Shown: in pieces, positions 1 through 64,000 of the stretch | Position numbering within the stretch: position 1 is the stretch's first letter | Layout of the letters: every line of letters starts with the position of its first letter | Origin: Candidatus Fermentibacterota bacterium | GTDB taxonomy: Bacteria > JAFGKV01 | Length of the DNA stretch: 64,000 nucleotides | Assembly: GCA_016928395.1 (NCBI GenBank) | Contig: JAFGKV010000114.1 | Coordinates: 16,525-80,524, forward strand | Reading direction: 5' to 3' | Made by a program: the position numbers and the translations under genes | The notes under the pieces: generated by a model | What the model was told of the DNA's origin: nothing | What the model saw: only the letters and a program-made list of their open reading frames with translations | The model's database searches: none

Positions 1-1452
1 AGAAGCACACCCGCCTGCTGGGCCGTGCTTTACCAAAGCGACTTATATGCGACCGTCCCGGAACGCATTCGCTCCAGCATCGACCGGAATTTCGAGGAGT
101 TGCAACGCTTCCCCACGCCATGGGGCGGCGTCGTCATGATAATGGCCACGCCGTGGCTCCGCGCCTCCGAGTCACAGTGGAGCTTCGAGCAGGAGCGGCT
201 GGCGTTGGGCGACGATCAGGGCAATGAGGCCTTGGTCGCCATGGCTCGGCTCTACCTTGATGCGGGACGACCGGATTCGGCCAAAACTGCGCTGGCAGAG
301 GCGCTGATCAGGTCGCCTGCCAATGTGCACGCGCTGATGCAAATGGCCCAAATCGCGGAGCGTGAAGGTGATGACGAAGGCGCTGCCGCATGGTATGGTA
401 AGGCAGCCAGGGCTGATTCCTCTGACCCGAGGCCCTACTTCGAGCACGGCCGCCTCATGGCCCAGGCGGGCAGGCTGCAGACTGCCGCGGCAAGTCTTGA
501 GCGGGCGCTGGCGCTGGAGAATAGGCATGTGCCGGCCGCTCAGCTTCTCTCCCGCGTCTATGATGATCTCGGTCGAACGGAAGATGCCTCAGGCATGGAG
601 CAGCGGCTCCAAGGTATGAGCGGCAGCGCCATTCTTGACTTCGAGTTTGGCCGAGTCTTGGCGGTGAGATCGGCGGAACTACCCACCATGACCTGGGCGC
701 CCGGCGAAGAGGTTTCAATCCTCTTGTCATGGGAGACCCTTCGATCCTCGAGCACGGGTATCATGCCGACCCTGGTGGTCGAATCGGAGACGTCGAGCCC
801 CATGCTCCGGCCTCCGCCGGGGGGGTGGACCTTGAGCCTGCCTGACTCGGGATTCGAGGCCGGCCTCAGCGGAACGGATTCGCTGTCAGTGCATTTCCTC
901 TACCGTGATCTTCCCCAGCTATACCCCGATATCGTGCAGATATCACTCAAACTCCTTGATACCGCGGGAATTCCTCTGTCGATCTCGACGACCCGAGGCG
1001 ACCAGTTGACCACAGCTTCCCTCGCCAGACTGGTAGCATGGCGTGCCTCAAGCCAACGGCGCGTCACGGTTGAGGCCGAGGAGATGGATCAACACCCTGG
1101 CTTCCCGGTACCCGGTGGCATCAATGTCGGAGATGCGGGCCTTACCCATGGATTTCGGTTTCCCGGAGGTCCTGTCGCGTTCGAAGTCGTGGCACGGGGT
1201 ACACCGGCCGCAGGACAATGGCCAAAGATGATCATCGAGATCGCAGGGCAGGTAGTGCGGGAACTGGATGTTCCGGATCGCGAATGGCGGACCTACACGG
1301 TCTCGGCCACCGTCCCCCCGGGGCTCCGGATCGTCCGCATGAAATTCCCCAATGATTACGTCAATCAGGCCACTGGTGAAGACCGCAACCTGGTCATCGA
1401 CAAAGTCACCTTGGTAGAAGAGGAGATTCGATTCCGATTGGAAGCACCTTGA
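1..1452 (+). CDS. TPR-repeat protein with C-terminal beta-rich (carbohydrate-binding-like) domain; 5' partial
   Basis: ORF 25..1452 stays open in frame back to nt 1. The N-terminal half has TPR-like helix pairs (ALVAMARLYLDAGRPDSAKTALAEAL; AAAWYGKAARAD...YFEHGRLMAQAG). The C-terminal ~130 aa is beta-rich (NDYVNQATGEDRNLVIDKVTLVEE). The stop overlaps the next start (ATGA at 1449-1452). Confidence 0.5.
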   Translation, partial: RSTPACWAVLYQSDLYATVPERIRSSIDRNFEELQRFPTPWGGVVMIMATPWLRASESQWSFEQERLALGDDQGNEALVAMARLYLDAGRPDSAKTALAEALIRSPANVHALMQMAQIAEREGDDEGAAAWYGKAARADSSDPRPYFEHGRLMAQAGRLQTAAASLERALALENRHVPAAQLLSRVYDDLGRTEDASGMEQRLQGMSGSAILDFEFGRVLAVRSAELPTMTWAPGEEVSILLSWETLRSSSTGIMPTLVVESETSSPMLRPPPGGWTLSLPDSGFEAGLSGTDSLSVHFLYRDLPQLYPDIVQISLKLLDTAGIPLSISTTRGDQLTTASLARLVAWRASSQRRVTVEAEEMDQHPGFPVPGGINVGDAGLTHGFRFPGGPVAFEVVARGTPAAGQWPKMIIEIAGQVVRELDVPDREWRTYTVSATVPPGLRIVRMKFPNDYVNQATGEDRNLVIDKVTLVEEEIRFRLEAP

Positions 1453-2663
1453 AACACGCCGCGGCACGGGTGCTGCCGCCTGCACTCTGCCTCGCCGTCG
1501 CACTGCTGATTTGGTATCCGTTGCGGATTCCCTTGCATATCCCCTGGGCTGGTACTCTGTGGGAACGATTGCACGATGTGACGGTGGCACTCTTACTGAT
1601 AGCCTCGGTACCCTCCGCCGCACGGTTCCTTCGTACCCGGGGCCCGTGGATGAGGGATGTACCTGTGCTGTACTTGGCGTTGTGCATGGTATCCGTGATT
1701 CCGCTGCTGGGAGTCCCGACACTGGGTTTCGCGTACGCGCGAATGCAGTGGATCACCTTGGCCGTCTACGGAGCCACGTTTCTGTGCGCCTACGGAGTGG
1801 CACGACAGTCACCGAGGGTGGTGATCGGTTTGGCCGCGGCCTGGTGTTCGTGGGCGGTGGTGAGTGCAGGCGGAGCAGTGATCTCAGCTCTGATCCATGG
1901 CCGTTTGATCCACGATGCGGTGGATGCCATGGGTCACACCAACAGCCGCGCGGGCTTCGAACTCGTGGTCATGCTCTTCATACTCGGTGCTGTCTGGCGC
2001 GACGCCCCACGCCTGCGGGCGGCGTTCCTGCCTTTGCTCCTGCTGCTCGCGACCTCGGTCACACTCAGCCTGTCTCGAGGCGCATGGATGGGCTTCCTCG
2101 CTGGCCTGGTGGTGTGCGTTGGGTGGCACTGGGGATGGCGAAGGGGAGCCGTGGTCTTGGCTGCGGGCGTGGTGCTTGCCGTGGCGCTTCCGGGCCCCGT
2201 CGGTGACAGGGCAAGATCCGTGGCTGACGCAGGTCTTGCCAGCAATCTTTTTCGTGTTCAGGTGTGGCGCGCCGCCCTTTCCGTGATACGCGAAAACCCC
2301 TGGGGAGGCAGCGGCTACGATACTCTGTGGTTTTCGTTGCTCTCGCACCTTGGCGCCGACACTCCCACGATGGCGGGCAAACATGTCCACAACCTGCTGC
2401 TGCAGACATGGGCTGAGACCGGGCTTCTGGGGGCCGCAGCGCTTGGTGGCGTCTTTGCTGGCATGCTGCGCAGTGCGTGGGCCATGGGAAACGGGCCGGC
2501 CGGAGTGAACCGCCTCGTCGGGCGTGGTGTTGTTATTGCACTGGCCGGTTCGGTCGCGCACTCTTTGGTCGACTGCACGTGGCGTGACTACGGTCAACAG
2601 ATACTGTTCTGGAGTCTGGCGGGATGGATTGCGGGGTCGCGGGAACATGAGGATGCGACATGA
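1449..2663 (+). CDS. O-antigen ligase / Wzy_C family polytopic membrane protein
   Basis: Multiple hydrophobic helices. Contains the Wzy_C signature HNLLLQTWAETGLLGAA (H-N-x-y-L...E-x-G). 4-nt overlap with the upstream TPR gene. Confidence 0.6.
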   Translation: MKHAAARVLPPALCLAVALLIWYPLRIPLHIPWAGTLWERLHDVTVALLLIASVPSAARFLRTRGPWMRDVPVLYLALCMVSVIPLLGVPTLGFAYARMQWITLAVYGATFLCAYGVARQSPRVVIGLAAAWCSWAVVSAGGAVISALIHGRLIHDAVDAMGHTNSRAGFELVVMLFILGAVWRDAPRLRAAFLPLLLLLATSVTLSLSRGAWMGFLAGLVVCVGWHWGWRRGAVVLAAGVVLAVALPGPVGDRARSVADAGLASNLFRVQVWRAALSVIRENPWGGSGYDTLWFSLLSHLGADTPTMAGKHVHNLLLQTWAETGLLGAAALGGVFAGMLRSAWAMGNGPAGVNRLVGRGVVIALAGSVAHSLVDCTWRDYGQQILFWSLAGWIAGSREHEDAT

Positions 2664-2889
2664 GATCGATGCTGGTGTCAGGGTTCGAGTCGCACGATCG
2701 ACATCATCCCATGGCGTCCTACGGTAGCGGTTCAATCCTAGGTTGGAGTCCGCTCCGATTCGGACCCTTCTGGTGCACGAGTCGAAGCGAGGGGACTTTC
2801 CCCTCACGCTTCGTCCTATGGTGTTCGAGACGTCGCACTCGGCGGGTTCCCATGAACCCTGAACCCTTCTCCACGCGTGGTTACCCGCT

Positions 2890-4194
2890 ATGAAGTTCTC
2901 CATCGATACCATGGGATGTCAGATGAACAAGGCCGACAGCGAACGAGTGGCTGGTGCCCTCCTGGCAACCGGGTGGAGTGAGGCCGACAGTATGGACCAG
3001 GCCGACATGGTGCTGGTGAACGGCTGCGTCGTTCGCGCCAAGGCGGAGCAGAAGGCATTGCTCCGGGTTCGCGAACTGCTTCAGAGGCAAAGGCCTCCGA
3101 AGGTGGGCCTCATCGGATGCGCGGCCCAGTGGCGTGGGGCCGGGCTATTTCGCGAGCTACCCGCCCTCCACCTCATGGTGTCCCCATCCCGGCTGGATGA
3201 ACTGCCGTCCATCGCCTCAGAAGGAGGATGTCTCCTGGGCGAGAGCGAATTGCGGTCTCCTGGAACCGTAATTCGACGCCGTTCGGGAATCAAGGCCTGG
3301 ATTCCTGTCATGCACGGGTGCGACCACGGGTGTACCTTCTGTGTGGTGCCGCAGACAAGAGGCCATGAGACATCGCTTCCCCCTCCCCATGTAATGCGGA
3401 TCGCGTCCGAGGCAGTTCGCGCGGGGCACGTAGAACTCGATCTTCTCGGTCAACGCGTCTCGGCATACCGGTATCGCGGAGTGACATTCGCCGCCTTGGT
3501 GCAACAGCTGGCCCTCATGGCCGGTGTGAAGCGGATTAGATTCACCGCACCGTATCCTGCTGATGTGGGGGATGACTTGTTGCAGATCATGGCCGACAGC
3601 AGAGTGGTGGAACACAGACTCCATCTGCCGCTGCAGTCTGGTTCTGACCGGGTTCTTGCCCGTATGGGAAGAGGGTACACAGTCTCAGAGTACATGGGCA
3701 TTGTGGAACGCGGAAGGTCGCTGATGCCTGACTTTGGCTTGTCCACCGACATTATCGTTGGGTTCCCGGGAGAGACGGAAGCGGACTATGCGACCACCGA
3801 GCGGCTGGTCCGCGACGCTGAGTTCGACACGGCATTCACTTTTATGTTTTCACCCCGCGCAGGAACACCCGCCGCGGCCATGGACGGCCAGATACCTCAT
3901 TATGTCAAGAAAGAACGGCTTGCTCGGCTTATCTCGGTCCTGCACGACACGTTGGAAAGACGGCTTGCCAATTTTGTCGGCACCACCATGGAGGTACTGG
4001 TGGAGAGACTTGACGAATCCACTGGAGATCACTCCGTGGGAAAGGCATCCAATGGCAGAGTTGTCGCCATCGCGGGGCGCCATGCGGCCGGTGAGCTGGT
4101 GACGGTGAAGGTGACAGGCCTGCAGGGTCACACACTGAACGCGGTACCCGTAGACGAAGGAGGCCAGAGATGTGGTTTGTCCGTTGGCTCGTGA
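2890..4194 (+). CDS. miaB: tRNA methylthiotransferase, MiaB family (radical SAM)
   Basis: N-terminal MTTase domain MKFSIDTMGCQMNKADSE. Radical-SAM CDHGCTFCVVP (CxxxCxxC). C-terminal TRAM-like region. About 434 aa, typical for MiaB. Confidence 0.75.
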   Translation: MKFSIDTMGCQMNKADSERVAGALLATGWSEADSMDQADMVLVNGCVVRAKAEQKALLRVRELLQRQRPPKVGLIGCAAQWRGAGLFRELPALHLMVSPSRLDELPSIASEGGCLLGESELRSPGTVIRRRSGIKAWIPVMHGCDHGCTFCVVPQTRGHETSLPPPHVMRIASEAVRAGHVELDLLGQRVSAYRYRGVTFAALVQQLALMAGVKRIRFTAPYPADVGDDLLQIMADSRVVEHRLHLPLQSGSDRVLARMGRGYTVSEYMGIVERGRSLMPDFGLSTDIIVGFPGETEADYATTERLVRDAEFDTAFTFMFSPRAGTPAAAMDGQIPHYVKKERLARLISVLHDTLERRLANFVGTTMEVLVERLDESTGDHSVGKASNGRVVAIAGRHAAGELVTVKVTGLQGHTLNAVPVDEGGQRCGLSVGS

Positions 4195-4514
4195 TTGCGA
4201 TTGTCTTCGTTGCCCTGCTATTCTTCGGGTTTCAGAACTCAGGTCAGATCGTGCAGCAGCTATGGATCGTACGTACGATCTACAACGTTCCGCTGCTGCT
4301 GGTGCTCCTGGCTTCATTTCTCCTGGGCATGGTCGTCATGTTCTTCATCGCCAGCGTCGAGTACTTTCGGATGCAGGCCAAGGTACGAGGCGTCCGCAAG
4401 GAACGGGATCGTTTGACTGAGCAGGCACAAGGTTTCCAGCGAATACCCCTCCAGGACATTGATGATGCCCTGACGGACAACGCGGACGACGCGGGCGGAG
4501 GAGGAATGGGATGA
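4170..4514 (+). CDS. lapA: LapA-like (DUF1049) inner-membrane protein
   Basis: 114 aa with two TM helices (WLVIAIVFVALLFFGF; LLLVLLASFLLGMVVMFFIA) and a charged C-terminus. Lies immediately upstream of, and overlapping, a LapB-like gene, which is the canonical lapA-lapB arrangement. Confidence 0.55.
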   Translation: MWFVRWLVIAIVFVALLFFGFQNSGQIVQQLWIVRTIYNVPLLLVLLASFLLGMVVMFFIASVEYFRMQAKVRGVRKERDRLTEQAQGFQRIPLQDIDDALTDNADDAGGGGMG

Positions 4515-5671
4515 CCTCCACGGCGAACACGTCCATCCTGCTCGGCCTGCTGGCAATTGTCCTTCTAATCCTGATGCTTCTGCGCGTCGATCAAAGGCGA
4601 AAGCGCAGACAGCGGCAGCGAGCGTATCCAGAGTATGTGGAGGGGCTCCACCTGCTCCTTCGAGGGCGAAAGGACGCCGCAGCTCGGGCGTTCCGGGCCG
4701 CCATTGAGTCGGGTCCCTACGCCCTGGAGGCTCGGCTCCGCTTGGGGGATCTGCTCAGAGCGCGAGGCGCCGTCGAACAGGCTGCGCGGCTGCACGAATC
4801 CCTCTTGTCCTTCCCTAGCATACCGGTAGCCCTCCGTCGCGACGCGGCGCTCGCCTTGGCTGATGACCATAAGGCGGCCGGGAAGTCCGAGGCCTCGATC
4901 GATGCCATCCAGCGGGCCGTGACCGCCATCGGCAATGACGAGATGCTCCTCCAGCGCCTCCTGCAGGCGCTGGAGGAGAACGGGCGCTGGGATCGGGCCA
5001 TGGATGCCGCACGCACCCTGGAGAAAATGAGTGCGCGATCAGTCAAACCCCGCGCGGCATTGTACCGAGTCGAGCGGGCTCGAGAAGCACTGGCCTCTGG
5101 CAATCTCCGCCGAGCCCGCGCGGATCTGCGAAAAGCGCTGGTCGAGGATCCCAAATGCGGACCCGCCCGCCTTCTCACGGGTGATGCCTTCTTTCAGGAA
5201 GGGGATCTCGACAAGGCCGTTGCTGAATGGCTGCGCCTGGCCGAGGACGTACCAGAGCTGGCATCGCTGGCCTACTCCCGCATCGAGCCGGCGCTCTATG
5301 ACTCCGGCGACTACGGGAGGATCCTCGCCATCTACAACTCAATACTCCAGAAGCGCCCCGGCGATGTGGAGACGCTGTGCCGTCTGGCACGCCACGATGA
5401 GCGTATCGGTTCTCTGGAGAAGGCAGTGGAACGCGCCCACCAGGCTTCAGAATCCGCCCCGGGCACGATCTATCCCCGTTCGATCATGGCAGCCTACCTC
5501 TGCGACCTGAACAGGCCAAAGCCTGCGGGGATTCTCTGCCGGGAGATTGCTCAGCAGGCGCAGTCCGAGGTCTATCGTTGCCCGCATTGCGGTATCACGG
5601 GGCCTGATTTCGCCTGGCGATGCCCTTCATGCCTGCGCATCGGGTCATTTGTGCGGTCGAAATCCGGCTGA
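4511..5671 (+). CDS. lapB: LPS assembly protein LapB (YciM): N-terminal TM, TPR repeats, C-terminal rubredoxin-like Cys4 finger
   Basis: N-terminal TM LLGLLAIVLLILMLL followed by a K/R patch. TPR helices. C-terminal CPHCGITGPDFAWRCPSCLRIGSF with two CxxC motifs, typical of the LapB metal-binding domain. Confidence 0.7.
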   Translation: MTSTANTSILLGLLAIVLLILMLLRVDQRRKRRQRQRAYPEYVEGLHLLLRGRKDAAARAFRAAIESGPYALEARLRLGDLLRARGAVEQAARLHESLLSFPSIPVALRRDAALALADDHKAAGKSEASIDAIQRAVTAIGNDEMLLQRLLQALEENGRWDRAMDAARTLEKMSARSVKPRAALYRVERAREALASGNLRRARADLRKALVEDPKCGPARLLTGDAFFQEGDLDKAVAEWLRLAEDVPELASLAYSRIEPALYDSGDYGRILAIYNSILQKRPGDVETLCRLARHDERIGSLEKAVERAHQASESAPGTIYPRSIMAAYLCDLNRPKPAGILCREIAQQAQSEVYRCPHCGITGPDFAWRCPSCLRIGSFVRSKSG

Positions 5672-5673
5672 GC

Positions 5674-6582
5674 ATGTCTCGACTCCTCGCCATACTGATC
5701 GCGATGGGGCTGTTCATGGGACGAAACGTCTCCATCGCGAGGGGGACGGAGTTCGACGCCGATTCCTGCTTCAAAGACCTTCGCCGCGCAGTCGGTGAGA
5801 CCACTTCCGTAGCCGGCGTCGAGTATCTATCCGGCCTCTATGCCGTAGGTCGGATTGACGAGGCGCTGGATGCGTGGCGCGCCTTAGTGGATGCTACGCC
5901 ATCCGTTCTGTCCAGAATAGATCACCTTTACTGGTTCTGCCTCACGCTCTTGGAGACCGAACGGTCGGGAGAGGCCGTGGCACTTCTGGAGGATGCCCGG
6001 GCTTCCGGCCTTCTGGACAGTCATCGCTCCTACCTTCACTCCATGACCAAGGAACTGCTTTGCGCGGCCTACCTTGAGTTGGAGGAGTTCGAACAGGCCG
6101 TCGCATTGGCGGCGGAAATCGCCCGTCACGGCGTCGTACCGGAGGCCAGAATCCTGGCCCTGTACGACGTGGCTCGGGCTAGGGAGGGATTGGGTGATAC
6201 AGACGGCGCCCGGGAGGCCTGGGAGCTTTTGACATCCACGGCGGAAGATACTCCTGAAGCGGTCCGTGCCCGAGAACGCCTGGGCAGGATACAGGCCACG
6301 CCGCGGGTGCCCATCCCCCCAGGTTCAGACATGCCGGGAAATGCCGTCTGCCTTCACTTGGGTTCGTCTCGTAACCATACGGCTGCAACGTCGTGGGCCG
6401 CCATGGCCCGTGCACTGGGTATTGCCACCTTCATCCGCGACGACACAACCCCAGCCGGCAGAGTCTTCACGGTTCACACGCCCCGCCTCACCTCATTCCA
6501 AGATGGATTGAGAGCCCGAGCCCTCCTTACGGCTTCAGGTCACAATGATGTGGTAATCGTGCCGTGCGAAGGCCTTGAGTGA
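5674..6582 (+). CDS. Exported TPR-like protein with C-terminal SPOR (peptidoglycan-binding) domain
   Basis: Likely start at internal Met (MSRLLAILIAMGLFMG, signal-like); the ORF itself begins at 5620, overlapping lapB. The C-terminal ~75 aa (VCLHLGSSRNHTAATSWAAMARALGIATFIRDD...RVFTVHTPRLTSFQDGLRARALL) fits the SPOR fold pattern. Confidence 0.45.
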   Translation: MSRLLAILIAMGLFMGRNVSIARGTEFDADSCFKDLRRAVGETTSVAGVEYLSGLYAVGRIDEALDAWRALVDATPSVLSRIDHLYWFCLTLLETERSGEAVALLEDARASGLLDSHRSYLHSMTKELLCAAYLELEEFEQAVALAAEIARHGVVPEARILALYDVARAREGLGDTDGAREAWELLTSTAEDTPEAVRARERLGRIQATPRVPIPPGSDMPGNAVCLHLGSSRNHTAATSWAAMARALGIATFIRDDTTPAGRVFTVHTPRLTSFQDGLRARALLTASGHNDVVIVPCEGLE

Positions 6583-6608
6583 CGGGGCAGTAGTGCCGTC
6601 GATGACCT

Positions 6609-9236
6609 ATGAATCGCCCCGCTGAGAACACCAGCGCCACAGGCAGGCGTACCGCAGGGGCCAAGACCGCGACCCCCATGATGCGCCAGTACTGGAGCGT
6701 GAAACGGCGCTATCCCGGCGCGTTGGTGCTGTTCAGACTGGGTGACTTCTACGAGACCTTCGGAGAAGACGCAGCCCTAGCTTCCAAAGTGCTGGGCATT
6801 GCCCTCACCTCCCGCGGCGGGGACATCCCTCTCGCCGGCATCCCATTTCACAGCGCGGACCCGTACATCGACCGTCTCGTGGCCGCCGGACACAAAGTGG
6901 CGATCTGCGAGCAGCTCGAGGACCCCGCAAAGGCCAAGGGCATCGTACGGCGGGACGTGGTACGCGTGGTCACTCCGGGCACGGTACTCAGTGAAGGGCT
7001 TCTCAACGCCGGGGCACCCACCTACCTGGCCGCCGTGAATCCGGGTCCCTCCCGCTGGGGGCTCGCCATCGTGGACATCGCTTCGGGTGAGTTCAAGGCC
7101 ACCGAACTCGCACTCAACGAAGTCGGCGAGGAAATCCAGCGCGTGTCGCCTGCGGAGCTGCTGGTACCCCGATGGCTACGGGACCAAGATGCGCTCCATC
7201 AGGTTCTGGCGGTCGTACCGCACGCAGCGGTGGAAGCCCGGGAGGATTGGGTATTTGACGGAGAGGCAGGCGCCGACCTGCTGAATCGTCACTTCGGAAC
7301 AGCCACGCTGGAGGGTTTCGGTCTTCACTCCGGCTGCGCCGCCGTCGGCGCAGCCGGTGCGGTGATTCACTATCTCCTGGAGACCCAGAAATCGGGACTT
7401 GGCCATATCAGGTCCCTCCGGGTGTATCATCTCTCCGAATTCATGCGCCTGGACCGGCATACGCGTCGGAACCTCGAACTCGTCGACTCCTTGGATCCCG
7501 ACGACAGGGACGTGACGCTGCTCGCGGCCCTGAATCGCACGTGTTCGCGCATGGGCGAGCGACTGCTGCGTCGTTGGATCCTGGAGCCGTTGCTTGACAT
7601 CGACGCCATTGAGGAACGGCTGGATGCCGTACAGGCTCTCGTGGATGACGACCTTGGGCGGTCAGAAGTGCGGGGTCTTCTTTCCTCCATGGCAGACATC
7701 GAACGCCTGACGGGTAGGATCGGATGTCGCGCCGCCTCGGCCCGCGATCTGGTCTCCTTGGCATCGTCTCTGGAGCATCTTCCCCGGCTTGCGGAGCAGC
7801 TGTCGAAGAGCACGAGCTCGTTCTTGGGGCAGACCGCCATGAAGCTTCGGGGTGAGCAGGAGATTGTCGAGGAGATCCACCGGGTCCTGGTTGACCGCCC
7901 GCCCCCTCACCTGCGGGCTGGCGGGTATGTACGCACCGGTTGCGATACGGCCCTGGATGAACTGCGAGCGGCCGCCCGCGACGGCAAGACCTGGCTGTCG
8001 GAACTGCAGCAGCGCGAGCGTGACGATACGGGGATCCCCAGCCTCCGGGTCGGTTTCAACCGGGTATTCGGGTTTTACATCGAGGTGACCAAGCCTCATC
8101 TACCCCGGGTGCCGGAGCGCTACCTCCGCAAGCAGACCCTGGCCAATGCGGAGCGCTTCTACACCGCGGAGCTGAAAGAGAAGGAATCGCTGATTCTGGG
8201 AGCCGAGGAGAGGGCGCTGGAGCGGGAACGCGAGCTGTTCGACGCGCTGCTCATTTGGCTGGAAATCAGGCTAACCGCTCTCCTGACCATGGCGTCAGCC
8301 GTGGCAACTGGGGACGTCATTCAGTCCCTGGCGCAGCTCGCCAGGGAGCGATCCTACCGGAGACCAGACATTGACAGCTCCGCTAGAATCTCCCTCTCAT
8401 CAAGCAGGCATCCCGTGGTGGAGCAACTCGGCACTGAGCCGTTCATGCCAAATGACGTTCTGCTTGACAACCAGGACCATCAGCTCGTCCTGCTCACGGG
8501 CCCCAATATGGCCGGTAAGTCGACCTATCTTCGCCAGGTCGGACTCATCGTCTTGATGGCCCAGATCGGCTCGTTTGTGCCGGCCGAGGCCGCGGAGATC
8601 GGCGTCGTGGATCAGATCTTCACCCGCGTCGGCGCCACTGATCGGTTGGCCCGGGGTCAGAGCACGTTCATGGTGGAGATGATCGAGACTGCGTCCATCC
8701 TGCATCATGCCACGGACAGGAGCCTCGTGCTCTTGGACGAGATCGGCCGGGGCACTAGTACGTACGACGGGCTCGCCATAGCCTGGTCTGTTGCCGAGCG
8801 CCTTCACCAGGGGCCAATGACACCACGGACCATATTCGCCACTCACTACCATGAGTTGACCGCGCTGGAGGCCGATTTCCCCCGCATCGTCAACTACAAC
8901 GTAGCGGTCCGCCGGGAGGGGGACCGGGTTCTGTTTCTCCACCGTATCCAACGGGGCGCAGCCAGCAGCTCCTACGGCATCGAAGTGGCCCGGCTTGCAG
9001 GGCTGCCAGCCGATGTCCTGCTGCGGGCAGCCGAGATTTTGGCTCAGCTGGAAGACCACCCCCCAGCCGCACGCACGCCCACGATCCGCAGAGCGGTATC
9101 CGACCAACTGGAGCTTTTCGGCGCCCCAGAGGATCCCCTCAAGTCTAGACTCCAGGGGCTTGTGGTCGACCAGATCACCCCGTTGCAGGCGCTGCACTTG
9201 CTCCACGAGCTCAAACGGCTGGCCCGGGACAAGTAG
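6609..9236 (+). CDS. mutS: DNA mismatch repair protein MutS
   Basis: N-terminal MMRQYWSVKRRYPGALVLFRLGDFYETFGEDA (mismatch-binding domain). Walker A GPNMAGKSTYLRQ. FATHYHELT and DEIGRGTSTYDG motifs. 875 aa. Confidence 0.92.
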   Translation: MNRPAENTSATGRRTAGAKTATPMMRQYWSVKRRYPGALVLFRLGDFYETFGEDAALASKVLGIALTSRGGDIPLAGIPFHSADPYIDRLVAAGHKVAICEQLEDPAKAKGIVRRDVVRVVTPGTVLSEGLLNAGAPTYLAAVNPGPSRWGLAIVDIASGEFKATELALNEVGEEIQRVSPAELLVPRWLRDQDALHQVLAVVPHAAVEAREDWVFDGEAGADLLNRHFGTATLEGFGLHSGCAAVGAAGAVIHYLLETQKSGLGHIRSLRVYHLSEFMRLDRHTRRNLELVDSLDPDDRDVTLLAALNRTCSRMGERLLRRWILEPLLDIDAIEERLDAVQALVDDDLGRSEVRGLLSSMADIERLTGRIGCRAASARDLVSLASSLEHLPRLAEQLSKSTSSFLGQTAMKLRGEQEIVEEIHRVLVDRPPPHLRAGGYVRTGCDTALDELRAAARDGKTWLSELQQRERDDTGIPSLRVGFNRVFGFYIEVTKPHLPRVPERYLRKQTLANAERFYTAELKEKESLILGAEERALERERELFDALLIWLEIRLTALLTMASAVATGDVIQSLAQLARERSYRRPDIDSSARISLSSSRHPVVEQLGTEPFMPNDVLLDNQDHQLVLLTGPNMAGKSTYLRQVGLIVLMAQIGSFVPAEAAEIGVVDQIFTRVGATDRLARGQSTFMVEMIETASILHHATDRSLVLLDEIGRGTSTYDGLAIAWSVAERLHQGPMTPRTIFATHYHELTALEADFPRIVNYNVAVRREGDRVLFLHRIQRGAASSSYGIEVARLAGLPADVLLRAAEILAQLEDHPPAARTPTIRRAVSDQLELFGAPEDPLKSRLQGLVVDQITPLQALHLLHELKRLARDK

Positions 9237-9237
9237 C

Positions 9238-10956
9238 ATGGCTCCCATCAGACTACTAAGCGAGCGTGTCATCAATCAGATCGCGGCAGGTGAAGTGATT
9301 GAGCGACCGGCTTCTGTGGTGAAGGAATTGGTCGAGAACTCCCTGGACGCTGGCGCGGAGTCGGTGACCGTCGAGGTGGACCGAGGCGGCACGCGACTGA
9401 TCCGTGTCAGCGACAATGGAGCCGGCATGTCCCGCGATAGTGCGCTGTTGTGCTTCGAGCGTCACGCCACCAGCAAGATCGTCACTGAGCATGACCTGTT
9501 CTCCGTGTCCAGTCTGGGATTCCGGGGAGAAGCCCTGGCCGCCATTGCGGCCGTGGCGAGGGTGGAGATTGAGACAGCGGAACACGACGCTCCAATCGGA
9601 ACGAGAGTCGCCCTGTCGGCTGGCGCCGTGGATGCCGTGGAGGATAGTGCGCGGCCGCCGGGCACCACCATCGCGGTGCGCCACCTCTTCTTCAATGTCC
9701 CGGTTCGCCGTGGGTTCCTTCGCAGCGTTGAGAGCGAGACGCGGGCAGTCATGGATGTCGTGTTCCGTATCGCCATAGCCAGGCCCGCGGTGCAGTTTCG
9801 CCTCGTGGTTGAGGGCCGGGAAGTATGGAATATGCCGCCAGTGGGCGATATGAAGGGACGGCTGCACCAGCTTATCGGGGCACAGCGAACTGATGAGCTC
9901 ATCCCCGTGCGGGCCTTGGCCCCCGGTGTCGCGGTGGAGGGGTTCGTGGGCGTACAGGCGGCCGCACGTTACAGCAGGCGCCAGCAGGTGGTGGCCATCA
10001 ACGGCAGGCCGGCGGATGCCCCTATCATACGCGCGGCGCTGGTGGAGCTGTTGCAGGGAGGAGGAGGAGGCCGGGCGGAGGCATACCTCTCACTGAGAAT
10101 CGATCCCTCGGCAGTCGATGTGAACGTGCATCCGGCCAAGCGCGAGGTGCGGTTCCGCGAGCCGGGCCGTATCCGCGCGGCCCTGGCCGCCGCCATCAAG
10201 GATGCTGCCGTGCGCGCAGGTACCCTAGCCCAGGAGTATCCAGTATCCACCGACGGTATGACACTGCAGAGGTCACCACAGCCCCGCTCCGCGGAGTTTC
10301 TGAGTCTTGTGGCGGAGGAGAGCGTCGCCTGGGAACACCTCGCCCGGTCCGAGGCTCCCACCGCGGGTAGCACCCGTGACACCCCGCCACGGGGCATCCC
10401 GCTCATCCAAATCGCCCGGACCTTCGTGGTCGCCAGGGTAGGCGATACGCTGACGGTATTTGACCAGCACGCCTGCCATGAGCGGATCATGTATGAAGAG
10501 ACTCTGAAACGATTGGCCGGCACCAGAGGCATGGCGCAACAGCTCCTCTTCCCCATCACGGTGGACCTGACCCCGCAGGAGCTCTCTCTGGCGCAGGAGT
10601 ATGAAGAGGAGCTTCGATTAGTCGGATTCGAGATCCGTCAGTTCGGCAGGGCCACAGTTATCGTGGAGGCGGTCCCGGCGGACTTCCAGGGAGAGGTGAA
10701 CGAAGAGCTGGTCCGCCAAGTGCTGGCAGGAATCGGGGAAGAGAAGGGAGCCATGGGCGGCCGGCATCACAGGGTTGCCAGCAGCATCGCATGTCATGCC
10801 TCCGTGCGTGCGGGCGACGCGCTACGCGACGAGCAGATGCGTGATCTGATCGATCGTCTCCTGGCTACCGAGGCGCCCCACACCTGTCCCCATGGTCGCC
10901 CGACCTTCATCCAGATTACCGCCCAAGAGCTGGAACGACGTTTCCAACGGGTCTGA
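9238..10956 (+). CDS. mutL: DNA mismatch repair protein MutL
   Basis: GHKL ATPase N-terminus MAPIRLLSERVINQIAAGEVIERPASVVKELVENSLDAGA. The start was chosen at the Met just after the mutS stop; the ORF track extends upstream to 8995 in the same frame. C-terminal dimerisation domain. Confidence 0.9.
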   Translation: MAPIRLLSERVINQIAAGEVIERPASVVKELVENSLDAGAESVTVEVDRGGTRLIRVSDNGAGMSRDSALLCFERHATSKIVTEHDLFSVSSLGFRGEALAAIAAVARVEIETAEHDAPIGTRVALSAGAVDAVEDSARPPGTTIAVRHLFFNVPVRRGFLRSVESETRAVMDVVFRIAIARPAVQFRLVVEGREVWNMPPVGDMKGRLHQLIGAQRTDELIPVRALAPGVAVEGFVGVQAAARYSRRQQVVAINGRPADAPIIRAALVELLQGGGGGRAEAYLSLRIDPSAVDVNVHPAKREVRFREPGRIRAALAAAIKDAAVRAGTLAQEYPVSTDGMTLQRSPQPRSAEFLSLVAEESVAWEHLARSEAPTAGSTRDTPPRGIPLIQIARTFVVARVGDTLTVFDQHACHERIMYEETLKRLAGTRGMAQQLLFPITVDLTPQELSLAQEYEEELRLVGFEIRQFGRATVIVEAVPADFQGEVNEELVRQVLAGIGEEKGAMGGRHHRVASSIACHASVRAGDALRDEQMRDLIDRLLATEAPHTCPHGRPTFIQITAQELERRFQRV

Positions 10957-10959
10957 GTG

Positions 10960-11470
10960 CAGGACGGTCTGTAGTTGGCTATCGGCTGTCGGCTATCAGG
11001 CCCGCCCAGCGCTACCAGAAACCGTTGCCCTCGTAGGGGCAACCGTCTCTGGTCGCCCGTGGGGCCGGGATGGGGTTTGCTATCGCAATCGCTATCGGTA
11101 TCGAGAGACGCGGTCCCGTGAACGAGTACGTGAACGAGTACGAGTACGAGTGCTAGTACGCAGTCGGGATGTACTCTCACACGAGTTCTCAGTTGTCAGT
11201 AAGGCCTCTGGATGCGAGAGCACCCAGGTTTTCGATGTGGAGAGTACGGCCGGCTGTTGGCTATCGGCTCTCAGCTATCGGTTCTCAGCTATCGGCTGTC
11301 AGCTATCGGCTGTCAGCTATCGGCTGTCAGCTATCGGCTGTCAGCTATCGGCTGTTAGCTATCGGCTGTTAGCTATCGGCTGTTAGCTCACTCCTATCTC
11401 CTCACTCAGGGTCGGTATCGGTATCGTAATTGACGAGCTGGGGCAGTCGAGCACGAGTATGTGTACGAGC
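10960..11470. repeat. Mosaic intergenic repeat element, copy A (contains hairpin GTTGCCCTCGTAGGGGCAAC and a 14-bp tandem array)
   Basis: Modules X (ggctatcgg...caggcccgcccagcgctaccagaaaccgttgccctcgtaggggcaaccgtctctggtcgcccg), Y (ggtatcgagag...gagtacgagtacgagtg) and Z (cagtaaggcctctggatgcgagagcacc...gagagtacggcc) recur at 35790-36010, 54596-54775 and, inverted, 56585-56895. Spurious ORFs translated across it mirror each other (for example RPALPETVALVGATVSGRPWG vs RPALRGTVAVAGATVYGRPQG). Confidence 0.8.
11250..11395. repeat. 14-bp tandem repeat array (cagctatcggctgt), about 10 copies, inside repeat copy A
   Basis: Direct reading: cagctatcggctgt x5, then tagctatcggctgt x3, preceded by degenerate copies (cagctatcggttct, ggctatcggctct). 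No spacers, so not CRISPR. Confidence 0.85.
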
Positions 11471-11818
11471 ATTGCATCGACTCTCGCACAGGTTCCGGCC
11501 CCGGGCCTTGCCCTGCTCATACATAGGGAGACTTCTAGGGTTGCCGCGTGAAGTCACAGGTTAGGTGTACTAAACTCTGAACCTGGACCCTCTCTCGTAG
11601 TCCGCTCCCGCCACGCGTCGCTCCTCTCTCACAGTCGAAACCCCTCCGCTCCCCTGTTCCTGCCCGCGCGGCGCCGAGTGGCACTCTATTTGCGTAACTC
11701 ACCTCCGACAGGGCGATATCGGTGTGCGGGCGACTGGGTCGTCGCAGAATGCAACGGCAGTCCCGCAACTTTCCGGGCGAGGGGCAGTAATCCTGATCCC
11801 CAGAAGACCTCACGGACC

Positions 11819-13000
11819 ATGAGGATGGCGATGCGCATACACAAGCCGCTCGAACTCTGCCGGGTTGACCGTGCGTTGATTTTGGCCGCCCTGCCCATGC
11901 TGTTCTATGCGGTGGGCACGGCAGTAGTGGCCCGTGACCTCCAATCCCACCTGCCGTCCGGTCCTTCCCGGCTGGTCTTCTCGTCGGCCGTCGACTGGGC
12001 ATTGGGCGTGGTAGCCGGATATGCTGTTCTCATCGCACTCGGTGTTGTGCTGCGTCACCGATCGCCATCGAGCGGTGTCTTCGTGTACATGACCCTGGTC
12101 TACTTCGCCATCAATAACGCGATTCTGGCCACGTTCATCGGGCCACTCTCCAGCCCGCCCTGGCTCTCCATCCTGGGGCTGGCAGTACTAGGCCTTCTCC
12201 TCCTGGGTTCCCGGGAAGTCTTCACCAGTATCAGCATCTACCTGGTGGCATTGGGCCTCATCCATGCGCTGGGGACGACCGGCAGGCTTCCTTACCGGTA
12301 CATCTTCGAGGAAGGCGCGGCGCCTTCGTGGTGGATGTGGCGGATGGCAGTGGTCACCATTGCCAATACCGTGATCATCGTTCTGGTTACCGCCTATGTC
12401 GTTGCGGCATGGCAGCGGCGGGAATCCAGTTTCCGCGATCTTTCCAACCAGGATGATCTCACCGGCGTGGGGAATCGCCGCTTTCTCAGCCATGCTCTGC
12501 GCACTGAATTCTCCCGCGCCCGCCGCTATGGCCGGGAGATGACCTACGCCATTGTCGATCTTGACCACTTCAAGCGTGTGAATGACCGGCACGGCCATCC
12601 CATTGGAGACTTCGTTCTCAGGGCAACGGCAAAGGCTTTGACCGCCTCCACGCGGGAAAGCGACACGGTCGCCCGCTGGGGAGGCGATGAGTTTGTGCTG
12701 CTCTTGCCCGAAACAGGCGTGTCAGGTGCACAGGAACTGGCCGAACGGTGCAGAGCCGCCATTCGCGCGACCGTGGCCGCCGAGACGGGGATAGGGATCA
12801 CCAGCAGCGTCGGCATCGCCTCAATGCGCCACGAGGGTCTTCACTCCCCGGATGATCTGGCTCGGATCGCGGACACAGCCCTGTACGCGGCCAAGCAGGC
12901 CGGTCGGAATCGCGTGGTGATCGCCGCCGAGCCGGCGAAAGACGGCGTCGTCACCTTTCCTCGAATCGTCTCTCAGAATCCGCGCCCCAACGCTATGTGA
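11819..13000 (+). CDS. Membrane-anchored diguanylate cyclase (GGDEF domain)
   Basis: Six or so N-terminal TM helices, then a GGDEF domain: GVGNRRFLSHAL...YAIVDLDHFKRVNDRHGHPIGDFVL...RWGGDEFVLLLPE (intact GGDEF motif). Start placed at an internal Met cluster (MRMAMRI); the ORF begins at 11678. Confidence 0.75.
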   Translation: MRMAMRIHKPLELCRVDRALILAALPMLFYAVGTAVVARDLQSHLPSGPSRLVFSSAVDWALGVVAGYAVLIALGVVLRHRSPSSGVFVYMTLVYFAINNAILATFIGPLSSPPWLSILGLAVLGLLLLGSREVFTSISIYLVALGLIHALGTTGRLPYRYIFEEGAAPSWWMWRMAVVTIANTVIIVLVTAYVVAAWQRRESSFRDLSNQDDLTGVGNRRFLSHALRTEFSRARRYGREMTYAIVDLDHFKRVNDRHGHPIGDFVLRATAKALTASTRESDTVARWGGDEFVLLLPETGVSGAQELAERCRAAIRATVAAETGIGITSSVGIASMRHEGLHSPDDLARIADTALYAAKQAGRNRVVIAAEPAKDGVVTFPRIVSQNPRPNAM

Positions 13001-14589
13001 ACGCGACCCTGGAGCGGATCACTCCCGCGGGGCACGCCGTAGGCTAGTTCGATCATGCCCACTGTGGTGCGAGCCATGATACCCATCCCGACCCCCAGCA
13101 GTCCTTCATGGCGCTCACCCACTTGATACACGCCACAGTCGACAAACGCGAAAAGTGATGATGCACCGCGCGATACGCGATGCAACTCCATCACGATCCA
13201 CCCGGCGCTCTCTGTACGGAATTGGGCTTCACGGTAGCCGCGCACGGTCCGTGCGCCACCCACCGAGAAGCGCTCGGGAAGCGGAAGCTCCTGACCTCCG
13301 TGTACGGCATGCCGCGCAGCACCACGAAGGACTGCCAGGATCCCCGACCCGAGCCCCAGCGATCGCCGGACGTCGACCTCGACACGTACGACAGGCGTCA
13401 CGATCTCTGAGGCAATCTCACGCAGTTCCTGGTACCCGACCCTCAGACTCACCCAGGATCCCGTGGGAGGGACATCGTCGCCATGCTCCCTGTTCCAGAT
13501 TCCCTTTCCCCACGCCTCATCCGCCCTGGTTGAGGCAAGAGGGGCCCCTTCGCCCGGAATCACCCGCCGGCCACGATACCCGATGTAGCCCCTGAAGCTG
13601 CCTCCGAGGTCCCAACCAAGGGCGACCGTTCCATCCCGCTCCACCCAGAGGGTGTCTTCCACCACCTGATTGATGCCGATCTCCAGCGACGGCGGCAACC
13701 CAAGAATCCACGGCTCACGGTACGTCAGCGCCAAGTCGGTTCGCCCAGCGCCACGGGCTTCCCATCGGAACGATGCTTCCCGGGCCGTGCCCGCGATGTT
13801 GCGAAATGCGGCCTGCACACTGCCCACCACCGCGCCGTCCCTTGCAAGACCCACCGCGCCCCGGGCTGTATGGGTAACCCGCTCCACCAGGGGAAACCGC
13901 ACCACAACTCCACCAGGGTCGATGCCGCGCAGAAGTACGGGTTCACCAACCGAGGAGTAGTACCCGGTTTCTCGCAGTCGAGCCACCGCACGATCCATGC
14001 CGCTCTGACGGTACGGCATGCCTGGCCTGATTCCCGCCAGTTTCGACACTACGGAAGCTCTCGTTCTCACAGAATCCGATACCTCGATGCGCTCGATGAC
14101 ACTCCGCGGGCCTGCAGTCGCGCCGACGCGCAACGTCACCATCCCGGCACTGCTGTCCACATCCACATGTCGAACGCCGAGAGAAACAAATGGAAACCCC
14201 GCCTCCTCATGCGCTCCGAGGAGTGTGCTCAGCCTCGCAGTGACGACGCCTGCCTCCCACGGACTCCCTGCCAGATCCTGCAACCGCAGCACTGCATCAG
14301 CGGCATCCGACGAGGCGCCATCCACCACGATACGAGCCACAGTGTATCGCCGCCCGGGAACAAGGCGAAGCGTACGCACGCCTTCCGCCGCGGTGGTCTC
14401 GAATCGTGCCTCGAAAAAACCGTTCCTGCCCAATTCGACCAGTATATCCTCCTTGACGCAGGATTCCCGCCCACTCTCGGTGGTGTCGGCACATGGGGCA
14501 GCGAATCGGGAGGCGGCCGACTCCGGTAGGATGTCACTCATCTCCCACACGGTGGCCATGAGCCCCATCGCTACGACTGCGCAGATCAT
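12973..14589 (-). CDS. Omp85/BamA-TamA family outer-membrane protein
   Basis: Signal-like N-terminus MICAVVAMGLMATVW. Long soluble POTRA-like region followed by a beta-rich C-terminus ending ...VHIALGRGF (terminal Phe typical of OM barrels). The start ATG shares one nt with the upstream stop (TGATG at 14587-14591). Confidence 0.6.
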   Translation of the reverse strand: MICAVVAMGLMATVWEMSDILPESAASRFAAPCADTTESGRESCVKEDILVELGRNGFFEARFETTAAEGVRTLRLVPGRRYTVARIVVDGASSDAADAVLRLQDLAGSPWEAGVVTARLSTLLGAHEEAGFPFVSLGVRHVDVDSSAGMVTLRVGATAGPRSVIERIEVSDSVRTRASVVSKLAGIRPGMPYRQSGMDRAVARLRETGYYSSVGEPVLLRGIDPGGVVVRFPLVERVTHTARGAVGLARDGAVVGSVQAAFRNIAGTAREASFRWEARGAGRTDLALTYREPWILGLPPSLEIGINQVVEDTLWVERDGTVALGWDLGGSFRGYIGYRGRRVIPGEGAPLASTRADEAWGKGIWNREHGDDVPPTGSWVSLRVGYQELREIASEIVTPVVRVEVDVRRSLGLGSGILAVLRGAARHAVHGGQELPLPERFSVGGARTVRGYREAQFRTESAGWIVMELHRVSRGASSLFAFVDCGVYQVGERHEGLLGVGMGIMARTTVGMIELAYGVPRGSDPLQGRVHIALGRGF

Positions 14590-17500
14590 CAGAAGTACGC
14601 TACCAATTCCATCGAACCTTCTCGCACTTTGCCCCTGCCCGCCTCTGATCCGACGCTCAGGCTCATGGTCAAGGTCAACTTCTCCTGTATCTTGTGTTCG
14701 CCCCCAACCTTGATGAGACGGGAGAAACCCTCTTGATCCACGCGGCGCAGCAATGGAGCCAACGCAGACCACGGCCCATCGGCCCGGCGCCATGCAAGCT
14801 CACCATCGATGCGGAACCGTCCTCTCCCGGGCAACGCCAGCCGAAGCCCGGGTGTGACCACGGCCGCATGGAGCACGGCCTCGGTCGCTTCTCTGCTCTC
14901 GCCCGCCACTTCTCGGACAACGTCTTCCCGGGAGAGCTCGCCGCTTCCCACCACATCCAACCGGCCTGTTAGGGGCAGAGAAACAGCCGGCGAGAATCCC
15001 CAGGTCTTCGACCTCGCCACCACCGTGCTTCCTCCTGAGAGCGCGGGACTCTCCCGTTCCTCGGATGAGGCGCGATACACGGCCATGTCGGTGGAAATCA
15101 TCTTCCATCTCGCTCCCCTCGCCCGCACGGCGCATCGCGTCTGATGACGCCTGGTGCGCTGGTCTACCCGCCGGTTATCCGCATCGGCAGCGTAGGCGAA
15201 CTGGGTTGCGATGGCGAACTCGCCGCCCGCGGGCCGAACCTGCATGCTGCCGTCTATTCGACTCACGCGCCGTAGTGTCGTGGAATCGCACTTCACTACT
15301 GCAGGGCGCAACAGGTAGAGATCCGTTCTCCTGTCTGACCGGCTGGTGACCTGGATACGACCGGTCACGTCAGCATTGATGCGCCGTCGCCACTCCGGGC
15401 CACGGCCCCCTGGTGCCAGGCGGAGCCCAACGATCCCCTCCACCAAATCTGTCCTCTCGGCGCCCCCGGAGGGCACCAAGACCTTTTTGTGAGTACCCAG
15501 TTCTGTGCCCACCCACGTTCCCAACGAATCATACTCGCCCACATTGGTCTCCCACGATTCCTCCGGGACCAGTTCTTCGACGAGCTGTTCCGATTGTCGG
15601 CCCGAGATCTTGTAGTCCAGCTCCAGCCTGGGCCCCCAGGACACCGGCAGTGCGGATACCCGTGCGGTGCCCAGAGAGGACACAATGTCCTCGGGCAGAA
15701 CCTTGCCTTGATCCGCCAAGAGCATCCGGTAGGCAGTGGCATAGCGGAGCCGGGTGTGGTTGAAGTCAACCCTGGCCGTCGCCTTGACACCCGCGTTCCC
15801 CGCCACGCCTATCTCCCACCACCGTCCTGACGAGCTGCGCATCCATGCGTCGGGATCCGTGATATGCTCTTTGGTGATTCGGCTGCCGGTTACCACCCTT
15901 GCCGTTGTAGCGGAGCGGCCGATTCGTGCGCCCGCGCCGATATCCATGTACCCCCGGCCCGAGAGCCCGCTGTTCGCCTCTCCCTTCCACATCACGAGAG
16001 GACTCCAGAAACCGAAAGGACGATCCAGCGCGCCGTCGGTCCACCACCGCGTGTCGTCTTTGGCCACTGATCGATTGAAGCGCCCAGTCATTGAATAACC
16101 GCCCGGACCCAGAATCGTCCCGGTCACTTGAGCCCGGCGGGATACTGTCGTCCCCCGGCGCATTCCACCGAGCACGAGGCCGAGGCGACCGTCCCGGGGC
16201 AGCCCGAAGGATAGATCCAGCGTGGCTTCGTCCTCGGAGCCAGTGTCGTCGATACCGCTCCAATCCCGTGTCCATTCCACCGGCCTGGCGCGGCCGGGCG
16301 TCGCGAATCCCGCTCCCTGAGACCGCCACGTTGCGCCCCCCTGCCACCACGGAAAGACTCCTCCCCCACCATGCGCCGACAGATGGGCGTACACTGCGCC
16401 CTGGGTATTGTCCCGGTCATCCCGTGAGGATAAGGTATTAGCATCCCGTACCCCCGCCGCTGCCTCTACATCCAGACGCATGCTGTCCTCTCCCACGCGA
16501 ATACCGACAACCGCGCTTTCGTGCGACCGGGGTGCCTGTACGGTTCGCCAGGCCACGTAGTCCCCGTGCCCGGGCCCGACATATGCCCAAAAGGCGGCGT
16601 CAACGCGCACATAGTCGCCTCCTGCATCACGGTAGAACGTCGCCTCAAAGGCCCCGGCGCCCCCCCCGAGCGAGCTGATCCGCCCCATGTCCACGGGAGT
16701 GTGCGGCGCCCGCGGGATCTCCCCCCCCCGCACTAAGATCACATCCTCACGGCGGTCGTATGCGCCTGCGCCCGTGCTTTCGGCTCGGGCTGCGAAAGGC
16801 CCGCCGCCCGGACCGTAGTACTCGAAACGCGAGCCGACCCGGCGATAGGAGCCCGAGGCCCCGACCGAATCGAACACTGCGTCCCATCCTCCCCCATCGT
16901 GGGGCACGAGAAAGCCAACGTGCAGGGTGTCATACGTGCCCGCGTTCAATCCGACAAACCGGTAGGTGGGCGCCCTGGCCCGTTCGGGATCGTCGCCCGC
17001 GGCCCCCAGCACCGCCCGCTCCTCCTCACCCAGAATCCAGTCCATGGGCTGGGATGCATCGTCTGCTTCACGAAACGCTGCGAATCGTATGGTTATTGCG
17101 TCGGAGATGCTGCGGACTGCCGTTGCCAGGTACACGGTGCGACGGTAGCTCTCCGCGGTGTACTGGAAGTCGACGCTGATGCGCGACAGTCCGGTAATTG
17201 GGCGGCGCTCGGTAAACGTCACCTCGCCAGTCGAATAGTCGATGGTGTAGTCCTTGTCACTGCCTCGGGCCACGGGCGATCCGTCGACCCAGACCCGTTC
17301 CGTTCCCGCCAGGATGACGACGGTACTGGCCCCGCCAGAGAGATGGCGCGCCAGGTAGTAGGGACCTTGGGCGCCGTCGATGCCGGTGAATTCGACACTC
17401 ACGAAGGTCCCCCCGGTGGAAGCCGCAGCCACGTCTCCGGACCACTGCCCGTGGGCCAGCGTACCGGCAACGCCCTGCATCTTTCTCTCAAGGCTCAAGA

Positions 17501-18194
17501 ACCTGAACCCTTCTGTGGCGATGGCGCAATCGCCCACGCTAAGACTGCTCTCCTTCCGCTTCAGCTCGATGACCACACGGTCAATGTCACGCAGCTCCTG
17601 GGTCGTGCCCTGAGGCTGGATGGGCGTACTCTGGTCACTCAGTGAGGCGGTGACCTCCACGTCGCCCGCCAGCCTCCCCTGAAGCTGTACCTGTAATGCC
17701 TGGTCAAGGCTGGGATCTTTGCCTGAGCCGAACCGTACGCCGATGGTCTTGGTGCCGGCGACCTGGAGGGAATGCTCGGACGAGAGATCGGCGGGGTATT
17801 CCGTGGCGGGAGCGGCCGCCGTCACTGCCACAATCTCTTCACCCGGCGAAGGCAAAGCGCGGCGCTGGAGGTGAACCGGTATGCCCAACGGCAGAAAACG
17901 ATACTGGATGCGTACCGTGCTTTCGGCCATGCTGGGGAGGAAGTGAATGCGATTGCGGAAGTCAAGACGAAACCCAGCGCCGGCGGAGAGAAGAGAGTCG
18001 GCCGCCCACACCACGACGGATTCGCCCACGACAAAGGAATCCGGCAGCGCCACCTCCCGAGGCACCGGTGGTCCTAATGCGATAACCCTCTGGATCCCTG
18101 GCGCCGCCTGGGCATTGAGCCCGAGGAAAAGCAGAAGGATGCAACAACGGATAGCCCAGCCCCTGCCTGACGGCGCCCGTTCTTCCCTGTCCAC
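14589..18194 (-). CDS. Giant (~1200 aa) exported W/G/R-rich beta-type protein of unknown family; C-terminal ...ELVAYF
   Basis: ORF 14589..18641. A probable GTG start near 18194 gives signal peptide (M)DREERAPSGRGWAIRCCILLLFLGLNAQA|AP. No motif recognisable to me. Terminal aromatic residue and abundant alternating aromatic/Gly segments suggest an OM beta-barrel or beta-rich exported protein. Confidence 0.5.
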   Translation of the reverse strand: MDREERAPSGRGWAIRCCILLLFLGLNAQAAPGIQRVIALGPPVPREVALPDSFVVGESVVVWAADSLLSAGAGFRLDFRNRIHFLPSMAESTVRIQYRFLPLGIPVHLQRRALPSPGEEIVAVTAAAPATEYPADLSSEHSLQVAGTKTIGVRFGSGKDPSLDQALQVQLQGRLAGDVEVTASLSDQSTPIQPQGTTQELRDIDRVVIELKRKESSLSVGDCAIATEGFRFLSLERKMQGVAGTLAHGQWSGDVAAASTGGTFVSVEFTGIDGAQGPYYLARHLSGGASTVVILAGTERVWVDGSPVARGSDKDYTIDYSTGEVTFTERRPITGLSRISVDFQYTAESYRRTVYLATAVRSISDAITIRFAAFREADDASQPMDWILGEEERAVLGAAGDDPERARAPTYRFVGLNAGTYDTLHVGFLVPHDGGGWDAVFDSVGASGSYRRVGSRFEYYGPGGGPFAARAESTGAGAYDRREDVILVRGGEIPRAPHTPVDMGRISSLGGGAGAFEATFYRDAGGDYVRVDAAFWAYVGPGHGDYVAWRTVQAPRSHESAVVGIRVGEDSMRLDVEAAAGVRDANTLSSRDDRDNTQGAVYAHLSAHGGGGVFPWWQGGATWRSQGAGFATPGRARPVEWTRDWSGIDDTGSEDEATLDLSFGLPRDGRLGLVLGGMRRGTTVSRRAQVTGTILGPGGYSMTGRFNRSVAKDDTRWWTDGALDRPFGFWSPLVMWKGEANSGLSGRGYMDIGAGARIGRSATTARVVTGSRITKEHITDPDAWMRSSSGRWWEIGVAGNAGVKATARVDFNHTRLRYATAYRMLLADQGKVLPEDIVSSLGTARVSALPVSWGPRLELDYKISGRQSEQLVEELVPEESWETNVGEYDSLGTWVGTELGTHKKVLVPSGGAERTDLVEGIVGLRLAPGGRGPEWRRRINADVTGRIQVTSRSDRRTDLYLLRPAVVKCDSTTLRRVSRIDGSMQVRPAGGEFAIATQFAYAADADNRRVDQRTRRHQTRCAVRARGARWKMISTDMAVYRASSEERESPALSGGSTVVARSKTWGFSPAVSLPLTGRLDVVGSGELSREDVVREVAGESREATEAVLHAAVVTPGLRLALPGRGRFRIDGELAWRRADGPWSALAPLLRRVDQEGFSRLIKVGGEHKIQEKLTLTMSLSVGSEAGRGKVREGSMELVAYF

Positions 18195-18240
18195 CGCGCC
18201 TAAACCGTTCCGTCCACGGAACCGCGGGCGCGCCGTCGCG

Positions 18241-19095
18241 CTACGGCACCTCGGCCAGGGCAAGCCCCACGATCGTGTCGCTCTCACGTTCCGCGACAAG
18301 AAGCATGCCATCCGTGGCGAAACACACGGCGGACGGGCTGGCGAGTTGCGGCATGCCGGCAGGCGGGCATGACAGATCGTAGACGACACCGTTCTTGAAC
18401 ACCCTGACGACATGTGCCTCCTCGTCAACCATCGCGCCGAGCCCGTCTTTGCGAATGTCCACGCTCCCCGGCGATCCCCCCACCGCGATGGCTCCCCGAT
18501 GGTTGCCGTGTGTGTCAAAGAAGTGCACAAGGCCTCCAGCCTGATCAGACACCGCCACACGTCCAGCCGCACATGCGAGGCCGGCCGGTATGAGCGGGAT
18601 TCGCGGTTCGTCTCCTGCCCCGCTGAGTCGGCGCAAGCCATCGAAGGGGTCTGTTACCATGATCGTTCCTGAGCCCTCGTCGGCGACAAACACCCGCCCG
18701 TCGGGCAGCGAGGCCACTGCCAGGGGTTTCCAAGGCCACACTCCGCCACCGGGGCCACGGATCTCCGTCACGGGCACACCGGCTCTGTCGACCTTCAGCA
18801 TGCGTGAACCGTCGGTATCAGCCAGATAGACGAACTGCCCCCCCGGATCCGTGACTGCCACGCGGTCTGAGAACTCCATCCATCCCTGCCCATTCCCACC
18901 GAAGGAGCGGACATGCCTGCCGTCCATAGAAAAGAAGTGAAAACGGGCCACTCCACGGTCTCCCACCCAGAAACCACCATGGGGACTCCGCGCCAACGCC
19001 TCCGGGCCATGCAGGATGCCCGGCCCAACCACCACGGATGACGACATCACCGACACGGTCTCCATAGCGGCGGCCGTCAGCAGCGCAAGTATCAT
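18241..19095 (-). CDS. NHL-repeat beta-propeller protein (exported)
   Basis: Signal MILALLTAAAMETVSV. Repeated blades: GQFVYLADTDGSRMLKVDRAG, DGRVFVADEGSGTIMVTDPFDG, AGRVAVSDQAGGLVHFFDTHGNHRGAI, DGMLLVAERESDTIVGL. ATGA overlap with the tonB stop. Confidence 0.5.
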   Translation of the reverse strand: MILALLTAAAMETVSVMSSSVVVGPGILHGPEALARSPHGGFWVGDRGVARFHFFSMDGRHVRSFGGNGQGWMEFSDRVAVTDPGGQFVYLADTDGSRMLKVDRAGVPVTEIRGPGGGVWPWKPLAVASLPDGRVFVADEGSGTIMVTDPFDGLRRLSGAGDEPRIPLIPAGLACAAGRVAVSDQAGGLVHFFDTHGNHRGAIAVGGSPGSVDIRKDGLGAMVDEEAHVVRVFKNGVVYDLSCPPAGMPQLASPSAVCFATDGMLLVAERESDTIVGLALAEVP

Positions 19096-19784
19096 CGGAG
19101 AACAAACTCCACGGTCACGTCGCCGGTGGCGTCGGCGGATCCCGTCACCGATTCGAAACGCCATTGTCGAAGAGCCTCTATGGCGGCGTCATCCAGGGCG
19201 GGGTGAGCTTTGAGTACCAGAGTCGCGACCCTGACGTTCCCGTCCGGCGTGACCACCAGACGAACCTTGACAATCCCCCCGCTGGGCGCGCCCGGGGGAA
19301 AGACCGGGTCGACCATGTAGATCGGCGTTCGGGTCGAGAGCGTCCCTTCCACTCTGACTTTGACTCCCGATCCCACCGCCGGCGAGGACGTGGTCACCGG
19401 CATCGGAGCCAGTCGTGCGCCCGGAGAGGGGCCGGGAGGGGCAGGATCGGACGGGGAGAGCAAAGGGCTGGGGGGACGGTCCGAAAGAGCAGAGGAGGCC
19501 GGCAAGTCGGGAAGAAGTGCTTCGTTCCGCTCGGAAGCCGGCAGCGGCGCGATGTCACCGGTGCGTGCCCGCGGCCCTGTGGACTCCCGGGGCGGTGCCT
19601 GCGGCGCCGGCTGTTCCTCTGCCGAGGAGATCTCTCCAGCCAGCAACTCCACCTCCAGAGGCGGCGCCGCCATGGGCCGCACAGAGACATGAACAAGGAG
19701 GAAAAGCACGGCAAGGAGACCGTGCAACGCCACGGCGGCTCCCACTCCCACATGAGAGGGGGAACACCACGGATCGCGTCTCAC
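19092..19784 (-). CDS. tonB: Energy transducer TonB (N-terminal TM, Pro-rich linker, TonB_C domain)
   Basis: TM LHGLLAVLFLLVHV. Pro-rich PSPLLSPSDPAPPGPSPGARLAPMP. C-terminal PIYMVDPVFPPGAPSGGIVKVRLVVTPDGNVRVATLVLKAHPALDDAAIEALRQWRFES matches the TonB C-terminal fold pattern. Confidence 0.65.
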   Translation of the reverse strand: MRRDPWCSPSHVGVGAAVALHGLLAVLFLLVHVSVRPMAAPPLEVELLAGEISSAEEQPAPQAPPRESTGPRARTGDIAPLPASERNEALLPDLPASSALSDRPPSPLLSPSDPAPPGPSPGARLAPMPVTTSSPAVGSGVKVRVEGTLSTRTPIYMVDPVFPPGAPSGGIVKVRLVVTPDGNVRVATLVLKAHPALDDAAIEALRQWRFESVTGSADATGDVTVEFVLR

Positions 19785-20203
19785 CGGGCATCCTCCGGCT
19801 TCGACGCGATAAGCAACCGCTGGTACCCGGCGCGACGACCTGCATCCAGTACGCTCACCACCCAGTGGAACTGGCTCACCCGATCTGCCCTGATGATGAG
19901 CGAGGGTACTTCCTGCACGGGATCCAACGCGTGACGCAACTCCTCTTCCAGGCGTTCCGCCCCGATCCTCCGGGCGCCGAGAAAAATCTCACCGCGCTCG
20001 GTCACCGTCACCACGACTCGGTTGTGGGGCTCCGGCTCTGCGGTCTGAGTTCGTGGGAGGTCTATCTTGATACCCGGCTGCACCACGAAACTCGATGAGA
20101 GAAGGAAGAAGATCAGGAGCAAAAACACGATATCGGTAAGCGAGACTGCCGGGATGGAGGAGATCCGACGCCGTGACGTCTCAAACAACGACCGGGCCAT
20201 CAT
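19781..20203 (-). CDS. exbD: Biopolymer transport protein ExbD/TolR
   Basis: Internal Met start MMARSLFETSRRR. Single TM DIVFLLLIFFLLSSSFVV. Periplasmic domain ...RVVVTVTERGEIFLGARRIG...SLIIRADRVSQFHWVVSVLDAGRRAGYQRL typical of ExbD/TolR. Confidence 0.7.
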   Translation of the reverse strand: MMARSLFETSRRRISSIPAVSLTDIVFLLLIFFLLSSSFVVQPGIKIDLPRTQTAEPEPHNRVVVTVTERGEIFLGARRIGAERLEEELRHALDPVQEVPSLIIRADRVSQFHWVVSVLDAGRRAGYQRLLIASKPEDAR

Positions 20204-20816
20204 CTTCACCCTGAGTCGGCACCAGGCGCAGCAACTCCACCGCTGCGCGACGCATCTGGTGAGCAAGGCCTTCGATCTCGCCCACCAGCCAGTTGTTGCC
20301 GATGAGCGCGGGTATGCCCACCACCAATCCTCCGGCCGTGGTGACCAAGGCCTCCCAGATTCCTCCAGCGAGGATACTGGCATCAACCTGCCCGGCATGG
20401 GTCTGCACCTGCATGAAGGCCCGGATCATGCCCGTCACCGTGCCTAAGAACCCGACCATGGGCGCGGCGGCCGCCACGATGGCGAGCCAGCCTATGCGCC
20501 GCTCAAGAGTGTCGATCTCCAACTGCCCCGCCATGGCCATGCCGTCCCGCGCGACATCGCGATTGCCGCCGGCCTCCAGCCCCGCCAGTAACACCTTCGC
20601 TACGGGTGCGGTGCTTCGCCTGCACCGGGCCTGTGCTACTTCTTCCTGGCGCTCCTTGACCAGCGCCAGGATTTCCCAAGAGATCCGGTCAGTCCCCTTC
20701 CGGGCGCGCCGCAACACGATGTAGCGCTCGATGAACACCGCCAGGGCCACCAGTGACCCCAGCGCGATGGGCACCATGAAGTAGCCGCCCTTGATCACCA
20801 GCGTGAGAAGATTCAC
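20181..20816 (-). CDS. exbB: MotA/TolQ/ExbB proton-channel protein
   Basis: Probable GTG start (VNLLTLVIKGGYFMVPIALGSLVALAVFIERYI) sharing one G with the upstream TAG stop (ctaGTG). Three TM helices. Conserved C-terminal segment WLAIVAAAAPMVGFLGTVTGMIRAF. Confidence 0.7.
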   Translation of the reverse strand: MNLLTLVIKGGYFMVPIALGSLVALAVFIERYIVLRRARKGTDRISWEILALVKERQEEVAQARCRRSTAPVAKVLLAGLEAGGNRDVARDGMAMAGQLEIDTLERRIGWLAIVAAAAPMVGFLGTVTGMIRAFMQVQTHAGQVDASILAGGIWEALVTTAGGLVVGIPALIGNNWLVGEIEGLAHQMRRAAVELLRLVPTQGEDDGPVVV

Positions 20817-22243
20817 TAGGCTCCCTCCTGCCCGTAGGGCCGTTTGAGGCTCCATCCTAATCCGATCGCCACCATCGTGCGAGGACGCGCGGTGAGGCTG
20901 AACCCCCACCCACTGGATCCTCGAGCTATCGCTTCCCAACCCCCTCCCAGAGGCATCGCCACATCCAGCGTGACACCGCCTGATGCCGGGAGTGAAGCGT
21001 CCCACCCATGCAGTCCTGTTTCTCCTTCCACCGTTGCCCGGAGCCGGGGACGCTGCCCGCGGGCAGCAGACACCCACCACTCCATTTCCGGAATGAGGGG
21101 CCACTGCGCCGAGTACGGCAGAGAGCCAGCCCGGGTGGTGACCTCCAGTCCATCCAACGCCACGCCGCCACTGATCCGCCCTCGCGAGTCATGCCACGAC
21201 ACGGCCAGGCTTACCTTGAAGCCTTCTCCGGCCAGCGATTCCGTTACCCAGAGGTCGTCAACTTCCCGCCAGGCAGGCGCATGGCCAATGTGTCGATCCT
21301 GGAGAGTCCCAACGACGGTCATCCGGGGCGACGCCCGAACAGCCACGGTCGCGTCCACACTCCAATCCGTCACACACGCATGGCCAGAGGTCGTGGGATG
21401 GGCTGCGGGGAAGGCCTCACGCAGCGAGGTCTCATCGAGAAACGAGAGTGTCCGCTCTGCCGAAATCGCCCACGCGGTGCGTCCCAACGAGAGGGGACCG
21501 AGGCGAGTGGATGCCTCCATGATCAGGCGAGTCGTGTCACCATCGTCAACCATCATGGGACCGGCGCTGACCATGATCCGGGGACTCTCGTGGCACCAAC
21601 GCACCATGCCGCCCGCGACATGATCCCCCCCCGTCACCTCGAAGGGAAGATGCACTCCCGGCACATGGCCGGATACCCAGGCCTGACCATGGAAGGTGCT
21701 CTTCTCCCCCTCCCAGCCGCTCCCCGAGACCATGGCCCGGGTATGGTACAGGCCCAACGGGACCTCAGCCCAGAGACGTCCATGGACCCAGCCCGGTGCG
21801 ACCTCGATCTCGTCCAGCCGATCAGCCCAGTGCTGCACCCTTAGTCCCACGGACCCCCACGCGCCCGCCGTCAGAGCGCCGGCGCGCATGCCCCGGCGCT
21901 CCAGACGCCCCGCATCGAAACTCCAGAGCCGGGCCGCCACCCCGCCGCCGGCTTCTCCGAGACCGGCCGTAATCACTCCCGCGTACACGGGACCGGCGGC
22001 CGCGGACAGGCTGAATCCTACCGGGGGAGGCCGGTGAAGCGGCCGGACCGGGGCCTCCCGGTGCGAATCGCCCATCTCCGGCCTCGGCAACTGAATCGGG
22101 GGGATTGCCCGAGGAAGCAGCGGGGCAGACCAGAACTCCCTCTGGGGAAGATCAAGCTGTGGGGAGCCCTTCACCACCAGATGGGGCAGGTCTAGCTCGC
22201 CGGCCGCCATGACGAAGATCAGGCCGGCGACAAGGCTGCTCAC
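20816..22243 (-). CDS. Hypothetical exported W-rich protein, probable outer-membrane beta-barrel (475 aa)
   Basis: GTG start overlapping the upstream TPR stop (GTGA). Signal MSSLVAGLIFVMAAG. Many Trp/Gly. No family recognised. Confidence 0.4.
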   Translation of the reverse strand: MSSLVAGLIFVMAAGELDLPHLVVKGSPQLDLPQREFWSAPLLPRAIPPIQLPRPEMGDSHREAPVRPLHRPPPVGFSLSAAAGPVYAGVITAGLGEAGGGVAARLWSFDAGRLERRGMRAGALTAGAWGSVGLRVQHWADRLDEIEVAPGWVHGRLWAEVPLGLYHTRAMVSGSGWEGEKSTFHGQAWVSGHVPGVHLPFEVTGGDHVAGGMVRWCHESPRIMVSAGPMMVDDGDTTRLIMEASTRLGPLSLGRTAWAISAERTLSFLDETSLREAFPAAHPTTSGHACVTDWSVDATVAVRASPRMTVVGTLQDRHIGHAPAWREVDDLWVTESLAGEGFKVSLAVSWHDSRGRISGGVALDGLEVTTRAGSLPYSAQWPLIPEMEWWVSAARGQRPRLRATVEGETGLHGWDASLPASGGVTLDVAMPLGGGWEAIARGSSGWGFSLTARPRTMVAIGLGWSLKRPYGQEGA

Positions 22244-25086
22244 GGGCCGGCTCCAACGCCTTCGCCCGCCAATCGCCGCGCAGCCTCATTGGCTGGAGCC
22301 GCCAACGAATCCTGAGGGGAGAGGTAGGCCAGCCGGAGATAGAGCCTGCGTGCTTCACTGATGCTGCCCAAGGCTTCCTGAACCCGCGCGGCAATCCAGT
22401 AGACCCGTGGGGAGGGCCCGGTCGAGCGTTCAAGAAGCGGCGAAAGCCATGCCCAAGCGCTGTCGGCGCGGTCGGCGGCCAAATGCGTCTCCGCCCCGGC
22501 CAGGACTGCCTTGTCGCGCCACTCCACGCCGCCGGTGCTGGCCAGTGTCGCCCAGACGGCAATGGCCGAATCGGAGGAATCTTCAAGGGCGAAGCCCAGT
22601 TCATACCGTGCGGCGTCTCCCAGCTCGCTGCCTGGATAGAGGGCCAACATCTCTCGCAATAGCCTCGCCGCGGTAGCGGAATCCCGGGGGCGGGAGAGCC
22701 GCGCAGCCTCGTAGAGCCCCTCTGCGGCTTCGCGGGCATCGGGCCAAAGGCGAGCCAAGGACTCAAATGCCTCCTGCGCCTCGTCCACCCGCCCGGAACG
22801 GGCAAGACTCCACGCGGCACGCAGATCTGCCCAAGGCGTGCCAAGACTTCGATACAAGGGCAATGCATCCTCGTATCGATTGAGCCCGAAAAGAAGGTCT
22901 GCCTTTGCCTGGATCAGCCCGCTCCTCCTGCTCTCGTCCTGCGCCCGATTCAGCAGGGTATCACAGAGGATGATGGCCTGCCCGGCATCCGACGACTGCA
23001 ATTCCGCCCACAACGCTCCCTGGACGGCATGGGCCCACAGGTCAGAGTCAGGATAGCCTTGAACCAAGGAGAGATACGTGGTACGGGCAGTAGCATACTC
23101 ACCACGGTTATACTGACAATCTCCGATCCGATAGAGGGCATTGTCCCGCACTGTACGATCCCGTTGAAGGGCGACTACCCGTCGGTATTCGACCTCCGCC
23201 TCGTCGAATCTGCCGGCGCGGAAGAGGGCCTCAGCCTTCTCGAACAGCGCATTGTCGGCAATGTCTTCGGTGGGCGATGCATGGAATAGCCTGTCCAGCG
23301 TGGCAATAGCCTCATCAGTCTCACCGGCCAGCGACAGGGCCCGCCCCAGCCCCAACAAGGCTTCATCACCAATCTCGCGGCGGGCAACAATCTGGGTCGC
23401 CGCCCGGTACGATGCTGCGGCCTCGCGGTAGAGTTCCTGGGCCATGAGCACGTCCCCCGCGCGAAGAGTTGCCCTGGCAGCAGTCTCTGATCGCGGGTCG
23501 GCCGCCGCGGCTTCCCTGAAGCCCGCCAAAGCGTCGTCGTTCTTCCCCATGGAAAGAGAGGCCCATGCCCTGCCGAAGGCTGCGTCAGCCCGCTCCCGAG
23601 CCGTCGGCATGCCCGGAAGCGCCTCCCGATAGGCGGCCTCCGCCTCGGACCACCTCCCCTGACGGGCAATGGCCTCAGCTTTCCAGAATGCAATCCTGGC
23701 CGCAAGGCTGTCGTTCACCGACCCGCTGAAGGCACCGGCCAGACGCTCCACCCGATCCCATGACTCGGCACGATAAGCGGCAACCAGGGCCCGATATCCT
23801 AGATCGTGCGCCAGGTCTCCTTGCGCACGATCACGGGCATCGAGGAAGTACTCAGATGCATCGCTCCACCGGCCCTCGGCCGCCGAGATCTCAGCATAGA
23901 GAGCAAACGCCTCCACGCTGTCTCCGCGGCTGTGCAGGCGGGCCAAACCCCGGTCAAGGGTCTGCCTCGCCTCCCCCAGCCGGTTAAGATCGCGCTGGAG
24001 GCTCGCCCGAAGGAGAATGGCCCTGGCCAGCAGCGTCCGGTCGCTGATCCCGGCAGTTTCCACCGCCAGGAGCGAATCACCCGCCCCGGGCCGATCTGTC
24101 CTCTGAAGTGCGCTGGCCAGCAGGACTGCTGCCTCGCCCCGCTCGCTGCCCTCAAGCGTGCGCATGGCGCCTGAAAGCAACGCCGACGCCTCTTTGGGCC
24201 GGTCTTCCTCCATGTACATCCACCCCAGCAGCCTCACCGATTCAAGCCCGCGCTCGGCGAGAACCGCGATGGCCTCATCGTGCCGGCCCTGATCCCAGAT
24301 GCTGCGCGCCTTGAGTTCCCGCACCACTCGCGAATCCGCTCGTTCTGGCCAGCGCCGCGCCAGTGTCTGGAGGGTTACCTCGGTATCCGCGGGACGCTCC
24401 GTCTCCACCAATAGCCTCGCCAGGGACACTATGTCATCAGGCCGTGCATCGGGGCTGGCTACCAGCCTCGTCAAGACGTCTCTGGCCTGCTCGTCGCGCC
24501 CCATGCGCTGCAGGGCCTCGGCCTGGCGTCGCAGTGCCCATCCGTGGAGATCACCGGCGGGAAGCTTCTGGGTTGCCTGGCTCAGGAGTTCCGCGGCGCG
24601 GGGAAACGCATCTCGCCTGAATGCCGCCTCGCCGGCCCAGTAGATAGCCTCACCTGCTCCATGAGAGGCCTCGGCGGCAGCCCGAAGATACAGGCTCTCG
24701 GCTTGAACGAACGAGCCCAGCTCGAACAGCGTCGCAGCGAGACGGAGGAGGGCTTCACCTGTCCATGGTGAGACCGGATGCGTGGCAATAAAGGATTCCA
24801 GACGTGTGCGAGCGCGTACCCATTCACCCAGTTGCACCCAGCAGTCTGCCGCCAGAAAGGCGGCTTCCTCGGCATCGGGATGTGATCGACGCTGAGCGAC
24901 GAAGCGTTCGAGTTCATCAGCAGCCAGACGGTACTCGCCCTGGGAGTAAAGGTGCCGGGCGAAGTCAAGATCGAGCCGGGCACCGGCATCGGGTTGCGCG
25001 CGTAGTGGTGACACCGATGGCATGAGGACCACGAGGAGCCCGACAGCCCCGATGACCGCACCGCGGGGATGAAAACGCCGCATCAT
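22240..25086 (-). CDS. Large periplasmic tetratricopeptide-repeat protein (~949 aa)
   Basis: Signal MMRRFHPRGAVIGAVGLLVVLMPSVSPLRAQ. More than 20 TPR-like helix pairs across the length (AEALQRMGRDEQARDVLTRL; YRIGDCQYNRGEYATARTTYLSLV, etc.). ATGA overlap with the upstream lipoprotein stop. Confidence 0.65.
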   Translation of the reverse strand: MMRRFHPRGAVIGAVGLLVVLMPSVSPLRAQPDAGARLDLDFARHLYSQGEYRLAADELERFVAQRRSHPDAEEAAFLAADCWVQLGEWVRARTRLESFIATHPVSPWTGEALLRLAATLFELGSFVQAESLYLRAAAEASHGAGEAIYWAGEAAFRRDAFPRAAELLSQATQKLPAGDLHGWALRRQAEALQRMGRDEQARDVLTRLVASPDARPDDIVSLARLLVETERPADTEVTLQTLARRWPERADSRVVRELKARSIWDQGRHDEAIAVLAERGLESVRLLGWMYMEEDRPKEASALLSGAMRTLEGSERGEAAVLLASALQRTDRPGAGDSLLAVETAGISDRTLLARAILLRASLQRDLNRLGEARQTLDRGLARLHSRGDSVEAFALYAEISAAEGRWSDASEYFLDARDRAQGDLAHDLGYRALVAAYRAESWDRVERLAGAFSGSVNDSLAARIAFWKAEAIARQGRWSEAEAAYREALPGMPTARERADAAFGRAWASLSMGKNDDALAGFREAAAADPRSETAARATLRAGDVLMAQELYREAAASYRAATQIVARREIGDEALLGLGRALSLAGETDEAIATLDRLFHASPTEDIADNALFEKAEALFRAGRFDEAEVEYRRVVALQRDRTVRDNALYRIGDCQYNRGEYATARTTYLSLVQGYPDSDLWAHAVQGALWAELQSSDAGQAIILCDTLLNRAQDESRRSGLIQAKADLLFGLNRYEDALPLYRSLGTPWADLRAAWSLARSGRVDEAQEAFESLARLWPDAREAAEGLYEAARLSRPRDSATAARLLREMLALYPGSELGDAARYELGFALEDSSDSAIAVWATLASTGGVEWRDKAVLAGAETHLAADRADSAWAWLSPLLERSTGPSPRVYWIAARVQEALGSISEARRLYLRLAYLSPQDSLAAPANEAARRLAGEGVGAGP

Positions 25087-25688
25087 TCGCTCGTGACAAA
25101 GAAGAGGGCCAGCAACGTGCCTACCACGCCGGCGACCACCATGGGCGCCACCACACCTGGCGACGTAGGCACTGCTGCCGAAGGTGTGAAAACAGGATCG
25201 GACAACCCTGCCAATTCGACGGCCGGTGTCCACTCCTGCCGGCGGTCCACGGCCCTGGTGCTGGCAATCACGTCGCCGCCCGGCCCGAGCAGCCGCGCCA
25301 CCAGACTACACGACCCATCGCGCAGAACCCAGGGTTTCATCATGATCCCCCGTCGGTCAACTTTCCGATGGCGAACCCCCAACTCCACGATGCGCACGTG
25401 GAGTGTGTGGGTCGTGGAGTCACGTCCACTCTCCCGCAGCGCAAATCCGCGACCCAGCAGCTCGCCCTCCAGCAATGAACGCACAAGCCATGCGCCTTCG
25501 CCCCCGCCCGTCATCTCAAGACTGAGGCCTTCTTGTGGGTACGCCTTACATAGTGCGGTCACGCTGTCCACCGCGACGGCAGCCGCCCTGCTCACCATCT
25601 CGAGATCGGTAGGCTGCGGACGAAGCTGGGCAGAACCGGATGCGCAGGCCAGGAACCCCAACCCGACCAAGGCGAGGTAGCGCCTCAC
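25083..25688 (-). CDS. Hypothetical exported/lipoprotein-like protein with C-terminal TM
   Basis: GTG start overlapping the upstream stop (GTGA). Signal MRRYLALVGLGFLACASG. C-terminal hydrophobic VVAPMVVAGVVGTLLALFFV. Confidence 0.4.
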   Translation of the reverse strand: MRRYLALVGLGFLACASGSAQLRPQPTDLEMVSRAAAVAVDSVTALCKAYPQEGLSLEMTGGGEGAWLVRSLLEGELLGRGFALRESGRDSTTHTLHVRIVELGVRHRKVDRRGIMMKPWVLRDGSCSLVARLLGPGGDVIASTRAVDRRQEWTPAVELAGLSDPVFTPSAAVPTSPGVVAPMVVAGVVGTLLALFFVTSE

Positions 25689-26203
25689 GGCTCCTGCTCC
25701 AGATCATACAAGTCGGTAATACGGAAGCGATCGTCGGCGCACCTCGTAATCACAAACTCCGCCCAGAAGTAGCCGACGCCTTTCTCGAAAAGCTGGTCGG
25801 CGGTCTCCCAGACGAGTAGATCGCACTCTCGGTACAAACGCCACGTCTCCGGATCGTCGCTGATTCTGGTCGCATAGTCTCCCACCATGGTCAGCTCGAT
25901 GTGATCCATGGTGCTGAACATCTTGCGGTGCATCCGCTCCTCCTCCACCTTGCCCCAGGAAGGCGCCGGCCAGATGTCGTTCACGTCGCGGGGGACCAGA
26001 TGGAACTCAAAGGTGTCCACGAGGCATTCCAAGTAGCGGTCGATATCTTTGCGTTGATAGGCGTTGGCCAGTTGCACGACGACGCCTGCAGGGGTTGCCA
26101 GCAAATCCTGGGGGTCACCATCATCCTTGTCCGGGTCAAAGATGCAACCGGCAAGGCATAGGGCCGCCACCGGCAGGATCACGCCCACTTTCCATCTGGT
26201 CAT
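25685..26203 (-). CDS. Hypothetical lipoprotein
   Basis: Signal plus consensus lipobox ILPVAALCLAGCIFD (L-A-G-C). ATGA overlap with the ClpX-like stop. Confidence 0.4.
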   Translation of the reverse strand: MTRWKVGVILPVAALCLAGCIFDPDKDDGDPQDLLATPAGVVVQLANAYQRKDIDRYLECLVDTFEFHLVPRDVNDIWPAPSWGKVEEERMHRKMFSTMDHIELTMVGDYATRISDDPETWRLYRECDLLVWETADQLFEKGVGYFWAEFVITRCADDRFRITDLYDLEQEP

Positions 26204-27798
26204 GGCTCCTCCTTATCCTCTGAGTTACCCGCGGACTTCGACCGGTTTGAACCCGTAGGCAGCGGGGGTTCACGGTGGGCATACGTGGTCTTGATCATCG
26301 CATCAAGGTAGGCACGGGGATCTTTGCATGCCGCGAGGCCAAGTCGCAGGCTCCTCTTACCCGCCAACTGCAGGCCGTACTCCAAGTCCGCGAACCGCTC
26401 CTGGCAGAATGCCTTGACATCCTGACCATCCTGCGTTGCGCGGTCAATGATCCAGCGACGAGCCGGGGGAGTAATATCGATTCGGATCCCGGTGCGTTCC
26501 CGAAACTGGCTCGCAAAGACCTCAAGCAGCCCTTTCACCAGCACCTGCCGAAGATCTCCCTCGGGATCAAGAACTGTGTCCTTCGTCACCACGACCCGGG
26601 GAATTCCGGAACCGGGGATTCCATGCTCGAAGGGCAGTAGGCATCGCTCCAGAATCGACTTCAGGCCCCGAGCGCCAGTCCCCTCGGCGGACGCACGATG
26701 GGCGATCTCCCGGTATGCATCATCGGCAAACTCCAGGGTTACCCCATAGGATGCGAAGTCCCGTATCTTGCCTTGCGTGAGTGGGCTCAGCGGAGTCCTG
26801 AGGATCTCCAGGAGCTTATCTTCATCCAACGGGTGGAACACCACGACGATGGGAAGCCTGCCGATGAACTCCGGTTCAAACCCGTACGCGATAAGGTCTT
26901 CAGAGCGAACCTGGGAGAGAATCCAAAACGGATTCTCAAACTTCGCCTCTTCAGTAGACTCGAAGCCGATGACCCGTTTGCGCAGGCGACGGCGTATGAT
27001 ATCGTCCAGCCCGACAAACGCACCGCTCATGATGAAGAGTATGTTGCGGGTGTTAATCTTCTTCCGGTGTACGCGGCCCGTGCGCTGGGCCTCCATCATC
27101 GCCTCCATCTGACTGGCCAGATCGAATGGCGCCCGCAGATCGACTTCCGTCTCCTCCATGAGCTTCAGCAGGTTCCGCTGCACACCCGTACGGGACACAT
27201 CCGGTCCCTGTGTGACACCACTGGCCGCGATTTTGTCGATTTCGTCAAGATAGATGATCCCATGCTCCGCCAGAGAAACCATACCGTTGGCCTGGTGGGC
27301 CAGATCCCGGACCAACTGCTCGACATCGCCACCCACGTACCCGGTCTCGCTGAACTTGGTGGCGTCACCCTTGACGAACGGCACCCCCAGTTCTTCGGCA
27401 ATCAGCCTGACGATGTAGGTCTTGCCCACACCCGTCGGGCCGATCATGAGCATATTCGCCTTCACCTCCCCCACGAGACGCCGCTCAGCAGAGGCCGATT
27501 CCCAGGCTACCCTGTGAAAATGCGTACAGACCTTCGTTGCCATGGCCCTGGTAGCCTCGCCCTGCCCGATGACGAACTGCCGGAGACTGCCTTCCAGGCC
27601 GGCAGGCAACACGTCGAACCGAATCCTCTGGGGTTCATCCTCCGGCTCCTCCGCCTTCGGTGGCGCCGGACGCGCCGCAGGCATCATGACCTTCACACCG
27701 TACTGGTCACCGATAAAGCCCTGCAGCTTCTCCTGGAGTTTCTCCAGGACACGCTCGAAGCCCTCGGCACCCTCTTCCCTTGTCGTCTCGTCACTCAT
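26200..27798 (-). CDS. ClpX/HslU-family AAA+ ATPase (ClpX-like unfoldase without Zn-finger N-domain, extended termini)
   Basis: Walker A MLMIGPTGVGKTYIV. ClpX-like GDATKFSETGYVGGDVEQLV. Walker B GIIYLDEIDKIA. Sensor VQRNLLKLMEET. No CxxC zinc-binding N-domain. About 110 aa N- and 150 aa C-terminal extensions. Start chosen at MSDETTREE after GGAAGGA. Confidence 0.65.
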   Translation of the reverse strand: MSDETTREEGAEGFERVLEKLQEKLQGFIGDQYGVKVMMPAARPAPPKAEEPEDEPQRIRFDVLPAGLEGSLRQFVIGQGEATRAMATKVCTHFHRVAWESASAERRLVGEVKANMLMIGPTGVGKTYIVRLIAEELGVPFVKGDATKFSETGYVGGDVEQLVRDLAHQANGMVSLAEHGIIYLDEIDKIAASGVTQGPDVSRTGVQRNLLKLMEETEVDLRAPFDLASQMEAMMEAQRTGRVHRKKINTRNILFIMSGAFVGLDDIIRRRLRKRVIGFESTEEAKFENPFWILSQVRSEDLIAYGFEPEFIGRLPIVVVFHPLDEDKLLEILRTPLSPLTQGKIRDFASYGVTLEFADDAYREIAHRASAEGTGARGLKSILERCLLPFEHGIPGSGIPRVVVTKDTVLDPEGDLRQVLVKGLLEVFASQFRERTGIRIDITPPARRWIIDRATQDGQDVKAFCQERFADLEYGLQLAGKRSLRLGLAACKDPRAYLDAMIKTTYAHREPPLPTGSNRSKSAGNSEDKEEP

Positions 27799-28289
27799 CT
27801 GCATCCTTCCTATGGCGAGCCCGTGGCATGGGCACAATCGTAGCGGCCGCACTCAGAAGGCATGCGTTCTCCACCCGAGACGCTGCGATGCGTGCCACGC
27901 CCGCCTGTTCCTGCCCAGGCCCACGTTCTCAATCTGCCTACCCATTGTCAGGCCAAGCGGTTCCGTGGCATGCGCCCTGGGAGGGAAGGGCCTTCGGATG
28001 GCAGGTTGCCCGCTTCACTGGCAGTCAGGGTCCGGGGACGCCGTCTCTCCTAGTTTCACTCACGGAATGCGGTATCACCGGGCCCGGCTCCTCTCCCGCG
28101 CCAGCGGCCGCGGCGTGAGGGCCACATCTAACACCAGCAGGTCATTCTCGTCAGCATTACCGGCAGTTGGATTCGCTTCCGGGTGGCTTGACGGAGAGGC
28201 ACCCGTTGCCCTGCTTGCGTGTCACGTACGAACTACCCTTGATGGAGGGTCATGGCACCCTCGTCTGCGGGCATTCACGCCGGGCCTCA

Positions 28290-29378
28290 ATGGAGTGGAG
28301 CGTTTCCATGAGATGCGCATTCGCAGCGATGAGTACTCTCCTTCTTGCCTTCGAAGCCTCGCCGGCCGATACACCGCTGGTGTACCGCAAGATGTGGGAG
28401 CCGAAGCAGCGGGCCTTTTCCTTTCTCGCACCTGACGGTTGGAAGGTCGAAGGAGGCATGTTCTACATCGACCCCATGCAGACGAATGGCCCGGGCAATA
28501 CGATGGAACCAAAATGCGATATGCTGATCAAGAAGGACGATGTGGGAACCGTGATGCTTCACTGGGTCCCCAGCTACAACTACGCCGACCTCCGGGCGCC
28601 GCAATTCGCCATGGGAGCAGGGTACTTTCCATGGGGCTCATACTACCAGGGCATGCTGGTCAAGCCGCTGCCCACGGTGGACGAATTCCTTGAAGAGGTC
28701 TTCGCCTACTACCATCCGCAGGTCAGGGACGCGAAGACAGTGGATCGCAAGAGCCTCCCCGAGTTGATCGCCTACGAGCGGAAGGTCTACGAGCCCTCTG
28801 AGATACTCGCTCGTCAGATGGGATACCCCGGCGTCGGCATAGACGCGGGCATGCTCGTCAAGGAGTACTCTGAAAGCGGCGTCGGCTACACCGAGGCACT
28901 GGCCTGCGCCATCATCGACCTGCGCTGGACCGGGGCCATGTGGACAAATCAGTACACCCTTCGGCTCCGTTCGCCCGCAACCGAAGCGGACCGGTGGCGC
29001 CCGGTGCTTGACCATATCAGACAATCCACCACGGTGAACCCCCAGTGGCTCGCCCAGGTGCAGCGAGCCGTAGCGCAGCGCGGGGAGAGCTGGAGGGAGA
29101 CCCAACGCCATCTCAACAGGATCGACCAGGAGATATGGGAGCACCGAGCGCAGACCCATGCCGAGATCCGGCATGAGGACTACCTGTTCCTCAGCGGCCA
29201 GGAGGAGTATGTCAATCCGTTCACCAAAGAGGTTGAGCAGGACACGAATGCGTACACATGCCGCTGGACCAATGGATCGGGCGACATGATCTACTCCGAT
29301 GATGACCGGTATGACCCCAACAAGGTCCGCGAGTTGAACCATGTGGAATGGAAGCTGACCCCCGTGAGGCCTCGATAG
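28290..29378 (+). CDS. Hypothetical exported protein (~360 aa)
   Basis: Internal Met with signal-like MRCAFAAMSTLLLAFEASPA. No recognisable motif. ORF begins at 28167. Confidence 0.4.
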   Translation: MEWSVSMRCAFAAMSTLLLAFEASPADTPLVYRKMWEPKQRAFSFLAPDGWKVEGGMFYIDPMQTNGPGNTMEPKCDMLIKKDDVGTVMLHWVPSYNYADLRAPQFAMGAGYFPWGSYYQGMLVKPLPTVDEFLEEVFAYYHPQVRDAKTVDRKSLPELIAYERKVYEPSEILARQMGYPGVGIDAGMLVKEYSESGVGYTEALACAIIDLRWTGAMWTNQYTLRLRSPATEADRWRPVLDHIRQSTTVNPQWLAQVQRAVAQRGESWRETQRHLNRIDQEIWEHRAQTHAEIRHEDYLFLSGQEEYVNPFTKEVEQDTNAYTCRWTNGSGDMIYSDDDRYDPNKVRELNHVEWKLTPVRPR

Positions 29379-29387
29379 GAGGATGGC

Positions 29388-29813
29388 ATGAGACCCGAGT
29401 TCTTCGCTTTGCTGACCGCCATCGCCTGGGGAGTCGGCGGCTACTTCGAGAAGAAGGGACTGCACGCGGGGAACCTGTCGCCACAGGTCGGCATCACCCT
29501 GCGCACTGCCGTAGCTTTGGTGGTTCTGGGCTTCATCAGTGCGTCCCAGTGGAAGTCTCTTGCCCACGCCGGCACCAAAGCTCTAGTCCTGATGATCGTC
29601 GGAGGCGGGATCGTGGCGGGCAGCGTCGGCATGCTGTGCTTCTATGCCGCCATCAAGGGCGCACCCTTGAGCCGGGTCATGCCCATCGCCTTCACCTCTC
29701 CCCTCTTCGGGGCGCTGATGGGGTTCGCGCTGGGCGGCGAAGCATTCACCCTTCGGGCCGTCATGGGCATTGCCATGACCGTGGGAGGCATCGCGCTGCT
29801 GACGGCCCGATAG
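29388..29813 (+). CDS. Small EamA/DMT-type 4-TM transporter
   Basis: 141 aa with four hydrophobic helices and Gly-rich segments (IVGGGIVAGSVGMLCFYAAIKGAP; MGFALGGEAFTLRAVMGIAMTVGGIALL), resembling half-size EamA (DUF6) domains. Confidence 0.5.
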   Translation: MRPEFFALLTAIAWGVGGYFEKKGLHAGNLSPQVGITLRTAVALVVLGFISASQWKSLAHAGTKALVLMIVGGGIVAGSVGMLCFYAAIKGAPLSRVMPIAFTSPLFGALMGFALGGEAFTLRAVMGIAMTVGGIALLTAR

Positions 29814-29853
29814 CGCACAGAAGCGCGTGCCAGGGCTGATGTCCATGCATCCG

Positions 29854-29879
29854 GGACTATTCTACTAGTAGAATAGTCC
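29854..29879. promoter_or_regulatory. Perfect 26-nt AT-rich palindrome GGACTATTCTACTAGTAGAATAGTCC between convergent genes (bidirectional terminator or protein-binding site)
   Basis: Read directly. The first 13 nt are the exact reverse complement of the last 13 nt. Local AT content is far above the genome background. Confidence 0.4.
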
Positions 29880-30063
29880 TCCATCACGAGATTCCGGCTC
29901 ACAACCGCAAGCAAAGCGCTGTAGGAGGGCCTTCAGGCCCGACGCATCTCGCTGTTCAGGCCCGGCATCCAGCAATGCTGGATCAGGCGCCATACAATGC
30001 GACGCAACCGTGGGGAGCACGACCTGGCCGGAATCACCCCTTTCGATCGAACTCCGGCGAGTC

Positions 30064-31668
30064 TCAGGGTGGTAAGGGTATGCCGAACTCACGCTCGCCG
30101 GCGCGGTGTGACCTGGCCATTTCCCATCCCTGCCCCTGCATCGCCATGACCAGATACGACCATTCATCCCCCGGGTCGGCCACGCCCTGGACCGTGGACC
30201 ACGTCGTGGTGCCGCCCGGCACCACTGCCACGCGAAAGAGGAAGTCCGACGCTGCACCGGGAAGGAAGTACGCATCGTTGGCGGCCCCGAAGATCCAGTA
30301 GTGGTCTGAACCGGGGAGGTCGTTCCATGACAACTCCACGGTCGCGCCCATGAAGCGGGCCGAGAGGAAGAGCCGCGCTCCCGCAGGGAAGGCCCCCATG
30401 TCGGCGGCCGTCCCGTCGGGGTCGGCCGGGGAGGAGGGATCCCCCGCATTGATGCAGGGGGAGGGGAAATCCAGGTGAAAGTCACCGCTCGCGGGATCCA
30501 TGAACACCGGGTCGAGGAGGAGATTGCCGTACACATCACATGAGTCACCGTTGGCATTGACGAACGCCACAACGCCAAACCCAGGAGGAGGAGTGCCCGC
30601 GATCATCGCTCCTTCGTTGCCCCACACATCAGAGTAGCCGATGCCGGCCTGGCAGTACCCCTCCAGAGAAAAAACACTCCCAGCTTCGTTCCCCTCGATG
30701 ATGCAGTCGGTAACAACGATCGAGCCATCCATCAGCACAATGGCCCCGCCCGAGCTTACATTCCGTACGATGGTGGCGCGCTCGAGCTGAAGGACGGTGT
30801 AGGCCGACGAGATCGCTCCTCCCCACACCGCCGCCTGGTTGCCCGTGAGAAGGACACAAGACATAGTGACCTCGTCGCTGCTGGTGAAACTGGCGCCGGC
30901 GCCGAAGGGGCTACTGTTGTCTCTGATTATCGTGAACTCGATCCTCGCCCGCGCGGCGCCGACATAGATGCCGCCGCCATCACCACTCGAATTGCCACAA
31001 ATGGTACATCCCGCAATGAGCGGTGATGCCTCTCCCTCGACTGCGATTCCTCCCCCAGGACCCACCGCCACATTGTCGTGGATGAGGCATCCCTCAATCC
31101 GCGGCGTGCTGCCGCCATCGACATAGATCGCGCCCCCCGAACCAGCGGTATTGGCGAAGAACTCGCAGTCACGGAGGAGTGGGGCGCCGCCCTCGGCGTA
31201 GAACCCGGCGCCGTGGTTCCCCGCGTAGTTGGCGGTGAACACCATCTCTTCTAGCGTCGGTGAAGATCCAAGGCAGCGGACCCCGCCGCCGGAGCACCAG
31301 GGTCACGTGCCCGATGCGTGGCCGTTGCGGATCGTGAAACCCCGGATCACCGTGGTCGTGTCGACACCGCTGTACACGCCGAGAACCTGCTCCTCCCCTC
31401 CCCCATCCAGAATCGTCAACTGGGGGCCGTGGGTGCTCATGAGCTTGATCCCCTGCTTCATGAGAGGCCAGACTATGTTCTCAGGGTACACACCGGGAGC
31501 AACCAAAATGGTGTCGTACGACAGGGCGTACCACAGCGCAATGTCGATCTCATCGTGGTCACCGGGCACGTTGATGACGCGACCGTGAACAACGCCGCAT
31601 ACGGCCATGACGCCCAGAGAACACACCGTGATACTCTGTCGTATCCCTGCACGGTAGCGGCTGCGCAT
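30064..31668 (-). pseudogene. Exported right-handed parallel beta-helix (PbH1) repeat protein interrupted by an in-frame TGA (~31248)
   Basis: ORFs 31303..31722 (signal MRSRYRAGIRQSITVCSLGVMAVCGVVHG ...FTIRNGHASGT*) and 30064..31245 are in the SAME frame, separated only by TGA. Translation reads through as ...GHASGT*PWCSGGGVRCLGSSPTLEEMVFTANYAGNHGAGFYAEGG..., which continues the beta-helix repeat pattern (GGAIYVDGG..., GGGIAVEG..., GGGIYVG...). Confidence 0.55.
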
Positions 31669-32029
31669 CGTACGAACGACTCGGCAGCAAAAGCTATTCG
31701 GCGGCTGCCGCATGGCCGGCATCCTCCCCCTGAAGTCGGAGACGGAAGCGACCCCACTCTCCCAGCGATACGATCACGTGGCCGTTGCGTCGCATTGCTT
31801 CGTCCCACACCCCCCGCTCCACCCACAGGGTAAGCGGGGGACTGGGCACAAACATGAACTTCTCAGGGTTGGGTGGCGCAACCGGCAGACCTACCGGCAT
31901 CTCTATCGCCCCTCATCACCCCACGACGACGAAGCGCTTCTCGATGGTGAGTACACCACCGTGACTGCCAATCCAGCCCTTGAGCCATTCAGACTCGATG
32001 CACGCGGTGGGAGAGAGCATGAAGGATGA

Positions 32030-32563
32030 CTAGAGCGAGAGACGCACCACGGCCCCCAGCGTCACCGTGTCGGTGTCGATGTCTTCCTCCGTGTAGTGCA
32101 TGTTCCACTTCTCGATACGGTAGTTGGCATTGATATCCAGACATATCTTCGGCAGAATCTCCAGATCAACGCCGACCCGCAGTGGGAAGAAGGGATTCGG
32201 CGCCCATTCATCCCCCGCGCGGTAAATGCCTACGCCGATTCCTCCGTAGATCATGGGACCGACGAGGATCATGGCCTGGGGACCCCAGACGCGGTAGCCC
32301 GATTCGGCCGCGCCGTAGGTCTCGGGCATGATCAGAATATCCGCTTCGAAGGTGACGAGCGGATTGGAGGAGTACTGATACGAGAGGATCCACGAGACAC
32401 CATTGTCTTTGATGGAGGCTCCTTCGAGGGTCTCGACGTCGATCTCGTCGATGGTCTTCCAGTAGTGCAGCCCAGCCCCAATCTTGTGATGGCCCTGGGC
32501 ATGCGCGGGCGTGATCAACACGACAACAGCGAGCCACGCTGCAACACCGATCGTCCTGCTCAT
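32030..32563 (-). CDS. Small outer-membrane beta-barrel protein (OmpW/OmpA-like 8-strand type)
   Basis: Signal AAWLAVVVLITPAHAQG. Alternating hydrophobic strands. C-terminal ...GAVVRLSL. Confidence 0.45.
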   Translation of the reverse strand: MSRTIGVAAWLAVVVLITPAHAQGHHKIGAGLHYWKTIDEIDVETLEGASIKDNGVSWILSYQYSSNPLVTFEADILIMPETYGAAESGYRVWGPQAMILVGPMIYGGIGVGIYRAGDEWAPNPFFPLRVGVDLEILPKICLDINANYRIEKWNMHYTEEDIDTDTVTLGAVVRLSL

Positions 32564-32928
32564 CCATTCCTCCTGGTGAGAGATTCAGAGAAGATCGCCA
32601 ATCCGCCGCCGCCGTCAAGCCGGAGGCTTCTACGTGGTTGGCTCACGCCCCTCGTTCTTTCCCCACAGGGTACGTTCGAAGAGGACAACACAGCGGGAGA
32701 ATGAAGGATGAGAGGAAAGGTTGACCCGCGGCATCACACGGCACCCACAGGGGAGAACCGGGAGAGGAGAAATCGCTGAGGCAGAGATGAAGGAACTCAA
32801 GACAGCGAGCTTCGAAGAGCAAAGTGGCGAACGTCAAGAACGGAATGTGAACGCTTCATCCCAGCCTAAAGCGCTACGCCGTGTGACACGCATCCCCCAA
32901 CCGCAGACTGTGTCACACGGTCAGACAC

Positions 32929-33017
32929 TGGCGGAGGGGGTGGGATTCGAACCCACGGACCCCAGAGGGGTCAACGGTTTTCGAGACCGCCCCGTTCAAC
33001 CGCTCCGGCACCCCTCC
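32929..33017 (-). tRNA. tRNA-Ser (anticodon CGA), class II with long variable arm
   Basis: Reverse complement reads GGAGGGGTGCCGGAGCGGTTGAACGGGGCGGTCTCGAAAACCGTTGACCCCTCTGGGGTCCGTGGGTTCGAATCCCACCCCCTCCGCCA. Acceptor GGAGGGG/CCCCTCC. Anticodon loop CTCGAAA. T-loop GGTTCGAATCC. CCA encoded. Confidence 0.8.
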
Positions 33018-33486
33018 GCTTGGCTTCCTCACGCATCTGGGAGAAGAAGCGGCGCATCAACGCTTCAACCTCCTCCCCCATCGCGCCTGTTCGCACGGTC
33101 AGCCTACCGGCCACACGCGCGTACGCAATCACGTCTATCGTCGACCCGCAGGCGCCCATGGTCGGATCGACAGCACCATACACGAGAGTACCGACTCTCG
33201 CCAGCAACGCGGCCCCTGCGCACATGGCGCACGGTTCCAGCGTCACGTACAGCGTCGCGCCGGGCATTCGCCAAGAACCAAGGGCAGACCCCGCGGCTCC
33301 CAAGGCAATGATCTCGGCATGGGCAGTCGGATCACACAGTGACTCACACTGGTTGTGCCCCCGACCTACAATGAGGCCATCGTGCACGACAACGGCACCC
33401 ACCGGAACCTCTCCTTCCCTGCGGGCGCACTCCGCCTCTCGGAACGCCTCACGCATCCATCTCGTATCAGAGGATGAGTCGTTCAC
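32971..33486 (-). CDS. tadA: tRNA-specific adenosine-34 deaminase TadA
   Basis: CDA-fold zinc motifs HAEIIAL and PCAMCAGA. The ORF has no stop until it has run about 45 nt into tRNA-Ser, so the true 3' end is uncertain. Confidence 0.8.
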   Translation of the reverse strand: MNDSSSDTRWMREAFREAECARREGEVPVGAVVVHDGLIVGRGHNQCESLCDPTAHAEIIALGAAGSALGSWRMPGATLYVTLEPCAMCAGAALLARVGTLVYGAVDPTMGACGSTIDVIAYARVAGRLTVRTGAMGEEVEALMRRFFSQMREEAKRRGAGAVERGGLENR

Positions 33487-33524
33487 GGGCGGGATCCGAG
33501 AGACGAAGGGAAGGTCAGGCAGGC

Positions 33525-33601
33525 TGGTACGCCCAGGAGGAGTCGAACCCCCAGCCTTCTGGTCCGTAGCCAGACGCTCTGTCCAGTTGAGCTATGGGCG
33601 C
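33525..33601 (-). tRNA. tRNA-Arg (anticodon ACG)
   Basis: Reverse complement GCGCCCATAGCTCAACTGGACAGAGCGTCTGGCTACGGACCAGAAGGCTGGGGGTTCGACTCCTCCTGGGCGTACCA. Anticodon stem TCTGG/CCAGA. Loop CTACGGA. T-loop GGTTCGACTCC. CCA encoded. Confidence 0.8.
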
Positions 33602-33686
33602 ACGAAGAATGCGAGAGCAATGTGCGGCAATGAAGCCTGTCTGTCAACACCTCAATCTCCATACCGGATGATGCTGTACAGAGTAC

Positions 33687-34388
33687 CTAGACAGGGTGAA
33701 GACTGCTCCGCCCACTGGGCCGCACGCAGCCGGGTATCGGATCCTCGCCTGCGCAGCGCAAACCATTCTGCCCGGAACCCAGGCCGCGGGTGGTCACGAG
33801 CCTTCCGACAGTTTCCCTGATCTGGGCGGCGATTACCCGCCCCTCGGCCGCCGCATTCACTACCACGGCATTGGGAATCCTGGCGACCCATTCAAGGTAC
33901 ATCCTGCGGACGATCACGAGGTAGTCGAGCCGCTCAAAAGGGTCCGCAGAGCGATGCTTCCGAATGCGGGCCAACGCCGCGTTGGGTTCGATATCGAAGA
34001 GAAACGTCACATCGGCCAGCGGTGAGAATCTGATGCAACGTCTCAGGATCTCCTCAGGGTCGAGGCCCAGTGCCCCCTGGTACGCCACCGAAGAAAGGTA
34101 GTGACGATCCAACAGCACCACGACTCCCTGGGCCAGAAGGGGCCGTATGACCGACCGTGCCTGTTCTCGCCTGTCCCGGAGGAAAAGGGCAAGCTCCGTC
34201 TCCGGTGATAGCCGGCGATGGGCATGGGTCGCCCTTCGAAGCATCCGTCCCGCCAGTGAGTCCGAGGGTTGTGCTAACATGGCGCAGCGGGCACCCTGCT
34301 CGGCAAGCCAGCCGGCCAGCATCTCCCGCTGGGTGCTCTTGCCCGAGCCATCGATACCCTCGAAGACAACCAGGATTCCTCTATCCAT
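33687..34388 (-). CDS. tmk: Thymidylate kinase
   Basis: MDRGILVVFEGIDGSGKSTQ P-loop typical of dTMP kinase. DRH-type lid region (VLLDRHYLSSVAYQG). Confidence 0.8.
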   Translation of the reverse strand: MDRGILVVFEGIDGSGKSTQREMLAGWLAEQGARCAMLAQPSDSLAGRMLRRATHAHRRLSPETELALFLRDRREQARSVIRPLLAQGVVVLLDRHYLSSVAYQGALGLDPEEILRRCIRFSPLADVTFLFDIEPNAALARIRKHRSADPFERLDYLVIVRRMYLEWVARIPNAVVVNAAAEGRVIAAQIRETVGRLVTTRGLGSGQNGLRCAGEDPIPGCVRPSGRSSLHPV

Positions 34389-34571
34389 GATACGTTCCCA
34401 TTTCGCCAATGCTTCTCATCATCACCGCGCATGAATCGAGCCGCCAATGTACCCGCCAGCCGCATGGTGACAAGGGTCACCGCAGAGGGGTTGACGACTG
34501 GCCATGGGCCGCCGACATTGGTGGTTTCGCATCGGCCAACGTTCACTCATCTGGAACGAGTGAGGTACTCC

Positions 34572-35777
34572 GTGCATCTTGCTGAACGTGTGTCAAGAAT
34601 ACAGCCGTCCCTGACCCTCGAGCTCTCGGCAAAGGCGTCAGCCTTGGCCAAAGCCGGTGAACCAGTCATCAATCTCACGGTGGGGGAACCCGACTTCCCC
34701 ACTCCGCGCCACATCCGCCAGGCAGCCATCGCCGCCATGGAGAAGGGCCTGACCAAGTATACGGCCAGTGCAGGCATCATCGACCTGCGCACGGCGGTGG
34801 CGTCTTTGCTGAACACCAAGTGGGGCAGCGTTTACGAACCTCGCAACATCGTGATTACCTCAGGTGCCAAGGAGGCCTTGGCCAATACGGTGCTCGCGAC
34901 ATGCCAGCAAGGAGATGAGATCCTCATTCCTGCTCCTTACTGGCTCAGCTATCCCGAAATGGCACGGCTCGCCCATGCGACGCCCGTGACTATCCCGACG
35001 GGTCTGGCCGACGGCTTCAAACTGACGCCGGAGGCACTGGAGGCCGCCATCACACCACGATCGCGCCTGATCATGCTCAACTCCCCGTCCAATCCCACCG
35101 GTGTCGCCTACAATCGAGGCGAGTTGGAGGCGCTGATCCCGGTGATCCTCAATCATGAGCTCTGGGTCCTATCAGACGAGATTTACAGTCGGCTGCTCTA
35201 CGAGGGCCGGCCCCACTTCTCACTGGCATCTCATCCGGAAGTCCGCGACCGTCTCATTCTCGTCGACGGGTGGTCAAAGGCATACGCCATGACGGGATGG
35301 CGAATCGGCTTTCTTGCCGCTCCCCCGGAGGTGAGTTCCGCGGTTATCCGGATGCAGAGCCACACGACGTCGCACCCATCCAGCATCTCCCAATGGGCCG
35401 CGTTGGCAGCGCTCACGGGGCCTGAGGATGAACTCAATGCCATGGTGAAAGAGTTCGAACGCCGCCGCAACATGGCCTACGAGAAGCTCTGCACTATCCC
35501 TGAACTGCCCACGAGAAAACCCGAGGGCGCCTTCTACCTGTTTGCCGATGCCTCAGCCTACCTCGGTGGCGAGCATAATGGAGTTCGCATTGACACCTCG
35601 CTGTTGCTGTGCGAATACCTGCTTGAGTCGCAGCGACTGGCCATCGTCCCGGGTTCGGTGTTCGGTGCGGAAGGATTCATCAGGCTCAGCTACGCCGCTC
35701 GCTACGATCGTGTCGCCGAAGGGATCGAGCGACTCGCCAAAGGCCTTGCGGCGCTGAGACTAACCCCTCGGAGTTGA
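34572..35777 (+). CDS. Aspartate/aromatic aminotransferase (class I PLP fold)
   Basis: Probable GTG start (gagtgagg N8 gtg) giving (M)HLAERVSRIQPSLTLELSAKASALAKAGEPVINLTVGEPDFPTP. PLP-lysine region SKAYAMTGWRIG. The ORF track begins at 34431. Confidence 0.75.
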   Translation: MHLAERVSRIQPSLTLELSAKASALAKAGEPVINLTVGEPDFPTPRHIRQAAIAAMEKGLTKYTASAGIIDLRTAVASLLNTKWGSVYEPRNIVITSGAKEALANTVLATCQQGDEILIPAPYWLSYPEMARLAHATPVTIPTGLADGFKLTPEALEAAITPRSRLIMLNSPSNPTGVAYNRGELEALIPVILNHELWVLSDEIYSRLLYEGRPHFSLASHPEVRDRLILVDGWSKAYAMTGWRIGFLAAPPEVSSAVIRMQSHTTSHPSSISQWAALAALTGPEDELNAMVKEFERRRNMAYEKLCTIPELPTRKPEGAFYLFADASAYLGGEHNGVRIDTSLLLCEYLLESQRLAIVPGSVFGAEGFIRLSYAARYDRVAEGIERLAKGLAALRLTPRS

Positions 35778-35789
35778 GAGGGCCCCGCG

Positions 35790-36010
35790 ATAGGGTTCAG
35801 GGGTCAGTCGGGCCTTCGGGTTCCGCTGCGCTCCGCAGTTCTCAGTTGTCGGTTCTCAGTCAAGCCTGAACTGCCGACCGCCGGCTGACAAGAGCTCGGT
35901 GTCGGTATCCCTTTCGCTATCGGAATCGACGAGCCCCGCCTATTCGATCACGAACCCGATTACGATAGCGCTTGGCGCGGAATCGCAGGCCGCCTACTCT
36001 CGGGCAAAGG
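35790..36010. repeat. Mosaic intergenic repeat, copy C
   Basis: Shares gggttcaggggtcagtcgggcc..., ttctcagttgtcggttctcagtcaagcc and ctcggtgtcggtatcc...gctatcggaatcgacgagc modules with copies A and D. Confidence 0.6.
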
Positions 36011-36139
36011 TTTCGGGTTCAGAACTACCCCGGCTGCACCAAGGCTTACTGCTCGCTTCCCGTCGACACGCTTACCCTGGAGCGGGACGCCTGCGAACCG
36101 TAAACCGTCAACGGTGAACGGCCGGCGATGCCGCCGCCT

Positions 36140-36460
36140 CTACACACTTTCGATCATGACGGCGGTGCCGTAGGCCAGAATCTCGGCGGCGCCGCTCATC
36201 ACCGAGGTCGTGCTGAAGCGTAGACCCACCACCGCATTCGCCCCAAGCTGGGCAGCATTCTCCACCATGCGATCGATGGCCTGTTCCCGTGACTCCGCAA
36301 TCATCTGCGTGTACTCCTCGATCTCACCGCCGGTGATGTTCTTGATGGATGCAATAATGTCCTTGCCAATGCTTTTGGCCCGTATCGTATTGCCCTTCAC
36401 CAGACCCAGCGCTTTGATGATTCTGTATCCCGCCAGAGACTCAGTGGTCGCCACGATCAT
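36140..36460 (-). CDS. ybjQ: YbjQ/UPF0145 (DUF74) family protein
   Basis: MIVATTESLAGYRIIKALGLVKG...IKNITGGEIEEYTQMIAESREQAIDRMVENAAQLGANAVVGLRFSTTSVMSGAAEILAYGTAV aligns by eye with E. coli YbjQ (IVGGRSGAYE...LGADAVVGI...GTAV). ORF extends to 36808; start placed at internal Met. Confidence 0.7.
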   Translation of the reverse strand: MIVATTESLAGYRIIKALGLVKGNTIRAKSIGKDIIASIKNITGGEIEEYTQMIAESREQAIDRMVENAAQLGANAVVGLRFSTTSVMSGAAEILAYGTAVMIESV

Positions 36461-36906
36461 CGCCGTATCTCCTTGTACCGATCGTACCGGTAGGTGAGCA
36501 TCTTCTCTCGGACGGTTGACACGGTGAGCACAATGAACCCCAGTGCGAGCAAGGTGCAGCCTCCCCGGAGTACGAGGGGAACATCTGCCCTGCTCAGCCA
36601 ATCCCGGCACAACTCCCAGGCCCCGTAGCACAGGAGAAGGATGGCTCCCAATCCAGCGACAACATAGCCTGCGCTGCGTTCCAGCCGGTTGTAGAGCTGG
36701 TTCCAGTGTGCATCCCACGCCTCGTCGGACAGGCGGGGCAGAGACACCCTCTTCATAAGTCCCTCCAAATGCCGAAGCTCGGCCAACTCCCGCGAACACC
36801 GCGGGCAATGATCCAGGTGAGCGAGCAACTCCTCTCTCTGTTCTACCGTCAGTTGCCCATCGAGTAATCCGCTCAGAAGAACGCTGGCAGCGTCACAGGT
36901 CATTAC
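36457..36906 (-). CDS. ZAS-type anti-sigma factor (zinc-binding HxxxCxxC, single TM)
   Basis: MTCDAASVLLSGLLDGQLTVEQREELLAHLDHCPRCSRELAELRHLEG, then TM GYVVAGLGAILLLCYGAW. Overlaps the sigma-factor gene stop. Confidence 0.55.
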   Translation of the reverse strand, partial: VMTCDAASVLLSGLLDGQLTVEQREELLAHLDHCPRCSRELAELRHLEGLMKRVSLPRLSDEAWDAHWNQLYNRLERSAGYVVAGLGAILLLCYGAWELCRDWLSRADVPLVLRGGCTLLALGFIVLTVSTVREKMLTYRYDRYKEIRR

Positions 36907-37475
36907 TCCTCCTTCCACGCGGCCATTGCCGTAGCCAGCGCCTTTCTGGCGTGATGCAGTCGCGACATGACCGTGCCTATGGGGCATCCAAGACTCTGCG
37001 CTATCTCATCATATGACAGATCCTGGAAATGCCTCAGGAGGATGATCTCCCGGTGATCCGGGGAGAGCGATGTCATTGCCCTGGAGAGGTCGTGCCTGAT
37101 CTCGACGATGCGCGGAGAATCATCAAGGGTTCCCCCGAGCCGTTCATCAAACTCCACAGTCTCACGATCCCTGCTCCGTCGAGCCAGCCGCGACATGCAG
37201 CGGTTGCGCACGATGGCATAGAGCCACGGGAAAAACGGCGAGCCCTGGCGAAAACGTGGTAGTGCCCGCCACGCACGGATGAATGACTCCTGTGTCACCT
37301 CAAGAGCGTCGTCCTCGTTGAGTACAAGACCTGAGGCAATGGCGTATACCCGTGGAGCGTACATGCGATACAACTCTCCGAATGCATCCTTATCGCCCGC
37401 GACGGCCGCACCGACAAGCATGGATTCACGTTCGCCAAGCCTCATCGCGGCCGACGGGCCAGCCTGTTCTTCCAC
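36903..37475 (-). CDS. ECF (sigma-70 group IV) RNA polymerase sigma factor
   Basis: Region 2 FGELYRMYAPRVYAIASGLVLNEDDALEVTQESFIRAWRAL. Region 4 LSYDEIAQSLGCPIGTVMSRLHHARKAL. Confidence 0.8.
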   Translation of the reverse strand: MEEQAGPSAAMRLGERESMLVGAAVAGDKDAFGELYRMYAPRVYAIASGLVLNEDDALEVTQESFIRAWRALPRFRQGSPFFPWLYAIVRNRCMSRLARRSRDRETVEFDERLGGTLDDSPRIVEIRHDLSRAMTSLSPDHREIILLRHFQDLSYDEIAQSLGCPIGTVMSRLHHARKALATAMAAWKEE

Positions 37476-37477
37476 CA

Positions 37478-37536
37478 GCCCTCCTCCCTCTTCTCGATCA
37501 CTAGAGAACTACCCCGCGCACGCCGTGCCTATTCTC
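37478..37536 (-). promoter_or_regulatory. Two 13-nt direct repeats GTTCTCT(G/A)GTGA(G/T) just upstream of the ECF sigma start (candidate autoregulated promoter or operator)
   Basis: Minus-strand reading ...gaGGTTCTCTGGTGAGaataggcacggcgtgcgcggggtaGTTCTCTAGTGATcg ATG. Repeats are about 30 nt apart. Confidence 0.25.
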
Positions 37537-37845
37537 ACCAGAGAACCTCCGGCGCTCGTTGAGGGAAAGACGCCCTCTGGCAAGACATCTAATGGCAGGG
37601 GCTCTCTTTCGGCATCTCAGTGCCCCGCGAGTGCGCACACAGCAACCTGGAGTCAGATGTGTCGCCTCCTCACCCGGCGCCAACACCCAGCGATCTCTTC
37701 GCAGGACGCCAGATCCCGACTTCGTACTCAGCAACGAGACGCCGAAAGAGCGGGACGGAAGGCATTTACAACGCTGCGCACAAGGCCGTGCCGAGGCCCA
37801 CGCCCGACGCCACCGAGAACGCGGAAACCGACCCTCCCTATGGGG

Positions 37846-38313
37846 CTATCGTTTTGTGGAGTCACCCTGTGGCGGCGTGAGGTCTTCCTTGGGTACGCCC
37901 ATGGTCTCCGTGGATGCCATGAAGACCAGCCTTGACAGATTCACCGCTCGGGCCTTCCACTCCGCACCATCCCTGGCGAAACCAAAAAACCAATCGTTCC
38001 CCCAAAGAATACCTTGCTTTGTCTTTCCGTCTTGAAGGGTGATGGTGATGGCCATCTTGCGCCCATCCCGATCGCTGCGGGCAAAGGCTATGGTCGAGAT
38101 CTCTTCGTATGGAATCTTAGGACGGGCGTCGCCGTCGATGAAGCAGAGGATGCGGACAAAACCTCGGTCCAACGCCTCGTGGAAATCGAAGACCGTGTCA
38201 ACCCTACCGTCAGCGTAGGTGACTTCGACATCAAATGTCGCCTCCGAGGCCACGATAGTCGTGGACCCGGTGGCTCCGAGAATGGCGATCGCAAGCAAGA
38301 CAGAGCGGTGCAA
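37846..38313 (-). CDS. Hypothetical small exported protein
   Basis: Signal MHRSVLLAIAILGATGSTTIVASEA. No recognised motif. Confidence 0.35.
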   Translation of the reverse strand: MHRSVLLAIAILGATGSTTIVASEATFDVEVTYADGRVDTVFDFHEALDRGFVRILCFIDGDARPKIPYEEISTIAFARSDRDGRKMAITITLQDGKTKQGILWGNDWFFGFARDGAEWKARAVNLSRLVFMASTETMGVPKEDLTPPQGDSTKR

Positions 38314-38455
38314 GGACTTCCTCCTTCCGAAGACAAGTCAGTGTTCCTCCCGTCATTCGCGCCAGGAGGACACTCTTGTTGATGAGCTCGGCATGCAAGA
38401 TAGTCGGCGAGGCCGCAGCGTTCCAGATCCGCCACCTCGGCGCGTCCACGCCAAT

Positions 38456-39847
38456 TCATGCGCCGTCGATGAGAGGACGAATCAACGGACCCGGGAGAAT
38501 GCCATGCTCTCGTGGGTCCAGCCCGGCCACAATCGTGATCGAAGGGCCTGAATCGGCGAGGTCAATGGTCAGCGGGCGGTCAACCGCCCGCCCGTCCTCG
38601 TGGGTGATTATCCGCACCCGCGGCCGGAGCACGTGAGCCGGATTTGTGGTCACTACCATTGCCAATCGACCGTCGCTCAGCCGCACGAAGGTACCAGGAG
38701 CAAACACCCCGACCATGCTGACAAAGGAAGAGAAAAGCCTGGCACTGAATGCCTTTCCCACCAGCCGCGACAGCTGCAGGATTGCCTCATCGCTACGGAT
38801 GCCACGCTCACCGCTCCTGGGCGTAACCAAGTCAACAAACTCATCGGCCAGCCCAACCAGTTCCGCCATGGGATGGATCTGCCGTTTTCCCGAAACTCGA
38901 GGGAATCCACTCAGATCATATCGCATGTGATGCTCGAATGCCACCACGACGCTGAGGCGATCCACCTGCCTCCCCAGCAAGAGCATCCGGGCACCCTCGG
39001 CAGGGTGCATCTGAAAGAGCCGCTCGTCCTCCGATGCCGATTCCCTCCGAAGACCCAATGCCAGCAGTCCCACATCATAGAGAAACGAGGCTGTGCCAAG
39101 CGCAGCGGTCTGCTCGGGCGTGAGGCCCAGATGCCGCGCATACCCCACAGCGAGCGTGGTCACTCTGACCAGGTGCGTCAACCACTCGTCCTCATGCCGC
39201 TCCATCAGTGCCAGTGACAGGACAGGAGATCTGCCTTCTACCAGTGCCTGCGTGAGTTCATACACGTAGGCACGGGCGGGACCGATAGAAATCGGACGGT
39301 GCGACATGGCACTCTCGACGATTCCCTCAAACCCCGCTCGTGCATGTACAAAGAGGCCGGACACCACCCGATGTTCCGCGTCAAGTTGATCCGGAGGACG
39401 GGCGAGATCCTTGGCTTGCAGGGCAGTAGGGGTCAAGCGGTTGAGGGTGATAGTCCGAATGCCCCGGGCTTGAAGAACCCGATGAGATCCGCCACGACTC
39501 TGGACAGCTTCAGGGGATTGCTGAAGGACGTCGATCAGTTCACTGAGGTCCTCTGCTGAGCATCCCTGGCTGAAGGTAACGCGGTCAACGCCGTGACTCT
39601 GCAGAATCCGCAAGAGATGGTCGGCGCCGGAGGTAGCCTGGAAGGTGTCGCCATCCTGAAAGACAATCTCCTCAGCCAGGATTCCCAGATCCACCGCCGC
39701 GCACCGTCGGAGCAGAGCAGCCAGCTCTTCCTCGGCTCGCTGCAGGCTTGATGCGATGGATTGGTGGCCCCGGGGATAGAGCTGGGCCATACGAAGGGCG
39801 CTGTTGAGCGTTCGAAGGAGATCGTCGAGGCTACTGCGTGGTTGCAT
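38456..39847 (-). CDS. HD-GYP-type domain protein (apparently degenerate: YD for HD, GFP for GYP) with N-terminal DUF3391-like domain
   Basis: C-terminal region ...ARHLGL...ASFLYDVGLLALG...MHPAEGARML...FEHHMRYDLSGFPRVSG... follows HD-GYP spacing (H..HDxGK..HHE.xDGSGYP) but with Y replacing H and F replacing Y. Confidence 0.55.
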   Translation of the reverse strand: MQPRSSLDDLLRTLNSALRMAQLYPRGHQSIASSLQRAEEELAALLRRCAAVDLGILAEEIVFQDGDTFQATSGADHLLRILQSHGVDRVTFSQGCSAEDLSELIDVLQQSPEAVQSRGGSHRVLQARGIRTITLNRLTPTALQAKDLARPPDQLDAEHRVVSGLFVHARAGFEGIVESAMSHRPISIGPARAYVYELTQALVEGRSPVLSLALMERHEDEWLTHLVRVTTLAVGYARHLGLTPEQTAALGTASFLYDVGLLALGLRRESASEDERLFQMHPAEGARMLLLGRQVDRLSVVVAFEHHMRYDLSGFPRVSGKRQIHPMAELVGLADEFVDLVTPRSGERGIRSDEAILQLSRLVGKAFSARLFSSFVSMVGVFAPGTFVRLSDGRLAMVVTTNPAHVLRPRVRIITHEDGRAVDRPLTIDLADSGPSITIVAGLDPREHGILPGPLIRPLIDGA

Positions 39848-42068
39848 CGTGGTGTCCCTTGGCTTCCTCTAGCGCGCCGCGGCACGCCTTGCGGACCGCT
39901 CCAATTCCCCATCGGGCGCGCTGCAGGACGAATCCTCGGCCGGCCCGGTCTTCCAGTGAAAGAAGCGCCTTGGCGGCGGCGAGGGCCAGTTGGTCATCCC
40001 GGGCGCGCCTGGTCCAACCGCCGACACCACGCACGGCCTCTTCCAGCGTGTCGCGAAGCGCGACAAGCTTGGCACTCCCTGCCAGACGCACGGCCCCAAC
40101 GCGCACCGGCACAAATTCCGGATTCTCATGGTGTCCTCGGATGAGGGTGGCCAGCGCCCCGGCAAACTGGGCTGGGCCGAGCTCGTCCGCGGCGTCCAGG
40201 GCGATTTGCACTACCTGTGCGCTGGTGTCCCGCAAGCACCGCTCAACAGCGCGTGACCTCTCCGATCCGCCAATTCTCATCATCGCTGAGAGTGCGGCCG
40301 ATCTGACAGCCTGATCCCGGTGCGAGAGCAGCGCATCGATCTTTCCTGCCCCACGTCGTGATCCAAGAAGCCGGATAATGATCAAAGCCTCCCGCACCAC
40401 TCGGGGATCGGCGTCCGAAAACCATTCGACAACCTCCTCCTCAGCACTCTGTCCGTATTGGCACACAATCTCGTTACGCAGTTCTTCGCAGATGTCCCAC
40501 TCCGGTGCCCGCGAGAGCGCCTTCATGACCGCTCGCACCCCAGGGTCGCCGAACCTCGCGGCCGTATGCCTGGCGGATACCCGCTGCCCGGGATCGGCGG
40601 AGAGCATTCCTCTGGCAAGATGATCCACCAGGGTGACGCCCAGCAGCTTGGCCATGGCCTCCTTGGGCCTGAAGCCCCGGGTGGCGAGTTCTCCCGCCAA
40701 TTCCTCCGCGAGTCGCTGCAATTCGGCATACTCATCATCCTCAGCCAGGCGTACGAATTCGGTGTGATAGTGGGACAGCACTGCCTCAACTTGCTCGGGC
40801 GTGTCGCTGAGGCAGATGAGCCCTCTCAGGTCATCCAAGTAGCTTGCGAGGACCATCTCCTCGTGCATACCGCTCCTTAGCCGCTCACCATCAACCACGC
40901 CGAGATCGCCGCGCGGTGGGGTGGCGGCCAAGAGCGACGAGAACAGAGGATCGACGTCGTCGAGGAACCCCACTCCACGAACCACGCGCTCCTCCCACCA
41001 AGTCAGGATCTCGGAGCGTCTCGTTTCGGGCACCCCGCTCAAAGCCAGCTCTTGTGCCAGTAACGGTTCGAGTCTGACCCGACGATCATGATCGGGCACG
41101 AGATCACGAATCACAAGCCCGAGCCCGTCGTCGAGGCCGCCCCGTTCGGTCACGGCATCCGCGATGGCTGAGGCCAGATCGGCATCGTCCATCTCATCGG
41201 CCAGCGTTGGCGCGCGGGCTTTGTGGTGAAGTGCGCTTCCGAGAAGCTCGGGCCGCCGCGCAAGTACCAGATTGGCATCCAGAGAGAGCGTTGCCCCGAC
41301 CAGGGTCTTTCGCAGCGATTCCCACCGTTCGGGGTACAAATTGCGGAGTCGCTCTGCCAGGAGCCCGAGGGTGCCCACGGTCCCCTCGGCCAGGGGCGTC
41401 GTCGCCTTTGCCGGTGCGGGATGCGACCCCTTGAGACTCAGCTCTAGGAGACGGGCCAGGGCTGCCCGATCCTCGGATAGCCGCCCCAAGACATCGATCT
41501 CCTCATCGCTCATTGCCTTCTGCATCGGGCGGGGATCCCACAGGGTCAGAAGTCGGGCAAAGTGCTCCGCATCTCTCTCCCCGACCTCAGCGGGAGCGCC
41601 CACACCGTCGGCAAAGAGCCTGCCATAGTCCAACGGGTAGAGCGTAATCCTCTCGAGGCCTTGCTCGGATGCCAGTTCCGAGAGGCGAGTCTGCGGAGCC
41701 ATGCGGCGAGTATCGATGGCGAGAACTCTCATCAATACGCCGAGCTCGCGGCTCTCCACATCGGCGGGGAATTCCACAGATGCCAATCCGAGTCTCAGAA
41801 ATCGGTCCGAAAAGCCGGCCGGAACCTCCACGGGAACCTCGGGAGCGAGTTCGTCGAGAAAGCATTCCTGTTTGTAGACGGTAAGCTTGAGTGTGGCGCC
41901 TCCGGCCGCAAGAGACAGAATGGTCTCGCGCAGTGACTCCAGCGCTGCGGAGAACCGAGGGTGGGATGCCGGGTACAGAGCAGCGCACCGACGGGCGGCT
42001 TCGATCCCTCCCAAGAGCTTCACAATTCTACCCGCTGTCGGGGCCTGCGTGTGCGACCGGTCAGTCAT
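39831..42068 (-). CDS. Large HEAT-repeat protein with N-terminal domain related to the adjacent HD-GYP protein's N-terminus
   Basis: N-terminus IVKLLGGIEAARRCAALYPASHPRFSAALESLRE parallels LLRTLNSALRMAQLYPRGHQSIASSLQRAEEE of the neighbour. C-terminal HEAT-like repeats (DPRVVREALIIIRLLGSRRG; DQAVRSAALSAMMRIGGSE; SAQVVQIALDAADELG). Confidence 0.5.
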   Translation of the reverse strand: MTDRSHTQAPTAGRIVKLLGGIEAARRCAALYPASHPRFSAALESLRETILSLAAGGATLKLTVYKQECFLDELAPEVPVEVPAGFSDRFLRLGLASVEFPADVESRELGVLMRVLAIDTRRMAPQTRLSELASEQGLERITLYPLDYGRLFADGVGAPAEVGERDAEHFARLLTLWDPRPMQKAMSDEEIDVLGRLSEDRAALARLLELSLKGSHPAPAKATTPLAEGTVGTLGLLAERLRNLYPERWESLRKTLVGATLSLDANLVLARRPELLGSALHHKARAPTLADEMDDADLASAIADAVTERGGLDDGLGLVIRDLVPDHDRRVRLEPLLAQELALSGVPETRRSEILTWWEERVVRGVGFLDDVDPLFSSLLAATPPRGDLGVVDGERLRSGMHEEMVLASYLDDLRGLICLSDTPEQVEAVLSHYHTEFVRLAEDDEYAELQRLAEELAGELATRGFRPKEAMAKLLGVTLVDHLARGMLSADPGQRVSARHTAARFGDPGVRAVMKALSRAPEWDICEELRNEIVCQYGQSAEEEVVEWFSDADPRVVREALIIIRLLGSRRGAGKIDALLSHRDQAVRSAALSAMMRIGGSERSRAVERCLRDTSAQVVQIALDAADELGPAQFAGALATLIRGHHENPEFVPVRVGAVRLAGSAKLVALRDTLEEAVRGVGGWTRRARDDQLALAAAKALLSLEDRAGRGFVLQRARWGIGAVRKACRGALEEAKGHHDATTQ

Positions 42069-42282
42069 GGAATAGGGCTCCTGGATCCTGCCATAGATAC
42101 GAAGAGTCGCCCGCTATGGTGTGGCTGCCGAGAGCGCCTGTCAATCCTGAGAGCACGTCGAGCTTCATGCATCACAGCTATCCACCTTACCATTGCTCTT
42201 GACAGAAGGCTCTCGGAAGCGGTTTCTCACTGATCATCAGTCGTGTCAGGCCCACTCATGCCCTGCGCGGACGGGAAACAAC

Positions 42283-44031
42283 GTGGAGAACCATCAGTCA
42301 GTAATCGTGCAAGGACTTCCGGTAGCCGAGGGTGTGGCCCTCGGTCGCGCGTTCGTCTATTCAACCGATGTATCATGCGTTCTAAGGCGAGAGGTTCCGG
42401 ACCAAGAGGTCGACCACGAGATATCTCGCTTCGTTGAAGCGAGGGAGGATGTTGAGAGATACTACGAGGCCGCCGTTGAGGAGGCGGTGAGGGACCTCGG
42501 CCAGGAAGAGGCAGACATACTGCGAAGTCACTTCCACATCGTCCGGGATCCTTACTTCATGGAGGAAGTTCCTGAGCTCATCCGCAGCCAGAACGTCAAC
42601 CCGGAGTGGCTGGTCTCGGAGGGAGTTCACCGCATCGCCAAGACCTTGGGAGACAGCCCGGATTCCTATCTCCGGGAACGGGCGACCGACGTTGAAGACG
42701 TCGGTCGACAACTGCTGCACAGGCTCCTGCAGATGGAGGGAATCGGCCACATACCAGGCCATGAGCCGGTAGTGGTGGTAGCACGAGAGCTGACGCCGTC
42801 CGATATCCTCCGCCTCAAGAAGTCCCGGGTACTGGCTCTGGTGACGGAACTGGGCACGGCAACGTCGCATGCAGCGGTGATCGCCAAGCCCCTGAACATC
42901 CCGGTAGTGATGGGAATCACGGGGCTGATGAATTCCGTGCGAACGGATGACACTATCTTCGTCGACGGTTCCAAGGGCGAGATTCACCTCAATCCTGATC
43001 CTGCTGCCGCACGGTTGTTCCAGCGCAGGATTCGGGAGGCCCAAGACCATCGGGTACGCATCGTCGAAGATACGACACTTCCCGCTCTCACCACGGACGG
43101 TGTAAAAGTGTCGCTCTTGGCCAATCTCGCCCATCCGGAGGAGACCCACGCGGCCCTAGCTGCGGGAGCCGAGGGAGTTGGCCTGTTCCGTACCGAGTTC
43201 GCGTTTTTGGCGGAGGGTCGGTTGCTCGATGAAGATGAGCAGTACGCCATCTATGAAGCCGTTGTCAGGGGGATGGCGGGGCGACCCGTGGTGATACGCA
43301 CGCTTGATCTGGGCGGTGACAAACTGGTGCCGCATCATGAACGCCAGCTGGAGGCGAATCCCTTCCTGGGATGGCGCTCAATCCGGATATCGCTTCAGAT
43401 GAAGGAAAGCTTTAAGATCCAGCTCAGATCGATACTGCGTGCCAGCGCGTCGGGACCGACGAGCATCATGTACCCCATGATCTCGACTGTCGATGAGGTA
43501 ATCGATGTCAAGGCCGTGGTGGATGAAGTGATGCGGGATTTGATGCGTGAGGGTCTCGACTACAACCCGCAGATTCCGCAGGGGATGATGATTGAGGTGC
43601 CATCAGCCGCGGTGAACATACGCGCGTTTCTCCCCCATACCGACTTCGTCAGTATCGGCACGAATGATTTGGTACAGTATGCTCTGGCTGTTGACCGCAA
43701 CAATCCACGCGTCGCATCCTACTATCGACCGTGTGATCCGGCCGTACTCCGGCTCATACGCCACACCGCCTGGACGACGCGGCGGGCCCGCAAACACACC
43801 TCGGTATGCGGTGAGATGGCCGGCCGGCCCCGATACGCCCCGTTACTCATAGGTTTGGGAGTTGATGAGCTCAGCATGGCACCGAATCTGATCCCCGCGG
43901 TGAAGCACATAATCCGGAATACGAGCCTCGCCGACGCCGCGGTCTTGGCCCGGGATACCCTGGCCTGTTCGACGGCTACAGAGGTGGAGAAACTGGTAGA
44001 CACTTTCGTGGCCAACATACCAGGCTCGTAG
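42283..44031 (+). CDS. ptsI: Phosphoenolpyruvate-protein phosphotransferase (PTS Enzyme I)
   Basis: N-terminal SVIVQGLPVAEGVALGRAFVY. Phospho-His region TELGTATSHAAVIAKPLNIPVVMG. RTLDLGGDK, IGTNDLVQY and CGEMAG motifs. ORF begins with TTG at 42193; a GTG at 42283 gives a canonical ~582-aa EI. Confidence 0.8.
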   Translation: MENHQSVIVQGLPVAEGVALGRAFVYSTDVSCVLRREVPDQEVDHEISRFVEAREDVERYYEAAVEEAVRDLGQEEADILRSHFHIVRDPYFMEEVPELIRSQNVNPEWLVSEGVHRIAKTLGDSPDSYLRERATDVEDVGRQLLHRLLQMEGIGHIPGHEPVVVVARELTPSDILRLKKSRVLALVTELGTATSHAAVIAKPLNIPVVMGITGLMNSVRTDDTIFVDGSKGEIHLNPDPAAARLFQRRIREAQDHRVRIVEDTTLPALTTDGVKVSLLANLAHPEETHAALAAGAEGVGLFRTEFAFLAEGRLLDEDEQYAIYEAVVRGMAGRPVVIRTLDLGGDKLVPHHERQLEANPFLGWRSIRISLQMKESFKIQLRSILRASASGPTSIMYPMISTVDEVIDVKAVVDEVMRDLMREGLDYNPQIPQGMMIEVPSAAVNIRAFLPHTDFVSIGTNDLVQYALAVDRNNPRVASYYRPCDPAVLRLIRHTAWTTRRARKHTSVCGEMAGRPRYAPLLIGLGVDELSMAPNLIPAVKHIIRNTSLADAAVLARDTLACSTATEVEKLVDTFVANIPGS

Positions 44032-44206
44032 TAGTCGCCGACCCCGGTGGTATAGCCCGGTTGCTGCGTTGTGAGGAGGTTCAAGGTTCGGAGTTCACTC
44101 CAGTGGTGCGGGGTGGAGGGAGAAAGCCATGGATGAGGCTGACCTCTCCCCGAGCGAAAACCCGTGGCCTGTACAGCACACGCAGTCTCCCACAGCAGAA
44201 CTCCTT

Positions 44207-44677
44207 TCAGATAGCGCTCGCCCACACCTCCCACGACACGAAACAAGGCTTCAGTCCACTATCCTTGTATGCCTTGAATCTCTTACGGCTGGCTTCCCGT
44301 AGCCGCTCGTCCCCGGGGACAGTCTCGGCAATCAACTCGGCCGTACACAGCGCGCCCGTGGGGCTTACGGAAGCCTGGATCACGACGGGACGTTCCGCTG
44401 CCGGTACTCCAATACTGATCACCACGGGGTCAAGACGGTCATCAGCGTCGTCCCCTGCGATGCCATGGGGTACAAAGATAGACGGCGGCAAGGCCCAGAG
44501 TGCACGGCTCAGGTGCCGGGCCTCTTCATCGCTGCTGACAATCACGCTGAGCTTTCCATGCGACAGGAGTGATGCGACAAGCTGAGCCACTGCGGGCCAG
44601 TGGGCTGAAGGAGGCATTTGGTAGAACACGACGCGGGGCATTGCCACTCCCGGGACAGCGGTGGTCACTTGCTTCAT
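44207..44677 (-). CDS. holC: DNA polymerase III chi subunit (HolC-like)
   Basis: MKQVTTAVPGVAMPRVVFYQMPP...EEARHLSRALWALPPSIFVPHGIAGD...RKRFKAYKDSGL parallels E. coli HolC (ATFYLL...DEALWARPAESFVPHNLAGE...RERYKAYRVAGF). Confidence 0.55.
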   Translation of the reverse strand: MKQVTTAVPGVAMPRVVFYQMPPSAHWPAVAQLVASLLSHGKLSVIVSSDEEARHLSRALWALPPSIFVPHGIAGDDADDRLDPVVISIGVPAAERPVVIQASVSPTGALCTAELIAETVPGDERLREASRKRFKAYKDSGLKPCFVSWEVWASAI

Positions 44678-44703
44678 GAGGGCATTCACGATACACTCCC
44701 GCC

Positions 44704-45783
44704 ATGCAACGTGCAAACCAAACCCTACTGGCAGCAGTACTACTCTTCGCGCAGTGCGGGCGCCATACCCCCCCCGCCTCACCATGGGCTCAGGCGCAAC
44801 GGGGAGTCGTTCATGTCCAGGCGGATTTCCTCTCATCGTTGGACACGGCACTCATCGACCCGGGCAATGCAGGGCCTGTGCAGCACTCCAAGGTGATGAT
44901 CAATGGCCAGACAAGGGATGGCATCTACATGCAGGCGCCTGCCCAGGCGCGCTTTCCCGTGTTCGTGCATCCCGGAAGTCGGGTGTCTGCATGGTGTGCC
45001 ATGCTCCCGAAATCGTGGGACGGCAGCACCGACGGCGCCGAGTTCCGCATCTCCGTCATCGCTTCTGATACCCAGGACAGCGTGCTGTTGGGGGTGACTT
45101 CGCTGAATCCGATGCGCCGCGAGGAGGACCGCGCTTGGTTCCTGCGGGAGCACGATCTCTCGCCATGGGTGGGGTCCACGGTCCTCATCGAGTTGGCGGT
45201 CGCACCCGGCCCTGCGGGCGACAGTTACCGTGACTGGTGCATCTGGGGTGAACCTGTGGTATTCTCTCCACCCTTGGCGCTCCCACGGGATACTATGGAG
45301 AGAGTCAGCCGCCAACTGGAGTCGGCGGCAATGAGCGTGGACTGGTGCTTCGTCTCGACCAGAGCACTCCATGCCACGCCAGACTCGTCGCAACTCACTT
45401 CCTCGCTCACATTGGGAGGATTGACGAGAGAAGGTCTCTATGCTCACCCTCCCTGGTCGCGTTCGGCTATCGTGACTCCGGGCCCTCGGGCGAGGCTGGT
45501 GACCTCGCTGGGGATGGTGGAATCATGCTGGAGTCGGAGCGATGGCGTCATGTTCCGTGTCCTCGCCGAGACTTCTGAACAGGCCCCGATTACTCTGTTC
45601 GAGTACATGCTTCATCCCAGGGCGAACAGATGCGACAGGGCCTGGGTGGACATCTCGGTGGATCTGTCTCGATTCTCGGGCAGCCCCGTCCGCCTGACTC
45701 TTGCCACCACGGCCGGCTGGGGAAACCATCTGCTGTGCGATTCTGTCGTGTATGGGCTGCCGCGGGTAGTCTCCGACATCTGA
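44704..45783 (+). CDS. Hypothetical exported/lipoprotein-like protein
   Basis: Signal MQRANQTLLAAVLLFAQCG. No recognised domain. Confidence 0.4.
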   Translation: MQRANQTLLAAVLLFAQCGRHTPPASPWAQAQRGVVHVQADFLSSLDTALIDPGNAGPVQHSKVMINGQTRDGIYMQAPAQARFPVFVHPGSRVSAWCAMLPKSWDGSTDGAEFRISVIASDTQDSVLLGVTSLNPMRREEDRAWFLREHDLSPWVGSTVLIELAVAPGPAGDSYRDWCIWGEPVVFSPPLALPRDTMERVSRQLESAAMSVDWCFVSTRALHATPDSSQLTSSLTLGGLTREGLYAHPPWSRSAIVTPGPRARLVTSLGMVESCWSRSDGVMFRVLAETSEQAPITLFEYMLHPRANRCDRAWVDISVDLSRFSGSPVRLTLATTAGWGNHLLCDSVVYGLPRVVSDI

Positions 45784-45787
45784 TTCC

Positions 45788-46861
45788 GTGCGGATTCTCT
45801 TCGTCAGCAACCATTTTCCTCCACTGCACGTAGGAGGCTATGAGATCTACTGCGCCGCCACGGCTGCCGCCCTTCGGGAGCGCGGCCACGAGGTTCTCGT
45901 GGTGACTACCGGCGATGCCTCGCTCTCTGATACCACGGTCTGCAGGGGGCTCACCTTCGATATGACGCTGGCCGATGCTGAGGCCGCACGAAAGAATAGC
46001 GAATGCCTTGCGGATCAACTGCACCGTTTCCGAGCGGATAGAGCCCTGGTCTGGAATACCTATGGCCTGCATCATGACGCGGTCTTCAAAGCGCTGAAGA
46101 TGACGCCCACGACGTGTTACCTGATGCTGCACGATTTGGCGTTCTTTGGCCCGCCCGGCCTCCGCAGCATTCCCCTGATCGCCGCCAGTCAGGTGATCCG
46201 GTTCCACTTCCTTCGCTGCGGATTTGCCGCGGAGTCGCTTCGGTTAGTCTACCCTGGCGTTCACCTTCCCCAGGCCTTCCGACACCACACGGAGAATGAT
46301 CTCGTTCGCATTCTTTTCTGCGGCAGGATCATCTCCTACAAAGGGCTCCACGTCGCTCTGCTGGCACTGGAACGCCTTCCGGGGCGTTTTGCCCTGACAG
46401 TCATCGGGGAGGCGGATGCCACCCTCGACTACGGGCCGCAGATTCGTCACTGGGTTACGGCGAACCACCTTGATTCCCGCGTCACCTTCCTCGGCGGTCT
46501 CACCCATGATCAGGTAGTGGCGGAATATGCCCGGCACGACATCGTGGTGTTCCCCTCTCTGTGGGAGGAGCCCCTGGGCCTCGTGGTGCTGGAAGCCATG
46601 GCTGCCGGTCTGCCGGTAGTCGCATCACGGCGTGGTGCACCCGTAGAGCTGATCACGGGGGGGCGCACCGGCCTCTTCCACGAGCCGGGCAATGCGGTCG
46701 ACCTTGCCCGCGCCGTGCAGGAGCTGTCGTGTGCTTCACGACGTCAGGAGATCGGCCAGGCGGCCCGGGAGAGCATCCGGCAGAGGTTCGACTTCGATCG
46801 GTACATAGAGGATATCGAAGGCATCGTGACCTCGTTGGCCCGGGAGCGTCGCGGAGGTTGA
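45788..46861 (+). CDS. Glycosyltransferase family 4 (GT-B fold)
   Basis: MRILFVSNHFPPLHVGGYEIYC N-terminus. Conserved C-terminal EEPLGLVVLEAMAAGLPVVASRRGAPVELI. Confidence 0.75.
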   Translation: MRILFVSNHFPPLHVGGYEIYCAATAAALRERGHEVLVVTTGDASLSDTTVCRGLTFDMTLADAEAARKNSECLADQLHRFRADRALVWNTYGLHHDAVFKALKMTPTTCYLMLHDLAFFGPPGLRSIPLIAASQVIRFHFLRCGFAAESLRLVYPGVHLPQAFRHHTENDLVRILFCGRIISYKGLHVALLALERLPGRFALTVIGEADATLDYGPQIRHWVTANHLDSRVTFLGGLTHDQVVAEYARHDIVVFPSLWEEPLGLVVLEAMAAGLPVVASRRGAPVELITGGRTGLFHEPGNAVDLARAVQELSCASRRQEIGQAARESIRQRFDFDRYIEDIEGIVTSLARERRGG

Positions 46862-46939
46862 AGCGCCCCGCGTTGACGCGGAGCGCTTCAACCCACACCT
46901 TGTGCGACTCCTGCCGCACCACACCCTTGGAGGTCTCCC

Positions 46940-49900
46940 ATGCGTTCTGCGTGCCTCACCCAGTCCATGACAAGAATCATTCATCGCCTTGGTCGCCAGG
47001 CGGTTCACCCGCTCATTGCCTTGTCATGCCTTATTCTCGCGCTGAATGCATTCCCCGCGTGGACCGAATCCGTGATTCGCGTGGACCTCGGCGATTTACC
47101 TCAGCGCACCATGCATCGCCTTCTGGAAGGGGATTTTGATATCCTCGCCCACGGCCGTGACTGGGTCGATGTCTTGGTTGACGATGCGGAGAAGCTCACC
47201 CTCGCCGACATGGGGGTTCGTTCCACCACCAGAATCCCCGATGCCCGTGCCTTTGAACACGACTTGCGGGGAAGAGACTACTTCGACCACTTCCATGACT
47301 ACGACGAGATCCTCGAAGAGCTTATGCGGGTCGTCCAAGATCATGGGTCTGTCGTCAAGCTTCTGGACATCGGGGATTCGTGGGAGAAGATCCAGGGTAG
47401 CGCGGATCGCGACATCTGGGCAGTGAAGATCTCCGACAACGTCGAACTCGACGAGCCGGATGAAGCTGAAGTGCTCATCATGGCCAACCTGCATGCCCGG
47501 GAAATCATCACCCCTGAAATCGCCCTCTACCTGCTCAACTATCTCGTGGAAGGCTACGGCACCGACCCGAGGATCACAGATCTGGTGAATAATCGCCAGA
47601 TCTGGATTATCCCTTCGTGCAATCCCGACGGCTTGGACCATGTCCACGACACTGATATCTGGTGGCGGAAAAACCGCAGGAACAACGGCGACGGCACCTT
47701 CGGCGTCGATCTGAACCGCAACTGGGGGTACGAGTGGGGCTACGATGACACTGGATCAAGCCCCAGCACCTGGTCTGAAACCTACCGTGGGATGGGGCCC
47801 TTTTCCGAGCCGGAAACCCAGGCGCTTCGTGACTTCTTCGAGACTCATGCCTTCGTGATCAGTCTGTCGTTCCACAGCTATGGCAACTGGTGGCTCTATC
47901 CGTGGGGATACATCCCCGAGGACACCCCTGATCATCCCGTTTTCGTGGCCATTGCCGACAGTTGCGTTGCCTACAACGGCTATGATCCCGGCAACTCCGC
48001 CAGCGGGACGATCTACCCGACAAACGGTGACTCCGACGACTGGATCTATGGAGAGCAGACCACCAAGTACAAGACATATGGATTCACCCCTGAATGCGGC
48101 GGCGACGCTGACGGCTTTCACCCCGATACGACTCGCGTCATGCCACTCATACTGGAGAACATAGGCCCCTGCCTGTATGTGATCGAGGCTGCCGAACAGT
48201 ACGCTCCCAGGCCGGTGATCGCGCATGCTCCCCTGTCAGACACCGAGGACCTTTCCGGCCCGTATCCCGTGGTCGCCCAGATCACGCCGTCACTCTGGCC
48301 GATAGACCTCTCGTCGCCGACTCTGCACTACCGGTGGGATGGAGGCGTATTTGCCGAGGTCTCGCTCATTCCGGGCAGTCAACCCGACGATTTCGAAGGC
48401 GTTATTCCCGGCCCGGGCCAAAGCGGCACCTACGAGTACTACCTCTCCGCCGCCGACAGCATCGGCCGCGTCGCCCGGCTTCCGGCAGCGGCGCCCGACA
48501 GCCTCTTTTCCTTTGCAGTTGGGATGGACGCGGTGCCTCCGGTGATCGTGCACGTTCCGTTGGGAGACCAACCCACACAGGCCGCACCGTTTCCCGTGCA
48601 GGCAATCGTGACCGACAATGTTGGCATCGATTCCGCCTGGGTGGAGTTCAGCGTCAACGGAAGCCCTCCCACATTGAATCCTTTGCTGCCTCAGGAACAG
48701 GATACGTATTCGGGCTTCATCAACCCGACAACCCCTGTTGAAGGAGACACGGTGGAGTACCGCCTCATCGCCCGGGATGCCGCGGCGGGCCAGAACACGA
48801 GTACCCACCCCGCTCAGGGGTATCACCGCTTCGCGGTGAGTCAGGGCTATCGATTTGACTTCGAAGCATCAGATGGCGGCTTCGCCGTCTCCGCCGGCCA
48901 GGATTGGCAGTGGGGGCATCCAACATCCGGCCCCGGCAATGCCCATTCCGGACAGAATACCTGGGCGACGAATCTTGCCGGGACCTACCGTGACAACTCC
49001 AACTCATGTCTGGATACCCCCCCGCTGGTGCTGACGAACGCCGTATCCGCCATACTCACCTTCTGGCACTGGTATCGCATGGAGTACAGCGACGGGGTCT
49101 ACTGGGACGGCGGCAATGTGAAGATCTCGGTTGACGGTGGAGCCACCTTCCAGGTCATCTACCCCGAGGGTGGCTACGACGGAACGGCGACAAACACGGC
49201 AAATCCGCTCTACGGCCAACCCGTGTTTGGCGGCCCTCCTTCCACGGGCAACTTCTGGCACCAGGAGACCTTCGATCTGTCGTCATACGCAAACAACACT
49301 GTCATCGTCCGATTCCACTTCGGTAGCGACGCCTATCTCACCGACATCGGCTGGTACATCGACGATGTCGTGATGACAACTCCCCAGTCAACCATACCGC
49401 TCTTTCGCAACACAGTGCAGCTTCAGAACACCGCGGACACCGCAGGACCTTATGTGGTGACCTCCGAGATTACCGACGATGGCGGCATCGCCGGGGCCTC
49501 CCTCCTCTACCGCCTGGTTGACAGTCGGTTTGCCATGGTGCCGATGCATCTGGCTTCGGGTGTGACGTATCTAGGGGAGATACCCGGCCATCCCGTGGGA
49601 TCCACGATCGAGTATTTTCTGCGCGCCGCAGACATCGATGGCAGTGTGGTCACGGATCCGCCATGCGCGCCCGATTCGCTGTTCGCATTCTCCGTGGTGG
49701 ACCAGCCGCAACAACTCGGTCCCCTGCCTGCCAGCCTGTTCTTCTCCGGGGAAGAAGGCGGGTCGCTCTGCGACACGCTGCTGATTCAAAACCTCGGGCT
49801 CATTCCTCTCGCCTTCGCGATTTTCGATTCGTGCGTGGGGGAAGCGCAGTCAGGCATGTCGGACATCATCACGGACCCACTCGGCGATGTCTCCGCCGCG

Positions 49901-50848
49901 TGCCCGGATGTGGTCGCACTGCGGGCAGGCATACAGGCAGACGCCGTTGTCTTCCAAGTAGTCCTGGCTCCTGGGCGACCCGAGACGACCTTCACCATCA
50001 TCTCACTGGATCTCGACCAGAACCCCGATACGGGTGCGCGGCCCCCGGCCTTCGGGCTTGGATCGCCTTATCACGACGTGGGCGCGGAAGTCGACATCAT
50101 CATTGACCCGACCAATCTCTACGGCGCGCAATATGGCATCACAACTCCCTCGGCCATAGTCATCGCGAGTGATGCAGTCATCGGCGCGTACCCTCTTGAC
50201 ATCGATCCCAATGAGATCGGCTTCAGTCTCCCTCTGGCGACCTTAGCCGACGACGGCAGCATGAACCTGTGTCTTCTGGCGTTCTCCGACTATGCGAGCT
50301 TCTCGGAAGTCGATTTTGTCCCCGATCGAGGCCACGGCGTCATCGGTTCCTGCGGCAATGCCCTGTGGCTTTCCGCCGACCCTGATTCCGGCAGCGTACC
50401 GGGGGAGCAGACCACGCCAGTTATCATCACGGCGGATGCCCACTACCTTATGGCGGGCCAATACGAAGCCCTACTGTATGTGGCGACAAACGACCCCACT
50501 GCCCCTGTGACTGCTATTCCGGTGACCTTCCAGGTGGCGTCGCTGAGCGGCGATTCACCACTGGAGTTACCGGCGCGGCTCACGGTGCACGCAGCGCCCA
50601 ACCCGTTTGATTGCGACGTCGCCCTTTTCATCGGTCTACCCCAGGAGGGTTGGGTTACGCTTCGCGTCTACGACCTCTTGGGCCGACGCATCCGAACGCT
50701 GCAGGATGGCGTTCTGTCGGCCGGTTGGCACGAGGCCAGCTGGAAAGGCGATGACGACAGCGGCCGCACGGTGGCCAGTGGGCTCTACATCGGCCGCGTG
50801 GTGACTCCCCGGGGTGTAGGAACCCTACGGATGGTGAAGAAACGATAG
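46940..50848 (+). CDS. Multidomain secreted M14 zinc carboxypeptidase with C-terminal T9SS (Por) sorting domain
   Basis: Signal RLGRQAVHPLIALSCLILALNAFPA. M14 motifs (MANLHAREIITPE; IIPSCNPDGLDH; WRKNRR; SFHSYGNWWLYPWGY). A long middle region of Ig/beta-sandwich-like repeats. Last ~85 aa LTVHAAPNPFDCDVALFIGLPQEGWVTLRVYDLLGRRIRTLQDGVLSAGWHEASWKGDDDSGRTVASGLYIGRVV...LRMVKKR matches the T9SS type-A CTD pattern (NPF...vyDllGR.v.tL...aG.he..W.g.d.sG..vaSGlY). Confidence 0.75.
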   Translation: MRSACLTQSMTRIIHRLGRQAVHPLIALSCLILALNAFPAWTESVIRVDLGDLPQRTMHRLLEGDFDILAHGRDWVDVLVDDAEKLTLADMGVRSTTRIPDARAFEHDLRGRDYFDHFHDYDEILEELMRVVQDHGSVVKLLDIGDSWEKIQGSADRDIWAVKISDNVELDEPDEAEVLIMANLHAREIITPEIALYLLNYLVEGYGTDPRITDLVNNRQIWIIPSCNPDGLDHVHDTDIWWRKNRRNNGDGTFGVDLNRNWGYEWGYDDTGSSPSTWSETYRGMGPFSEPETQALRDFFETHAFVISLSFHSYGNWWLYPWGYIPEDTPDHPVFVAIADSCVAYNGYDPGNSASGTIYPTNGDSDDWIYGEQTTKYKTYGFTPECGGDADGFHPDTTRVMPLILENIGPCLYVIEAAEQYAPRPVIAHAPLSDTEDLSGPYPVVAQITPSLWPIDLSSPTLHYRWDGGVFAEVSLIPGSQPDDFEGVIPGPGQSGTYEYYLSAADSIGRVARLPAAAPDSLFSFAVGMDAVPPVIVHVPLGDQPTQAAPFPVQAIVTDNVGIDSAWVEFSVNGSPPTLNPLLPQEQDTYSGFINPTTPVEGDTVEYRLIARDAAAGQNTSTHPAQGYHRFAVSQGYRFDFEASDGGFAVSAGQDWQWGHPTSGPGNAHSGQNTWATNLAGTYRDNSNSCLDTPPLVLTNAVSAILTFWHWYRMEYSDGVYWDGGNVKISVDGGATFQVIYPEGGYDGTATNTANPLYGQPVFGGPPSTGNFWHQETFDLSSYANNTVIVRFHFGSDAYLTDIGWYIDDVVMTTPQSTIPLFRNTVQLQNTADTAGPYVVTSEITDDGGIAGASLLYRLVDSRFAMVPMHLASGVTYLGEIPGHPVGSTIEYFLRAADIDGSVVTDPPCAPDSLFAFSVVDQPQQLGPLPASLFFSGEEGGSLCDTLLIQNLGLIPLAFAIFDSCVGEAQSGMSDIITDPLGDVSAACPDVVALRAGIQADAVVFQVVLAPGRPETTFTIISLDLDQNPDTGARPPAFGLGSPYHDVGAEVDIIIDPTNLYGAQYGITTPSAIVIASDAVIGAYPLDIDPNEIGFSLPLATLADDGSMNLCLLAFSDYASFSEVDFVPDRGHGVIGSCGNALWLSADPDSGSVPGEQTTPVIITADAHYLMAGQYEALLYVATNDPTAPVTAIPVTFQVASLSGDSPLELPARLTVHAAPNPFDCDVALFIGLPQEGWVTLRVYDLLGRRIRTLQDGVLSAGWHEASWKGDDDSGRTVASGLYIGRVVTPRGVGTLRMVKKR

Positions 50849-50892
50849 GCTCGGCTCACACACCGGTTGACACATGCACAAACCGGACGCCC

Positions 50893-50945
50893 CACGTTCC
50901 GGCTTCCGCGTACCGGGGGGCTTCGTATCGAGTTTTTTGTTCGGA
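50893..50945 (+). terminator. Possible intrinsic terminator after the M14 gene (imperfect hairpin CCGGACG-CCCCA-CGTTCCGG ... CGAGTTTTTTGTTC)
   Basis: Hairpin with one bulge. Followed about 25 nt later by a T6 tract, the only T-run in the neighbourhood. Confidence 0.3.
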
Positions 50946-51006
50946 CCGGATGAATCGCTGACCAATCATTGTCGCGCCCGACCCATGCTCACGGGAGATC
51001 ACTATC

Positions 51007-51957
51007 ATGGATGACAAGATTAGAATCGGCATCAGTACGTGTCTGCTCGGTCGGGATGTCCGTTTCGACGGTGGACACAAGCATGACCCCTTCCTCACCG
51101 AGACGTTGGGCGAGTATGTGGAGTATGTTCCGGTCTGCCCTGAGGTCGAATGCGGCTTAAGCATTCCCCGGGAGGCCATGCGTCTCGTGGGAAATCCCGC
51201 CGCACCGCGCCTACTCACCATCAAGACCAAGGTGGATCACACCGATCGGATGGAGACCTGGGCGCGCCGCCGGCTTGACGAATTGGAACACGAAGGCCTC
51301 TGCGGCTTCATCTTCAAGAGCAAGTCGCCCAGCAGCGGCATGGAGCGGGTGAAGGTCTACGACGACAATGGCGTTCCCTCCAAGAACGGCGTCGGCGTCT
51401 TTGCCCGCATGTTCATGGCGCGATTTCCCCTCATACCCGTTGAAGAAGAAGGCCGGCTTCATGACCCTGGCCTCCGGGAGAACTTCATCGAGACCATCTT
51501 CGCCCTCAGACGCTGGTGCGCCGCCCGCGCGTGCGAGCGGGGGTTGCGCTGTCTCGTTGAGTTCCACACTCGGGAAAAGCTCCTGCTCCTTGCCCACAGC
51601 CCAGTGCATTACCGCGCGTTGGGAAAGCTGGTGGCGGGCGGTACGGCTCTGCCTTTGGACGAGCTCTACGAGGCCTATGAGCGCGACTTCGTCTCCGCGC
51701 TACGCCTGAGACCCACTGTGCGCAAGCACGTCAATGTTCTCATGCATATCATGGGGTACTTTAAGAGAGATCTATCGCCCGACGAAAAACAGGAACTGCT
51801 GGAGATCATCGGGCTCTACAAGGATGGTTCGGCGCCACTTATCGTGCCGGTAACGCTATTGAATCACTATGTCCGCAAGTACGACCAGCAATACTTGCGT
51901 GGACAAACCTACCTAAACCCGCATCCTGTTGCGTTGAAGCTCCGCACCCACGCATAG
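51007..51957 (+). CDS. DUF523 (TudS/YbbK-like) + DUF1722 (YbgA-like) fusion protein
   Basis: N-terminus MDDKIRIGISTCLLGRDVRFDGGHKHD (DUF523 Cys-rich). C-terminal LLEFHTREKLLLLAHSPVHYRALGKLVA typical of DUF1722. Confidence 0.6.
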   Translation: MDDKIRIGISTCLLGRDVRFDGGHKHDPFLTETLGEYVEYVPVCPEVECGLSIPREAMRLVGNPAAPRLLTIKTKVDHTDRMETWARRRLDELEHEGLCGFIFKSKSPSSGMERVKVYDDNGVPSKNGVGVFARMFMARFPLIPVEEEGRLHDPGLRENFIETIFALRRWCAARACERGLRCLVEFHTREKLLLLAHSPVHYRALGKLVAGGTALPLDELYEAYERDFVSALRLRPTVRKHVNVLMHIMGYFKRDLSPDEKQELLEIIGLYKDGSAPLIVPVTLLNHYVRKYDQQYLRGQTYLNPHPVALKLRTHA

Positions 51958-51985
51958 GGGTAGCCGTGCGGCCACGGGTAAGGTC

Positions 51986-52411
51986 GTGATGCCAATTCTG
52001 GGGCTGGCCAGGCGTGATCTCCTACTGGTTGGCGCCGCCGCCTTCGCGCTGCTCTGTGCTGGCTTCGTGGTAACCAAGGTCGTCATCACCACAGAAGTGG
52101 ATTGTATCTGCAGCCTGGCAGAGGGCGAATTCCCCGGCGACAGACTGGCCGCACTCATCGCTGTCGCCCAGTCTCCCCACCAGAGCCTCGCCCGCCGCAA
52201 TCGCGCAGTCTGGGCCCTCGGCCAGCTCGGAGATGCCCGGGCCGTCGAACCACTGGAAGGCCTCCTCACTGGGCTTCCCTGCGACCATGACCATTTCGTG
52301 TGTCAGCGTGAGGTGCGCAAGGCACTCAGCGTGTGCAGACAACCCACGTGGCGTGCACGTCTCGAGAACGTCCTCCGTGGGATGATCCAAGGGGAGAAGC
52401 CGGCGGCCTGA
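51986..52411 (+). CDS. Small membrane-anchored HEAT-repeat protein
   Basis: TM LLLVGAAAFALLCAGFVV. HEAT-like NRAVWALGQLGDARAVEPLEGLL. Confidence 0.35.
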   Translation: MMPILGLARRDLLLVGAAAFALLCAGFVVTKVVITTEVDCICSLAEGEFPGDRLAALIAVAQSPHQSLARRNRAVWALGQLGDARAVEPLEGLLTGLPCDHDHFVCQREVRKALSVCRQPTWRARLENVLRGMIQGEKPAA

Positions 52412-52545
52412 GTGGGCTCGCCCGGATCGCGGCACGATTCTCCCCTCTTCGGCTGATCGCAGCCCCATCCGTCACCCGACGCCCATGAACTGAAGAGCCT
52501 CAACTACCGACCGTGAACGGCCCGTCCCTCGCCTCGCGAGGCCGC

Positions 52546-54327
52546 CTACCTCCCGTCGGTACCGGGAGCCAGAAGATCCCCGGAATACAGGAATCGTTTT
52601 ACCTTGCGCGTAGTGGTTTTCTGGAATTCATCGGTCAGCACCTGGAAGCGGCGGATGCGAGCATAGGGCGGCAGGTCCTTGCCGGCCTCCCGAATCTCAC
52701 CGGCGATCAGCGCACGGATCGCCTCCATGGTCTGCGGGGTCCCCAAGGCCACGAAATGGCTGGCCACCTGTTCGAGGTCGGGATAGATCAGCGCGCCGAC
52801 CTCTTCTCCATAACCGGTGTGCCTTGGTATGCCCATCACCAGAGACTCCATGATACAAGGTCTACGATTCAGAAGGGTCTCAACTTCCTCGGGGTAGACA
52901 TTCTTACCGCCGGCGGTCACTATCACGTTCTTCTTGCGCCCCATGATCTGAAGGTAGCCGTCCGGGTGGATTTTGCCGAGATCGCCGGTGTGAAACCAGC
53001 CATCTTCGTCGAAGGCATCCACCGTGGCTTCTTCATTCTTGTAGTAGCCGACAAAAACATTCGGACCCCTTATACATACTTCACCGATCCCGCTTTCCCC
53101 GGGGTCGTCGATGCGGCACTCCACCCCCGGCAGCGGAAGCCCCACACACTCATGCCGAATCCTCCCGGGCGGCGTCGCATGAGTCAACGGGCTCGCCTCG
53201 GTGAGCCCAAACCCTTGGAGCAATGGAATGCCCAGGCGCGTGAAAAAGCGTGAGGTGGCCGGATCCAGCGGCGCCGCGCCCGTGACGAAGTAATGCACCG
53301 ACCCCAGCGATGCCTTGCGTCGAAGCCCCCGGAACAGCCTTCGACCCAGGGGCTTCCCGAACAGCTCGGCACCCCGTACGACTCCCATCAGCGTGCTGAA
53401 CAGGATTCGGGCCACGACCCCTTTCTTGCGCACATTGCGCATGATTCCCTCGTGCATCTTCTCGAAGAGCAGCGGCGCCGAGGCCATGGCAGTCACGCGA
53501 GTCGCGGAGATATCAGCCAGGAGGTCTGCGGTCTTGATGCTGCGGGCGTACGTGATAGCGCACCCGCAGTAGAACGGAAACAGGAAACCCGCGGTCGCTT
53601 CGAAACTGTGATGCATGGGCAGCATGGAGAGGAGCGTATCGCCCGGACCCAGCGGCAGAAGTTGGCTGCAGCCGGCCACATTGGACATGATATTCCGTTG
53701 GGTCAACATGACACCCTTGCTCTGCCCGGTGGTACCCGAAGTATAGAGTATGGCGGCCAGATCGCTCAATGATCGAGGTACAAGCTGCGCCGCGCTGGTG
53801 CTGCCTGCATCCAGAGCGAGGGACCACGGAGTCGCCCCCTCGGTGTTGTTCTCATCGAAACTGACGATGCGTTCGACCTTGGGCAACGGCTGTGCATCCG
53901 CGACGGTTGCAAGATAGCGCTCAGAGGTGAACAGCAGCCTCGATTCCGAGTGGGTGAGTAGTGTGCGTATACCGGAGGCGGGCTGCAGCCTGTCCACCGG
54001 CACGACCACGCCTCCCGCACACTGGATGGCAAGATAGGCCATACCCCACTCTGGCCTGTTTTCGCCCAGTATCGCAATGCGATCGCCATGCCGGATACCG
54101 ATGTCGACAAGCCACCGGGCGACACTCCACACCGCTTTGGCAAAGGCCGCGTAGGAAATCTCACGATGGTCCTCACCCGTCCACGCCCTCATCACCACGT
54201 GGGGCCCGAAATCCCGCGCGCTGCGTACAACAAGCTCGTCCAGGGGGAAGATGCCACGATCCGGACGGCACACTGGAAAAGACTGTGTCCTCATCGCCTG
54301 CGACTGCCTCCTACGCTCTACCCTCAA
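52546..54327 (-). CDS. Long-chain-fatty-acid--CoA ligase / AMP-dependent synthetase
   Basis: AMP-binding motif ILYTSGTTGQSKGVMLTQRNI. Conserved GYGLTE-like FGLTEASPL. C-terminal TAGGKNVYPEEVE. Confidence 0.8.
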   Translation of the reverse strand: MRVERRRQSQAMRTQSFPVCRPDRGIFPLDELVVRSARDFGPHVVMRAWTGEDHREISYAAFAKAVWSVARWLVDIGIRHGDRIAILGENRPEWGMAYLAIQCAGGVVVPVDRLQPASGIRTLLTHSESRLLFTSERYLATVADAQPLPKVERIVSFDENNTEGATPWSLALDAGSTSAAQLVPRSLSDLAAILYTSGTTGQSKGVMLTQRNIMSNVAGCSQLLPLGPGDTLLSMLPMHHSFEATAGFLFPFYCGCAITYARSIKTADLLADISATRVTAMASAPLLFEKMHEGIMRNVRKKGVVARILFSTLMGVVRGAELFGKPLGRRLFRGLRRKASLGSVHYFVTGAAPLDPATSRFFTRLGIPLLQGFGLTEASPLTHATPPGRIRHECVGLPLPGVECRIDDPGESGIGEVCIRGPNVFVGYYKNEEATVDAFDEDGWFHTGDLGKIHPDGYLQIMGRKKNVIVTAGGKNVYPEEVETLLNRRPCIMESLVMGIPRHTGYGEEVGALIYPDLEQVASHFVALGTPQTMEAIRALIAGEIREAGKDLPPYARIRRFQVLTDEFQKTTTRKVKRFLYSGDLLAPGTDGR

Positions 54328-54488
54328 TGCCTGAGACGGGCAACACCGTGCTGCTCGGAGTACGCGGGTGACGCCGGCTCGCCCGTGGGGTGCACTGTAC
54401 CTCTACTGGGAAACAAAATGCACTTCCCTCCGGCGCAAGGGTAGCGTCAGGTGGCCTCCCACAGGCAGGCCAAGCGGATCCAGAATAG

Positions 54489-54566
54489 GAATGGAACGAT
54501 GGATGGAAGAATGGATGGATGGATGGGTGGGTGGGTGGATGAATGGATGGATGAAGGGATAAATGG
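54489..54566. repeat. G-rich tetranucleotide microsatellite (GGAT)n/(GGGT)n/(GAAT GGAT)
   Basis: atggaacgatggatggaagaatggatggatggatgggtgggtgggtggatgaatggatggatgaagggataaatgg. Contains GGGTGGGTGGGTGG, a potential G-quadruplex. Confidence 0.85.
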
Positions 54567-54595
54567 GCCTTCTGGATTCTGAATACTGCCCAAGG

Positions 54596-54775
54596 TTGAC
54601 TGGCGGCTTCCCTTCGCTCGCAGGCGACAGGGTTCAGGGTTCGGGATTCAGGCTGTCGCCCCATCTCCTCACTCCTATCTCCTTACTCTTGAGCCTCTTC
54701 ACCTCTTTACTCTTTTGCCCCTTTGAGTCCTTTGTGCCTCTGGACCTTTCCGCCCGCGTGACGAGCCCGTAGTAA
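54596..54775. repeat. Mosaic intergenic repeat, copy D (CT-rich module ctcactcctatctcct shared with copy A)
   Basis: gggttcagggttcgggattcaggctgtcgcc...ctcctcactcctatctccttactcttgagcctcttcacctctttactc matches modules of copies A and C. Confidence 0.55.
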
Positions 54776-54784
54776 TCAATGGTT

Positions 54785-54814
54785 GAGGGCTCGGCCCCCG
54801 CGGGCCGAGCCCTC
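54785..54814 (-). terminator. 12-bp perfect GC hairpin (AGGGCTCGGCCC-ccgc-GGGCCGAGCCCT) 23 nt downstream of the W-rich protein gene
   Basis: Read directly. No T-tract, which is common in high-GC genomes. Confidence 0.35.
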
Positions 54815-54836
54815 TTCATCGACGCAGGATCAGTTG

Positions 54837-55823
54837 CTACCTGCGGGCAGTCCCCCTCGCTTGAATCCCGTCACTGTGTTGCGTGGATCGTGTCTGTGTC
54901 TGCCCAGGATCGCGGACACCTCCCGCCTGGCCTCGGTCCCGATCCCCAATGGGTCGCGAAGGCGCATCGCTTCGGACTTCATCGCCCTGCCGAGGTGGTC
55001 TCCCGTATTCTTCGCGGGTGGGCGAGGGTGACTCCGCGGGGCGATGGCGCTCAATGCTCCGCGGCTCCCTGGTCCTCTCCGGCTCTCGGGATCGCTCGAG
55101 ACGAGAGTCCCGCTCGTCCGTGGTCCTCTCCCGAACCACGCCACGGTCGCGGTGCGGCTGCATCGTACGTTCCACGCGCTCCGCCCCGGGTCGCTCCACT
55201 ACGACAGTGGCGATTTTGCCTGTCACTCTCTCAATGGTCTGCCGTTCGGGAGCCTGCCCAAGAGTGTACCCTCTCTTGTCACGACGATCATACTCGCGGG
55301 CGAAATCAGCCTTCACTTTTGTCTCCGGCAGACGCTCCTGGGAGAGCGAGGGCGAGAGGAACCCGTGGTTGCTCACCATAACCCACCGGCCATGATGGCG
55401 GTGGTAGTCTCTGTGGCGCCAGTAGCCGTAGCACCAGTCAGGCGAGGCAGGAGCCCACCCAATCCATCCCGGCCCGCTAATCCACACGACCCACGCGGGG
55501 GACCAGACTCGCCCGGGCACCCACACCCAGCCATGATGCGGGGTCCACAACCACCGCCCATAGTGATCAGTCAGATGACCCCACGGATCGTTGGATACCC
55601 ACATCCAGCCCCAGGGGCTCCAGGCCCAGTGACCGTGAAGGTAAGGCTGCCAGGTGACGTGGACCCTCGGCACCCACACCTCTCCCACGTCGGGCATCGA
55701 CACCCATCGGCCATGGAACGAGAGATCGTTGTCCCAGGAGAATCCGACGCTGGCGCTGATTCGGGCATGGGCGGGCAGTGCGGCGAGGAGAACGAGTGCG
55801 ACGACGATGCCTTTCATGATCAT
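54837..55823 (-). CDS. Exported Trp-rich repeat protein with RE-rich disordered C-terminus
   Basis: Signal MIMKGIVVALVLLAALPAHA. Repeats HGHWAWSPWGWMWVSNDPWGHLTDHYGRWLWTPHHGWVWVPGRVWSPAWVVWISGPGWIGWAP. The C-terminus is ERTREPRSIERHRPAESPSPTREEYGRPPRQGDE low-complexity. Confidence 0.45.
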   Translation of the reverse strand: MIMKGIVVALVLLAALPAHARISASVGFSWDNDLSFHGRWVSMPDVGEVWVPRVHVTWQPYLHGHWAWSPWGWMWVSNDPWGHLTDHYGRWLWTPHHGWVWVPGRVWSPAWVVWISGPGWIGWAPASPDWCYGYWRHRDYHRHHGRWVMVSNHGFLSPSLSQERLPETKVKADFAREYDRRDKRGYTLGQAPERQTIERVTGKIATVVVERPGAERVERTMQPHRDRGVVRERTTDERDSRLERSREPERTREPRSIERHRPAESPSPTREEYGRPPRQGDEVRSDAPSRPIGDRDRGQAGGVRDPGQTQTRSTQHSDGIQARGTARR

Positions 55824-56097
55824 CCTCCCATTGTCTGTGGTGAGTGAGGGCATCACAACGGTACTCACACACGACCGACATGCACAAGTCGTGCCCGAAT
55901 GCTGCCAACGACCAAAATGCCTTGTGCGGCAATGCATTCATCTGTACCCGACGCGAGGAGAGCCCATCCGATCCGCGACCTATACTCGGCATGACTGTCG
56001 CCCAATGAGGACGCAGTGAGGGTCAACGGCATCCTGTGCGCCTGAGCGAGGGAGCGACGCGAATCGTAGCCCTCATTTCCCCGAGAAGCCTTGGTGA

Positions 56098-56140
56098 ACC
56101 GTATAGGACTGATCATATATAGGACACGTCCTATATGCCG
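56098..56140. promoter_or_regulatory. AT-rich operator-like site: TATAGGAC-N10-TATAGGAC-AC-GTCCTATA
   Basis: gtataggactgatcatatataggacacgtcctatatgcc has two direct copies of TATAGGAC and an 18-nt perfect palindrome TATAGGACACGTCCTATA. It sits in a 1.1-kb divergent intergenic region with locally low GC. Confidence 0.35.
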
Positions 56141-56584
56141 CATTGACCGAAAGGGTTGACTCGCCGATCATTCGACACCCTGCGCGGGAGCACCGGCGTA
56201 CCTCTGTGGGGTGGCCTCTGGCCTGGAGAGCCCCGGTAGTTGGCTCGCACGAAGACCGGTCAAAGGGCCAAGAGCCTGGCTCACCTGACATGACGAAGGC
56301 ACTCTGCGAAGCGGGACTAACCTGTACCTTCACGCATCAACCTTAGAAGTTTCCCTATGTATGAGCAGGGCAATGCCCGGGGCCCCCACTACGCTGTAAC
56401 TTCATAGGGGAGCAGAGGTTCCCACGCAGAGCATGAGATCCAGCCGGAGGAATGAGGAGCCCGAATGTCATCACCCGGCGTGCCCGGGTGATCCAGAACT
56501 CGGTCGATATGCTCCTGCCTGGATTGCCGATCGAGTCGGGCAATGACGGGGGAGGTGTGGAAGTTGCACCATGTATCGTCCGGG

Positions 56585-56895
56585 CACGCCCGGGCCCCCA
56601 CTCGTACTCGGAGGTACGCCTCTCGATACCGATACCGATACCAATACCGACTCCGACCCCCGCCCACCCTGCGGGCGACCATAGACGGTCGCCCCTGCGA
56701 CGGCAACGGTTCCTCGTAGCGCTGGGCGGGCCTGGTAGATGAAGGCCGATAGCCACCAGCGGGCCGTACTCTCCACCTCAAAGGCCCCGGGTGCTCTCGC
56801 ATCCAGAGGCTTTACTGATGCGAGACACCGGTGAGCTATCCGCAGTCTGGGCTGTGCCTCGCAAGGCCAAGGTTGACTCGGCTTGCGTGAGGGCA
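56585..56895. repeat. Mosaic intergenic repeat, copy B (inverted relative to copy A; module order Z-X-Y)
   Basis: Reverse complement contains cagtaaagcctctggatgcgagagcacccggggcctttgaggtggagagtacggcc and ggctatcggcc...caggcccgcccagcgctacgaggaaccgttgccgtcgcaggggcgaccgtctatggtcgcccg plus ggtatcggtatcggtatcgaga. That is about 85% identical to the copy-A modules over more than 250 nt. Confidence 0.8.
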
Positions 56896-56987
56896 CGATG
56901 TCAGGTACGTTCGTCCCTCTTCCACCCTAATCGTGCAGTCTAGACGGCATCGGGGGCGGGCCGTGCTTCGGCGCCACTGAGACTCGG

Positions 56988-58808
56988 TTGACACAGATGA
57001 AAGACCGCATACAAGGCAAGGGAGTCGAAGGCTCCTCCCGGTCCAGCGTGCGCCTGCTCGCGGCCCTGTTGCTGCGTCACAAGCGGCAGATGACCATTGG
57101 GCTGTTGGGGCTCATCGGCGTCGACGCGCTCCAGCTTGTGATCCCCAAGATCACCCAGTACGTCGTGGATGATCTGGCCCGGGGCGTTGCCACCGTGCCG
57201 CGCCTCTGGGTCATGGGCGGTGCCATCGTGGGCGTTGCCGCACTCATGGCGGGCTGTCGGTTTGTCTGGCGTTTCTTTGTCATCCGATCCAGCCATCGCA
57301 TCGAGCGCGATCTGCGGCAGGATCTCTACGATCACCTCATCACTCTGTCGCCGCAGTTCTACGACGAGAATAAGGTTGGGGATTTGATGGCCCACGCCAC
57401 CAATGACTTGAACGCGGTGCGCATGGCCACGGGTATGGCCTCACTCGTCACCATCGACGCGCTATTCCTCGCTATCGCCTGCATCGGAATAATGGTGTCA
57501 ATGGACGCGCGACTCACGATGCTGGCTCTTCTGCCGCTTCCCCTGTTGTCCGTGGTCATGCTTCGGTTCGGGAGCCTGGTTCACGACCGGTTCACCGCGG
57601 TGCAAGATGCATTCTCCCGGCTCTCCGAACGCGTGCAGGAGAGCTTTTCCGGCATCCGCGTCGTCAAGGCCTACGGTGATGAAGAATCCGAGTTCCTTCA
57701 CTTCGCCCAGACTGCGGGACGCAGTCGCGACGAGAACATCAGGTTGGGCCGGCTCTGGGGCATGTTCGAGCCGCTCATCGGCGGATTGGCCCTGACCAGC
57801 ATAGCGATCCTGCTGGGTGCGGGCGGCCGGATGGTCGTATACGGGCGGATCTCCTTGGGTGAGTTCGTGGCATTCTTCAGCTACCTCCACATGCTCATCT
57901 GGCCCATGATGGCTGCGGGATGGGTCGTGAACATACTCCAGCGCGGCACCGCCAGCATGGACAGGCTTCAGACCCTCTTCCACACGCGGCCGGATATCGT
58001 GGGCGGGCATCTTGATGCACCGGATTCCCCATCCATCGCCGTGCACGACCTCTCCTTCTCGTACCCGGGGACCTCGGCTCCCGTGCTCAGGAACGTATCA
58101 TTCTCTTTGCGCGCCGGCGCGACGCTGGGAATCGTAGGGCGAACGGGTTCTGGCAAGACGACCCTCGTGGAGTTGCTCATGCGCCTCTATGACCCACCTC
58201 CCGGCACCGTGTTCATCGGTGATGTCGACGTGCGCACCATGGAGCTTCCCCGTCTCAGAGAGCTCTTCGGGTTTGTACCCCAGGAGACATTCCTGTTCGC
58301 GATGAGTATCGCGGACAACATCGCCTTCGGGTGCGACTCCCTCTCCCGTGATGAGGTAATCTCCCTGGGCATCGGTGCGCAGATCCACGATGAGGTAGTG
58401 AATTTCCCCGACGGATATGACACCATGATCGGTGAGCGCGGCGTTACCCTCTCCGGCGGCCAGAAGCAGCGCGTGGCTATCGCCAGGGCCATGGCCGTTC
58501 AGCCGCCTGTCCTGATACTGGACGATGCTCTCTCCAGCGTCGACACCGAAACGGAAGCAGCACTACAGGATGACGTGGCATTGAGACACGGCCGGACCAC
58601 GATTCTCATCGCCCACCGTATCAGCACGGTTCGCAATGCAGACCTCATTATCGTGCTGGATGATGGTCGACTCATCGATGCGGGGACACATGATGATCTG
58701 CTGCGTCGAGGCGGCTTCTATGCCGAACTGTTCCGCATGCAGCAGCAGGAGGAAGACCAATGCAGCGAACCGCCGGATGAAGGCCCATTCGAAGGGGCTG
58801 ACCTCTGA
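56988..58808 (+). CDS. ABC exporter, fused permease-ATPase (type I exporter, MsbA/ABCB-like), subunit 1
   Basis: Six N-terminal TM helices. Walker A GRTGSGKTT. Signature LSGGQKQRVAIARAM. Walker B ILILDDALSSVD. H-loop IAHRIST. Stop overlaps the next start (TGATG). Confidence 0.85.
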   Translation: MTQMKDRIQGKGVEGSSRSSVRLLAALLLRHKRQMTIGLLGLIGVDALQLVIPKITQYVVDDLARGVATVPRLWVMGGAIVGVAALMAGCRFVWRFFVIRSSHRIERDLRQDLYDHLITLSPQFYDENKVGDLMAHATNDLNAVRMATGMASLVTIDALFLAIACIGIMVSMDARLTMLALLPLPLLSVVMLRFGSLVHDRFTAVQDAFSRLSERVQESFSGIRVVKAYGDEESEFLHFAQTAGRSRDENIRLGRLWGMFEPLIGGLALTSIAILLGAGGRMVVYGRISLGEFVAFFSYLHMLIWPMMAAGWVVNILQRGTASMDRLQTLFHTRPDIVGGHLDAPDSPSIAVHDLSFSYPGTSAPVLRNVSFSLRAGATLGIVGRTGSGKTTLVELLMRLYDPPPGTVFIGDVDVRTMELPRLRELFGFVPQETFLFAMSIADNIAFGCDSLSRDEVISLGIGAQIHDEVVNFPDGYDTMIGERGVTLSGGQKQRVAIARAMAVQPPVLILDDALSSVDTETEAALQDDVALRHGRTTILIAHRISTVRNADLIIVLDDGRLIDAGTHDDLLRRGGFYAELFRMQQQEEDQCSEPPDEGPFEGADL

Positions 58809-60907
58809 TGCACGATTCCTTTGCCAGCGACTACGTGGAAGGCGCCGCCTATGATGGGGCCATGGTGCGACGCCTTCTCTCCTATGTCACGCCCCATCGC
58901 AGGCTGGTCCTGCTGGCCATGGCCTTCATGCTCTTCTCCACAACCCTTGAACTGCTCATCCCCTACATCACGAAAGTGGGAATAGACCGGTATCTGGCCC
59001 GCCTCTACCATGTCTATGAGGCGCCGGCGGCGTTCTGCGATTCGCTCATCGAGGCCGATCCTACTGGGAACGACTGCCTCCGCCTCGACGGGGGCGCCCT
59101 TCTGTTGCGCAAGGCATCGATGGAACGGTTCGATCCCGCGGCGCGTAGCCGTCTCACGGCCCGAGGCAGCCTCCAAAGCGAGACCTATTACGCATTCGAC
59201 GCCCACGCGCGGCACGCCGATGTCGGCGCGATCCGCGGAAGCTTCTGGCTTGTTCCGGAGGCGCAGTTATCGCGGGTGCCCCCGCGAGAGCTGGCCAGGC
59301 TGCGTTCCCAAGATCTGACGGGGATCACCCGTCTTGCTCTACTGGCGGCGGGCCTCATCATCGTGGGCATGGTCTCGGGGTATGGCCACGTGTATGCCTT
59401 ACAGATCGCCGGCCAACGATCAATGTATGACGTGCGAACGGCCCTATTCCGCCACATCCACTCGCTCTCCCTCTCATTCTTCGACAGGAATCCCATCGGA
59501 CGCCTGGTCACCCGGGCCACCAATGACATCGAGGCCCTGAACGAGATGTTCACCGCAGTGTTGGTGAATCTGGTGAAGGATGTGATTCTGGTTGTGGGTA
59601 CGGTCGCGATTCTCTGCGCCCTCAACCTCAGGCTGGCGCTCATAGCCCTGGCCGTGGTCCCCGTGTTCACCTTCGCGTCTGTCGTGTTCCGACGAAAGGC
59701 CCGAGGAGCGTACCGGGAAGTCAGGCGACTCCTGGCCCAACTCAACGCCACCTTGGCTGAAGACCTTTCCGGCATCAAGATCATCCAGGTCTTCAGGCGG
59801 GAACGCCACCGCAGAGACAGCTATCGCGCCATCAACGAGCAGTTCTTCGCCGCGAACATCCACCAACTGGTCATCTTCGGCGTCTTCCGGCCTCTCATCG
59901 AGTTGATCGCCACCACCGGCATCGCCTTGGTGCTGGTGTACGGCGGCATGGGCGTGCTGTCGGGCGGACTGACCCTGGGAGCATTGGTGGCGTTCCTCAG
60001 CTATGTGCGACAGATGTTCGAACCGCTTTCCGACATGAGCGAGAAATACAATATCATGCAGAGCGCCATGGCGTCATCCGAACGCATCTTCGGGATCATG
60101 GATGAAACGCCAACCATCCTGGAATCTCATGCACCGGTGCAGGCCGAAATCCGAGGCCGCGTGGTCTTCGACGACGTCTCGTTCTCCTACACACCCGGCC
60201 GGGCCGTACTCCGAAACGTCTCCTTTTCGGTGGAACCTGGCCACAGCGTCGCAATCGTTGGCCCTACCGGTGCAGGCAAAACCTCCCTCATTAATCTCCT
60301 GTGCAGGCTCTACGATCCCGACACCGGTCGCGTCATGCTGGACGGAGTTGACCTCCGGGATCTACCGCTGCGAACGCTTCGCCACAGTATCGCCGTGGTG
60401 CTTCAGGACGCATTCATCTTCAGCCGCAGCGTGGAAGACAATGTCCGCCTGGGAACCCCCATGGAGCGAAGCCAAATCACGCACGCGGCCGACATGGTGC
60501 AGGCCTCCGGTTTCATCGGACGCCTTCCGGGAAGATTCGACGAGATCATGGCGGAACGCGGCGCAACGCTCTCGACGGGGCAGAAGCAACTCCTCTGCTT
60601 TGCCCGGGCTTTGGCCCATGACCCGAAGATTCTCATCCTCGACGAAGCCACCAGCAGCGTCGATCCCGCGACGGAGCACCTCATCCAGCGAGCCATCGAA
60701 ACACTCATGACGGGCCGTACCAGCATCATAGTCGCCCACCGGCTCACCACCATCCAGCGCGCCGACGAGATCCTGGTCATCGACCATGGGCGAATTGTCG
60801 AGCGCGGGACACACCAGCAGCTTCTGGCACAACGGGGCATGTACTACAAGCTCTACTTGCTGCAGTATGTCCGGGCGGAGGAGCCTGAGACGGCGAGGGT
60901 TGAATGA
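58808..60907 (+). CDS. ABC exporter, fused permease-ATPase, subunit 2 (with ~80-aa insertion in TMD periplasmic loop)
   Basis: TM helices. Walker A GPTGAGKTS. Signature LSTGQKQLLCFARAL. Walker B ILILDEATSSVD. AHRLTT. About 100 aa longer than its partner. Confidence 0.85.
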   Translation: MHDSFASDYVEGAAYDGAMVRRLLSYVTPHRRLVLLAMAFMLFSTTLELLIPYITKVGIDRYLARLYHVYEAPAAFCDSLIEADPTGNDCLRLDGGALLLRKASMERFDPAARSRLTARGSLQSETYYAFDAHARHADVGAIRGSFWLVPEAQLSRVPPRELARLRSQDLTGITRLALLAAGLIIVGMVSGYGHVYALQIAGQRSMYDVRTALFRHIHSLSLSFFDRNPIGRLVTRATNDIEALNEMFTAVLVNLVKDVILVVGTVAILCALNLRLALIALAVVPVFTFASVVFRRKARGAYREVRRLLAQLNATLAEDLSGIKIIQVFRRERHRRDSYRAINEQFFAANIHQLVIFGVFRPLIELIATTGIALVLVYGGMGVLSGGLTLGALVAFLSYVRQMFEPLSDMSEKYNIMQSAMASSERIFGIMDETPTILESHAPVQAEIRGRVVFDDVSFSYTPGRAVLRNVSFSVEPGHSVAIVGPTGAGKTSLINLLCRLYDPDTGRVMLDGVDLRDLPLRTLRHSIAVVLQDAFIFSRSVEDNVRLGTPMERSQITHAADMVQASGFIGRLPGRFDEIMAERGATLSTGQKQLLCFARALAHDPKILILDEATSSVDPATEHLIQRAIETLMTGRTSIIVAHRLTTIQRADEILVIDHGRIVERGTHQQLLAQRGMYYKLYLLQYVRAEEPETARVE

Positions 60908-62721
60908 TCGCCGAAACGGTGGCCCCGGGAAGCCTGGTGCTGTACAAGGAACGGCCTGCCCGGGTGGCAGTCGTGGACGATCGACTGCAGATCGAAGTGC
61001 CCGGGGGAGAAACCTTGCGCGTCCGCCGCAAGGACATCCGGCTTCTCCATCCGGGCCCTCTGCGAAGCTTGGCAGACCTCCGTCCGCTGACCGGCGAGGC
61101 CGATGCCGCATGGGAGTTGCTGGCCGGCTCGACCACAACCTTGGAGGAACTGGCGGAGCTGGCATTCGGTGGGTTCACTCCGGAGACTGCCTGGGCCGCC
61201 TGGGAACTCATCCGCGATGGGATGCGATTTCAGGGCTCGCCCGAGCATGTGATCGTGGTCACTCCCGAAGAGGTGGCCCGGCGCCTGGCGTCCCGGGCCG
61301 TGGATGAGGGCAGACGAGCGAGGTGGGGCGAACTCATGAGCAGGATCCGCGCCAGGCAGATCAGCCCTGACGACAACAGCGCCTTGGCTGATTTAACCGA
61401 TCTGGCCCTTGGGCGGTCGGCCAGGAGTAAAATCTTGAGGGAACTGGGCCGGACGGAGAGCCCCGAAGAAGCGCACGCTCTCCTCCTCGATCTCGGCCAT
61501 TGGACAGCGCAGATCAATCCCTACCCAACCCGTCTGGGCCTACCGCTTGAAGCGCCGGCCATGCCGGTTTTCCCCGTGCCTGCCGAACCTCGCCGTGATC
61601 TCACCCATCACCAGGCCTTTGCCATCGACGATGATACGACCGGCATTGCGGATGATGCCCTCAGCCTTCATGACGGCCGGTTCTGGGTGCATGTGGCGGA
61701 TCCCGGTTCCTCGGTACTCCCCGGAGACGCCGCTGACCTGGAAGCCCGAGGCCGCGGCACGGCGCTGTATCTTCCCGAGCAGACAGTACCCATGTTCCCG
61801 GCCCAGGCGATCGCCATGTTCGGGCTCGGCTGTGCAGAGGTGTCGCCGGCGCTCTCGTTCAGCTTGGAGCTGACCTCCACCGGCGCCCGAGTGGCGGAGG
61901 TGTGCCCCTCACTGGTGCGGGTGCGGCGACTGACCTATGCCCAGGTCGAGGAGTGCCTCGGTGACGCACCATTCGCGACATTGCGTGAAGTGACCCGACG
62001 CTACCAGGAGTACCGCCAAGACCGCGGCGCGGTCTCCCTCGCCATCCCCGAAGTTGACGTCAAGGTCACGGAGGGAGGCGTCGTGGTGCGCCCCGTTCCG
62101 CAGACAAGCAGCCGGATTCTGGTTCAAGAAGCCATGATAATGGCGGGCGAGGCCACGGCGCGTTGGGCCTTGGATCGCAGCCTTCCCATGCCCTTTGCGT
62201 GCCAAGAGCTGGGCGGCATCGCGGGAGAGACCACAACGCTCTCCGCCATGTACGCGACCCGCCGGATCCTGCGGCCCCGGCAGTACCGGACTGCGGCATC
62301 CCGCCACGCCAGTCTCGGGCTGGATGCCTATGTTCAGGTAACAAGCCCGCTGCGGCGGTATCTGGATCTTGTGTCCCATCAGCAGATCAGGGCGGTGCTT
62401 GCGGGCCGGCCTCCGTTGGGGACGGCCGAGCTGGTCGAGCGCCTTGGTGCAGTAGAGGCTATCGGTGGGGCATTGCGCGCGGCCGAAGGGCTCTCCAACC
62501 GGCATTGGACACTGGTCTACCTTTTGGCTCGGCCCGGCTGGAGAGGACAGGGAACCGTTGTGGAGAAACGCGGCCGCACCGCCGTGATTCTGATCGAAGA
62601 ACTGGGTTTGGAAACATCCATGGTGCTCGGCGATGACGTTTCGTTGGACTCCACCGTGCCGCTGATCTTGATGGGCGTCAGCCTTGCCGGGCTGGAGGCT
62701 CACTTCCGAATTGGAGCATAG
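60904..62721 (+). CDS. RNB-domain exoribonuclease (RNase II/R family)
   Basis: RNB motif I AFAIDDDTTGIADDALS. WVHVADPGS. ALYLPEQTVPMFP...CSL-like FSLEL. ATGA overlap with the ABC subunit 2 stop. Confidence 0.65.
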   Translation: MIAETVAPGSLVLYKERPARVAVVDDRLQIEVPGGETLRVRRKDIRLLHPGPLRSLADLRPLTGEADAAWELLAGSTTTLEELAELAFGGFTPETAWAAWELIRDGMRFQGSPEHVIVVTPEEVARRLASRAVDEGRRARWGELMSRIRARQISPDDNSALADLTDLALGRSARSKILRELGRTESPEEAHALLLDLGHWTAQINPYPTRLGLPLEAPAMPVFPVPAEPRRDLTHHQAFAIDDDTTGIADDALSLHDGRFWVHVADPGSSVLPGDAADLEARGRGTALYLPEQTVPMFPAQAIAMFGLGCAEVSPALSFSLELTSTGARVAEVCPSLVRVRRLTYAQVEECLGDAPFATLREVTRRYQEYRQDRGAVSLAIPEVDVKVTEGGVVVRPVPQTSSRILVQEAMIMAGEATARWALDRSLPMPFACQELGGIAGETTTLSAMYATRRILRPRQYRTAASRHASLGLDAYVQVTSPLRRYLDLVSHQQIRAVLAGRPPLGTAELVERLGAVEAIGGALRAAEGLSNRHWTLVYLLARPGWRGQGTVVEKRGRTAVILIEELGLETSMVLGDDVSLDSTVPLILMGVSLAGLEAHFRIGA

Positions 62722-62933
62722 CTCCATGATTTCCACAAGGCCGGGGTCCCTGCTGCTGTCCCATTGACCACCGTGGGGACGCGTATAGTCTCCTTCCGGA
62801 GGAAGGTATCTTGGCGGATCGTTGCCCTTCAACCATGCAAGAGACGCTGCATGACCGTGCCGTTGGTTCGACCGTACCGGGCGACGGCGCACGGGCCTGT
62901 TCACCCGAGGAGCTCAAGTGCCATATCTGGCTC

Positions 62934-64000
62934 GTGCTCCTGGCCATCACCGCCTTCTGGGTTGCGTTCAAATCGCCCGTGGATCATGCGGGAAGTGATC
63001 CAAAGGGTACGCTCTTGACTTCCCAGGCAATCCTGGAAAGCGGTTCCGCCCGGCTGGATTCCTATGCCGCCCAAGACAACTCGTGGGTCAGCCCCGGGCA
63101 ACCCGACCGTTTCGTGAGCCGCCACGACCACATCTACTATCGCTTTCCCATGGCTCCGGCACTGGTGTCGCTGCCCTTCGTCTGGATGGCCAATCTCCAG
63201 GGGAAGGACATGCACAAACCCACCACGGACGCCGAAACTCAGAACCTGCTCTCTGCCCTCTTGGTCGCCGTATCGGTGCTTCTTGCATACTCGCTGGGCA
63301 GGCGGTTCGCCGACCCGATGCCCGCGCTCCTGCTCACCGTCGGCTTTGTATTCGGCGGGCCCATCATGAGCACCGGGGGAACGGCACTGTGGAACTCCGG
63401 AGTCGCCGCGTTGCTTGGCATTGCCGCGGTAATGCTGATGACCGACTTCGCGCGGGGGCAAAAGCCACCGATCGTCCTGCTCGCAATGCTCCTGGTGCTC
63501 TCCTTGTTCAGCAGGCCGACAATGGCAGTGCTGTTCGGCCTTTCGGTGCCGTATGTCTGGAAAGTGAGGCGTGACCTGTGGGTGCGGTTCACGGTGGTGT
63601 TGACGTGTACGAGCGTGGCGGTTTTTCTGGTGCATGTTCGCCTCTATGACGGGTGCCTGCTCGCCTACTATCACCCCTCCCGCATGGCGAGACCATGGTG
63701 GTTGCTGATGACCCTGGGTTGCGTGGCACTCGGTGGCGTATACCTCGGCCGGCGCCTGCTGCCTCGCCTGGCCAGGCAGAGCCTGCGCGGTTCGAACCGT
63801 GCGTCGTCCGGAGACGGAGTCGACCTCCGCATGATCAGGCCCTCTCGGCGAGTACGCGTGCTCTTCACGACGGCCTACGGACTCGCTCTGGCGATGCTCC
63901 TTGGCTTTCTCCTCTCCCTGCCCCGCATCCTCAACAGAAGCACTATCACCCGCACGTCGATCCTGCCCAACTATCGCGAGGTGACCGAAACGCTGCGGGC
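62934..64000 (+). CDS. Polytopic membrane protein, 3' partial (runs off window end); possibly glycosyltransferase-like
   Basis: Frame open from TGA at 62853 to nt 64000 and not present in the ORF track because no stop is reached. It has 8 or more hydrophobic helices (LLSALLVAVSVLLAYSL; IVLLAMLLVLSLF; WWLLMTLGCVALGGVYL). Start codon uncertain: GTG at 62934 or ATG near 63150. Confidence 0.35.
   Translation, partial: MLLAITAFWVAFKSPVDHAGSDPKGTLLTSQAILESGSARLDSYAAQDNSWVSPGQPDRFVSRHDHIYYRFPMAPALVSLPFVWMANLQGKDMHKPTTDAETQNLLSALLVAVSVLLAYSLGRRFADPMPALLLTVGFVFGGPIMSTGGTALWNSGVAALLGIAAVMLMTDFARGQKPPIVLLAMLLVLSLFSRPTMAVLFGLSVPYVWKVRRDLWVRFTVVLTCTSVAVFLVHVRLYDGCLLAYYHPSRMARPWWLLMTLGCVALGGVYLGRRLLPRLARQSLRGSNRASSGDGVDLRMIRPSRRVRVLFTTAYGLALAMLLGFLLSLPRILNRSTITRTSILPNYREVTETLR

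Follow-up and report, generated by a model that had tools for sequence, protein, structure and literature searches.

Recurrent intergenic sequences in a Fermentibacteria genome form a composite repeat with REP-like features

Two intergenic sequences about 45 kb apart and in opposite orientation resemble each other in a 64,000-nucleotide stretch of DNA (the window, at its full length), raising the question of what kind of element they represent. The original prediction described a mosaic, modular intergenic repeat family with four copies (A to D) and considered a mobile element of the MITE or REP type, a family of small RNAs or terminators, and a substrate for inversion as possible roles. We investigated the composition of these loci, their gene context and their relation to known repeat systems.

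The window has a GC content of 62.3%, and its MutL matches NCBI protein MBN1424283.1 (Candidatus Fermentibacteria bacterium) at 100% identity. The next MutL relatives in a database of 5.8 billion protein clusters share 70-74% identity, and none exceeds 75%. The genes in positions 1-10956 encode a TPR/CBM60 protein, Wzy_C, a MiaB-like protein, LapA, LapB, an ORF product, MutS and MutL; the ORF between LapB and MutS has no Pfam match, and its counterpart in Ca. Fermentibacter daniensis carries a SPOR domain. By Pfam, all of the approximately 46 proteins of the window look like products of ordinary chromosomal genes, and no transposase, integrase, RAYT or Y1_Tnp domain was found among them. All four loci are intergenic, in agreement with the prediction.

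Self-BLAST of the window resulted in three collinear blocks of inverted homology between A and B: 10976-11110 against 56755-56617 (modules X-Y, 139 nt, 79% identity, E = 2e-27), 11196-11277 against 56818-56736 (module Z and the start of X, 83 nt, 85.5%) and 11497-11564 against 56384-56317 (module W, 68 nt, 89.7%). The best local alignment reached z = 53 against dinucleotide shuffles, and the three longest runs without a mismatch measure 22, 22 and 19 nt. The similarity between A and B is real and far above chance. The predicted common modules were thereby recovered, whereas W, the best conserved block, falls outside the interval first described and had been overlooked.

Copy A is not shuffled and consists of two tandem units (A1 and A2) followed by W (coordinates of all features are collected in Table 1). 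A1 runs through the Z-tail, GGCTATC heptamers, X, Y, ACGAGT hexamers and the end motif TACTCTCACAC. A2 begins with TTCTCAGTTGTCAGT and continues with a full Z, the start of X, a 14-nt tandem array, CTCACTCCTATCTCCTCACTC, Y' hexamers, an ACGAGT-like stretch and GACTCTCGCAC. The two units are collinear from the Z-tail/X-start through an ACTCTC[A/G]CAC end motif, with 81% identity at their beginning (10961-10997 against 11243-11279). In A2, the 14-nt array occupies the site where the X core would be expected. It contains runs of four and three identical 14-nt units, which suggests recent or ongoing slippage.

On the minus strand, copy B is composed of the end-motif-like GGTGTCTCGCATC, Z, X, Y, two ACGAGT hexamers, an insert of about 210 nt and W. 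Within the insert we found a partial W-like sequence, W' (56601-56558, minus strand, about 75% identity by eye; a weak match with E = 0.17), and an inverted copy resembling the start of W (56474-56495). Together they form a 22-nt inverted repeat that is 82% complementary, with the arms 76 nt apart. The module order given previously was reproduced, as (Z-tail)-X-Y-Z-X' in A and Z-X-Y in B, and it differs between the copies because the units recur cyclically in a short tandem array, with two units in A and one in B. The idea that both were excised from a tandem X-Y-Z array therefore came close: A is a pair of tandem units, and GGTGTCTCGCATC, which precedes Z in B, resembles the end motif of a preceding unit.

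Table 1. Positions of the units, modules and motifs in the window
Feature	Position	Strand	Remarks
A1, first unit of copy A	10948-11185	+	leave-one-out nhmmer E=2.5e-8
A1 Z-tail	10948-10975	+	overlaps last mutL codons and stop
A1 GGCTATC heptamers	10977-10997	+	
Module X in A	10997-11070	.	~75-nt imperfect palindrome
Module Y in A1	11060-11110	+	G-rich stretch, GCTATC/GGTATC hexamers, end CGAGAG
A1 ACGAGT hexamers	11117-11160	+	
A1 end motif TACTCTCACAC	11172-11182	+	
A2, second unit of copy A	11186-11495	+	leave-one-out nhmmer E=1.7e-5
TTCTCAGTTGTCAGT in A2	11186-11200	+	
Z in A2	11196-11262	+	
14-nt tandem array of CGGCTGTCAGCTAT in A2	11251-11388	+	unit equals two heptamers; 9.9 copies, 94% matches
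CTCACTCCTATCTCCTCACTC in A2	11387-11407	+	
Y' hexamers in A2	11412-11426	+	
A2 end motif GACTCTCGCAC	11479-11489	+	
Module W in A	11497-11564	+	113 nt upstream of GGDEF gene start (11678)
Copy C, strongly diverged collinear unit	35787-36062	+	leave-one-out nhmmer E=0.0017; E=5e-4 in a further comparison
C array-like TTCTCAGTTGTCGGTTCTCAG	35839-35859	+	
C Y-like hexamers	35894-35953	+	
C end motif TACTCTC	~35995	+	followed by faint W-like tail
Locus D, not a unit	54628-54688	+	(CAGGGTT)3.6 heptamers and 21-nt motif CTCACTCCTATCTCCT[C/T]ACTC common with A2
Module W in B	56317-56384	-	380 nt upstream of DUF6600 gene start (55937)
B-specific insert	56474-56601	.	partial W-like W' and inverted W-start-like copy
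ACGAGT x2 in B	56600-56611	-	
GGTATC hexamers in B	56624-56650	-	
Modules X-Y in B	56617-56755	-	leave-one-out nhmmer E=3.3e-7
Module Z in B	56755-56830	-	preceded by GGTGTCTCGCATC; 13-bp stem with Z core GATGCGAGAGCACC

To the two remaining predicted copies, C and D, the unit model applied unequally. In leave-one-out nhmmer searches with the Y region, each omitted unit (A1, A2, B and C) was the best non-training match, and at E < 0.3 the window yielded no other matches except minus-strand self-matches within C. C is a real unit, collinear with A2 over about 270 nt (array-like 14-mer, Y hexamers, ACGA-rich stretch, ACTCTC and a faint W), yet it is strongly diverged and contains neither the X core nor Z. 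A permissive Smith-Waterman comparison of C gave z = 5.7 against A2 and 4.5 against A1, scores reached by none of 200 shuffles, part of which reflects common hexamer content since shuffling destroys the microsatellite structure. Homology of C is therefore indicated by the shared order of motifs rather than by the score alone.

D was not confirmed as a copy. Its unit-level alignments did not exceed z = 1.1, and it has only a 21-nt heptamer-type motif in common with A2; GGGTTCA-type heptamers are common to D, C and positions 2849-2866. The short motifs quoted for C and D are weak on their own: unrelated coding regions of the window have exact 16-17-mers in common on four occasions, and GGGTTCAGGGG shows no enrichment. 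A further candidate family motif, AGGTTGAC (in B, in D and at 32718), was rejected as unenriched (3 matches against 1.4 expected). Y-type hexamers are enriched, with 10 matches against 1.15 expected. The description as a mosaic, modular intergenic family thus holds for A, B and weakly for C, and fails for D; the four copies become three loci with four units.

The relation of these units to sequences outside the window was addressed by several searches. Among 185,579 species-representative genomes, which do not include the source genome since the copies in the window did not come up, an exact X 19-mer gave six matches of 19-21 nt in unrelated taxa, which we attribute to chance. Exact W and Z 20-mers had no match in JGI metagenomes, and neither the X 19-mer nor W and Z 22-mers occurred in viral contigs. 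Three relatives identified by their MutL (Ca. Fermentibacter daniensis, L001; a JGI contig, L008; a Logan contig, L009) gave no module matches above chance, and their intergenic spacers after mutL are short. Plasmid searches (blastn, distant mode) returned low-complexity look-alikes only: (GGCTGTT)n on a Thiothrix plasmid, (GGCTGTC)n on a Streptomyces plasmid and, within a coding gene, a hexamer look-alike. The (GGCTGTY)n heptamer arrays of the Thiothrix and Streptomyces plasmids are of independent origin. As far as can be seen, the family is lineage-specific, and a full-text literature search yielded no description of such repeats in Fermentibacteria.

These results would also suit a purely local event, in which ectopic duplication or gene conversion within the ~45-kb region generated the copies and no genome-wide family exists. 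Only three loci are known, no module turned up in the outside collections searched, and the relatives at 70-74% MutL identity lack the modules. However, the outside negatives relied on exact 19-22-mers, with no relative above 75% MutL identity in the databases, and no flanking genes were co-duplicated. Additionally, the gene contexts are unrelated: A lies in tandem between mutL and a GGDEF gene (11678-13000), B in the divergent region between a DUF6600 gene (54837-55937) and an ABC gene, and C between the convergent genes for an aminotransferase and YbjQ. Taken together with the occurrence in both orientations and the unequal divergence (79-90% identity between A and B, C barely alignable), this pattern is typical of dispersed repeats, and we consider a local duplication unlikely.

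The three differing contexts also argue against a dedicated promoter or leader. A related proposal is a shared cis-regulatory cassette, in which W, and perhaps the arrays, would co-control the GGDEF and DUF6600 genes, with array length tuning expression. Relative to the gene downstream, A and B are oriented alike, W lies nearest to that gene and faces its 5' end in both, and W conservation as well as the enrichment of Y-type hexamers would be in line with this proposal. Against this stand the unequal distance from W to the start codon (113 nt in A, 380 nt in B), the position of C between two 3' ends and the fact that with n = 2 a shared orientation has a chance expectation of 50%. No sigma-70-like promoter was found in A, and by inspection a sigma-54-like GG/GC pair is one base out of place. 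Scans for promoters and terminators yielded no consistent pattern. We therefore regard a common regulatory cassette as unlikely.

Module X is the structured part of the unit. In A, the arms of its palindrome (11011-11030 and 11037-11056) are complementary at 17 of 20 positions around the loop TCGTAG. The two hairpin strings quoted in the original prediction are present (11024-11043 in A, reverse complement of 56688-56707 in B); they represent the 7-bp tip of the larger palindrome, and the quoted stem is degraded in B. There, 12 Watson-Crick and 2 wobble pairs remain out of 20, and by inspection two of the five substitutions in the inner 20-bp stem leave wobble pairs while three break pairing. 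B instead forms a perfect 8-bp stem, GGGCGACC/GGTCGCCC, as part of an X core that reads GCAG followed by GGGCGACC-GTCTAT-GGTCGCCC (56673-56694, 8 of 8 pairs). The corresponding right half in A is GTAG (11033-11036) followed by GGGCAACC-GTCTCT-GGTCGCCC (11037-11058, 7 of 8 pairs). X can be described as two inverted units of about 22 nt, 6 nt apart, which occur within the window at A and B only. The position of GTAG in A and GCAG in B directly 5' of the 8-bp stem, seen in these two copies, corresponds to the form of GTAG/GYAG-tagged REPs (PMC3733652). Among the labels offered originally, REP-like is the best-fitting one for module X.

The folding of X also bears on the proposal of a transcribed structured RNA family (small RNA, terminator or 3'-UTR element) centred on its hairpin. 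The X fold in A was better than that of all 200 shuffles (z = -3.2 on the plus strand and -5.4 on the minus strand), and in B it was moderately better than shuffles (z about -2.5), whereas W and Z folded no better than shuffles. RNAalifold placed both copies in a 22-pair consensus hairpin with five one-sided changes, all wobble-compatible. The alignment of A and B contains no compensatory changes. The structure of X is thus compatible with a consensus hairpin and unsupported by covariation, which two sequences cannot supply, and the suggested covariance analysis did not strengthen the case for an RNA. The X stem-loop of A is found 55-100 nt beyond the mutL stop and is not followed by a U-tract on the plus strand; the only terminator-like site, a weak one, is on the minus strand in A. 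At gathering threshold, Rfam detected only two tRNAs in the window, and in E-value mode A and B gave only chance matches to the tandem array. With three pair-breaking substitutions in the inner stem of B and no X in C, we consider an RNA family very unlikely, and the suggested small RNAs or terminators were not supported.

Several other classes were tried and rejected. A protein-coding function is contradicted by a 4-nt indel in X-Y that shifts the only ORF common to A and B (about 4 synonymous and 6 non-synonymous differences by eye before the frames diverge), and the six-frame translation of all unique modules, concatenated so as to detect also spurious ORFs annotated over other copies, had no match among 5.8e9 protein clusters. 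The 14-nt units are arranged head-to-tail without spacers, unlike a CRISPR array. For an integron attC site, the ends and stem of X (GTTGCCC/GGGCAAC) do not fit GTTRRRY/RYYYAAC. By inspection we also dismissed interpretations of W, X and Y as sigma-54, parS, attC or G-quadruplex elements.

The suggestion of a MITE-like element was not supported. A size of 0.3-0.6 kb, the intergenic sites and the internal palindromes would fit such an element, and the Z region has weak inverted matches to DNA on the far side of W (p = 0.024 in A, 0.007 in B). However, the inverted partners are located in non-homologous flanks and the matched segments differ between A and B, so that there is no consistent terminal inverted repeat. 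Inspection of the homology boundaries (10948/11569 and 56830/56312) revealed no target-site duplication, for which the prediction had proposed to look. Many internal indels and the lack of a transposase in the window make a MITE still more doubtful, and we give this assignment little credence.

A and B had further been proposed as recombination substrates for a 45-kb inversion. They are inverted relative to each other, and A coincides with a turn in the cumulative G-C curve, which peaks at about 11 kb, and with the end of conserved synteny: the genes in positions 1-10956 are syntenic with Ca. Fermentibacter daniensis, and synteny stops exactly at the mutL stop codon. Efficient RecA-dependent exchange requires a perfectly identical stretch of roughly 25 nt at minimum and drops sharply as sequences diverge. 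A and B never share more than 22 nt without interruption, and their overall identity is 79-90% with indels, which makes them ill suited to homologous recombination. Moreover, a recent inversion would be expected to leave two skew turns, and only one was seen; after A the curve declines to the end of the window and does not turn at B. The two further relatives also have other genes after mutL, and since mutL has different neighbours in all three relatives, the break does not point specifically to an event between A and B. We conclude that an A-B inversion is unlikely, and a role of the pair as its substrate hardly credible. The skew switch and synteny break at A could reflect a replication terminus, an older rearrangement or a chimeric contig join; neither a dif-like site nor a DnaA-box cluster was found near the switch.

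The units are demonstrably homologous, non-coding, extragenic and heavily remodelled. Remodelling comprises a tandem unit duplication in A, the replacement of the X core by the 14-nt array in A2, duplication and inversion of W in B, and the loss of X and Z in C. We favour, with somewhat more confidence than doubt, the interpretation as a lineage-specific, non-coding, interspersed composite repeat of the BIME/REP-cluster kind. The unit would measure about 250-300 nt and consist of Z, GGCTATC-type heptamers, X as a GC-rich imperfect palindrome of two inverted ~22-nt REP-like halves, Y as a G-rich stretch with GGTATC hexamers, ACGAGT hexamers and a ACTCTCGCAC end motif, while W would appear only after the last unit. 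On this model, three loci hold four units: the tandem pair of A1 and A2, the inverted unit B and the heavily decayed unit C. By analogy with known systems, the units may have spread as passive or selfish repeats, either mobilised in trans by a RAYT-like enzyme or copied by recombination, and slipped-strand mispairing together with unequal exchange probably drives their present drift. A function, if any, would be incidental; for example, the X stem-loop after mutL may act as a REP-like hairpin at the 3' end of the mRNA.

Some observations fit the composite-repeat interpretation less well. There are only two X cores and four Y regions in 64 kb, the window encodes neither RAYT nor another transposase, and exact-word scans outside the window did not recover a genuine module. 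Most REP families have a loop shorter than the 6 nt seen here, the GTAG tag is found on two copies, and the orientation of W towards the 5' end of the next gene in A and B would also fit regulation. A bolder version, in which X is the recognition site of a RAYT-like enzyme in an abundant, undescribed mobile or structured-RNA family of a Fermentibacteria lineage, the microsatellites phase-vary neighbours such as the GGDEF cyclase, and insertions mark rearrangement hot spots, appears improbable to us.

The finding is real but ordinary, with no sign of a new mechanism, and beyond annotation it matters little: a species-specific mosaic repeat is recorded in the candidate phylum Fermentibacteria. 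Should the composite repeat be abundant genome-wide, it might be used as a marker for strain typing and would alert to MAG mis-assembly at repeat loci. It could also be a lead to a RAYT/REP system outside Proteobacteria, and the 14-nt array upstream of the diguanylate cyclase is a possible contingency locus.

REPs and BIMEs are among the closest known systems. As in these elements, X is extragenic and GC-rich and forms an imperfect palindrome, whose 8-bp stem follows immediately on GTAG or GCAG in the two copies seen (PMC3733652; PMC2817692). GTAG/GYAG-tagged REPs have stems of 6-13 bp and frequently occur as inverted dimers that fold into larger hairpins (PMC3733652), and the halves of X fall within the range of 20-40 bp imperfect palindromes with 6-13 bp stems; here, too, two inverted units can fold as one large hairpin. 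The extragenic location downstream of mutL agrees with REPs, whereas the divergent region that harbours B is less typical. The palindrome stands among the conserved modules Z and Y in mosaic combinations and with a tandem unit duplication in A, which resembles BIMEs, where REPs of alternating orientation are linked by conserved motifs and often amplified in tandem, as far as one REP-like dimer per unit and few copies can show. REPs usually exceed 100 copies per genome and are associated with a cognate RAYT (Y1 transposase) gene; two palindromes and no RAYT were seen in the 64-kb window. The loop has 6 nt instead of mostly 2-3 nt, and the long unique modules Z and W and the microsatellites are absent from BIMEs.

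Other modular repeats share parts of this architecture. BOX elements of Streptococcus pneumoniae have the modular structure boxA-boxB(n)-boxC with well-conserved modules of 45-60 nt. Like them, the units are non-coding, intergenic and modular, with one internal module variable in tandem number (the 14-nt X-start array, 1.5 to 10 copies); they are unrelated to BOX elements in sequence and come from an unrelated host phylum, their copies have diverged strongly, and what varies in number is a 7/14-nt microsatellite. SNRs of Deinococcus radiodurans and the neisserial and rhizobial NIME and RIME elements have tens to hundreds of documented copies. They, too, are species-specific intergenic repeats with sub-modules in varying combinations and orders, but show no sequence relationship to the units described here. 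The STRRs of heterocystous cyanobacteria are intergenic heptanucleotide tandem repeats. Short intergenic heptamers are also found in the window (GGCTATC, CGGCTGT/CAGCTAT, CAGGGTT and CACTCCT/ATCTCCT), although with other repeat units, in another lineage and inside a larger composite element. With MITEs such as Correia and ERIC elements (PMC3184786), the units share a small size, a non-autonomous nature, intergenic location and possible secondary structure, and differ in having no consistent terminal inverted repeats or target-site duplications. Intergenic repeats of a broadly similar, species-specific type are common in prokaryotes (PMC3372372; PMC3184786), which places the composite repeat among ordinary genomic features.

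The cumulative G-C excess reaches its maximum at ~11 kb and declines steadily from there to the end of the window. We compared window positions 1-13000 with 13000-64000 and found contrasting skew, with the turn at ~11000-13000. Plus-strand genes left of copy A (the intergenic repeat locus directly after mutL) show positive skew, whereas plus-strand genes at 42-64 kb show negative skew. The position of the turn matches both copy A and the point after mutL at which the gene order shared with Ca. Fermentibacter daniensis ends. The turn could mark the terminus of replication, a breakpoint left by an old rearrangement, or a chimeric join in the MAG; a search near the turn for dif-like and DnaA-box signals found none. 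Further along the window, the Omp85/POTRA protein (12973-14793) adjoins the 1350-aa ORF, which had no Pfam match at E<=1e-5, and the two could be a TamA/TamB-like pair.

The window has several other palindromes (see table). The two GC-rich ones look terminator-like but lack a clear T-tract, and they have no sequence relation to module X, the imperfect palindrome of the repeat units. The AT-rich near-palindrome looks like a putative operator. The perfect palindrome is low in GC, which is unusual for this genome. Additionally, the recurrent motif (A/G)AGGTTGAC may be a candidate -35-type promoter element, its count (3 vs 1.4 expected) being not above chance. A resemblance of ~48 nt was also observed between 32715-32761 and 56149-56196.

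The (GATG)n microsatellite and, after it, the CT-rich stretch both occupy the spacer that separates the DUF6600 gene from the AMP-binding enzyme gene, and a 14-mer is common to 2854-2867 and 54629-54642 in inverted orientation. Tandem repeats of 4-7 nt seem to be generally abundant in the intergenic DNA of this organism.

Features in the window and heptamer arrays of other bacteria
Feature	Position	Details
GGGTTCA/TGAACCC-type heptamer repeats	2849-2867, 35793-35803, 54628-54652	three different intergenic spacers
1350-aa ORF	14589-18641	minus strand
Perfect 26-nt palindrome GGACTATTCTACTAGTAGAATAGTCC	29854-29879	just downstream of EamA-like gene (29388-29813)
Motif (A/G)AGGTTGAC	32718, 54593, 56870	all + strand, intergenic
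GC-rich palindrome, 38 nt (89%)	46856-46893	3' end of glycosyltransferase gene
(GATG)n / 12-nt microsatellite	54491-54557	14 copies of GATG
CT-rich stretch, heptamer periodicity	54660-54760	ATCTCCT CACTCCT ATCTCCT TACTCTT ...
GC-rich palindrome, 30 nt (93%)	54785-54814	3' end of DUF6600 gene
AT-rich near-palindrome TATAGGACTGATCATAT/ATAGGACACGTCCTATA	56102-56135	core ATATAGGAC-n2-GTCCTATAT; ~170-200 nt upstream of DUF6600 gene
Related string GGGTTGAC	56152	related to motif (A/G)AGGTTGAC
Long pure array (GGCTGTT)n	L010 1500-1625	Thiothrix subterranea plasmid
Long pure array (GGCTGTC)n	L011 1501-1560	Streptomyces plasmid

Plasmids of unrelated bacteria also carry long arrays of pure heptamers, the one in Thiothrix being placed by the annotation within a hypothetical protein. 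Both heptamers, GGCTGTT and GGCTGTC, are close in sequence to the repeat unit that copy A carries in its 14-nt array.

Follow-up and report, generated by a model that had tools for sequence, protein, structure and literature searches.

In the genome of an uncultured member of the Fermentibacteria, we found eleven minus-strand genes (g1-g11) in a head-to-tail array at positions 12973-27798 of the window, the whole 64,000-nucleotide stretch of DNA that was analysed. Their combination of a ClpX-like ATPase, a Ton motor and two barrels is undescribed; literature searches returned no such operon, and the component modules are known separately from other phyla. The operon most likely encodes a Ton/Tol-type trans-envelope system. 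More specifically, we tentatively favor a Fermentibacteria-specific, PMF-driven trans-envelope complex composed of three joined modules. An earlier note on this DNA had claimed eleven consecutive minus-strand genes, and all eleven ORFs were confirmed. Pfam and NCBIfam HMMs supported its assignments of AAA+ ClpX-like, TPR, ExbB, ExbD, TonB, NHL and Omp85 proteins. The giant protein, given there as ~1200 aa, has 1201 aa, and the TPR protein has 948 instead of 949 aa. The features are as follows.

26200..27798, minus strand: g1, ClpX-family AAA+ ATPase, 532 aa (Pfam AAA_2 3.6e-28, ClpB_D2-small)
25685..26203, minus strand: g2, probable lipoprotein, 172 aa, clear lipobox LAGC in the translation
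25083..25688, minus strand: g3, probable lipoprotein, 201 aa, less typical lipobox FLAC and C-terminal hydrophobic helix in the translation
22240..25086, minus strand: g4, exported TPR protein, 948 aa, five CpoB/YbgF-like TPR modules (many Pfam TPR families)
20816..22243, minus strand: g5, outer-membrane protein predicted by modelling, 475 aa, lineage-specific
20181..20816, minus strand: g6, ExbB/TolQ-family proton-channel subunit, 211 aa (Pfam MotA_ExbB 6.4e-28)
19781..20200, minus strand: g7, ExbD/TolR-family subunit, 139 aa, start as in the Logan gene call (Pfam ExbD 2.5e-25)
19092..19784, minus strand: g8, TonB-family energy transducer, 230 aa (Pfam TonB_C 4.9e-8)
18241..19095, minus strand: g9, exported six-bladed NHL beta-propeller, 284 aa (Pfam NHL 1.7e-9)
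14589..18194, minus strand: g10, outer-membrane protein predicted by modelling, 1201 aa
12973..14589, minus strand: g11, Omp85-family protein, 538 aa (Pfam Omp85 2.5e-7, POTRA 3.7e-6, ShlB 7e-6)
27799..28166, no strand: divergent intergenic region 5' of g1, at least 370 nt, presumed operon promoter region

Read on the minus strand, the ten junctions comprise eight overlaps of 1-4 nt, one overlap of 20 nt and one 46-nt gap.

26200-26203, minus strand: g1/g2, ATGA
25685-25688, minus strand: g2/g3, GTGA
25083-25086, minus strand: g3/g4, ATGA
22240-22243, minus strand: g4/g5, GTGA
20814-20818, minus strand: g5/g6, TAGTG
g6/g7 (ExbB/ExbD): 20-nt overlap
19781-19784, minus strand: g7/g8, GTGA, 4-nt overlap
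19092-19095, minus strand: g8/g9, ATGA
g9/g10: 46-nt separation
14587-14591, minus strand: g10/g11, TGATG

The overlaps listed in the earlier note were recovered on the minus strand, except that the g7/g8 stop and start, described as abutting, overlap by 4 nt; the g6/g7 and g9/g10 junctions were absent from its list. Most overlapping starts have a Shine-Dalgarno-like motif (AGGAGG/GGAG) upstream. Starts at -4/-1 were found at 8/10 junctions of the cluster and at 5/20 other same-strand junctions of the window (Fisher p = 0.007). Upstream of g1 lies a divergent plus-strand ORF (28167-29378) with coding-type GC1/2/3 values of 0.60/0.44/0.77, a signature not seen in the minus-strand ORFs overlapping it. 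A scan of the intergenic region for the sigma-70 consensus, which does not cover FCB-group promoters, detected no site. At its 3' end, the operon is convergent with a GGDEF gene. Overlaps are frequent in the genome generally; an ABC transporter gene and an RNase II-like gene, for example, overlap at 60904-60907.

The full eleven-gene order was found on the window contig and at loci L082 and L091. L087 contains the first ten genes up to the locus end, and L090 contains the first three (AAA+ and both lipoproteins) up to the contig end. These four loci belong to related Fermentibacteria-like genomes and differ in their flanking genes; the gene order, whose conservation the earlier note had proposed to check, is kept. 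The most conserved protein is g7 (76-91% identity), g2 is 59-73% identical in L082, L091 and L087, and identities in relatives are 48-60% for g10 and 36-59% for g3. The g5 and g9 proteins have diverged to 26-36%, g5 reaching the lower value. Overlaps occur at 10/10 junctions in L082, 7/10 in L091 and 4/9 visible junctions in L087, where the inter-module junctions are gaps of 98-355 nt; inter-module gaps are also present in L091.

Outside these genomes, the block does not behave as the single tightly coupled unit described in the earlier note. In other phyla, among them KSB1, Zixibacteria and Calditrichota, the NHL-giant-Omp85 trio (g9-g11) forms a separate tight operon, and about 20 such loci have no Ton motor. 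In 20 loci, a g9 orthologue lies directly 5' of the giant gene, at a median distance of 4 nt; the g11 orthologues, always tied to the giant, lie 3' of it in about 20 loci, the median gap being 12 nt. In Ignavibacteria and Bacteroidota, the giant gene stands alone among housekeeping genes, its Ignavibacteria neighbours being NUDIX, PfkB, RecO and HtrA genes. In a Balneolaceae genome it is followed by exbB-exbD-exbD, without tonB, in a housekeeping neighbourhood. In one further lineage, the trio is preceded by other integral membrane proteins (DUF6754 and three more), which suggests that the trio generally works with an inner-membrane partner. Since the block falls apart outside Fermentibacteria-like genomes, its gene order, observed only in these relatives, indicates three modules brought together within this lineage rather than one ancient unit.

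The first of these modules is g1 alone. Its sequence is identical to an NCBI 'AAA family ATPase' entry and aligns with solved ClpX over residues 65-411 (about 345 residues). Like ClpX of the ClpXP unfoldase, g1 has the AAA+ core, the GYVG pore loop and an IGF-type ClpP-docking loop (VIGF). Unlike ClpX, it lacks the N-terminal zinc-binding domain (residues 1-60 contain zero Cys), carries about 120 additional aa at its C-terminus and scores 300 bits with the NCBIfam ClpX model, below the equivalog cut-off of 359. It belongs to a distinct family of ~505-aa, zinc-finger-less ClpX paralogues common in KSB1, Calditrichota, Latescibacteria and Bacteroidota. In the two other-phylum loci examined, the orthologue is unlinked to the other operon genes, its neighbours being rimP-nusA-infB or further unrelated genes. 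In L087, the AAA+ gene shares a 4-nt overlap with an unrelated radical-SAM gene, and translational coupling here is therefore no proof of common function. Although co-transcribed, g1 is the least certain participant in the proposed complex. The gene content and its conservation in relatives are established; the single PMF-energised secretion or assembly machine proposed in the earlier note, with the unfoldase as a part, is a hypothesis.

These neighbourhoods also bear on the possible, though rather unlikely, explanation that the operon is a mosaic of functionally independent modules co-transcribed in a compact genome. It would consist of a housekeeping ClpX paralogue, a TonB nutrient-uptake system with g5 as the receptor together with the TPR protein and lipoproteins, and an FCB-wide, possibly housekeeping trio. 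Each module is found alone elsewhere, and since modules A (g1) and C (g9-g11) occur without Ton genes in other phyla, their linkage could be operonic convenience. The solitary Ignavibacteria giant gene, the radical-SAM overlap, the inter-module gaps in L087 and L091 and the frequency of 4-nt overlaps between unrelated genes (the 5/20 junctions above) are in line with this explanation. However, the three-module order persists in the examined relatives despite the divergence of g5 and g9 and wholly changed flanks; because synteny rarely survives such divergence without selection, this suggests selection on the order. In addition, of the four genomes showing the module boundaries g1/g2 and g8/g9, three have 1-4 nt overlaps there.

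The motor genes share with ExbB-ExbD-TonB systems a MotA_ExbB protein, an ExbD protein with the transmembrane Asp (SLTDIVFLLL in g7) and a TonB protein with a Pro-rich linker and a TonB_C domain, which in g8 follow an N-terminal TM helix with a His. To such a system the operon adds the 948-aa TPR protein, two lipoproteins, a propeller, a ~44-strand barrel, an Omp85 protein and the ClpX-like ATPase. The lipoproteins had no family matches (g2 in Pfam, NCBIfam and PDB; g3 in Pfam and NCBIfam).

An unlikely alternative, more probable only than the receptor explanation discussed below, is a strongly derived Tol-Pal-like envelope-integrity/cell-division system. TolQ-TolR (g6-g7) would energise a TolA-like g8, and g9 would replace TolB, g4 CpoB/YbgF and the outer-membrane barrels Pal as the anchor. 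The order of motor, transducer and propeller parallels that in tolQ-tolR-tolA-tolB-pal-cpoB. TolQ (85.6 bits) outscores ExbB (65.1) for g6, and TolR (49.6 bits) outscores ExbD (43.9) for g7; both g6 scores are below the cut-offs, and the TolQ and TolR scores fall far under their equivalog cut-offs. The g4 protein, which has a signal peptide, reaches 168 bits over five stretches with TIGR02795 tol_pal_ybgF (cut-off 90.1), yet is five-fold larger than the Tol-Pal TPR protein; its BamD and PorW/SprE scores are below the cut-offs. The additional barrels and the Omp85 protein have no counterpart in Tol-Pal. Against this alternative, neither Pfam nor NCBIfam detected a Pal/OmpA-family peptidoglycan-binding protein among the products of the block, and g8, which matches no TolA model, exceeds the cut-off for the TonB C-terminus (TIGR01352 tonB_Cterm, 36.5 bits, cut-off 27.1). 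The g9 protein is an NHL propeller, matching TRIM71, TRIM2 and the PknD sensor in the PDB, and not a PD40 protein; it lacks the TolB N-terminal domain and matches no TolB model. Its orthologues carry Sec-type signal peptides, mostly without lipoboxes, and evolutionarily it is part of the giant-barrel trio, which has no nearby TolQR in other phyla. A comparable Tol-like make-up is known from Fibrobacterota, a related FCB phylum: Fibrobacter succinogenes FSU_2396 (OmpA), FSU_2397-2398 (TPR) and FSU_2400-2403 (ExbB-ExbD-ExbD-TonB) are up-regulated on cellulose; of their products, the OmpA and TPR proteins belong to an outer-membrane multiprotein complex (PMC6851124). Compared by description, that cluster likewise has TPR proteins adjoining exbB-exbD-tonB, but no giant barrel, Omp85, propeller, ClpX-like gene or g5-like barrel is reported there (PMC6851124).

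The two outer-membrane proteins fall outside characterised families, as the earlier note had expected; neither g5 nor g10 matched Pfam, NCBIfam or PDB sequences. The g5 protein is predicted to form a 22-strand barrel like that of TonB-dependent transporters but without a plug: its model, of moderate confidence (pLDDT 68) and from a shallow alignment, superposes best on 22-strand TonB-dependent-transporter barrels. Its mature N-terminus carries a conserved motif, L-x-L-P-x-[LV]-x-V-x-G, whose reading as a TonB-box-like strand is based on a short hydrophobic stretch in 8 sequences only. In contrast to TonB-dependent transporters, g5 lacks sequence similarity to transporter families, and about 60 disordered residues occupy the place of the ~150-residue plug.

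The g10 start at 18194 is backed by a 1201-aa NCBI protein and a signal peptide. Its high-confidence model, which has no close solved relative, comprises a small N-terminal beta-sandwich and a predicted barrel of about 44 strands, counted from the DSSP string of the model, and the protein ends in ...VAYF. To our knowledge, SprA with 36 strands is the largest solved barrel. The g11 protein combines about 3 POTRA domains with a barrel of the 16-strand type, ends in ...GRGF and matches BamA in the PDB at 4e-8. Assignment of g11 to BamA was rejected (TIGR03303 63 bits vs 297 cut-off, confined to the POTRA3-5 region), as was assignment to TamA (22 bits vs 625 cut-off). Like TAM, the operon pairs a TamA-sized Omp85 with about 3 POTRA domains with an adjoining ~1200-aa partner gene. 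A TamB-like g10 was rejected since it has no DUF490/TamB match and is a predicted outer-membrane barrel with a C-terminal beta-signal, not an inner-membrane-anchored AsmA/TamB-like beta-taco. It is very improbable that the operon encodes an ordinary TonB-dependent nutrient receptor (divergent g5 or g10) with a housekeeping BamA, the counter-case raised in the earlier note: the g5 superposition and the BamA POTRA3-5 match of g11 are consistent with it, but HMM and model results largely rule it out, as neither g5 (its family even at E = 10) nor g10 matches Plug or TonB_dep_Rec, g5 has no room for a plug, g10 has about double the size of any known TonB-dependent transporter, and g11 (538 aa) has about 3 instead of 5 POTRA domains and is always giant-linked.

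Type IX secretion (GldLM/PorLM, the TPR lipoprotein SprE/PorW and the 36-strand SprA/Sov translocon), likewise of the FCB group, resembles the operon in its 5:2-class PMF motor, periplasm-spanning transducer, large TPR protein and outsized barrel, and SprA complexes gave the highest query-normalised TM-scores for g10 (0.21-0.27). However, the operon proteins show no sequence homology to SprA, PorW (72 vs 250 bits for g4) or GldLM, the operon motor is ExbBD/TonB, and g10 has half the length of SprA yet more predicted strands. One protein encoded in the same window weakly matches a T9SS sorting domain, which hints at a separate T9SS. In the Myxococcus loci for Agl-Glt gliding and the Nfs spore coat, a TolQR-type motor occurs together with TonB-like proteins, lipoproteins, outer-membrane barrels and several TPR proteins. 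Homology to them is limited to generic domains; a weak match to the AgmX/PglI C-terminal model (E = 0.0036) is the only one. The barrels of Glt are small, and, unlike the operon, these loci are not known to contain an Omp85 protein, a giant barrel or a ClpX-like gene.

For the favored three-module complex, we infer the protein-protein contacts, transport direction and substrate as follows. Module B (g2-g8) would provide an inner-membrane ExbB-ExbD stator retaining the proton-relay Asp of ExbD, a TonB-family transducer spanning the periplasm, a 948-aa periplasmic TPR scaffold with two lipoproteins, and g5 with its TonB-box-like strand. Module C is an older outer-membrane unit spread across the FCB group. 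Within it, the soluble periplasmic NHL propeller may plug or cap the giant barrel from the lumen or the periplasm, and the three-POTRA Omp85 protein may be the dedicated insertase or partner of that barrel; module A is the ClpX paralogue. The TonB C-terminal domain would bind the N-terminal box of g5, and possibly also the giant-barrel complex, and pass on PMF-derived force. Wide plug-less pores would be gated or remodelled in this way, and a large substrate may thereby be moved across the outer membrane, or the membrane maintained.

The eleven genes lie consecutively on the minus strand, and a GC1 > GC2 < GC3 coding signature was observed in all of them. They encode, in order, a ClpX-like AAA+ protein, two small proteins that are probable lipoproteins, a TPR protein, a 475-aa barrel protein, ExbB, ExbD, TonB, an NHL propeller, a giant barrel protein and an Omp85 protein. 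The giant and 475-aa products are 100% identical to NCBI JXA88_07000 (from a Candidatus Fermentibacteria metagenome-assembled genome) and JXA88_07025, respectively. Since a non-coding stretch of at least 370 nt separates the first gene from a divergent plus-strand gene and a GGDEF gene converges on the other end, the block forms a discrete co-directional unit. The features of the window that concern its layout are as follows.

12973-27798, minus strand: the eleven-gene block
11678-13000, plus strand: gene for a membrane-anchored GGDEF diguanylate cyclase, converging on the operon, with a 28-nt overlap between the 3' ends of this gene and the Omp85 gene
28167-29378, plus strand: 403-aa ORF of coding-type composition, with no Pfam match
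32929-33601, minus strand: tRNA-Ser(CGA) and tRNA-Arg(ACG) genes, from the Rfam and tRNA scans
39831-42068, minus strand: 745-aa ORF of coding-type composition, with no NCBIfam match

An antisense or c-di-GMP regulatory link through the GGDEF/Omp85 overlap is possible. The Rfam and tRNA scans detected no RNA genes inside the block and, besides the tRNAs, no Rfam family at its gathering threshold in the window. Sites found by a promoter and terminator consensus scan were no commoner than in shuffled sequence.

Gene overlap is common in this Fermentibacteria genome generally and is clearly denser within the block: -4 or -1 starts were found at 8 of its 10 junctions versus 5 of the 20 other same-strand junctions of the window (Fisher p = 0.007). 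Every overlap listed in the earlier note is present, but the junction at 19781-19784, described there as an abutment, is a GTGA overlap. Two junctions were absent from that list, namely a 20-nt overlap of the ExbB and ExbD genes and a 46-nt gap between the NHL and giant genes, in which the stability of a hairpin was not above that of shuffles (z = -0.85). Shine-Dalgarno-like motifs located inside the upstream gene precede most of the overlapping starts. The overlaps are largely retained in relatives, and all 10 junctions overlap in L082, a Fermentibacteria-like locus. Elsewhere in the window (56988-62721, plus strand), overlaps of 1 nt and 4 nt link two MsbA/SmdA-like ABC half-transporter genes with an RNase II/R-like gene, so that translational coupling in the same genome also extends to genes of unrelated function.

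The proteins of the motor were assigned from profile matches. ExbB matched PF01618 (MotA/TolQ/ExbB; 6.4e-28, 97.5 bits against a cut-off of 22.9) and ExbD matched PF02472 (ExbD/TolR) at 2.5e-25. The ExbD translation carries the motif SLTDIVFLLLIFF in its transmembrane segment, with a conserved Asp that we take to be equivalent to E. coli ExbD D25. TonB matched PF03544 (33.7 bits, cut-off 24.6) and TIGR01352 (36.5 bits, cut-off 27.1), and its translation consists of an N-terminal transmembrane helix with a His, a Pro-rich region and a TonB_C domain. The three proteins thus possess the tested features of a generic ExbB-ExbD-TonB system. The TPR protein is an exported protein of 948 aa with five CpoB/YbgF-like modules; it scored 168 bits against TIGR02795 (cut-off 90.1), a sum of five repeated partial matches, and 31 bits against 383 for CpoB (PRK10803). 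For the two probable lipoproteins, no relatives were detectable outside the lineage, and PDB sequence and profile searches returned chance-level matches only.

The giant protein has 1201 aa, a signal peptide and a C-terminus ending in VAYF. It had no match in Pfam, NCBIfam (including the SprA models) or PDB sequences, and a PDB profile search that included the SprA entries gave nothing at E <= 1. An AF2 model built from a 35-sequence alignment was confident (pLDDT 78, pTM 0.70) and depicts an all-beta transmembrane barrel with an aromatic C-terminal residue, in which 44 long strands are accompanied by a small beta-sandwich at the N-terminus and a small inserted beta-domain. Among solved barrels the largest is SprA with 36 strands (10.64898/2026.03.07.710327), to which the structural TMq of the model was at most 0.27. 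Assignment of the giant protein to TamB, LptD, SprA, usher or TonB-dependent transporter families was rejected, because there were no HMM matches and structural overlap was partial only. In a 2021 report, a superfamily of 38- and 40-strand outer-membrane barrels was predicted from contact maps (Solan et al., families 002/003; PMC8346858). The giant protein would define a new outer-membrane protein family, which may overlap with those 38/40-strand families. Its members are spread over at least 578 GTDB species of the FCB group, in Ignavibacteriota, Bacteroidota, Calditrichota, KSB1, Zixibacteria and relatives. A loop at mature residues ~155-175 (window 17576-17638), LSDxNxPIQPEGxTQxLxExD, is a conserved part of the family consensus and has an AF2 pLDDT below 50; it is a candidate partner- or ligand-binding element.

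The two genes next to and beyond the TonB gene that accompany the giant gene encode a 284-aa six-bladed NHL propeller and, after the giant gene, the Omp85 protein. The latter matched PF01103 (31 bits, cut-off 24) and PF07244 (28 bits, cut-off 21.3), and its orthologues scored up to 91 and 117 bits, respectively. It belongs to the Omp85 superfamily, with POTRA domain(s) and a C-terminal Omp85 barrel; its 538 aa leave room for about three POTRA domains. It is not BamA: BamA has five POTRA domains, and TIGR03303 gave 62.9 bits against 297, over model positions 235-462 only. TamA was likewise rejected (NF047950, 22.4 versus a cut-off of 625 bits).

The 475-aa protein belongs to a very restricted family: among 1.84 billion proteins it has six representative clusters, and the sole contig that a metagenome scan with its alignment recovered was L082, known beforehand. 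Its model (pLDDT 68, pTM 0.66) contains a disordered stretch of ~60 N-terminal residues followed by a barrel. It shows no plug and no sequence similarity to TonB-dependent-transporter families; Pfam searches of all family members at E <= 10 returned nothing relevant, and PDB sequence and profile searches gave no useful match. It thus lacks a defining feature of TonB-dependent transporters, a PF07715 plug in a 22-strand PF00593 barrel. These searches place neither this protein nor the giant one in a well-characterised family, in line with the reading of the earlier note. Members of the 475-aa family share a conserved L-x-L-P-x-[LV]-x-V-x-G stretch directly behind the signal peptide, a putative TonB box by its resemblance to known ones; TonB boxes include sequences of the DTLVVTA type, which this motif resembles. 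The gene lies directly upstream of exbB-exbD-tonB. A plug-less TonB-dependent-transporter-like barrel, as predicted here, would be an unusual use of TonB. A similar short motif occurs near the mature N-terminus of both barrels (giant, window 17990-18104; 475-aa, window 22165-22200), LPDSF[VI]VxGS in the giant family, where it is conserved across phyla, and LPH-LVVxGS in the 475-aa family. The registers are one residue apart, and this difference and the short length count against a shared 'LPxx[FL]VVxGS' motif.

The core of the AAA+ protein aligned with solved ClpX (8yd0) over residues 65-411, and its GYVGGDVE and RVIGFES segments aligned to the GYVG pore loop and the IGF ClpP-docking loop. It carries a C-terminal extension. 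There was no zf-C4_ClpX match and no Cys within the first 60 residues, indicating that the N-terminal C4 zinc-binding domain of ClpX is absent, and the scores were below the ClpX equivalog cut-offs (NF003745, 300 versus 359 bits; TIGR00382, 271 versus 371). The missing domain and these scores rule out canonical ClpX. Orthologues of ~505 aa with ~50% identity are present in many FCB phyla. A coupling of the unfoldase to the envelope genes had been proposed in the earlier note. The ClpX-like gene is indeed part of the block, but it is the weakest link: it is unlinked to the block genes in both other-phylum loci examined. Overlap alone is weak evidence of shared function, because in the relative L087 (356-2152) the ClpX-like gene begins with a 4-nt overlap into a B12-binding radical-SAM gene, which is missing at that position in the window and L082.

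The complete gene order recurs in L082 (GCA_900174595), and L091 has 11/11 genes. L087 contains the first ten up to the end of the locus, and L090 the first three up to the end of its contig. Each of these four relatives has different flanking genes. Compared with the window, ExbD is the most similar protein, at 88-91% identity, and the 475-aa barrel the least, at 26%. That the order persisted while the 475-aa barrel and the propeller diverged to 26-36% identity speaks for selection on co-expression. Synteny holds within the lineage, as far as the loci extend in L087 and L090, but the block dissolves outside it. About 20 of the 80 fetched loci contain a tight NHL-giant-Omp85 operon (median gaps 4 nt and 12 nt) without nearby Ton genes, in KSB1, Zixibacteria, Calditrichota, Zhuqueibacterota and others. 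The giant gene stands by itself amid housekeeping genes (NUDIX, PfkB, IF-2B, RecO, HtrA) in Ignavibacteria and Bacteroidota. In a Balneolaceae chromosome (OZ245886; L055, 9722-15365), exbB-exbD-exbD comes directly after the giant gene, tonB is absent, and the group lies between dsbD and a pair made up of an AIR-synthase-like gene and ftsH. Here the giant family neighbours a Ton-type stator for a second time, independently. In L083 (5246-9012) and the JGI contig of the family protein P0008, the trio is preceded by genes for a DUF6754 protein, two polytopic ~225-aa proteins and a bitopic 288-aa protein. The giant barrel of this lineage is 33% identical and the DUF6754 protein has a fibronectin-like N-terminus. 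This membrane set, found in no other fetched locus, may be an alternative inner-membrane partner module for the trio.

The block is best explained as three modules joined in this lineage: the AAA+ gene, the seven genes from the first lipoprotein to TonB, and the NHL-giant-Omp85 trio. The occurrence of the modules apart favours a purely mosaic operon and the order kept in relatives counts against it; we consider it unlikely, with a chance that still deserves weight. If the modules are independent, the finding reduces to a well-conserved mosaic operon and a new outer-membrane protein family.

A derived Tol-Pal-like system is doubtful. Gene order and the TolQ, TolR and YbgF-like scores favour it, and the TolQ and TolR equivalogs were the best-scoring models for ExbB and ExbD, yet far below threshold (85.6 bits versus 221, and 49.6 versus 127.3). 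Pal, the OmpA-family peptidoglycan-binding lipoprotein, has no counterpart, as none of the eleven products matched OmpA/Pal. TolB, an N-terminal domain plus a PD40 propeller, is also missing; the NHL propeller had no TolB or PD40 match and has an independent history. An ordinary TonB-dependent transporter with BamA is essentially excluded by the HMM and model results.

Other known systems differ as well. TamB has a DUF490/AsmA-like fold and an inner-membrane anchor, whereas the giant protein is modelled as a barrel and had no Pfam match. With respect to T9SS, the TPR protein scored 72 bits against 250 for PorW/SprE, and the giant protein has no SprA/Sov homology. Tol-Pal, TAM, BAM, T9SS, the TonB-dependent-transporter family and canonical ClpX each differ from the block in at least one tested defining feature. 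Apart from the operon, the window encodes a 1302-aa protein (46940-50848, plus strand) with an M36-metallopeptidase-like region and a weak match to the T9SS C-terminal sorting domain (22.4 bits versus a cut-off of 23); this below-threshold score hints that the organism may have a T9SS separate from the operon. The closest published analogue in gene content is Fibrobacter succinogenes FSU_2396-2403, where FSU_2396-2398 (OmpA, TPR, TPR) and FSU_2400-2403 (ExbB, ExbD, ExbD, TonB) are induced on cellulose; the paper reports no giant barrel, Omp85, propeller or AAA+ protein there (PMC6851124).

We class the block as a putative Ton/Tol-energised envelope system with a new outer-membrane protein family. 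The reading of an undescribed PMF-energised trans-envelope machine in the earlier note stands in part: the combination exists, is conserved and lacks an earlier description, but the block is modular and narrowly distributed, and its function is proposed rather than observed. A Ton/Tol-type PMF-driven trans-envelope complex would be the most economical mechanism, and we infer its protein contacts, substrate and transport direction throughout. TonB would dock on the N-terminal box of the 475-aa barrel, perhaps also on the giant-barrel complex, and the docking would gate or remodel wide plug-less pores. LptDE, MtrAB and SprA-Plug are precedents for a barrel with a luminal or periplasmic partner; by analogy, the NHL propeller may be such a partner of the giant barrel, and the Omp85 protein may be its dedicated insertase or partner.

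A more specific version, taken as a whole, seems improbable to us: the operon would be an undescribed PMF-driven outer-membrane translocon, T9SS-like in logic and unrelated in sequence. The ExbBD-TonB motor and the TPR scaffold would operate a barrel of more than 40 strands, the largest single-chain beta-barrel pore yet seen, which the propeller would plug and the dedicated Omp85 protein would insert or partner. TonB would dock on the plug-less TonB-dependent-transporter-like barrel, and on the cytoplasmic side cargo would be prepared or checked for quality by the ClpX paralogue without a zinc finger. A new outer-membrane transport system, present throughout the FCB group, would in that case have the trio as its conserved core.

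The giant family is uncharacterised, widespread and without a Pfam or NCBIfam model, and its predicted barrel exceeds the 36-strand SprA. Experiments are feasible because cultured bacteria, namely Melioribacter roseus, one Balneola strain and one Lewinella strain, carry it. In many phyla the giant barrel has a dedicated Omp85 and propeller partner, which raises questions on how such barrels are assembled and what cargo they handle. With its Ton/Tol-type motor, the Fermentibacteria operon is the first hint from genomes of what may energise the NHL-giant-Omp85 module.

Follow-up and report, generated by a model that had tools for sequence, protein, structure and literature searches.

The question raised by this locus is what an exported protein of about 1200 aa, assignable to no recognisable family, is doing immediately in front of a gene for an Omp85-type outer-membrane protein. 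The pair lies in the window, by which we mean the whole 64,000-nucleotide stretch of a Candidatus Fermentibacterota genome that was analysed (JAFGKV010000114.1:16525-80524); positions are counted from its first letter. The genes of first concern, and the parts of the large protein (here called the giant; residues in mature numbering), are as follows.

18241..19095, minus strand: NHL-repeat beta-propeller, 284 aa, from ATG 19095; first gene of a three-gene module
14589..18194, minus strand: giant, a probable outer-membrane beta-barrel protein, 1201 aa, assigned from ORF, signal peptide, model and homologues
12973..14589, minus strand: Omp85-family protein, 538 aa, JXA88_06995, assigned from Pfam and model; its ATG overlaps the stop of the giant
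Giant, residues 1-70: N-terminal beta-sandwich, then a linker (AlphaFold2)
Giant, residues 112 to 1169: about 42 long strands (AlphaFold2)
Giant, residues 240-306: small conserved inserted domain
Giant, residues 353-525: poorly predicted insert (AlphaFold2)
Giant, C-terminal end: ...ELVAYF

The minus-strand ORF spans 14589..18641, and the original prediction had called for a non-ATG start near 18194. Read from the GTG at 18194 to the stop at 14589, the product has 1201 aa; it begins VDREERAPSGRGWAIRCCILLLFLGLNAQA, continues after the cleavage site with APGIQ, and ends in ...SMELVAYF. This amounts to a signal peptide of about 31 aa, cut between AQA and AP, and a mature chain of 1170 aa. The GTG start is supported because the version from ATG 18641 would add 150 codons running into the upstream NHL gene (stop at 18241), because in six homologues a short signal peptide immediately precedes a conserved PGI(Q/R)R, and because the NCBI record (‘hypothetical protein JXA88_07000’, Candidatus Fermentibacteria bacterium) holds an identical 1201-aa sequence. 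The cleavable-looking signal and the terminal Phe that had been pointed out are both borne out: the cleavage site falls at a position conserved in homologues, and F1170, like A1168, is nearly invariant in 102 of them. The description of the protein as rich in Trp, Gly and Arg was right for Gly (12.0%) and Arg (10.2%; Ala is at 10.7%), whereas Trp is only moderately raised (2.3%); the Gly and Arg richness is due in part to the 63% G+C. Direct coupling to the Omp85 gene is as described and is translational, the giant's stop TGA (14591-14589) and the next ATG (14589) having one base in common (TGATG). A promoter and terminator scan of 12700-19300 yielded nothing above shuffled expectation. The giant is not a chance ORF, since full-length homologues (1130-1260 aa) fill thousands of clusters.

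What the protein is can be approached first through its predicted fold. The AlphaFold2 model (pLDDT 83.6, pTM 0.78) lays out the roughly 42 long strands as a hairpin meander with short turns; with the Sec signal and an aromatic C-terminal beta-signal, these are the general marks of an outer-membrane beta-barrel. Foldseek returned partial barrel matches only, SprA first (TM 0.22-0.27, E about 4e-6), and every fold match at E≤1e-3 was to an outer-membrane barrel. In a covariation sample of 304 aligned sequences (295 kept, Neff 257), sequence-adjacent strands paired at about twice background; the contact between strands 1 and 42 that would close the barrel was not detected in this sample. It is thus highly probable that the giant is a very large outer-membrane beta-barrel of some 40 strands, the strand count being the model's. 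The suggestion that it resembles such a barrel more than the TamB beta-taco is upheld by the meander, by the barrel matches and by the lack of any DUF490/TamB match, a domain that had been proposed as a check.

The absence of a known family also proved correct. The best Pfam match to the giant has E=0.11 and the best NCBIfam match E=0.037 (11 bits, where the cut-off is 200); a 102-sequence profile drew no match from the PDB, in which profiles of the full family (A1), of a conserved 220-aa region (A2) and of an 87-aa motif (A5) gave chance-level matches only, SprA not among them. The family itself is large: 6495 clusters at 50% identity for E≤1e-3, 2903 for E≤1e-30, uniform in length at about 1130-1200 aa. 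A GTDB genome scan, run with a domain alignment, placed it in at least 588 species, all within the Fibrobacteres-Chlorobi-Bacteroidetes (FCB) group; cultured hosts are Lewinella, Neolewinella, Phaeodactylibacter and Rosettibacter (locus L023), and the Bacteroidota class Saprospiria is represented. Records are titled ‘hypothetical’, apart from one UniRef entry auto-titled ‘TonB-dependent receptor’. This is, then, a large and uncurated family confined to the FCB group, with neither a Pfam nor an NCBIfam model.

One way to understand such a barrel is as a compact relative of SprA, the 36-strand outer-membrane translocon of type IX secretion (T9SS): a half-length SprA/Sov-type translocon, distantly related, that exports folded proteins, with the propeller or the Omp85 protein as a plug- or PorV-like part. 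SprA chains lead the fold list, as noted; 32 of 42 family members match the NCBIfam SprA model TIGR04189 at the same ~50 positions (about 600-654; best E 6.1e-12); the family and the T9SS are alike in their FCB-group distribution; and at 46940-50848 the window has a gene whose product carries a C-terminal domain of the T9SS type. The likeness is confined, however, to this local motif of about 50 residues, which phage tail proteins match as well. Against a cut-off of 200 bits and a model length of 2319, the window's giant scores 11.1 bits and eight relatives examined singly score up to 25.9; the TM values are low; motif profiles of the family miss the F. johnsoniae SprA, whose structure is solved, even when E is relaxed to 10; and the giant has half the length of SprA and none of its large cap inserts. 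Candidacy as a SprA/Sov equivalog was accordingly dropped for want of a full-length TIGR04189 match. The proposed check for SprA/Sov homology thus has a divided outcome, with no match at the level of the family but a weak and reproducible local likeness.

No T9SS core genes were seen among the ORFs that flank the locus and most of the window's ORFs of at least 390 aa. Genes for T9SS-type C-terminal domains lie near giant genes about as often as chance gives (27 of 1071 ORFs), and the idea of cargo enrichment was abandoned. Saprospiria, moreover, belong to Bacteroidota, the phylum in which the canonical T9SS is described; the giant would therefore belong there to an additional system and not to a substitute for the T9SS. 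We regard a compact SprA-type translocon as unlikely.

The downstream gene offers a second point of entry. Its 538-aa product passes the Pfam cut-offs for Omp85 (31 bits against 24) and POTRA (28 against 21.3), carries the loop-6 motif VRGY (in GGARTVRGYRE), and is modelled by AlphaFold2 with about three POTRA domains and a 16-strand barrel; BamA and TamA are its best fold matches (TM 0.65-0.75; TamA structures alone 0.64-0.70). It is a member of the Omp85 superfamily, with a predicted BamA/TamA-like fold. Its sequence is nearer to BamA than to TamA or ShlB models, and the signal peptide of the window's copy is weak and uncharged. Neither equivalog assignment could be kept: the protein falls below both cut-offs (BamA TIGR03303, 62.9 against 297 bits; TamA NF047950, 22.4 against 625), has about three POTRA domains rather than five, and adjoins a gene other than tamB. 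It was also considered as a TpsB protein and set aside, as the ShlB Pfam match (26.2 against 22.7 bits) covers 75 residues only and overlaps the Omp85 match, BamA and TamA prevail among the fold matches, and the giant lacks both a TPS and a haemagglutination domain.

These results bear on the notion that the locus is a TamB/TamA-like module in reverse order, or a TpsA/TpsB pair, in which the giant would span the periplasm or be secreted, with the Omp85 protein as its partner. Product sizes do resemble those of TamB and TamA, as the original prediction remarked, and the Omp85 protein shares three POTRA domains and fold with TamA and rises just above the ShlB cut-off. Yet at E≤1 the giant matches neither TamB/DUF490 nor AsmA in Pfam and NCBIfam, nor a TPS domain in Pfam; its signal looks cleavable instead of serving as an inner-membrane anchor; its C-terminus is the beta-signal of an outer-membrane protein; and among the top fold matches listed there is no TamB-like structure. 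A TamB/AsmA-like giant was rejected for its missing domain match, its signal and its matches to closed barrels. The size resemblance is coincidental, and a reversed TAM or a TPS pair is very improbable.

Comparison between genomes shows that the giant has a third companion. The order NHL beta-propeller, giant barrel, three-POTRA BamA/TamA-like Omp85 is conserved across phyla, having been seen in Fermentibacteria, Eisenbacteria, KSB1, Calditrichota, Latescibacterota and Zixibacteria. The Omp85 gene lies directly downstream of the giant gene in 22 of 80 GTDB loci, plus L083 and L084, and the NHL gene directly upstream in 27 of the 80; gaps within the module run mostly from -1 to about 200 nt (46 nt between propeller and giant in the window). 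Giants with the module are spread over several deep branches of the family. The giant gene adjoins neither an Omp85 nor a propeller gene in Ignavibacteriota, Saprospiria and Balneolales, so the partnership is non-obligatory or its members are encoded elsewhere in the genome. The genes downstream of the giant in Ignavibacteriota (NUDIX, PfkB-family kinase, IF-2B-family, methyltransferase, UvrD helicase, BrkB and carboxyltransferase) were set aside as unrelated housekeeping functions. It is highly probable that propeller, giant and Omp85 form a conserved three-gene module. It has the look of a cell-envelope machine not yet described, and literature searches on SprA-like proteins, giant barrels, and operons joining Omp85 and NHL genes brought up no account of it.

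In the window the module is the tail of a tightly overlapping, Tol-like operon of 11 genes, with the same order in locus L083. Neither the propeller gene nor this operon figured in the original prediction. Upstream of the module the operon reads, from its first gene:

26200..27852, minus strand: ClpX-like AAA+ ATPase, 550 aa; first of the 11 genes (300 bits against the ClpX cut-off of 359)
25685-26203, minus strand: small gene, 172 aa, lipoprotein-like N-terminus, no known family
25083-25688, minus strand: small gene, 201 aa, lipoprotein-like N-terminus, no known family
22240..25086, minus strand: exported TPR protein, 948 aa, Tol-Pal YbgF/CpoB model
20816..22243, minus strand: 475-aa protein, no Pfam or NCBIfam family; same position in L083
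20181..20816, minus strand: MotA/ExbB/TolQ-like proton-channel protein, about 211 aa
19781..20203, minus strand: ExbD/TolR-like protein, about 140 aa
19092..19784, minus strand: TonB_C-domain protein (TonB/TolA-like), 230 aa, overlapping at its start with the stop of the ExbD/TolR-like gene

The N-termini of the two small genes (25083..26203) contain ..FLAC.. and ..LAGC..; the propeller has a hydrophobic N-terminus, and its start overlaps the stop of the TonB-like gene (ATGA). The TPR protein passes the YbgF/CpoB cut-off (168 bits against 90.1), comes near that for BamD-like proteins (76 against 81.4) and stays well below that for PorW/SprE-like ones (72 against 250). This last, sub-threshold match speaks for the SprA-type translocon considered above, in which SprE/PorW and GldLM would have their counterparts in the TPR protein and the ExbBD-like motor.

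The operon suggests two further perspectives. The first supposes that the giant is an uptake or gating channel energised by a Ton/Tol motor: residues ~110-330 would form a plug or gate within a barrel of about 34 strands, pulled by the TonB_C protein by means of the proton-motive force. ExbB/TolQ-, ExbD/TolR- and TonB_C-type genes share one overlapping operon with the giant gene in the window, L083 and L003, and in two Balneolales loci ExbB and ExbD genes directly follow the giant gene in a different arrangement. Conservation in the family is densest in the N-terminal third, mutual information puts the last strand beside strand 9 and not strand 1, and the stray UniRef title mentioned above is in keeping. 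Set against this, mfDCA gives no signal between strands 9 and 42; Pfam at E≤1 finds neither Plug (PF07715) nor TonB_dep_Rec (PF00593) in the giant, the outcome of another check that had been proposed and the ground on which a TonB-dependent transporter proper was rejected; and a family-wide TonB box was not found, the conserved PGI(Q/R)R(V/T) after the signal peptide being specific to a clade and modelled inside the beta-sandwich (PGIQRV is the form in question). Ton/Tol genes are missing from the neighbourhood of most family members, the linkage being lineage-specific (5 of 84 loci). An energised channel of this kind is, in our judgement, improbable.

The second takes the giant as a structural part of a Tol-Pal-like system: the barrel would be an outer-membrane anchor in place of Pal, and the propeller would stand in for TolB, the work being tethering and constriction rather than transport. 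In E. coli the Tol-Pal genes run tolQ-tolR-tolA-tolB-pal-cpoB, and the succession here (YbgF-like TPR, then TolQ-, TolR- and TonB_C/TolA-like proteins, propeller, outer-membrane protein) mirrors it. The TPR protein passes as YbgF; TolQ and TolR are the best models for the motor proteins; and in other phyla the module has housekeeping neighbours (rpsB-tsf-pyrH-frr upstream; ubiA, dtd and maf downstream). The motor scores, however, are far under the equivalog cut-offs (TolQ 85.6 against 221 bits, TolR 49.6 against 127); TolB and Pal have no match among the operon genes, the NHL propeller having no TolB N-terminal domain and giving no TolB/PD40 match; beyond the window's lineage the module travels without Tol genes; and an anchor has no obvious need of 40 strands. 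This perspective we hold to be quite improbable.

The account we consider most likely is that a dedicated Omp85 protein folds the giant barrel or acts as its partner; as a functional reading that includes the propeller and a conduit or hub, it has a probability of roughly 0.45. The giant crosses the inner membrane by Sec, a step supported by its signal peptide, the position of which is conserved among homologues. The co-translated Omp85 would then capture its nearly invariant C-terminal beta-signal (..E.x.A.F) and insert a barrel whose size exceeds what BAM routinely handles, serving it as a dedicated insertase and perhaps also as a stable partner; we infer this role from the gene coupling and the insertase-type fold. 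The propeller could be a periplasmic accessory in a BamB- or TolB-like role, or a plug for the barrel: at about 45-50 Å, a six-bladed propeller would fit the lumen of about 60 Å that simple barrel geometry gives for 40 strands. The finished barrel may serve as a wide outer-membrane conduit or hub, and in Fermentibacteria and Eisenbacteria may be wired to the Tol/Ton-like proton-motive motor of the same operon. More tentatively still, the module would be a machine of the outer membrane in the FCB group that has so far gone unrecognised: a barrel exceeding SprA in strand number, with a BamA-like insertase of its own to build or gate it and, in some lineages, a Tol/Ton-type proton-motive motor to drive it.

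If true, this would be either a wide-bore translocon of a new class or a second BAM with a specialised task, and not a variant of the T9SS, of TAM or of TonB-dependent transport. One such giant barrel, SprA, underlies a whole secretion system; here thousands of proteins in those 588 or more species have neither family model, solved relative nor name. A private Omp85 and a propeller in the gene context provide a direct handle on the giant's function. Client and insertase side by side would make it possible to test how BAM-type machines handle very large barrels and how wide pores are sealed. The module could also account for some of the envelope biology in KSB1, Calditrichota, Latescibacterota, Zixibacteria and Fermentibacteria, which are phyla represented almost exclusively by metagenomes.

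Among known systems, SprA/Sov (PDB 6H3I, 6H3J, 8GL6, 8GL8) invites the first comparison: both are single-chain giant barrels, found in the FCB group only, with the ~50-residue motif in common, and the giant is likened to SprA also in the need for partners that close off or assist so wide a pore. With about 2300-2400 aa and large cap domains, SprA differs from the giant, which has 1170 aa and short loops. To our knowledge SprA, with 36 strands, is the largest single-chain barrel solved, and barrels of such size are rare. The known SprA partners are PorV, a plug protein, a PPIase, SprE and SkpA (PMC10994853); they include no Omp85 or NHL propeller, and the giant gene adjoins no T9SS genes. Larger still are families 002 and 003 in the ‘superfamily of large OMBBs’ of Solan et al. 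(PNAS 2021, PMC8346858), single-chain barrels whose 38 and 40 strands, more than in SprA, were predicted from contact maps. They are comparable to the giant family through the main-text description, which comes without accessions, taxa, gene context or function, and that main text ties no Omp85 or propeller operon to them.

LptD-LptE (26 strands) and the FimD/PapC ushers (24), both plugged, have far fewer strands and a different gene context, and the giant has no OstA/LptD or usher domain match. TonB-dependent transporters and Tol-Pal share with the giant's operon its ExbB/TolQ-, ExbD/TolR-, TonB_C- and YbgF-like genes; the transporters also combine a conserved N-terminal region with a large C-terminal barrel, but one of 22 strands with a plug, against about 40 strands and no plug or receptor domain. 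Pal and TolB are absent from the operon, and the Tol linkage holds in one or two lineages only. TAM is reported to aid the assembly of large or complex outer-membrane barrels, and TamA has three POTRA domains, as does the 538-aa protein; the giant is a predicted barrel, unlike TamB. TamL of Bacteroidota is a lipoprotein (PMC4104836), which the window's Omp85 protein is not. BamA, finally, works with the accessories BamB and BamD, to be compared with the beta-propeller and the near-threshold BamD-like TPR protein of this operon, though the propeller is of the NHL type and not BamB.

The giant gene lies in the minus-strand open reading frame 14589..18641 and, read from the GTG at 18194, encodes 1201 aa. 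The original prediction held that such a start was needed to give a signal peptide, and three observations support it: a version beginning at ATG 18641 would run ~400 nt into the upstream NHL gene (stop at 18241); all six of six homologues inspected (33-75 % identity) carry a short signal peptide immediately N-terminal to a conserved 'PGI(Q/R)R', which in the window giant directly follows the predicted cleavage site; and the public record 'hypothetical protein JXA88_07000' (Candidatus Fermentibacteria) comprises exactly the same 1201 residues. The N-terminus runs from basic residues through a hydrophobic core to an AQA-AP cleavage-type site, and the C-terminus reads ...SMELVAYF; as judged from sequence, these export features are those of an exported outer-membrane protein. 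The composition is G 12.0 %, A 10.7 %, R 10.2 % and W 2.3 %. The giant's stop TGA (14591-14589) and the ATG of the 538-aa Omp85 gene have one base in common, the last of the TGA (TGATG). With reading frame, start, coupling and composition as found, the description of a protein of about 1200 aa, exported and directly coupled to an Omp85 gene, is accurate. So is 'no recognisable family': nothing in Pfam falls below E=0.11 and nothing in NCBIfam below E=0.037, and a profile of 102 homologues finds no relative of solved structure by sequence.

The AlphaFold2 (AF2) model built on the alignment of those 102 homologues (mean pLDDT 83.6, pTM 0.78) predicts a giant barrel-type fold, with the following parts (mature numbering, after a signal peptide of ~31 aa):

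Mature 1-70: N-terminal beta-sandwich, then a disordered linker
Mature 112-1169: ~42 long strands, turns mostly short
Mature 240-306: small inserted beta domain bearing the DYTIDY motif
Mature 353-525: poorly predicted insert

The model gives good support for an outer-membrane beta-barrel as the fold class; the size is without match among solved structures. Covariation in 295 family sequences (Neff 257) confirms a hairpin meander, since sequence-adjacent strands stand at about twice background and the best partner is the sequence neighbour for 23 of the 42 strands. The barrel-closing contact was sought in the same 295 sequences and not found. Strand 9 (mature 307-315) and strand 42 (1157-1169) form the strongest non-adjacent pair of 820 by mutual information (z=4.8), a signal not reproduced by mfDCA (z=1.0 only); a true signal would mean that closure occurs at strand 9, leaving the eight conserved strands before it outside the wall. 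The model allows two architectures: there may be a ~42-strand wall, or a ~34-strand barrel with the first eight conserved strands as an internal plug-like element.

An exhaustive profile search over 1.84 billion representatives places 6495 clusters in the giant family at E<=1e-3, and 2903 remain at E<=1e-30. Almost every one is 1130-1200 aa long and matched end to end; a scan of one genome per species finds it in at least 588 GTDB species. By source labels it belongs to the FCB group: Ignavibacteriota; Bacteroidota, including the cultured Lewinella, Neolewinella and Phaeodactylibacter; Balneolales; Calditrichota, KSB1, Latescibacterota, Zixibacteria, TA06, Eisenbacteria and Fermentibacteria. 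Rosettibacter primus is a further carrier. No curated model covers this large family: its members are named 'hypothetical' or 'uncharacterized', with the sole exception of an automatic 'TonB-dependent receptor'. That UniRef name, on a Neolewinella litorea homologue (P0264), is probably an annotation artefact, one that could spread, because the family has no detectable plug or receptor domain.

Conservation has two foci, mature residues ~110-350 (motifs D.N.P.QPEGTTQ, LGD, RKLQG, QGPY, LAGTERV, DYTIDY..G..TFT and SRI.VDF.Y) and the C-terminal ..A.F. The most conserved motif, in its full form D.N.P.QPEGTTQ.L.E.DKV (mature 156-176, window ~17574-17636, minus strand), falls in a loop between strands 3 and 4 that AF2 models with very low confidence (pLDDT ~32); this loop is a candidate functional or lumen-facing element.

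Comparison of 80 GTDB loci by ORF clustering, tblastn and HMMs adds something that the original prediction did not contain: a propeller/giant/Omp85 unit conserved across phyla. In 27 of the 80 loci an NHL-repeat beta-propeller gene immediately precedes the giant gene (gaps mostly -56 to ~120 nt), and in 22 an Omp85 orthologue immediately follows it (mostly -1 to ~200 nt). The loci concerned are labelled KSB1, Calditrichota, Latescibacterota, Zixibacteria, Eisenbacteria (where the contig ends after the giant) and several unclassified MAGs, and the module is also present in two further relatives, L083 and L084. At a TA06 locus (L048) propeller and giant genes are present and the downstream 544-aa ORF has no Omp85 HMM match. 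In several module loci the surroundings are housekeeping genes, rpsB-tsf-pyrH-frr before the module and ubiA, dtd and maf after it. Distance clustering gathers the module-bearing giants into one sub-clade, with the window giant and the TA06 giant as separate deep branches apart from it; the linkage is therefore old.

The giant gene occurs without module partners in Ignavibacteriota, Saprospiria and Balneolales. Its usual neighbour on the upstream side in Ignavibacteriales is a conserved cluster of HlyD, ABC ATPase and four MacB-like permease genes, and the genes after it are unrelated. This cluster, on the same strand ~60-200 nt upstream, is seen in Ignavibacteriales and Melioribacteraceae (L005, L006, L021, L023, L042, L054, L057, L075 and other loci); the adjacency could reflect synteny of related genomes, or else the giant may be functionally tied to an exporter of MacB/Lol type.

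In the window the module forms the tail of an eleven-gene minus-strand string whose stop and start codons overlap or abut throughout, the sole exception being a 46-nt gap between NHL and giant:

26200-27852, minus: gene 1, ClpX-like AAA+ ATPase, 550 aa; 4-nt overlap with the next gene
25083-26203, minus: genes 2-3, small lipoprotein-like proteins, 201 and 172 aa; no Pfam/NCBIfam family; same positions in L083
Minus: gene 4, TPR protein, 948 aa; passes the YbgF/CpoB model (168 vs 90.1 bits), BamD and PorW/SprE sub-threshold
20816-22243, minus: gene 5, 475-aa protein; no Pfam/NCBIfam family; same position in L083
Minus, in this order: genes 6-8, TolQ/ExbB-like, TolR/ExbD-like and TonB_C proteins
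Minus, in this order: genes 9-11, NHL propeller, giant barrel (14589-18194) and Omp85 (12973-14589)

No promoter- or terminator-like signal between the module genes rises above shuffled expectation. In L083, whose giant is ~57 % identical, all eleven genes recur in unchanged order, and the Eisenbacteria contig L003 reads TonB_C, NHL, giant. Two Balneolales loci have exbB and exbD directly downstream of the giant gene (L008 13197-13868, L081 13295-15343), a second link of the family to a Ton/Tol-type motor, arranged differently from the Fermentibacteria operon. In the company of Tol-like and outer-membrane genes the ClpX-like ATPase is unexpected; at 550 aa and 300 bits, under the ClpX cut-off of 359, it does not qualify as standard ClpX.

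These motor genes invite a reading as a gated channel, plugged by its N-terminal part and energised by Ton/Tol, which would call on the ~34-strand architecture; the strand 9/42 signal in its favour is returned by one of the two covariation methods and not by the other, and the reading is unlikely. A structural anchor of the Tol-Pal kind would account for the YbgF/CpoB-type TPR protein beside TolQ- and TolR-like genes; module loci outside this lineage come without Tol genes, and the reading is decidedly improbable.

The Omp85 gene (annotated JXA88_06995, same length) exceeds Pfam cut-offs for Omp85, POTRA and ShlB, and carries the loop-6 motif GGARTVRGYRE. In its AF2 model (pLDDT 84.2) a barrel of 16 strands is accompanied by about three POTRA domains, and BamA and TamA are the best structural matches (TM 0.65-0.75). 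In sequence the protein comes closest to BamA models, but stays far under the equivalog cut-offs (BamA 62.9 vs 297 bits, TamA 22.4 vs 625). Orthologues in other phyla measure ~590-665 aa (longest-ORF calls), with N-termini resembling ordinary non-lipoprotein signal peptides; a Pfam scan of one of them, L022, gives three POTRA stretches. Canonical Omp85 proteins of 800-855 aa are reached only at E 1e-6 to 1e-8 in the homologue search. The window Omp85 is probably a distinct insertase-type paralogue, not the housekeeping BamA. A GGDEF diguanylate cyclase gene (11678-13000, plus) converges on this gene (12973-14589, minus), the 3' ends overlapping by 28 nt.

Other genes of the window deserve mention. 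A 1302-aa M14 zinc carboxypeptidase (46940-50848, plus) combines an InhA-like MAM domain with FlgD_ig at its C-terminus; since FCB bacteria use tails of this type for T9SS-type sorting, the organism probably has T9SS-like cargo sorting. A 393-aa protein (30064-31245, minus) carries a right-handed beta-helix and Chlamydia-PMP-type repeats and is probably surface or secreted and adhesin-like. The longest ORFs of the adjacent mutS (6609-9236, plus) and mutL (8995-10956, plus) overlap by ~240 nt, so the TTG start of mutL is probably too far upstream.

The likeliest way to understand the module begins from the insertase-type Omp85, translationally coupled to the giant and joined in the window lineage by a Tol/Ton-like operon. 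The Omp85 would act as dedicated insertase or stable partner, engaging the giant's C-terminal beta-signal; the propeller would be a periplasmic accessory or plug; the barrel would serve as a broad conduit or a hub. With the usual relation for barrels, R = n x 4.4 Å / (2 pi cos 40 degrees), 40 strands give a C-alpha diameter of ~70 Å, so a six-bladed propeller could fit inside. The whole of this reading has a probability of roughly 0.45, somewhat short of even; a small share falls neither to it nor to the rival readings.

Known systems offer several comparisons. The original prediction named homology to TonB-dependent transporters or TamB as what would overturn it, and neither was found. The former are rejected for want of a Plug or TonB_dep_Rec match and for the wrong strand number; TamB is rejected since DUF490 and AsmA go unmatched, the signal of the giant looks cleavable, its C-terminus is a beta-signal and its fold matches are of barrel type. 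A TAM- or TPS-like pair, for which the TamA-like fold of the Omp85 might speak, is very improbable indeed. The third such homology, to SprA/Sov, holds for a local match and fails for family membership: the SprA/Sov model TIGR04189 is matched by 32 of 42 family members (best E 6.1e-12), each time within ~50 model positions (~600-654), and members examined individually score 11-26 bits against a cut-off of 200. The motif finds further matches in models of phage distal-tail and tube proteins and in the VP17 barrel, and its profiles do not retrieve solved SprA at E<=10. The resemblance suggests a shared small domain and possible distant kinship, not membership; a compact SprA-type secretion translocon, to which that match would lend itself, is unlikely.

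Among solved single-chain barrels SprA, at 36 strands, is the largest. Contact maps led Solan et al. (PNAS 2021, PMC8346858) to predict an unnamed 'superfamily of large OMBBs' of 38 and 40 strands; the giant family compares with it by description only, as the main text lists no accessions, taxa or context. Literature searches found no paper describing a propeller / giant barrel / Omp85 operon. The extra subunits of the Bacteroidota BAM complex (Liu et al., Nature 2025, PMC12611786) are a precedent for remodelled insertase complexes in the giant's group. Heinz and Lithgow (2014, PMC4104836) described three-POTRA lipoprotein Omp85s in Bacteroidetes and Chlorobi, from which the window Omp85 differs in not being a lipoprotein. 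Among such barrel and Omp85 partner systems, a giant outer-membrane barrel with a coupled Omp85 gene is well supported as a real feature and a variant of what is known.
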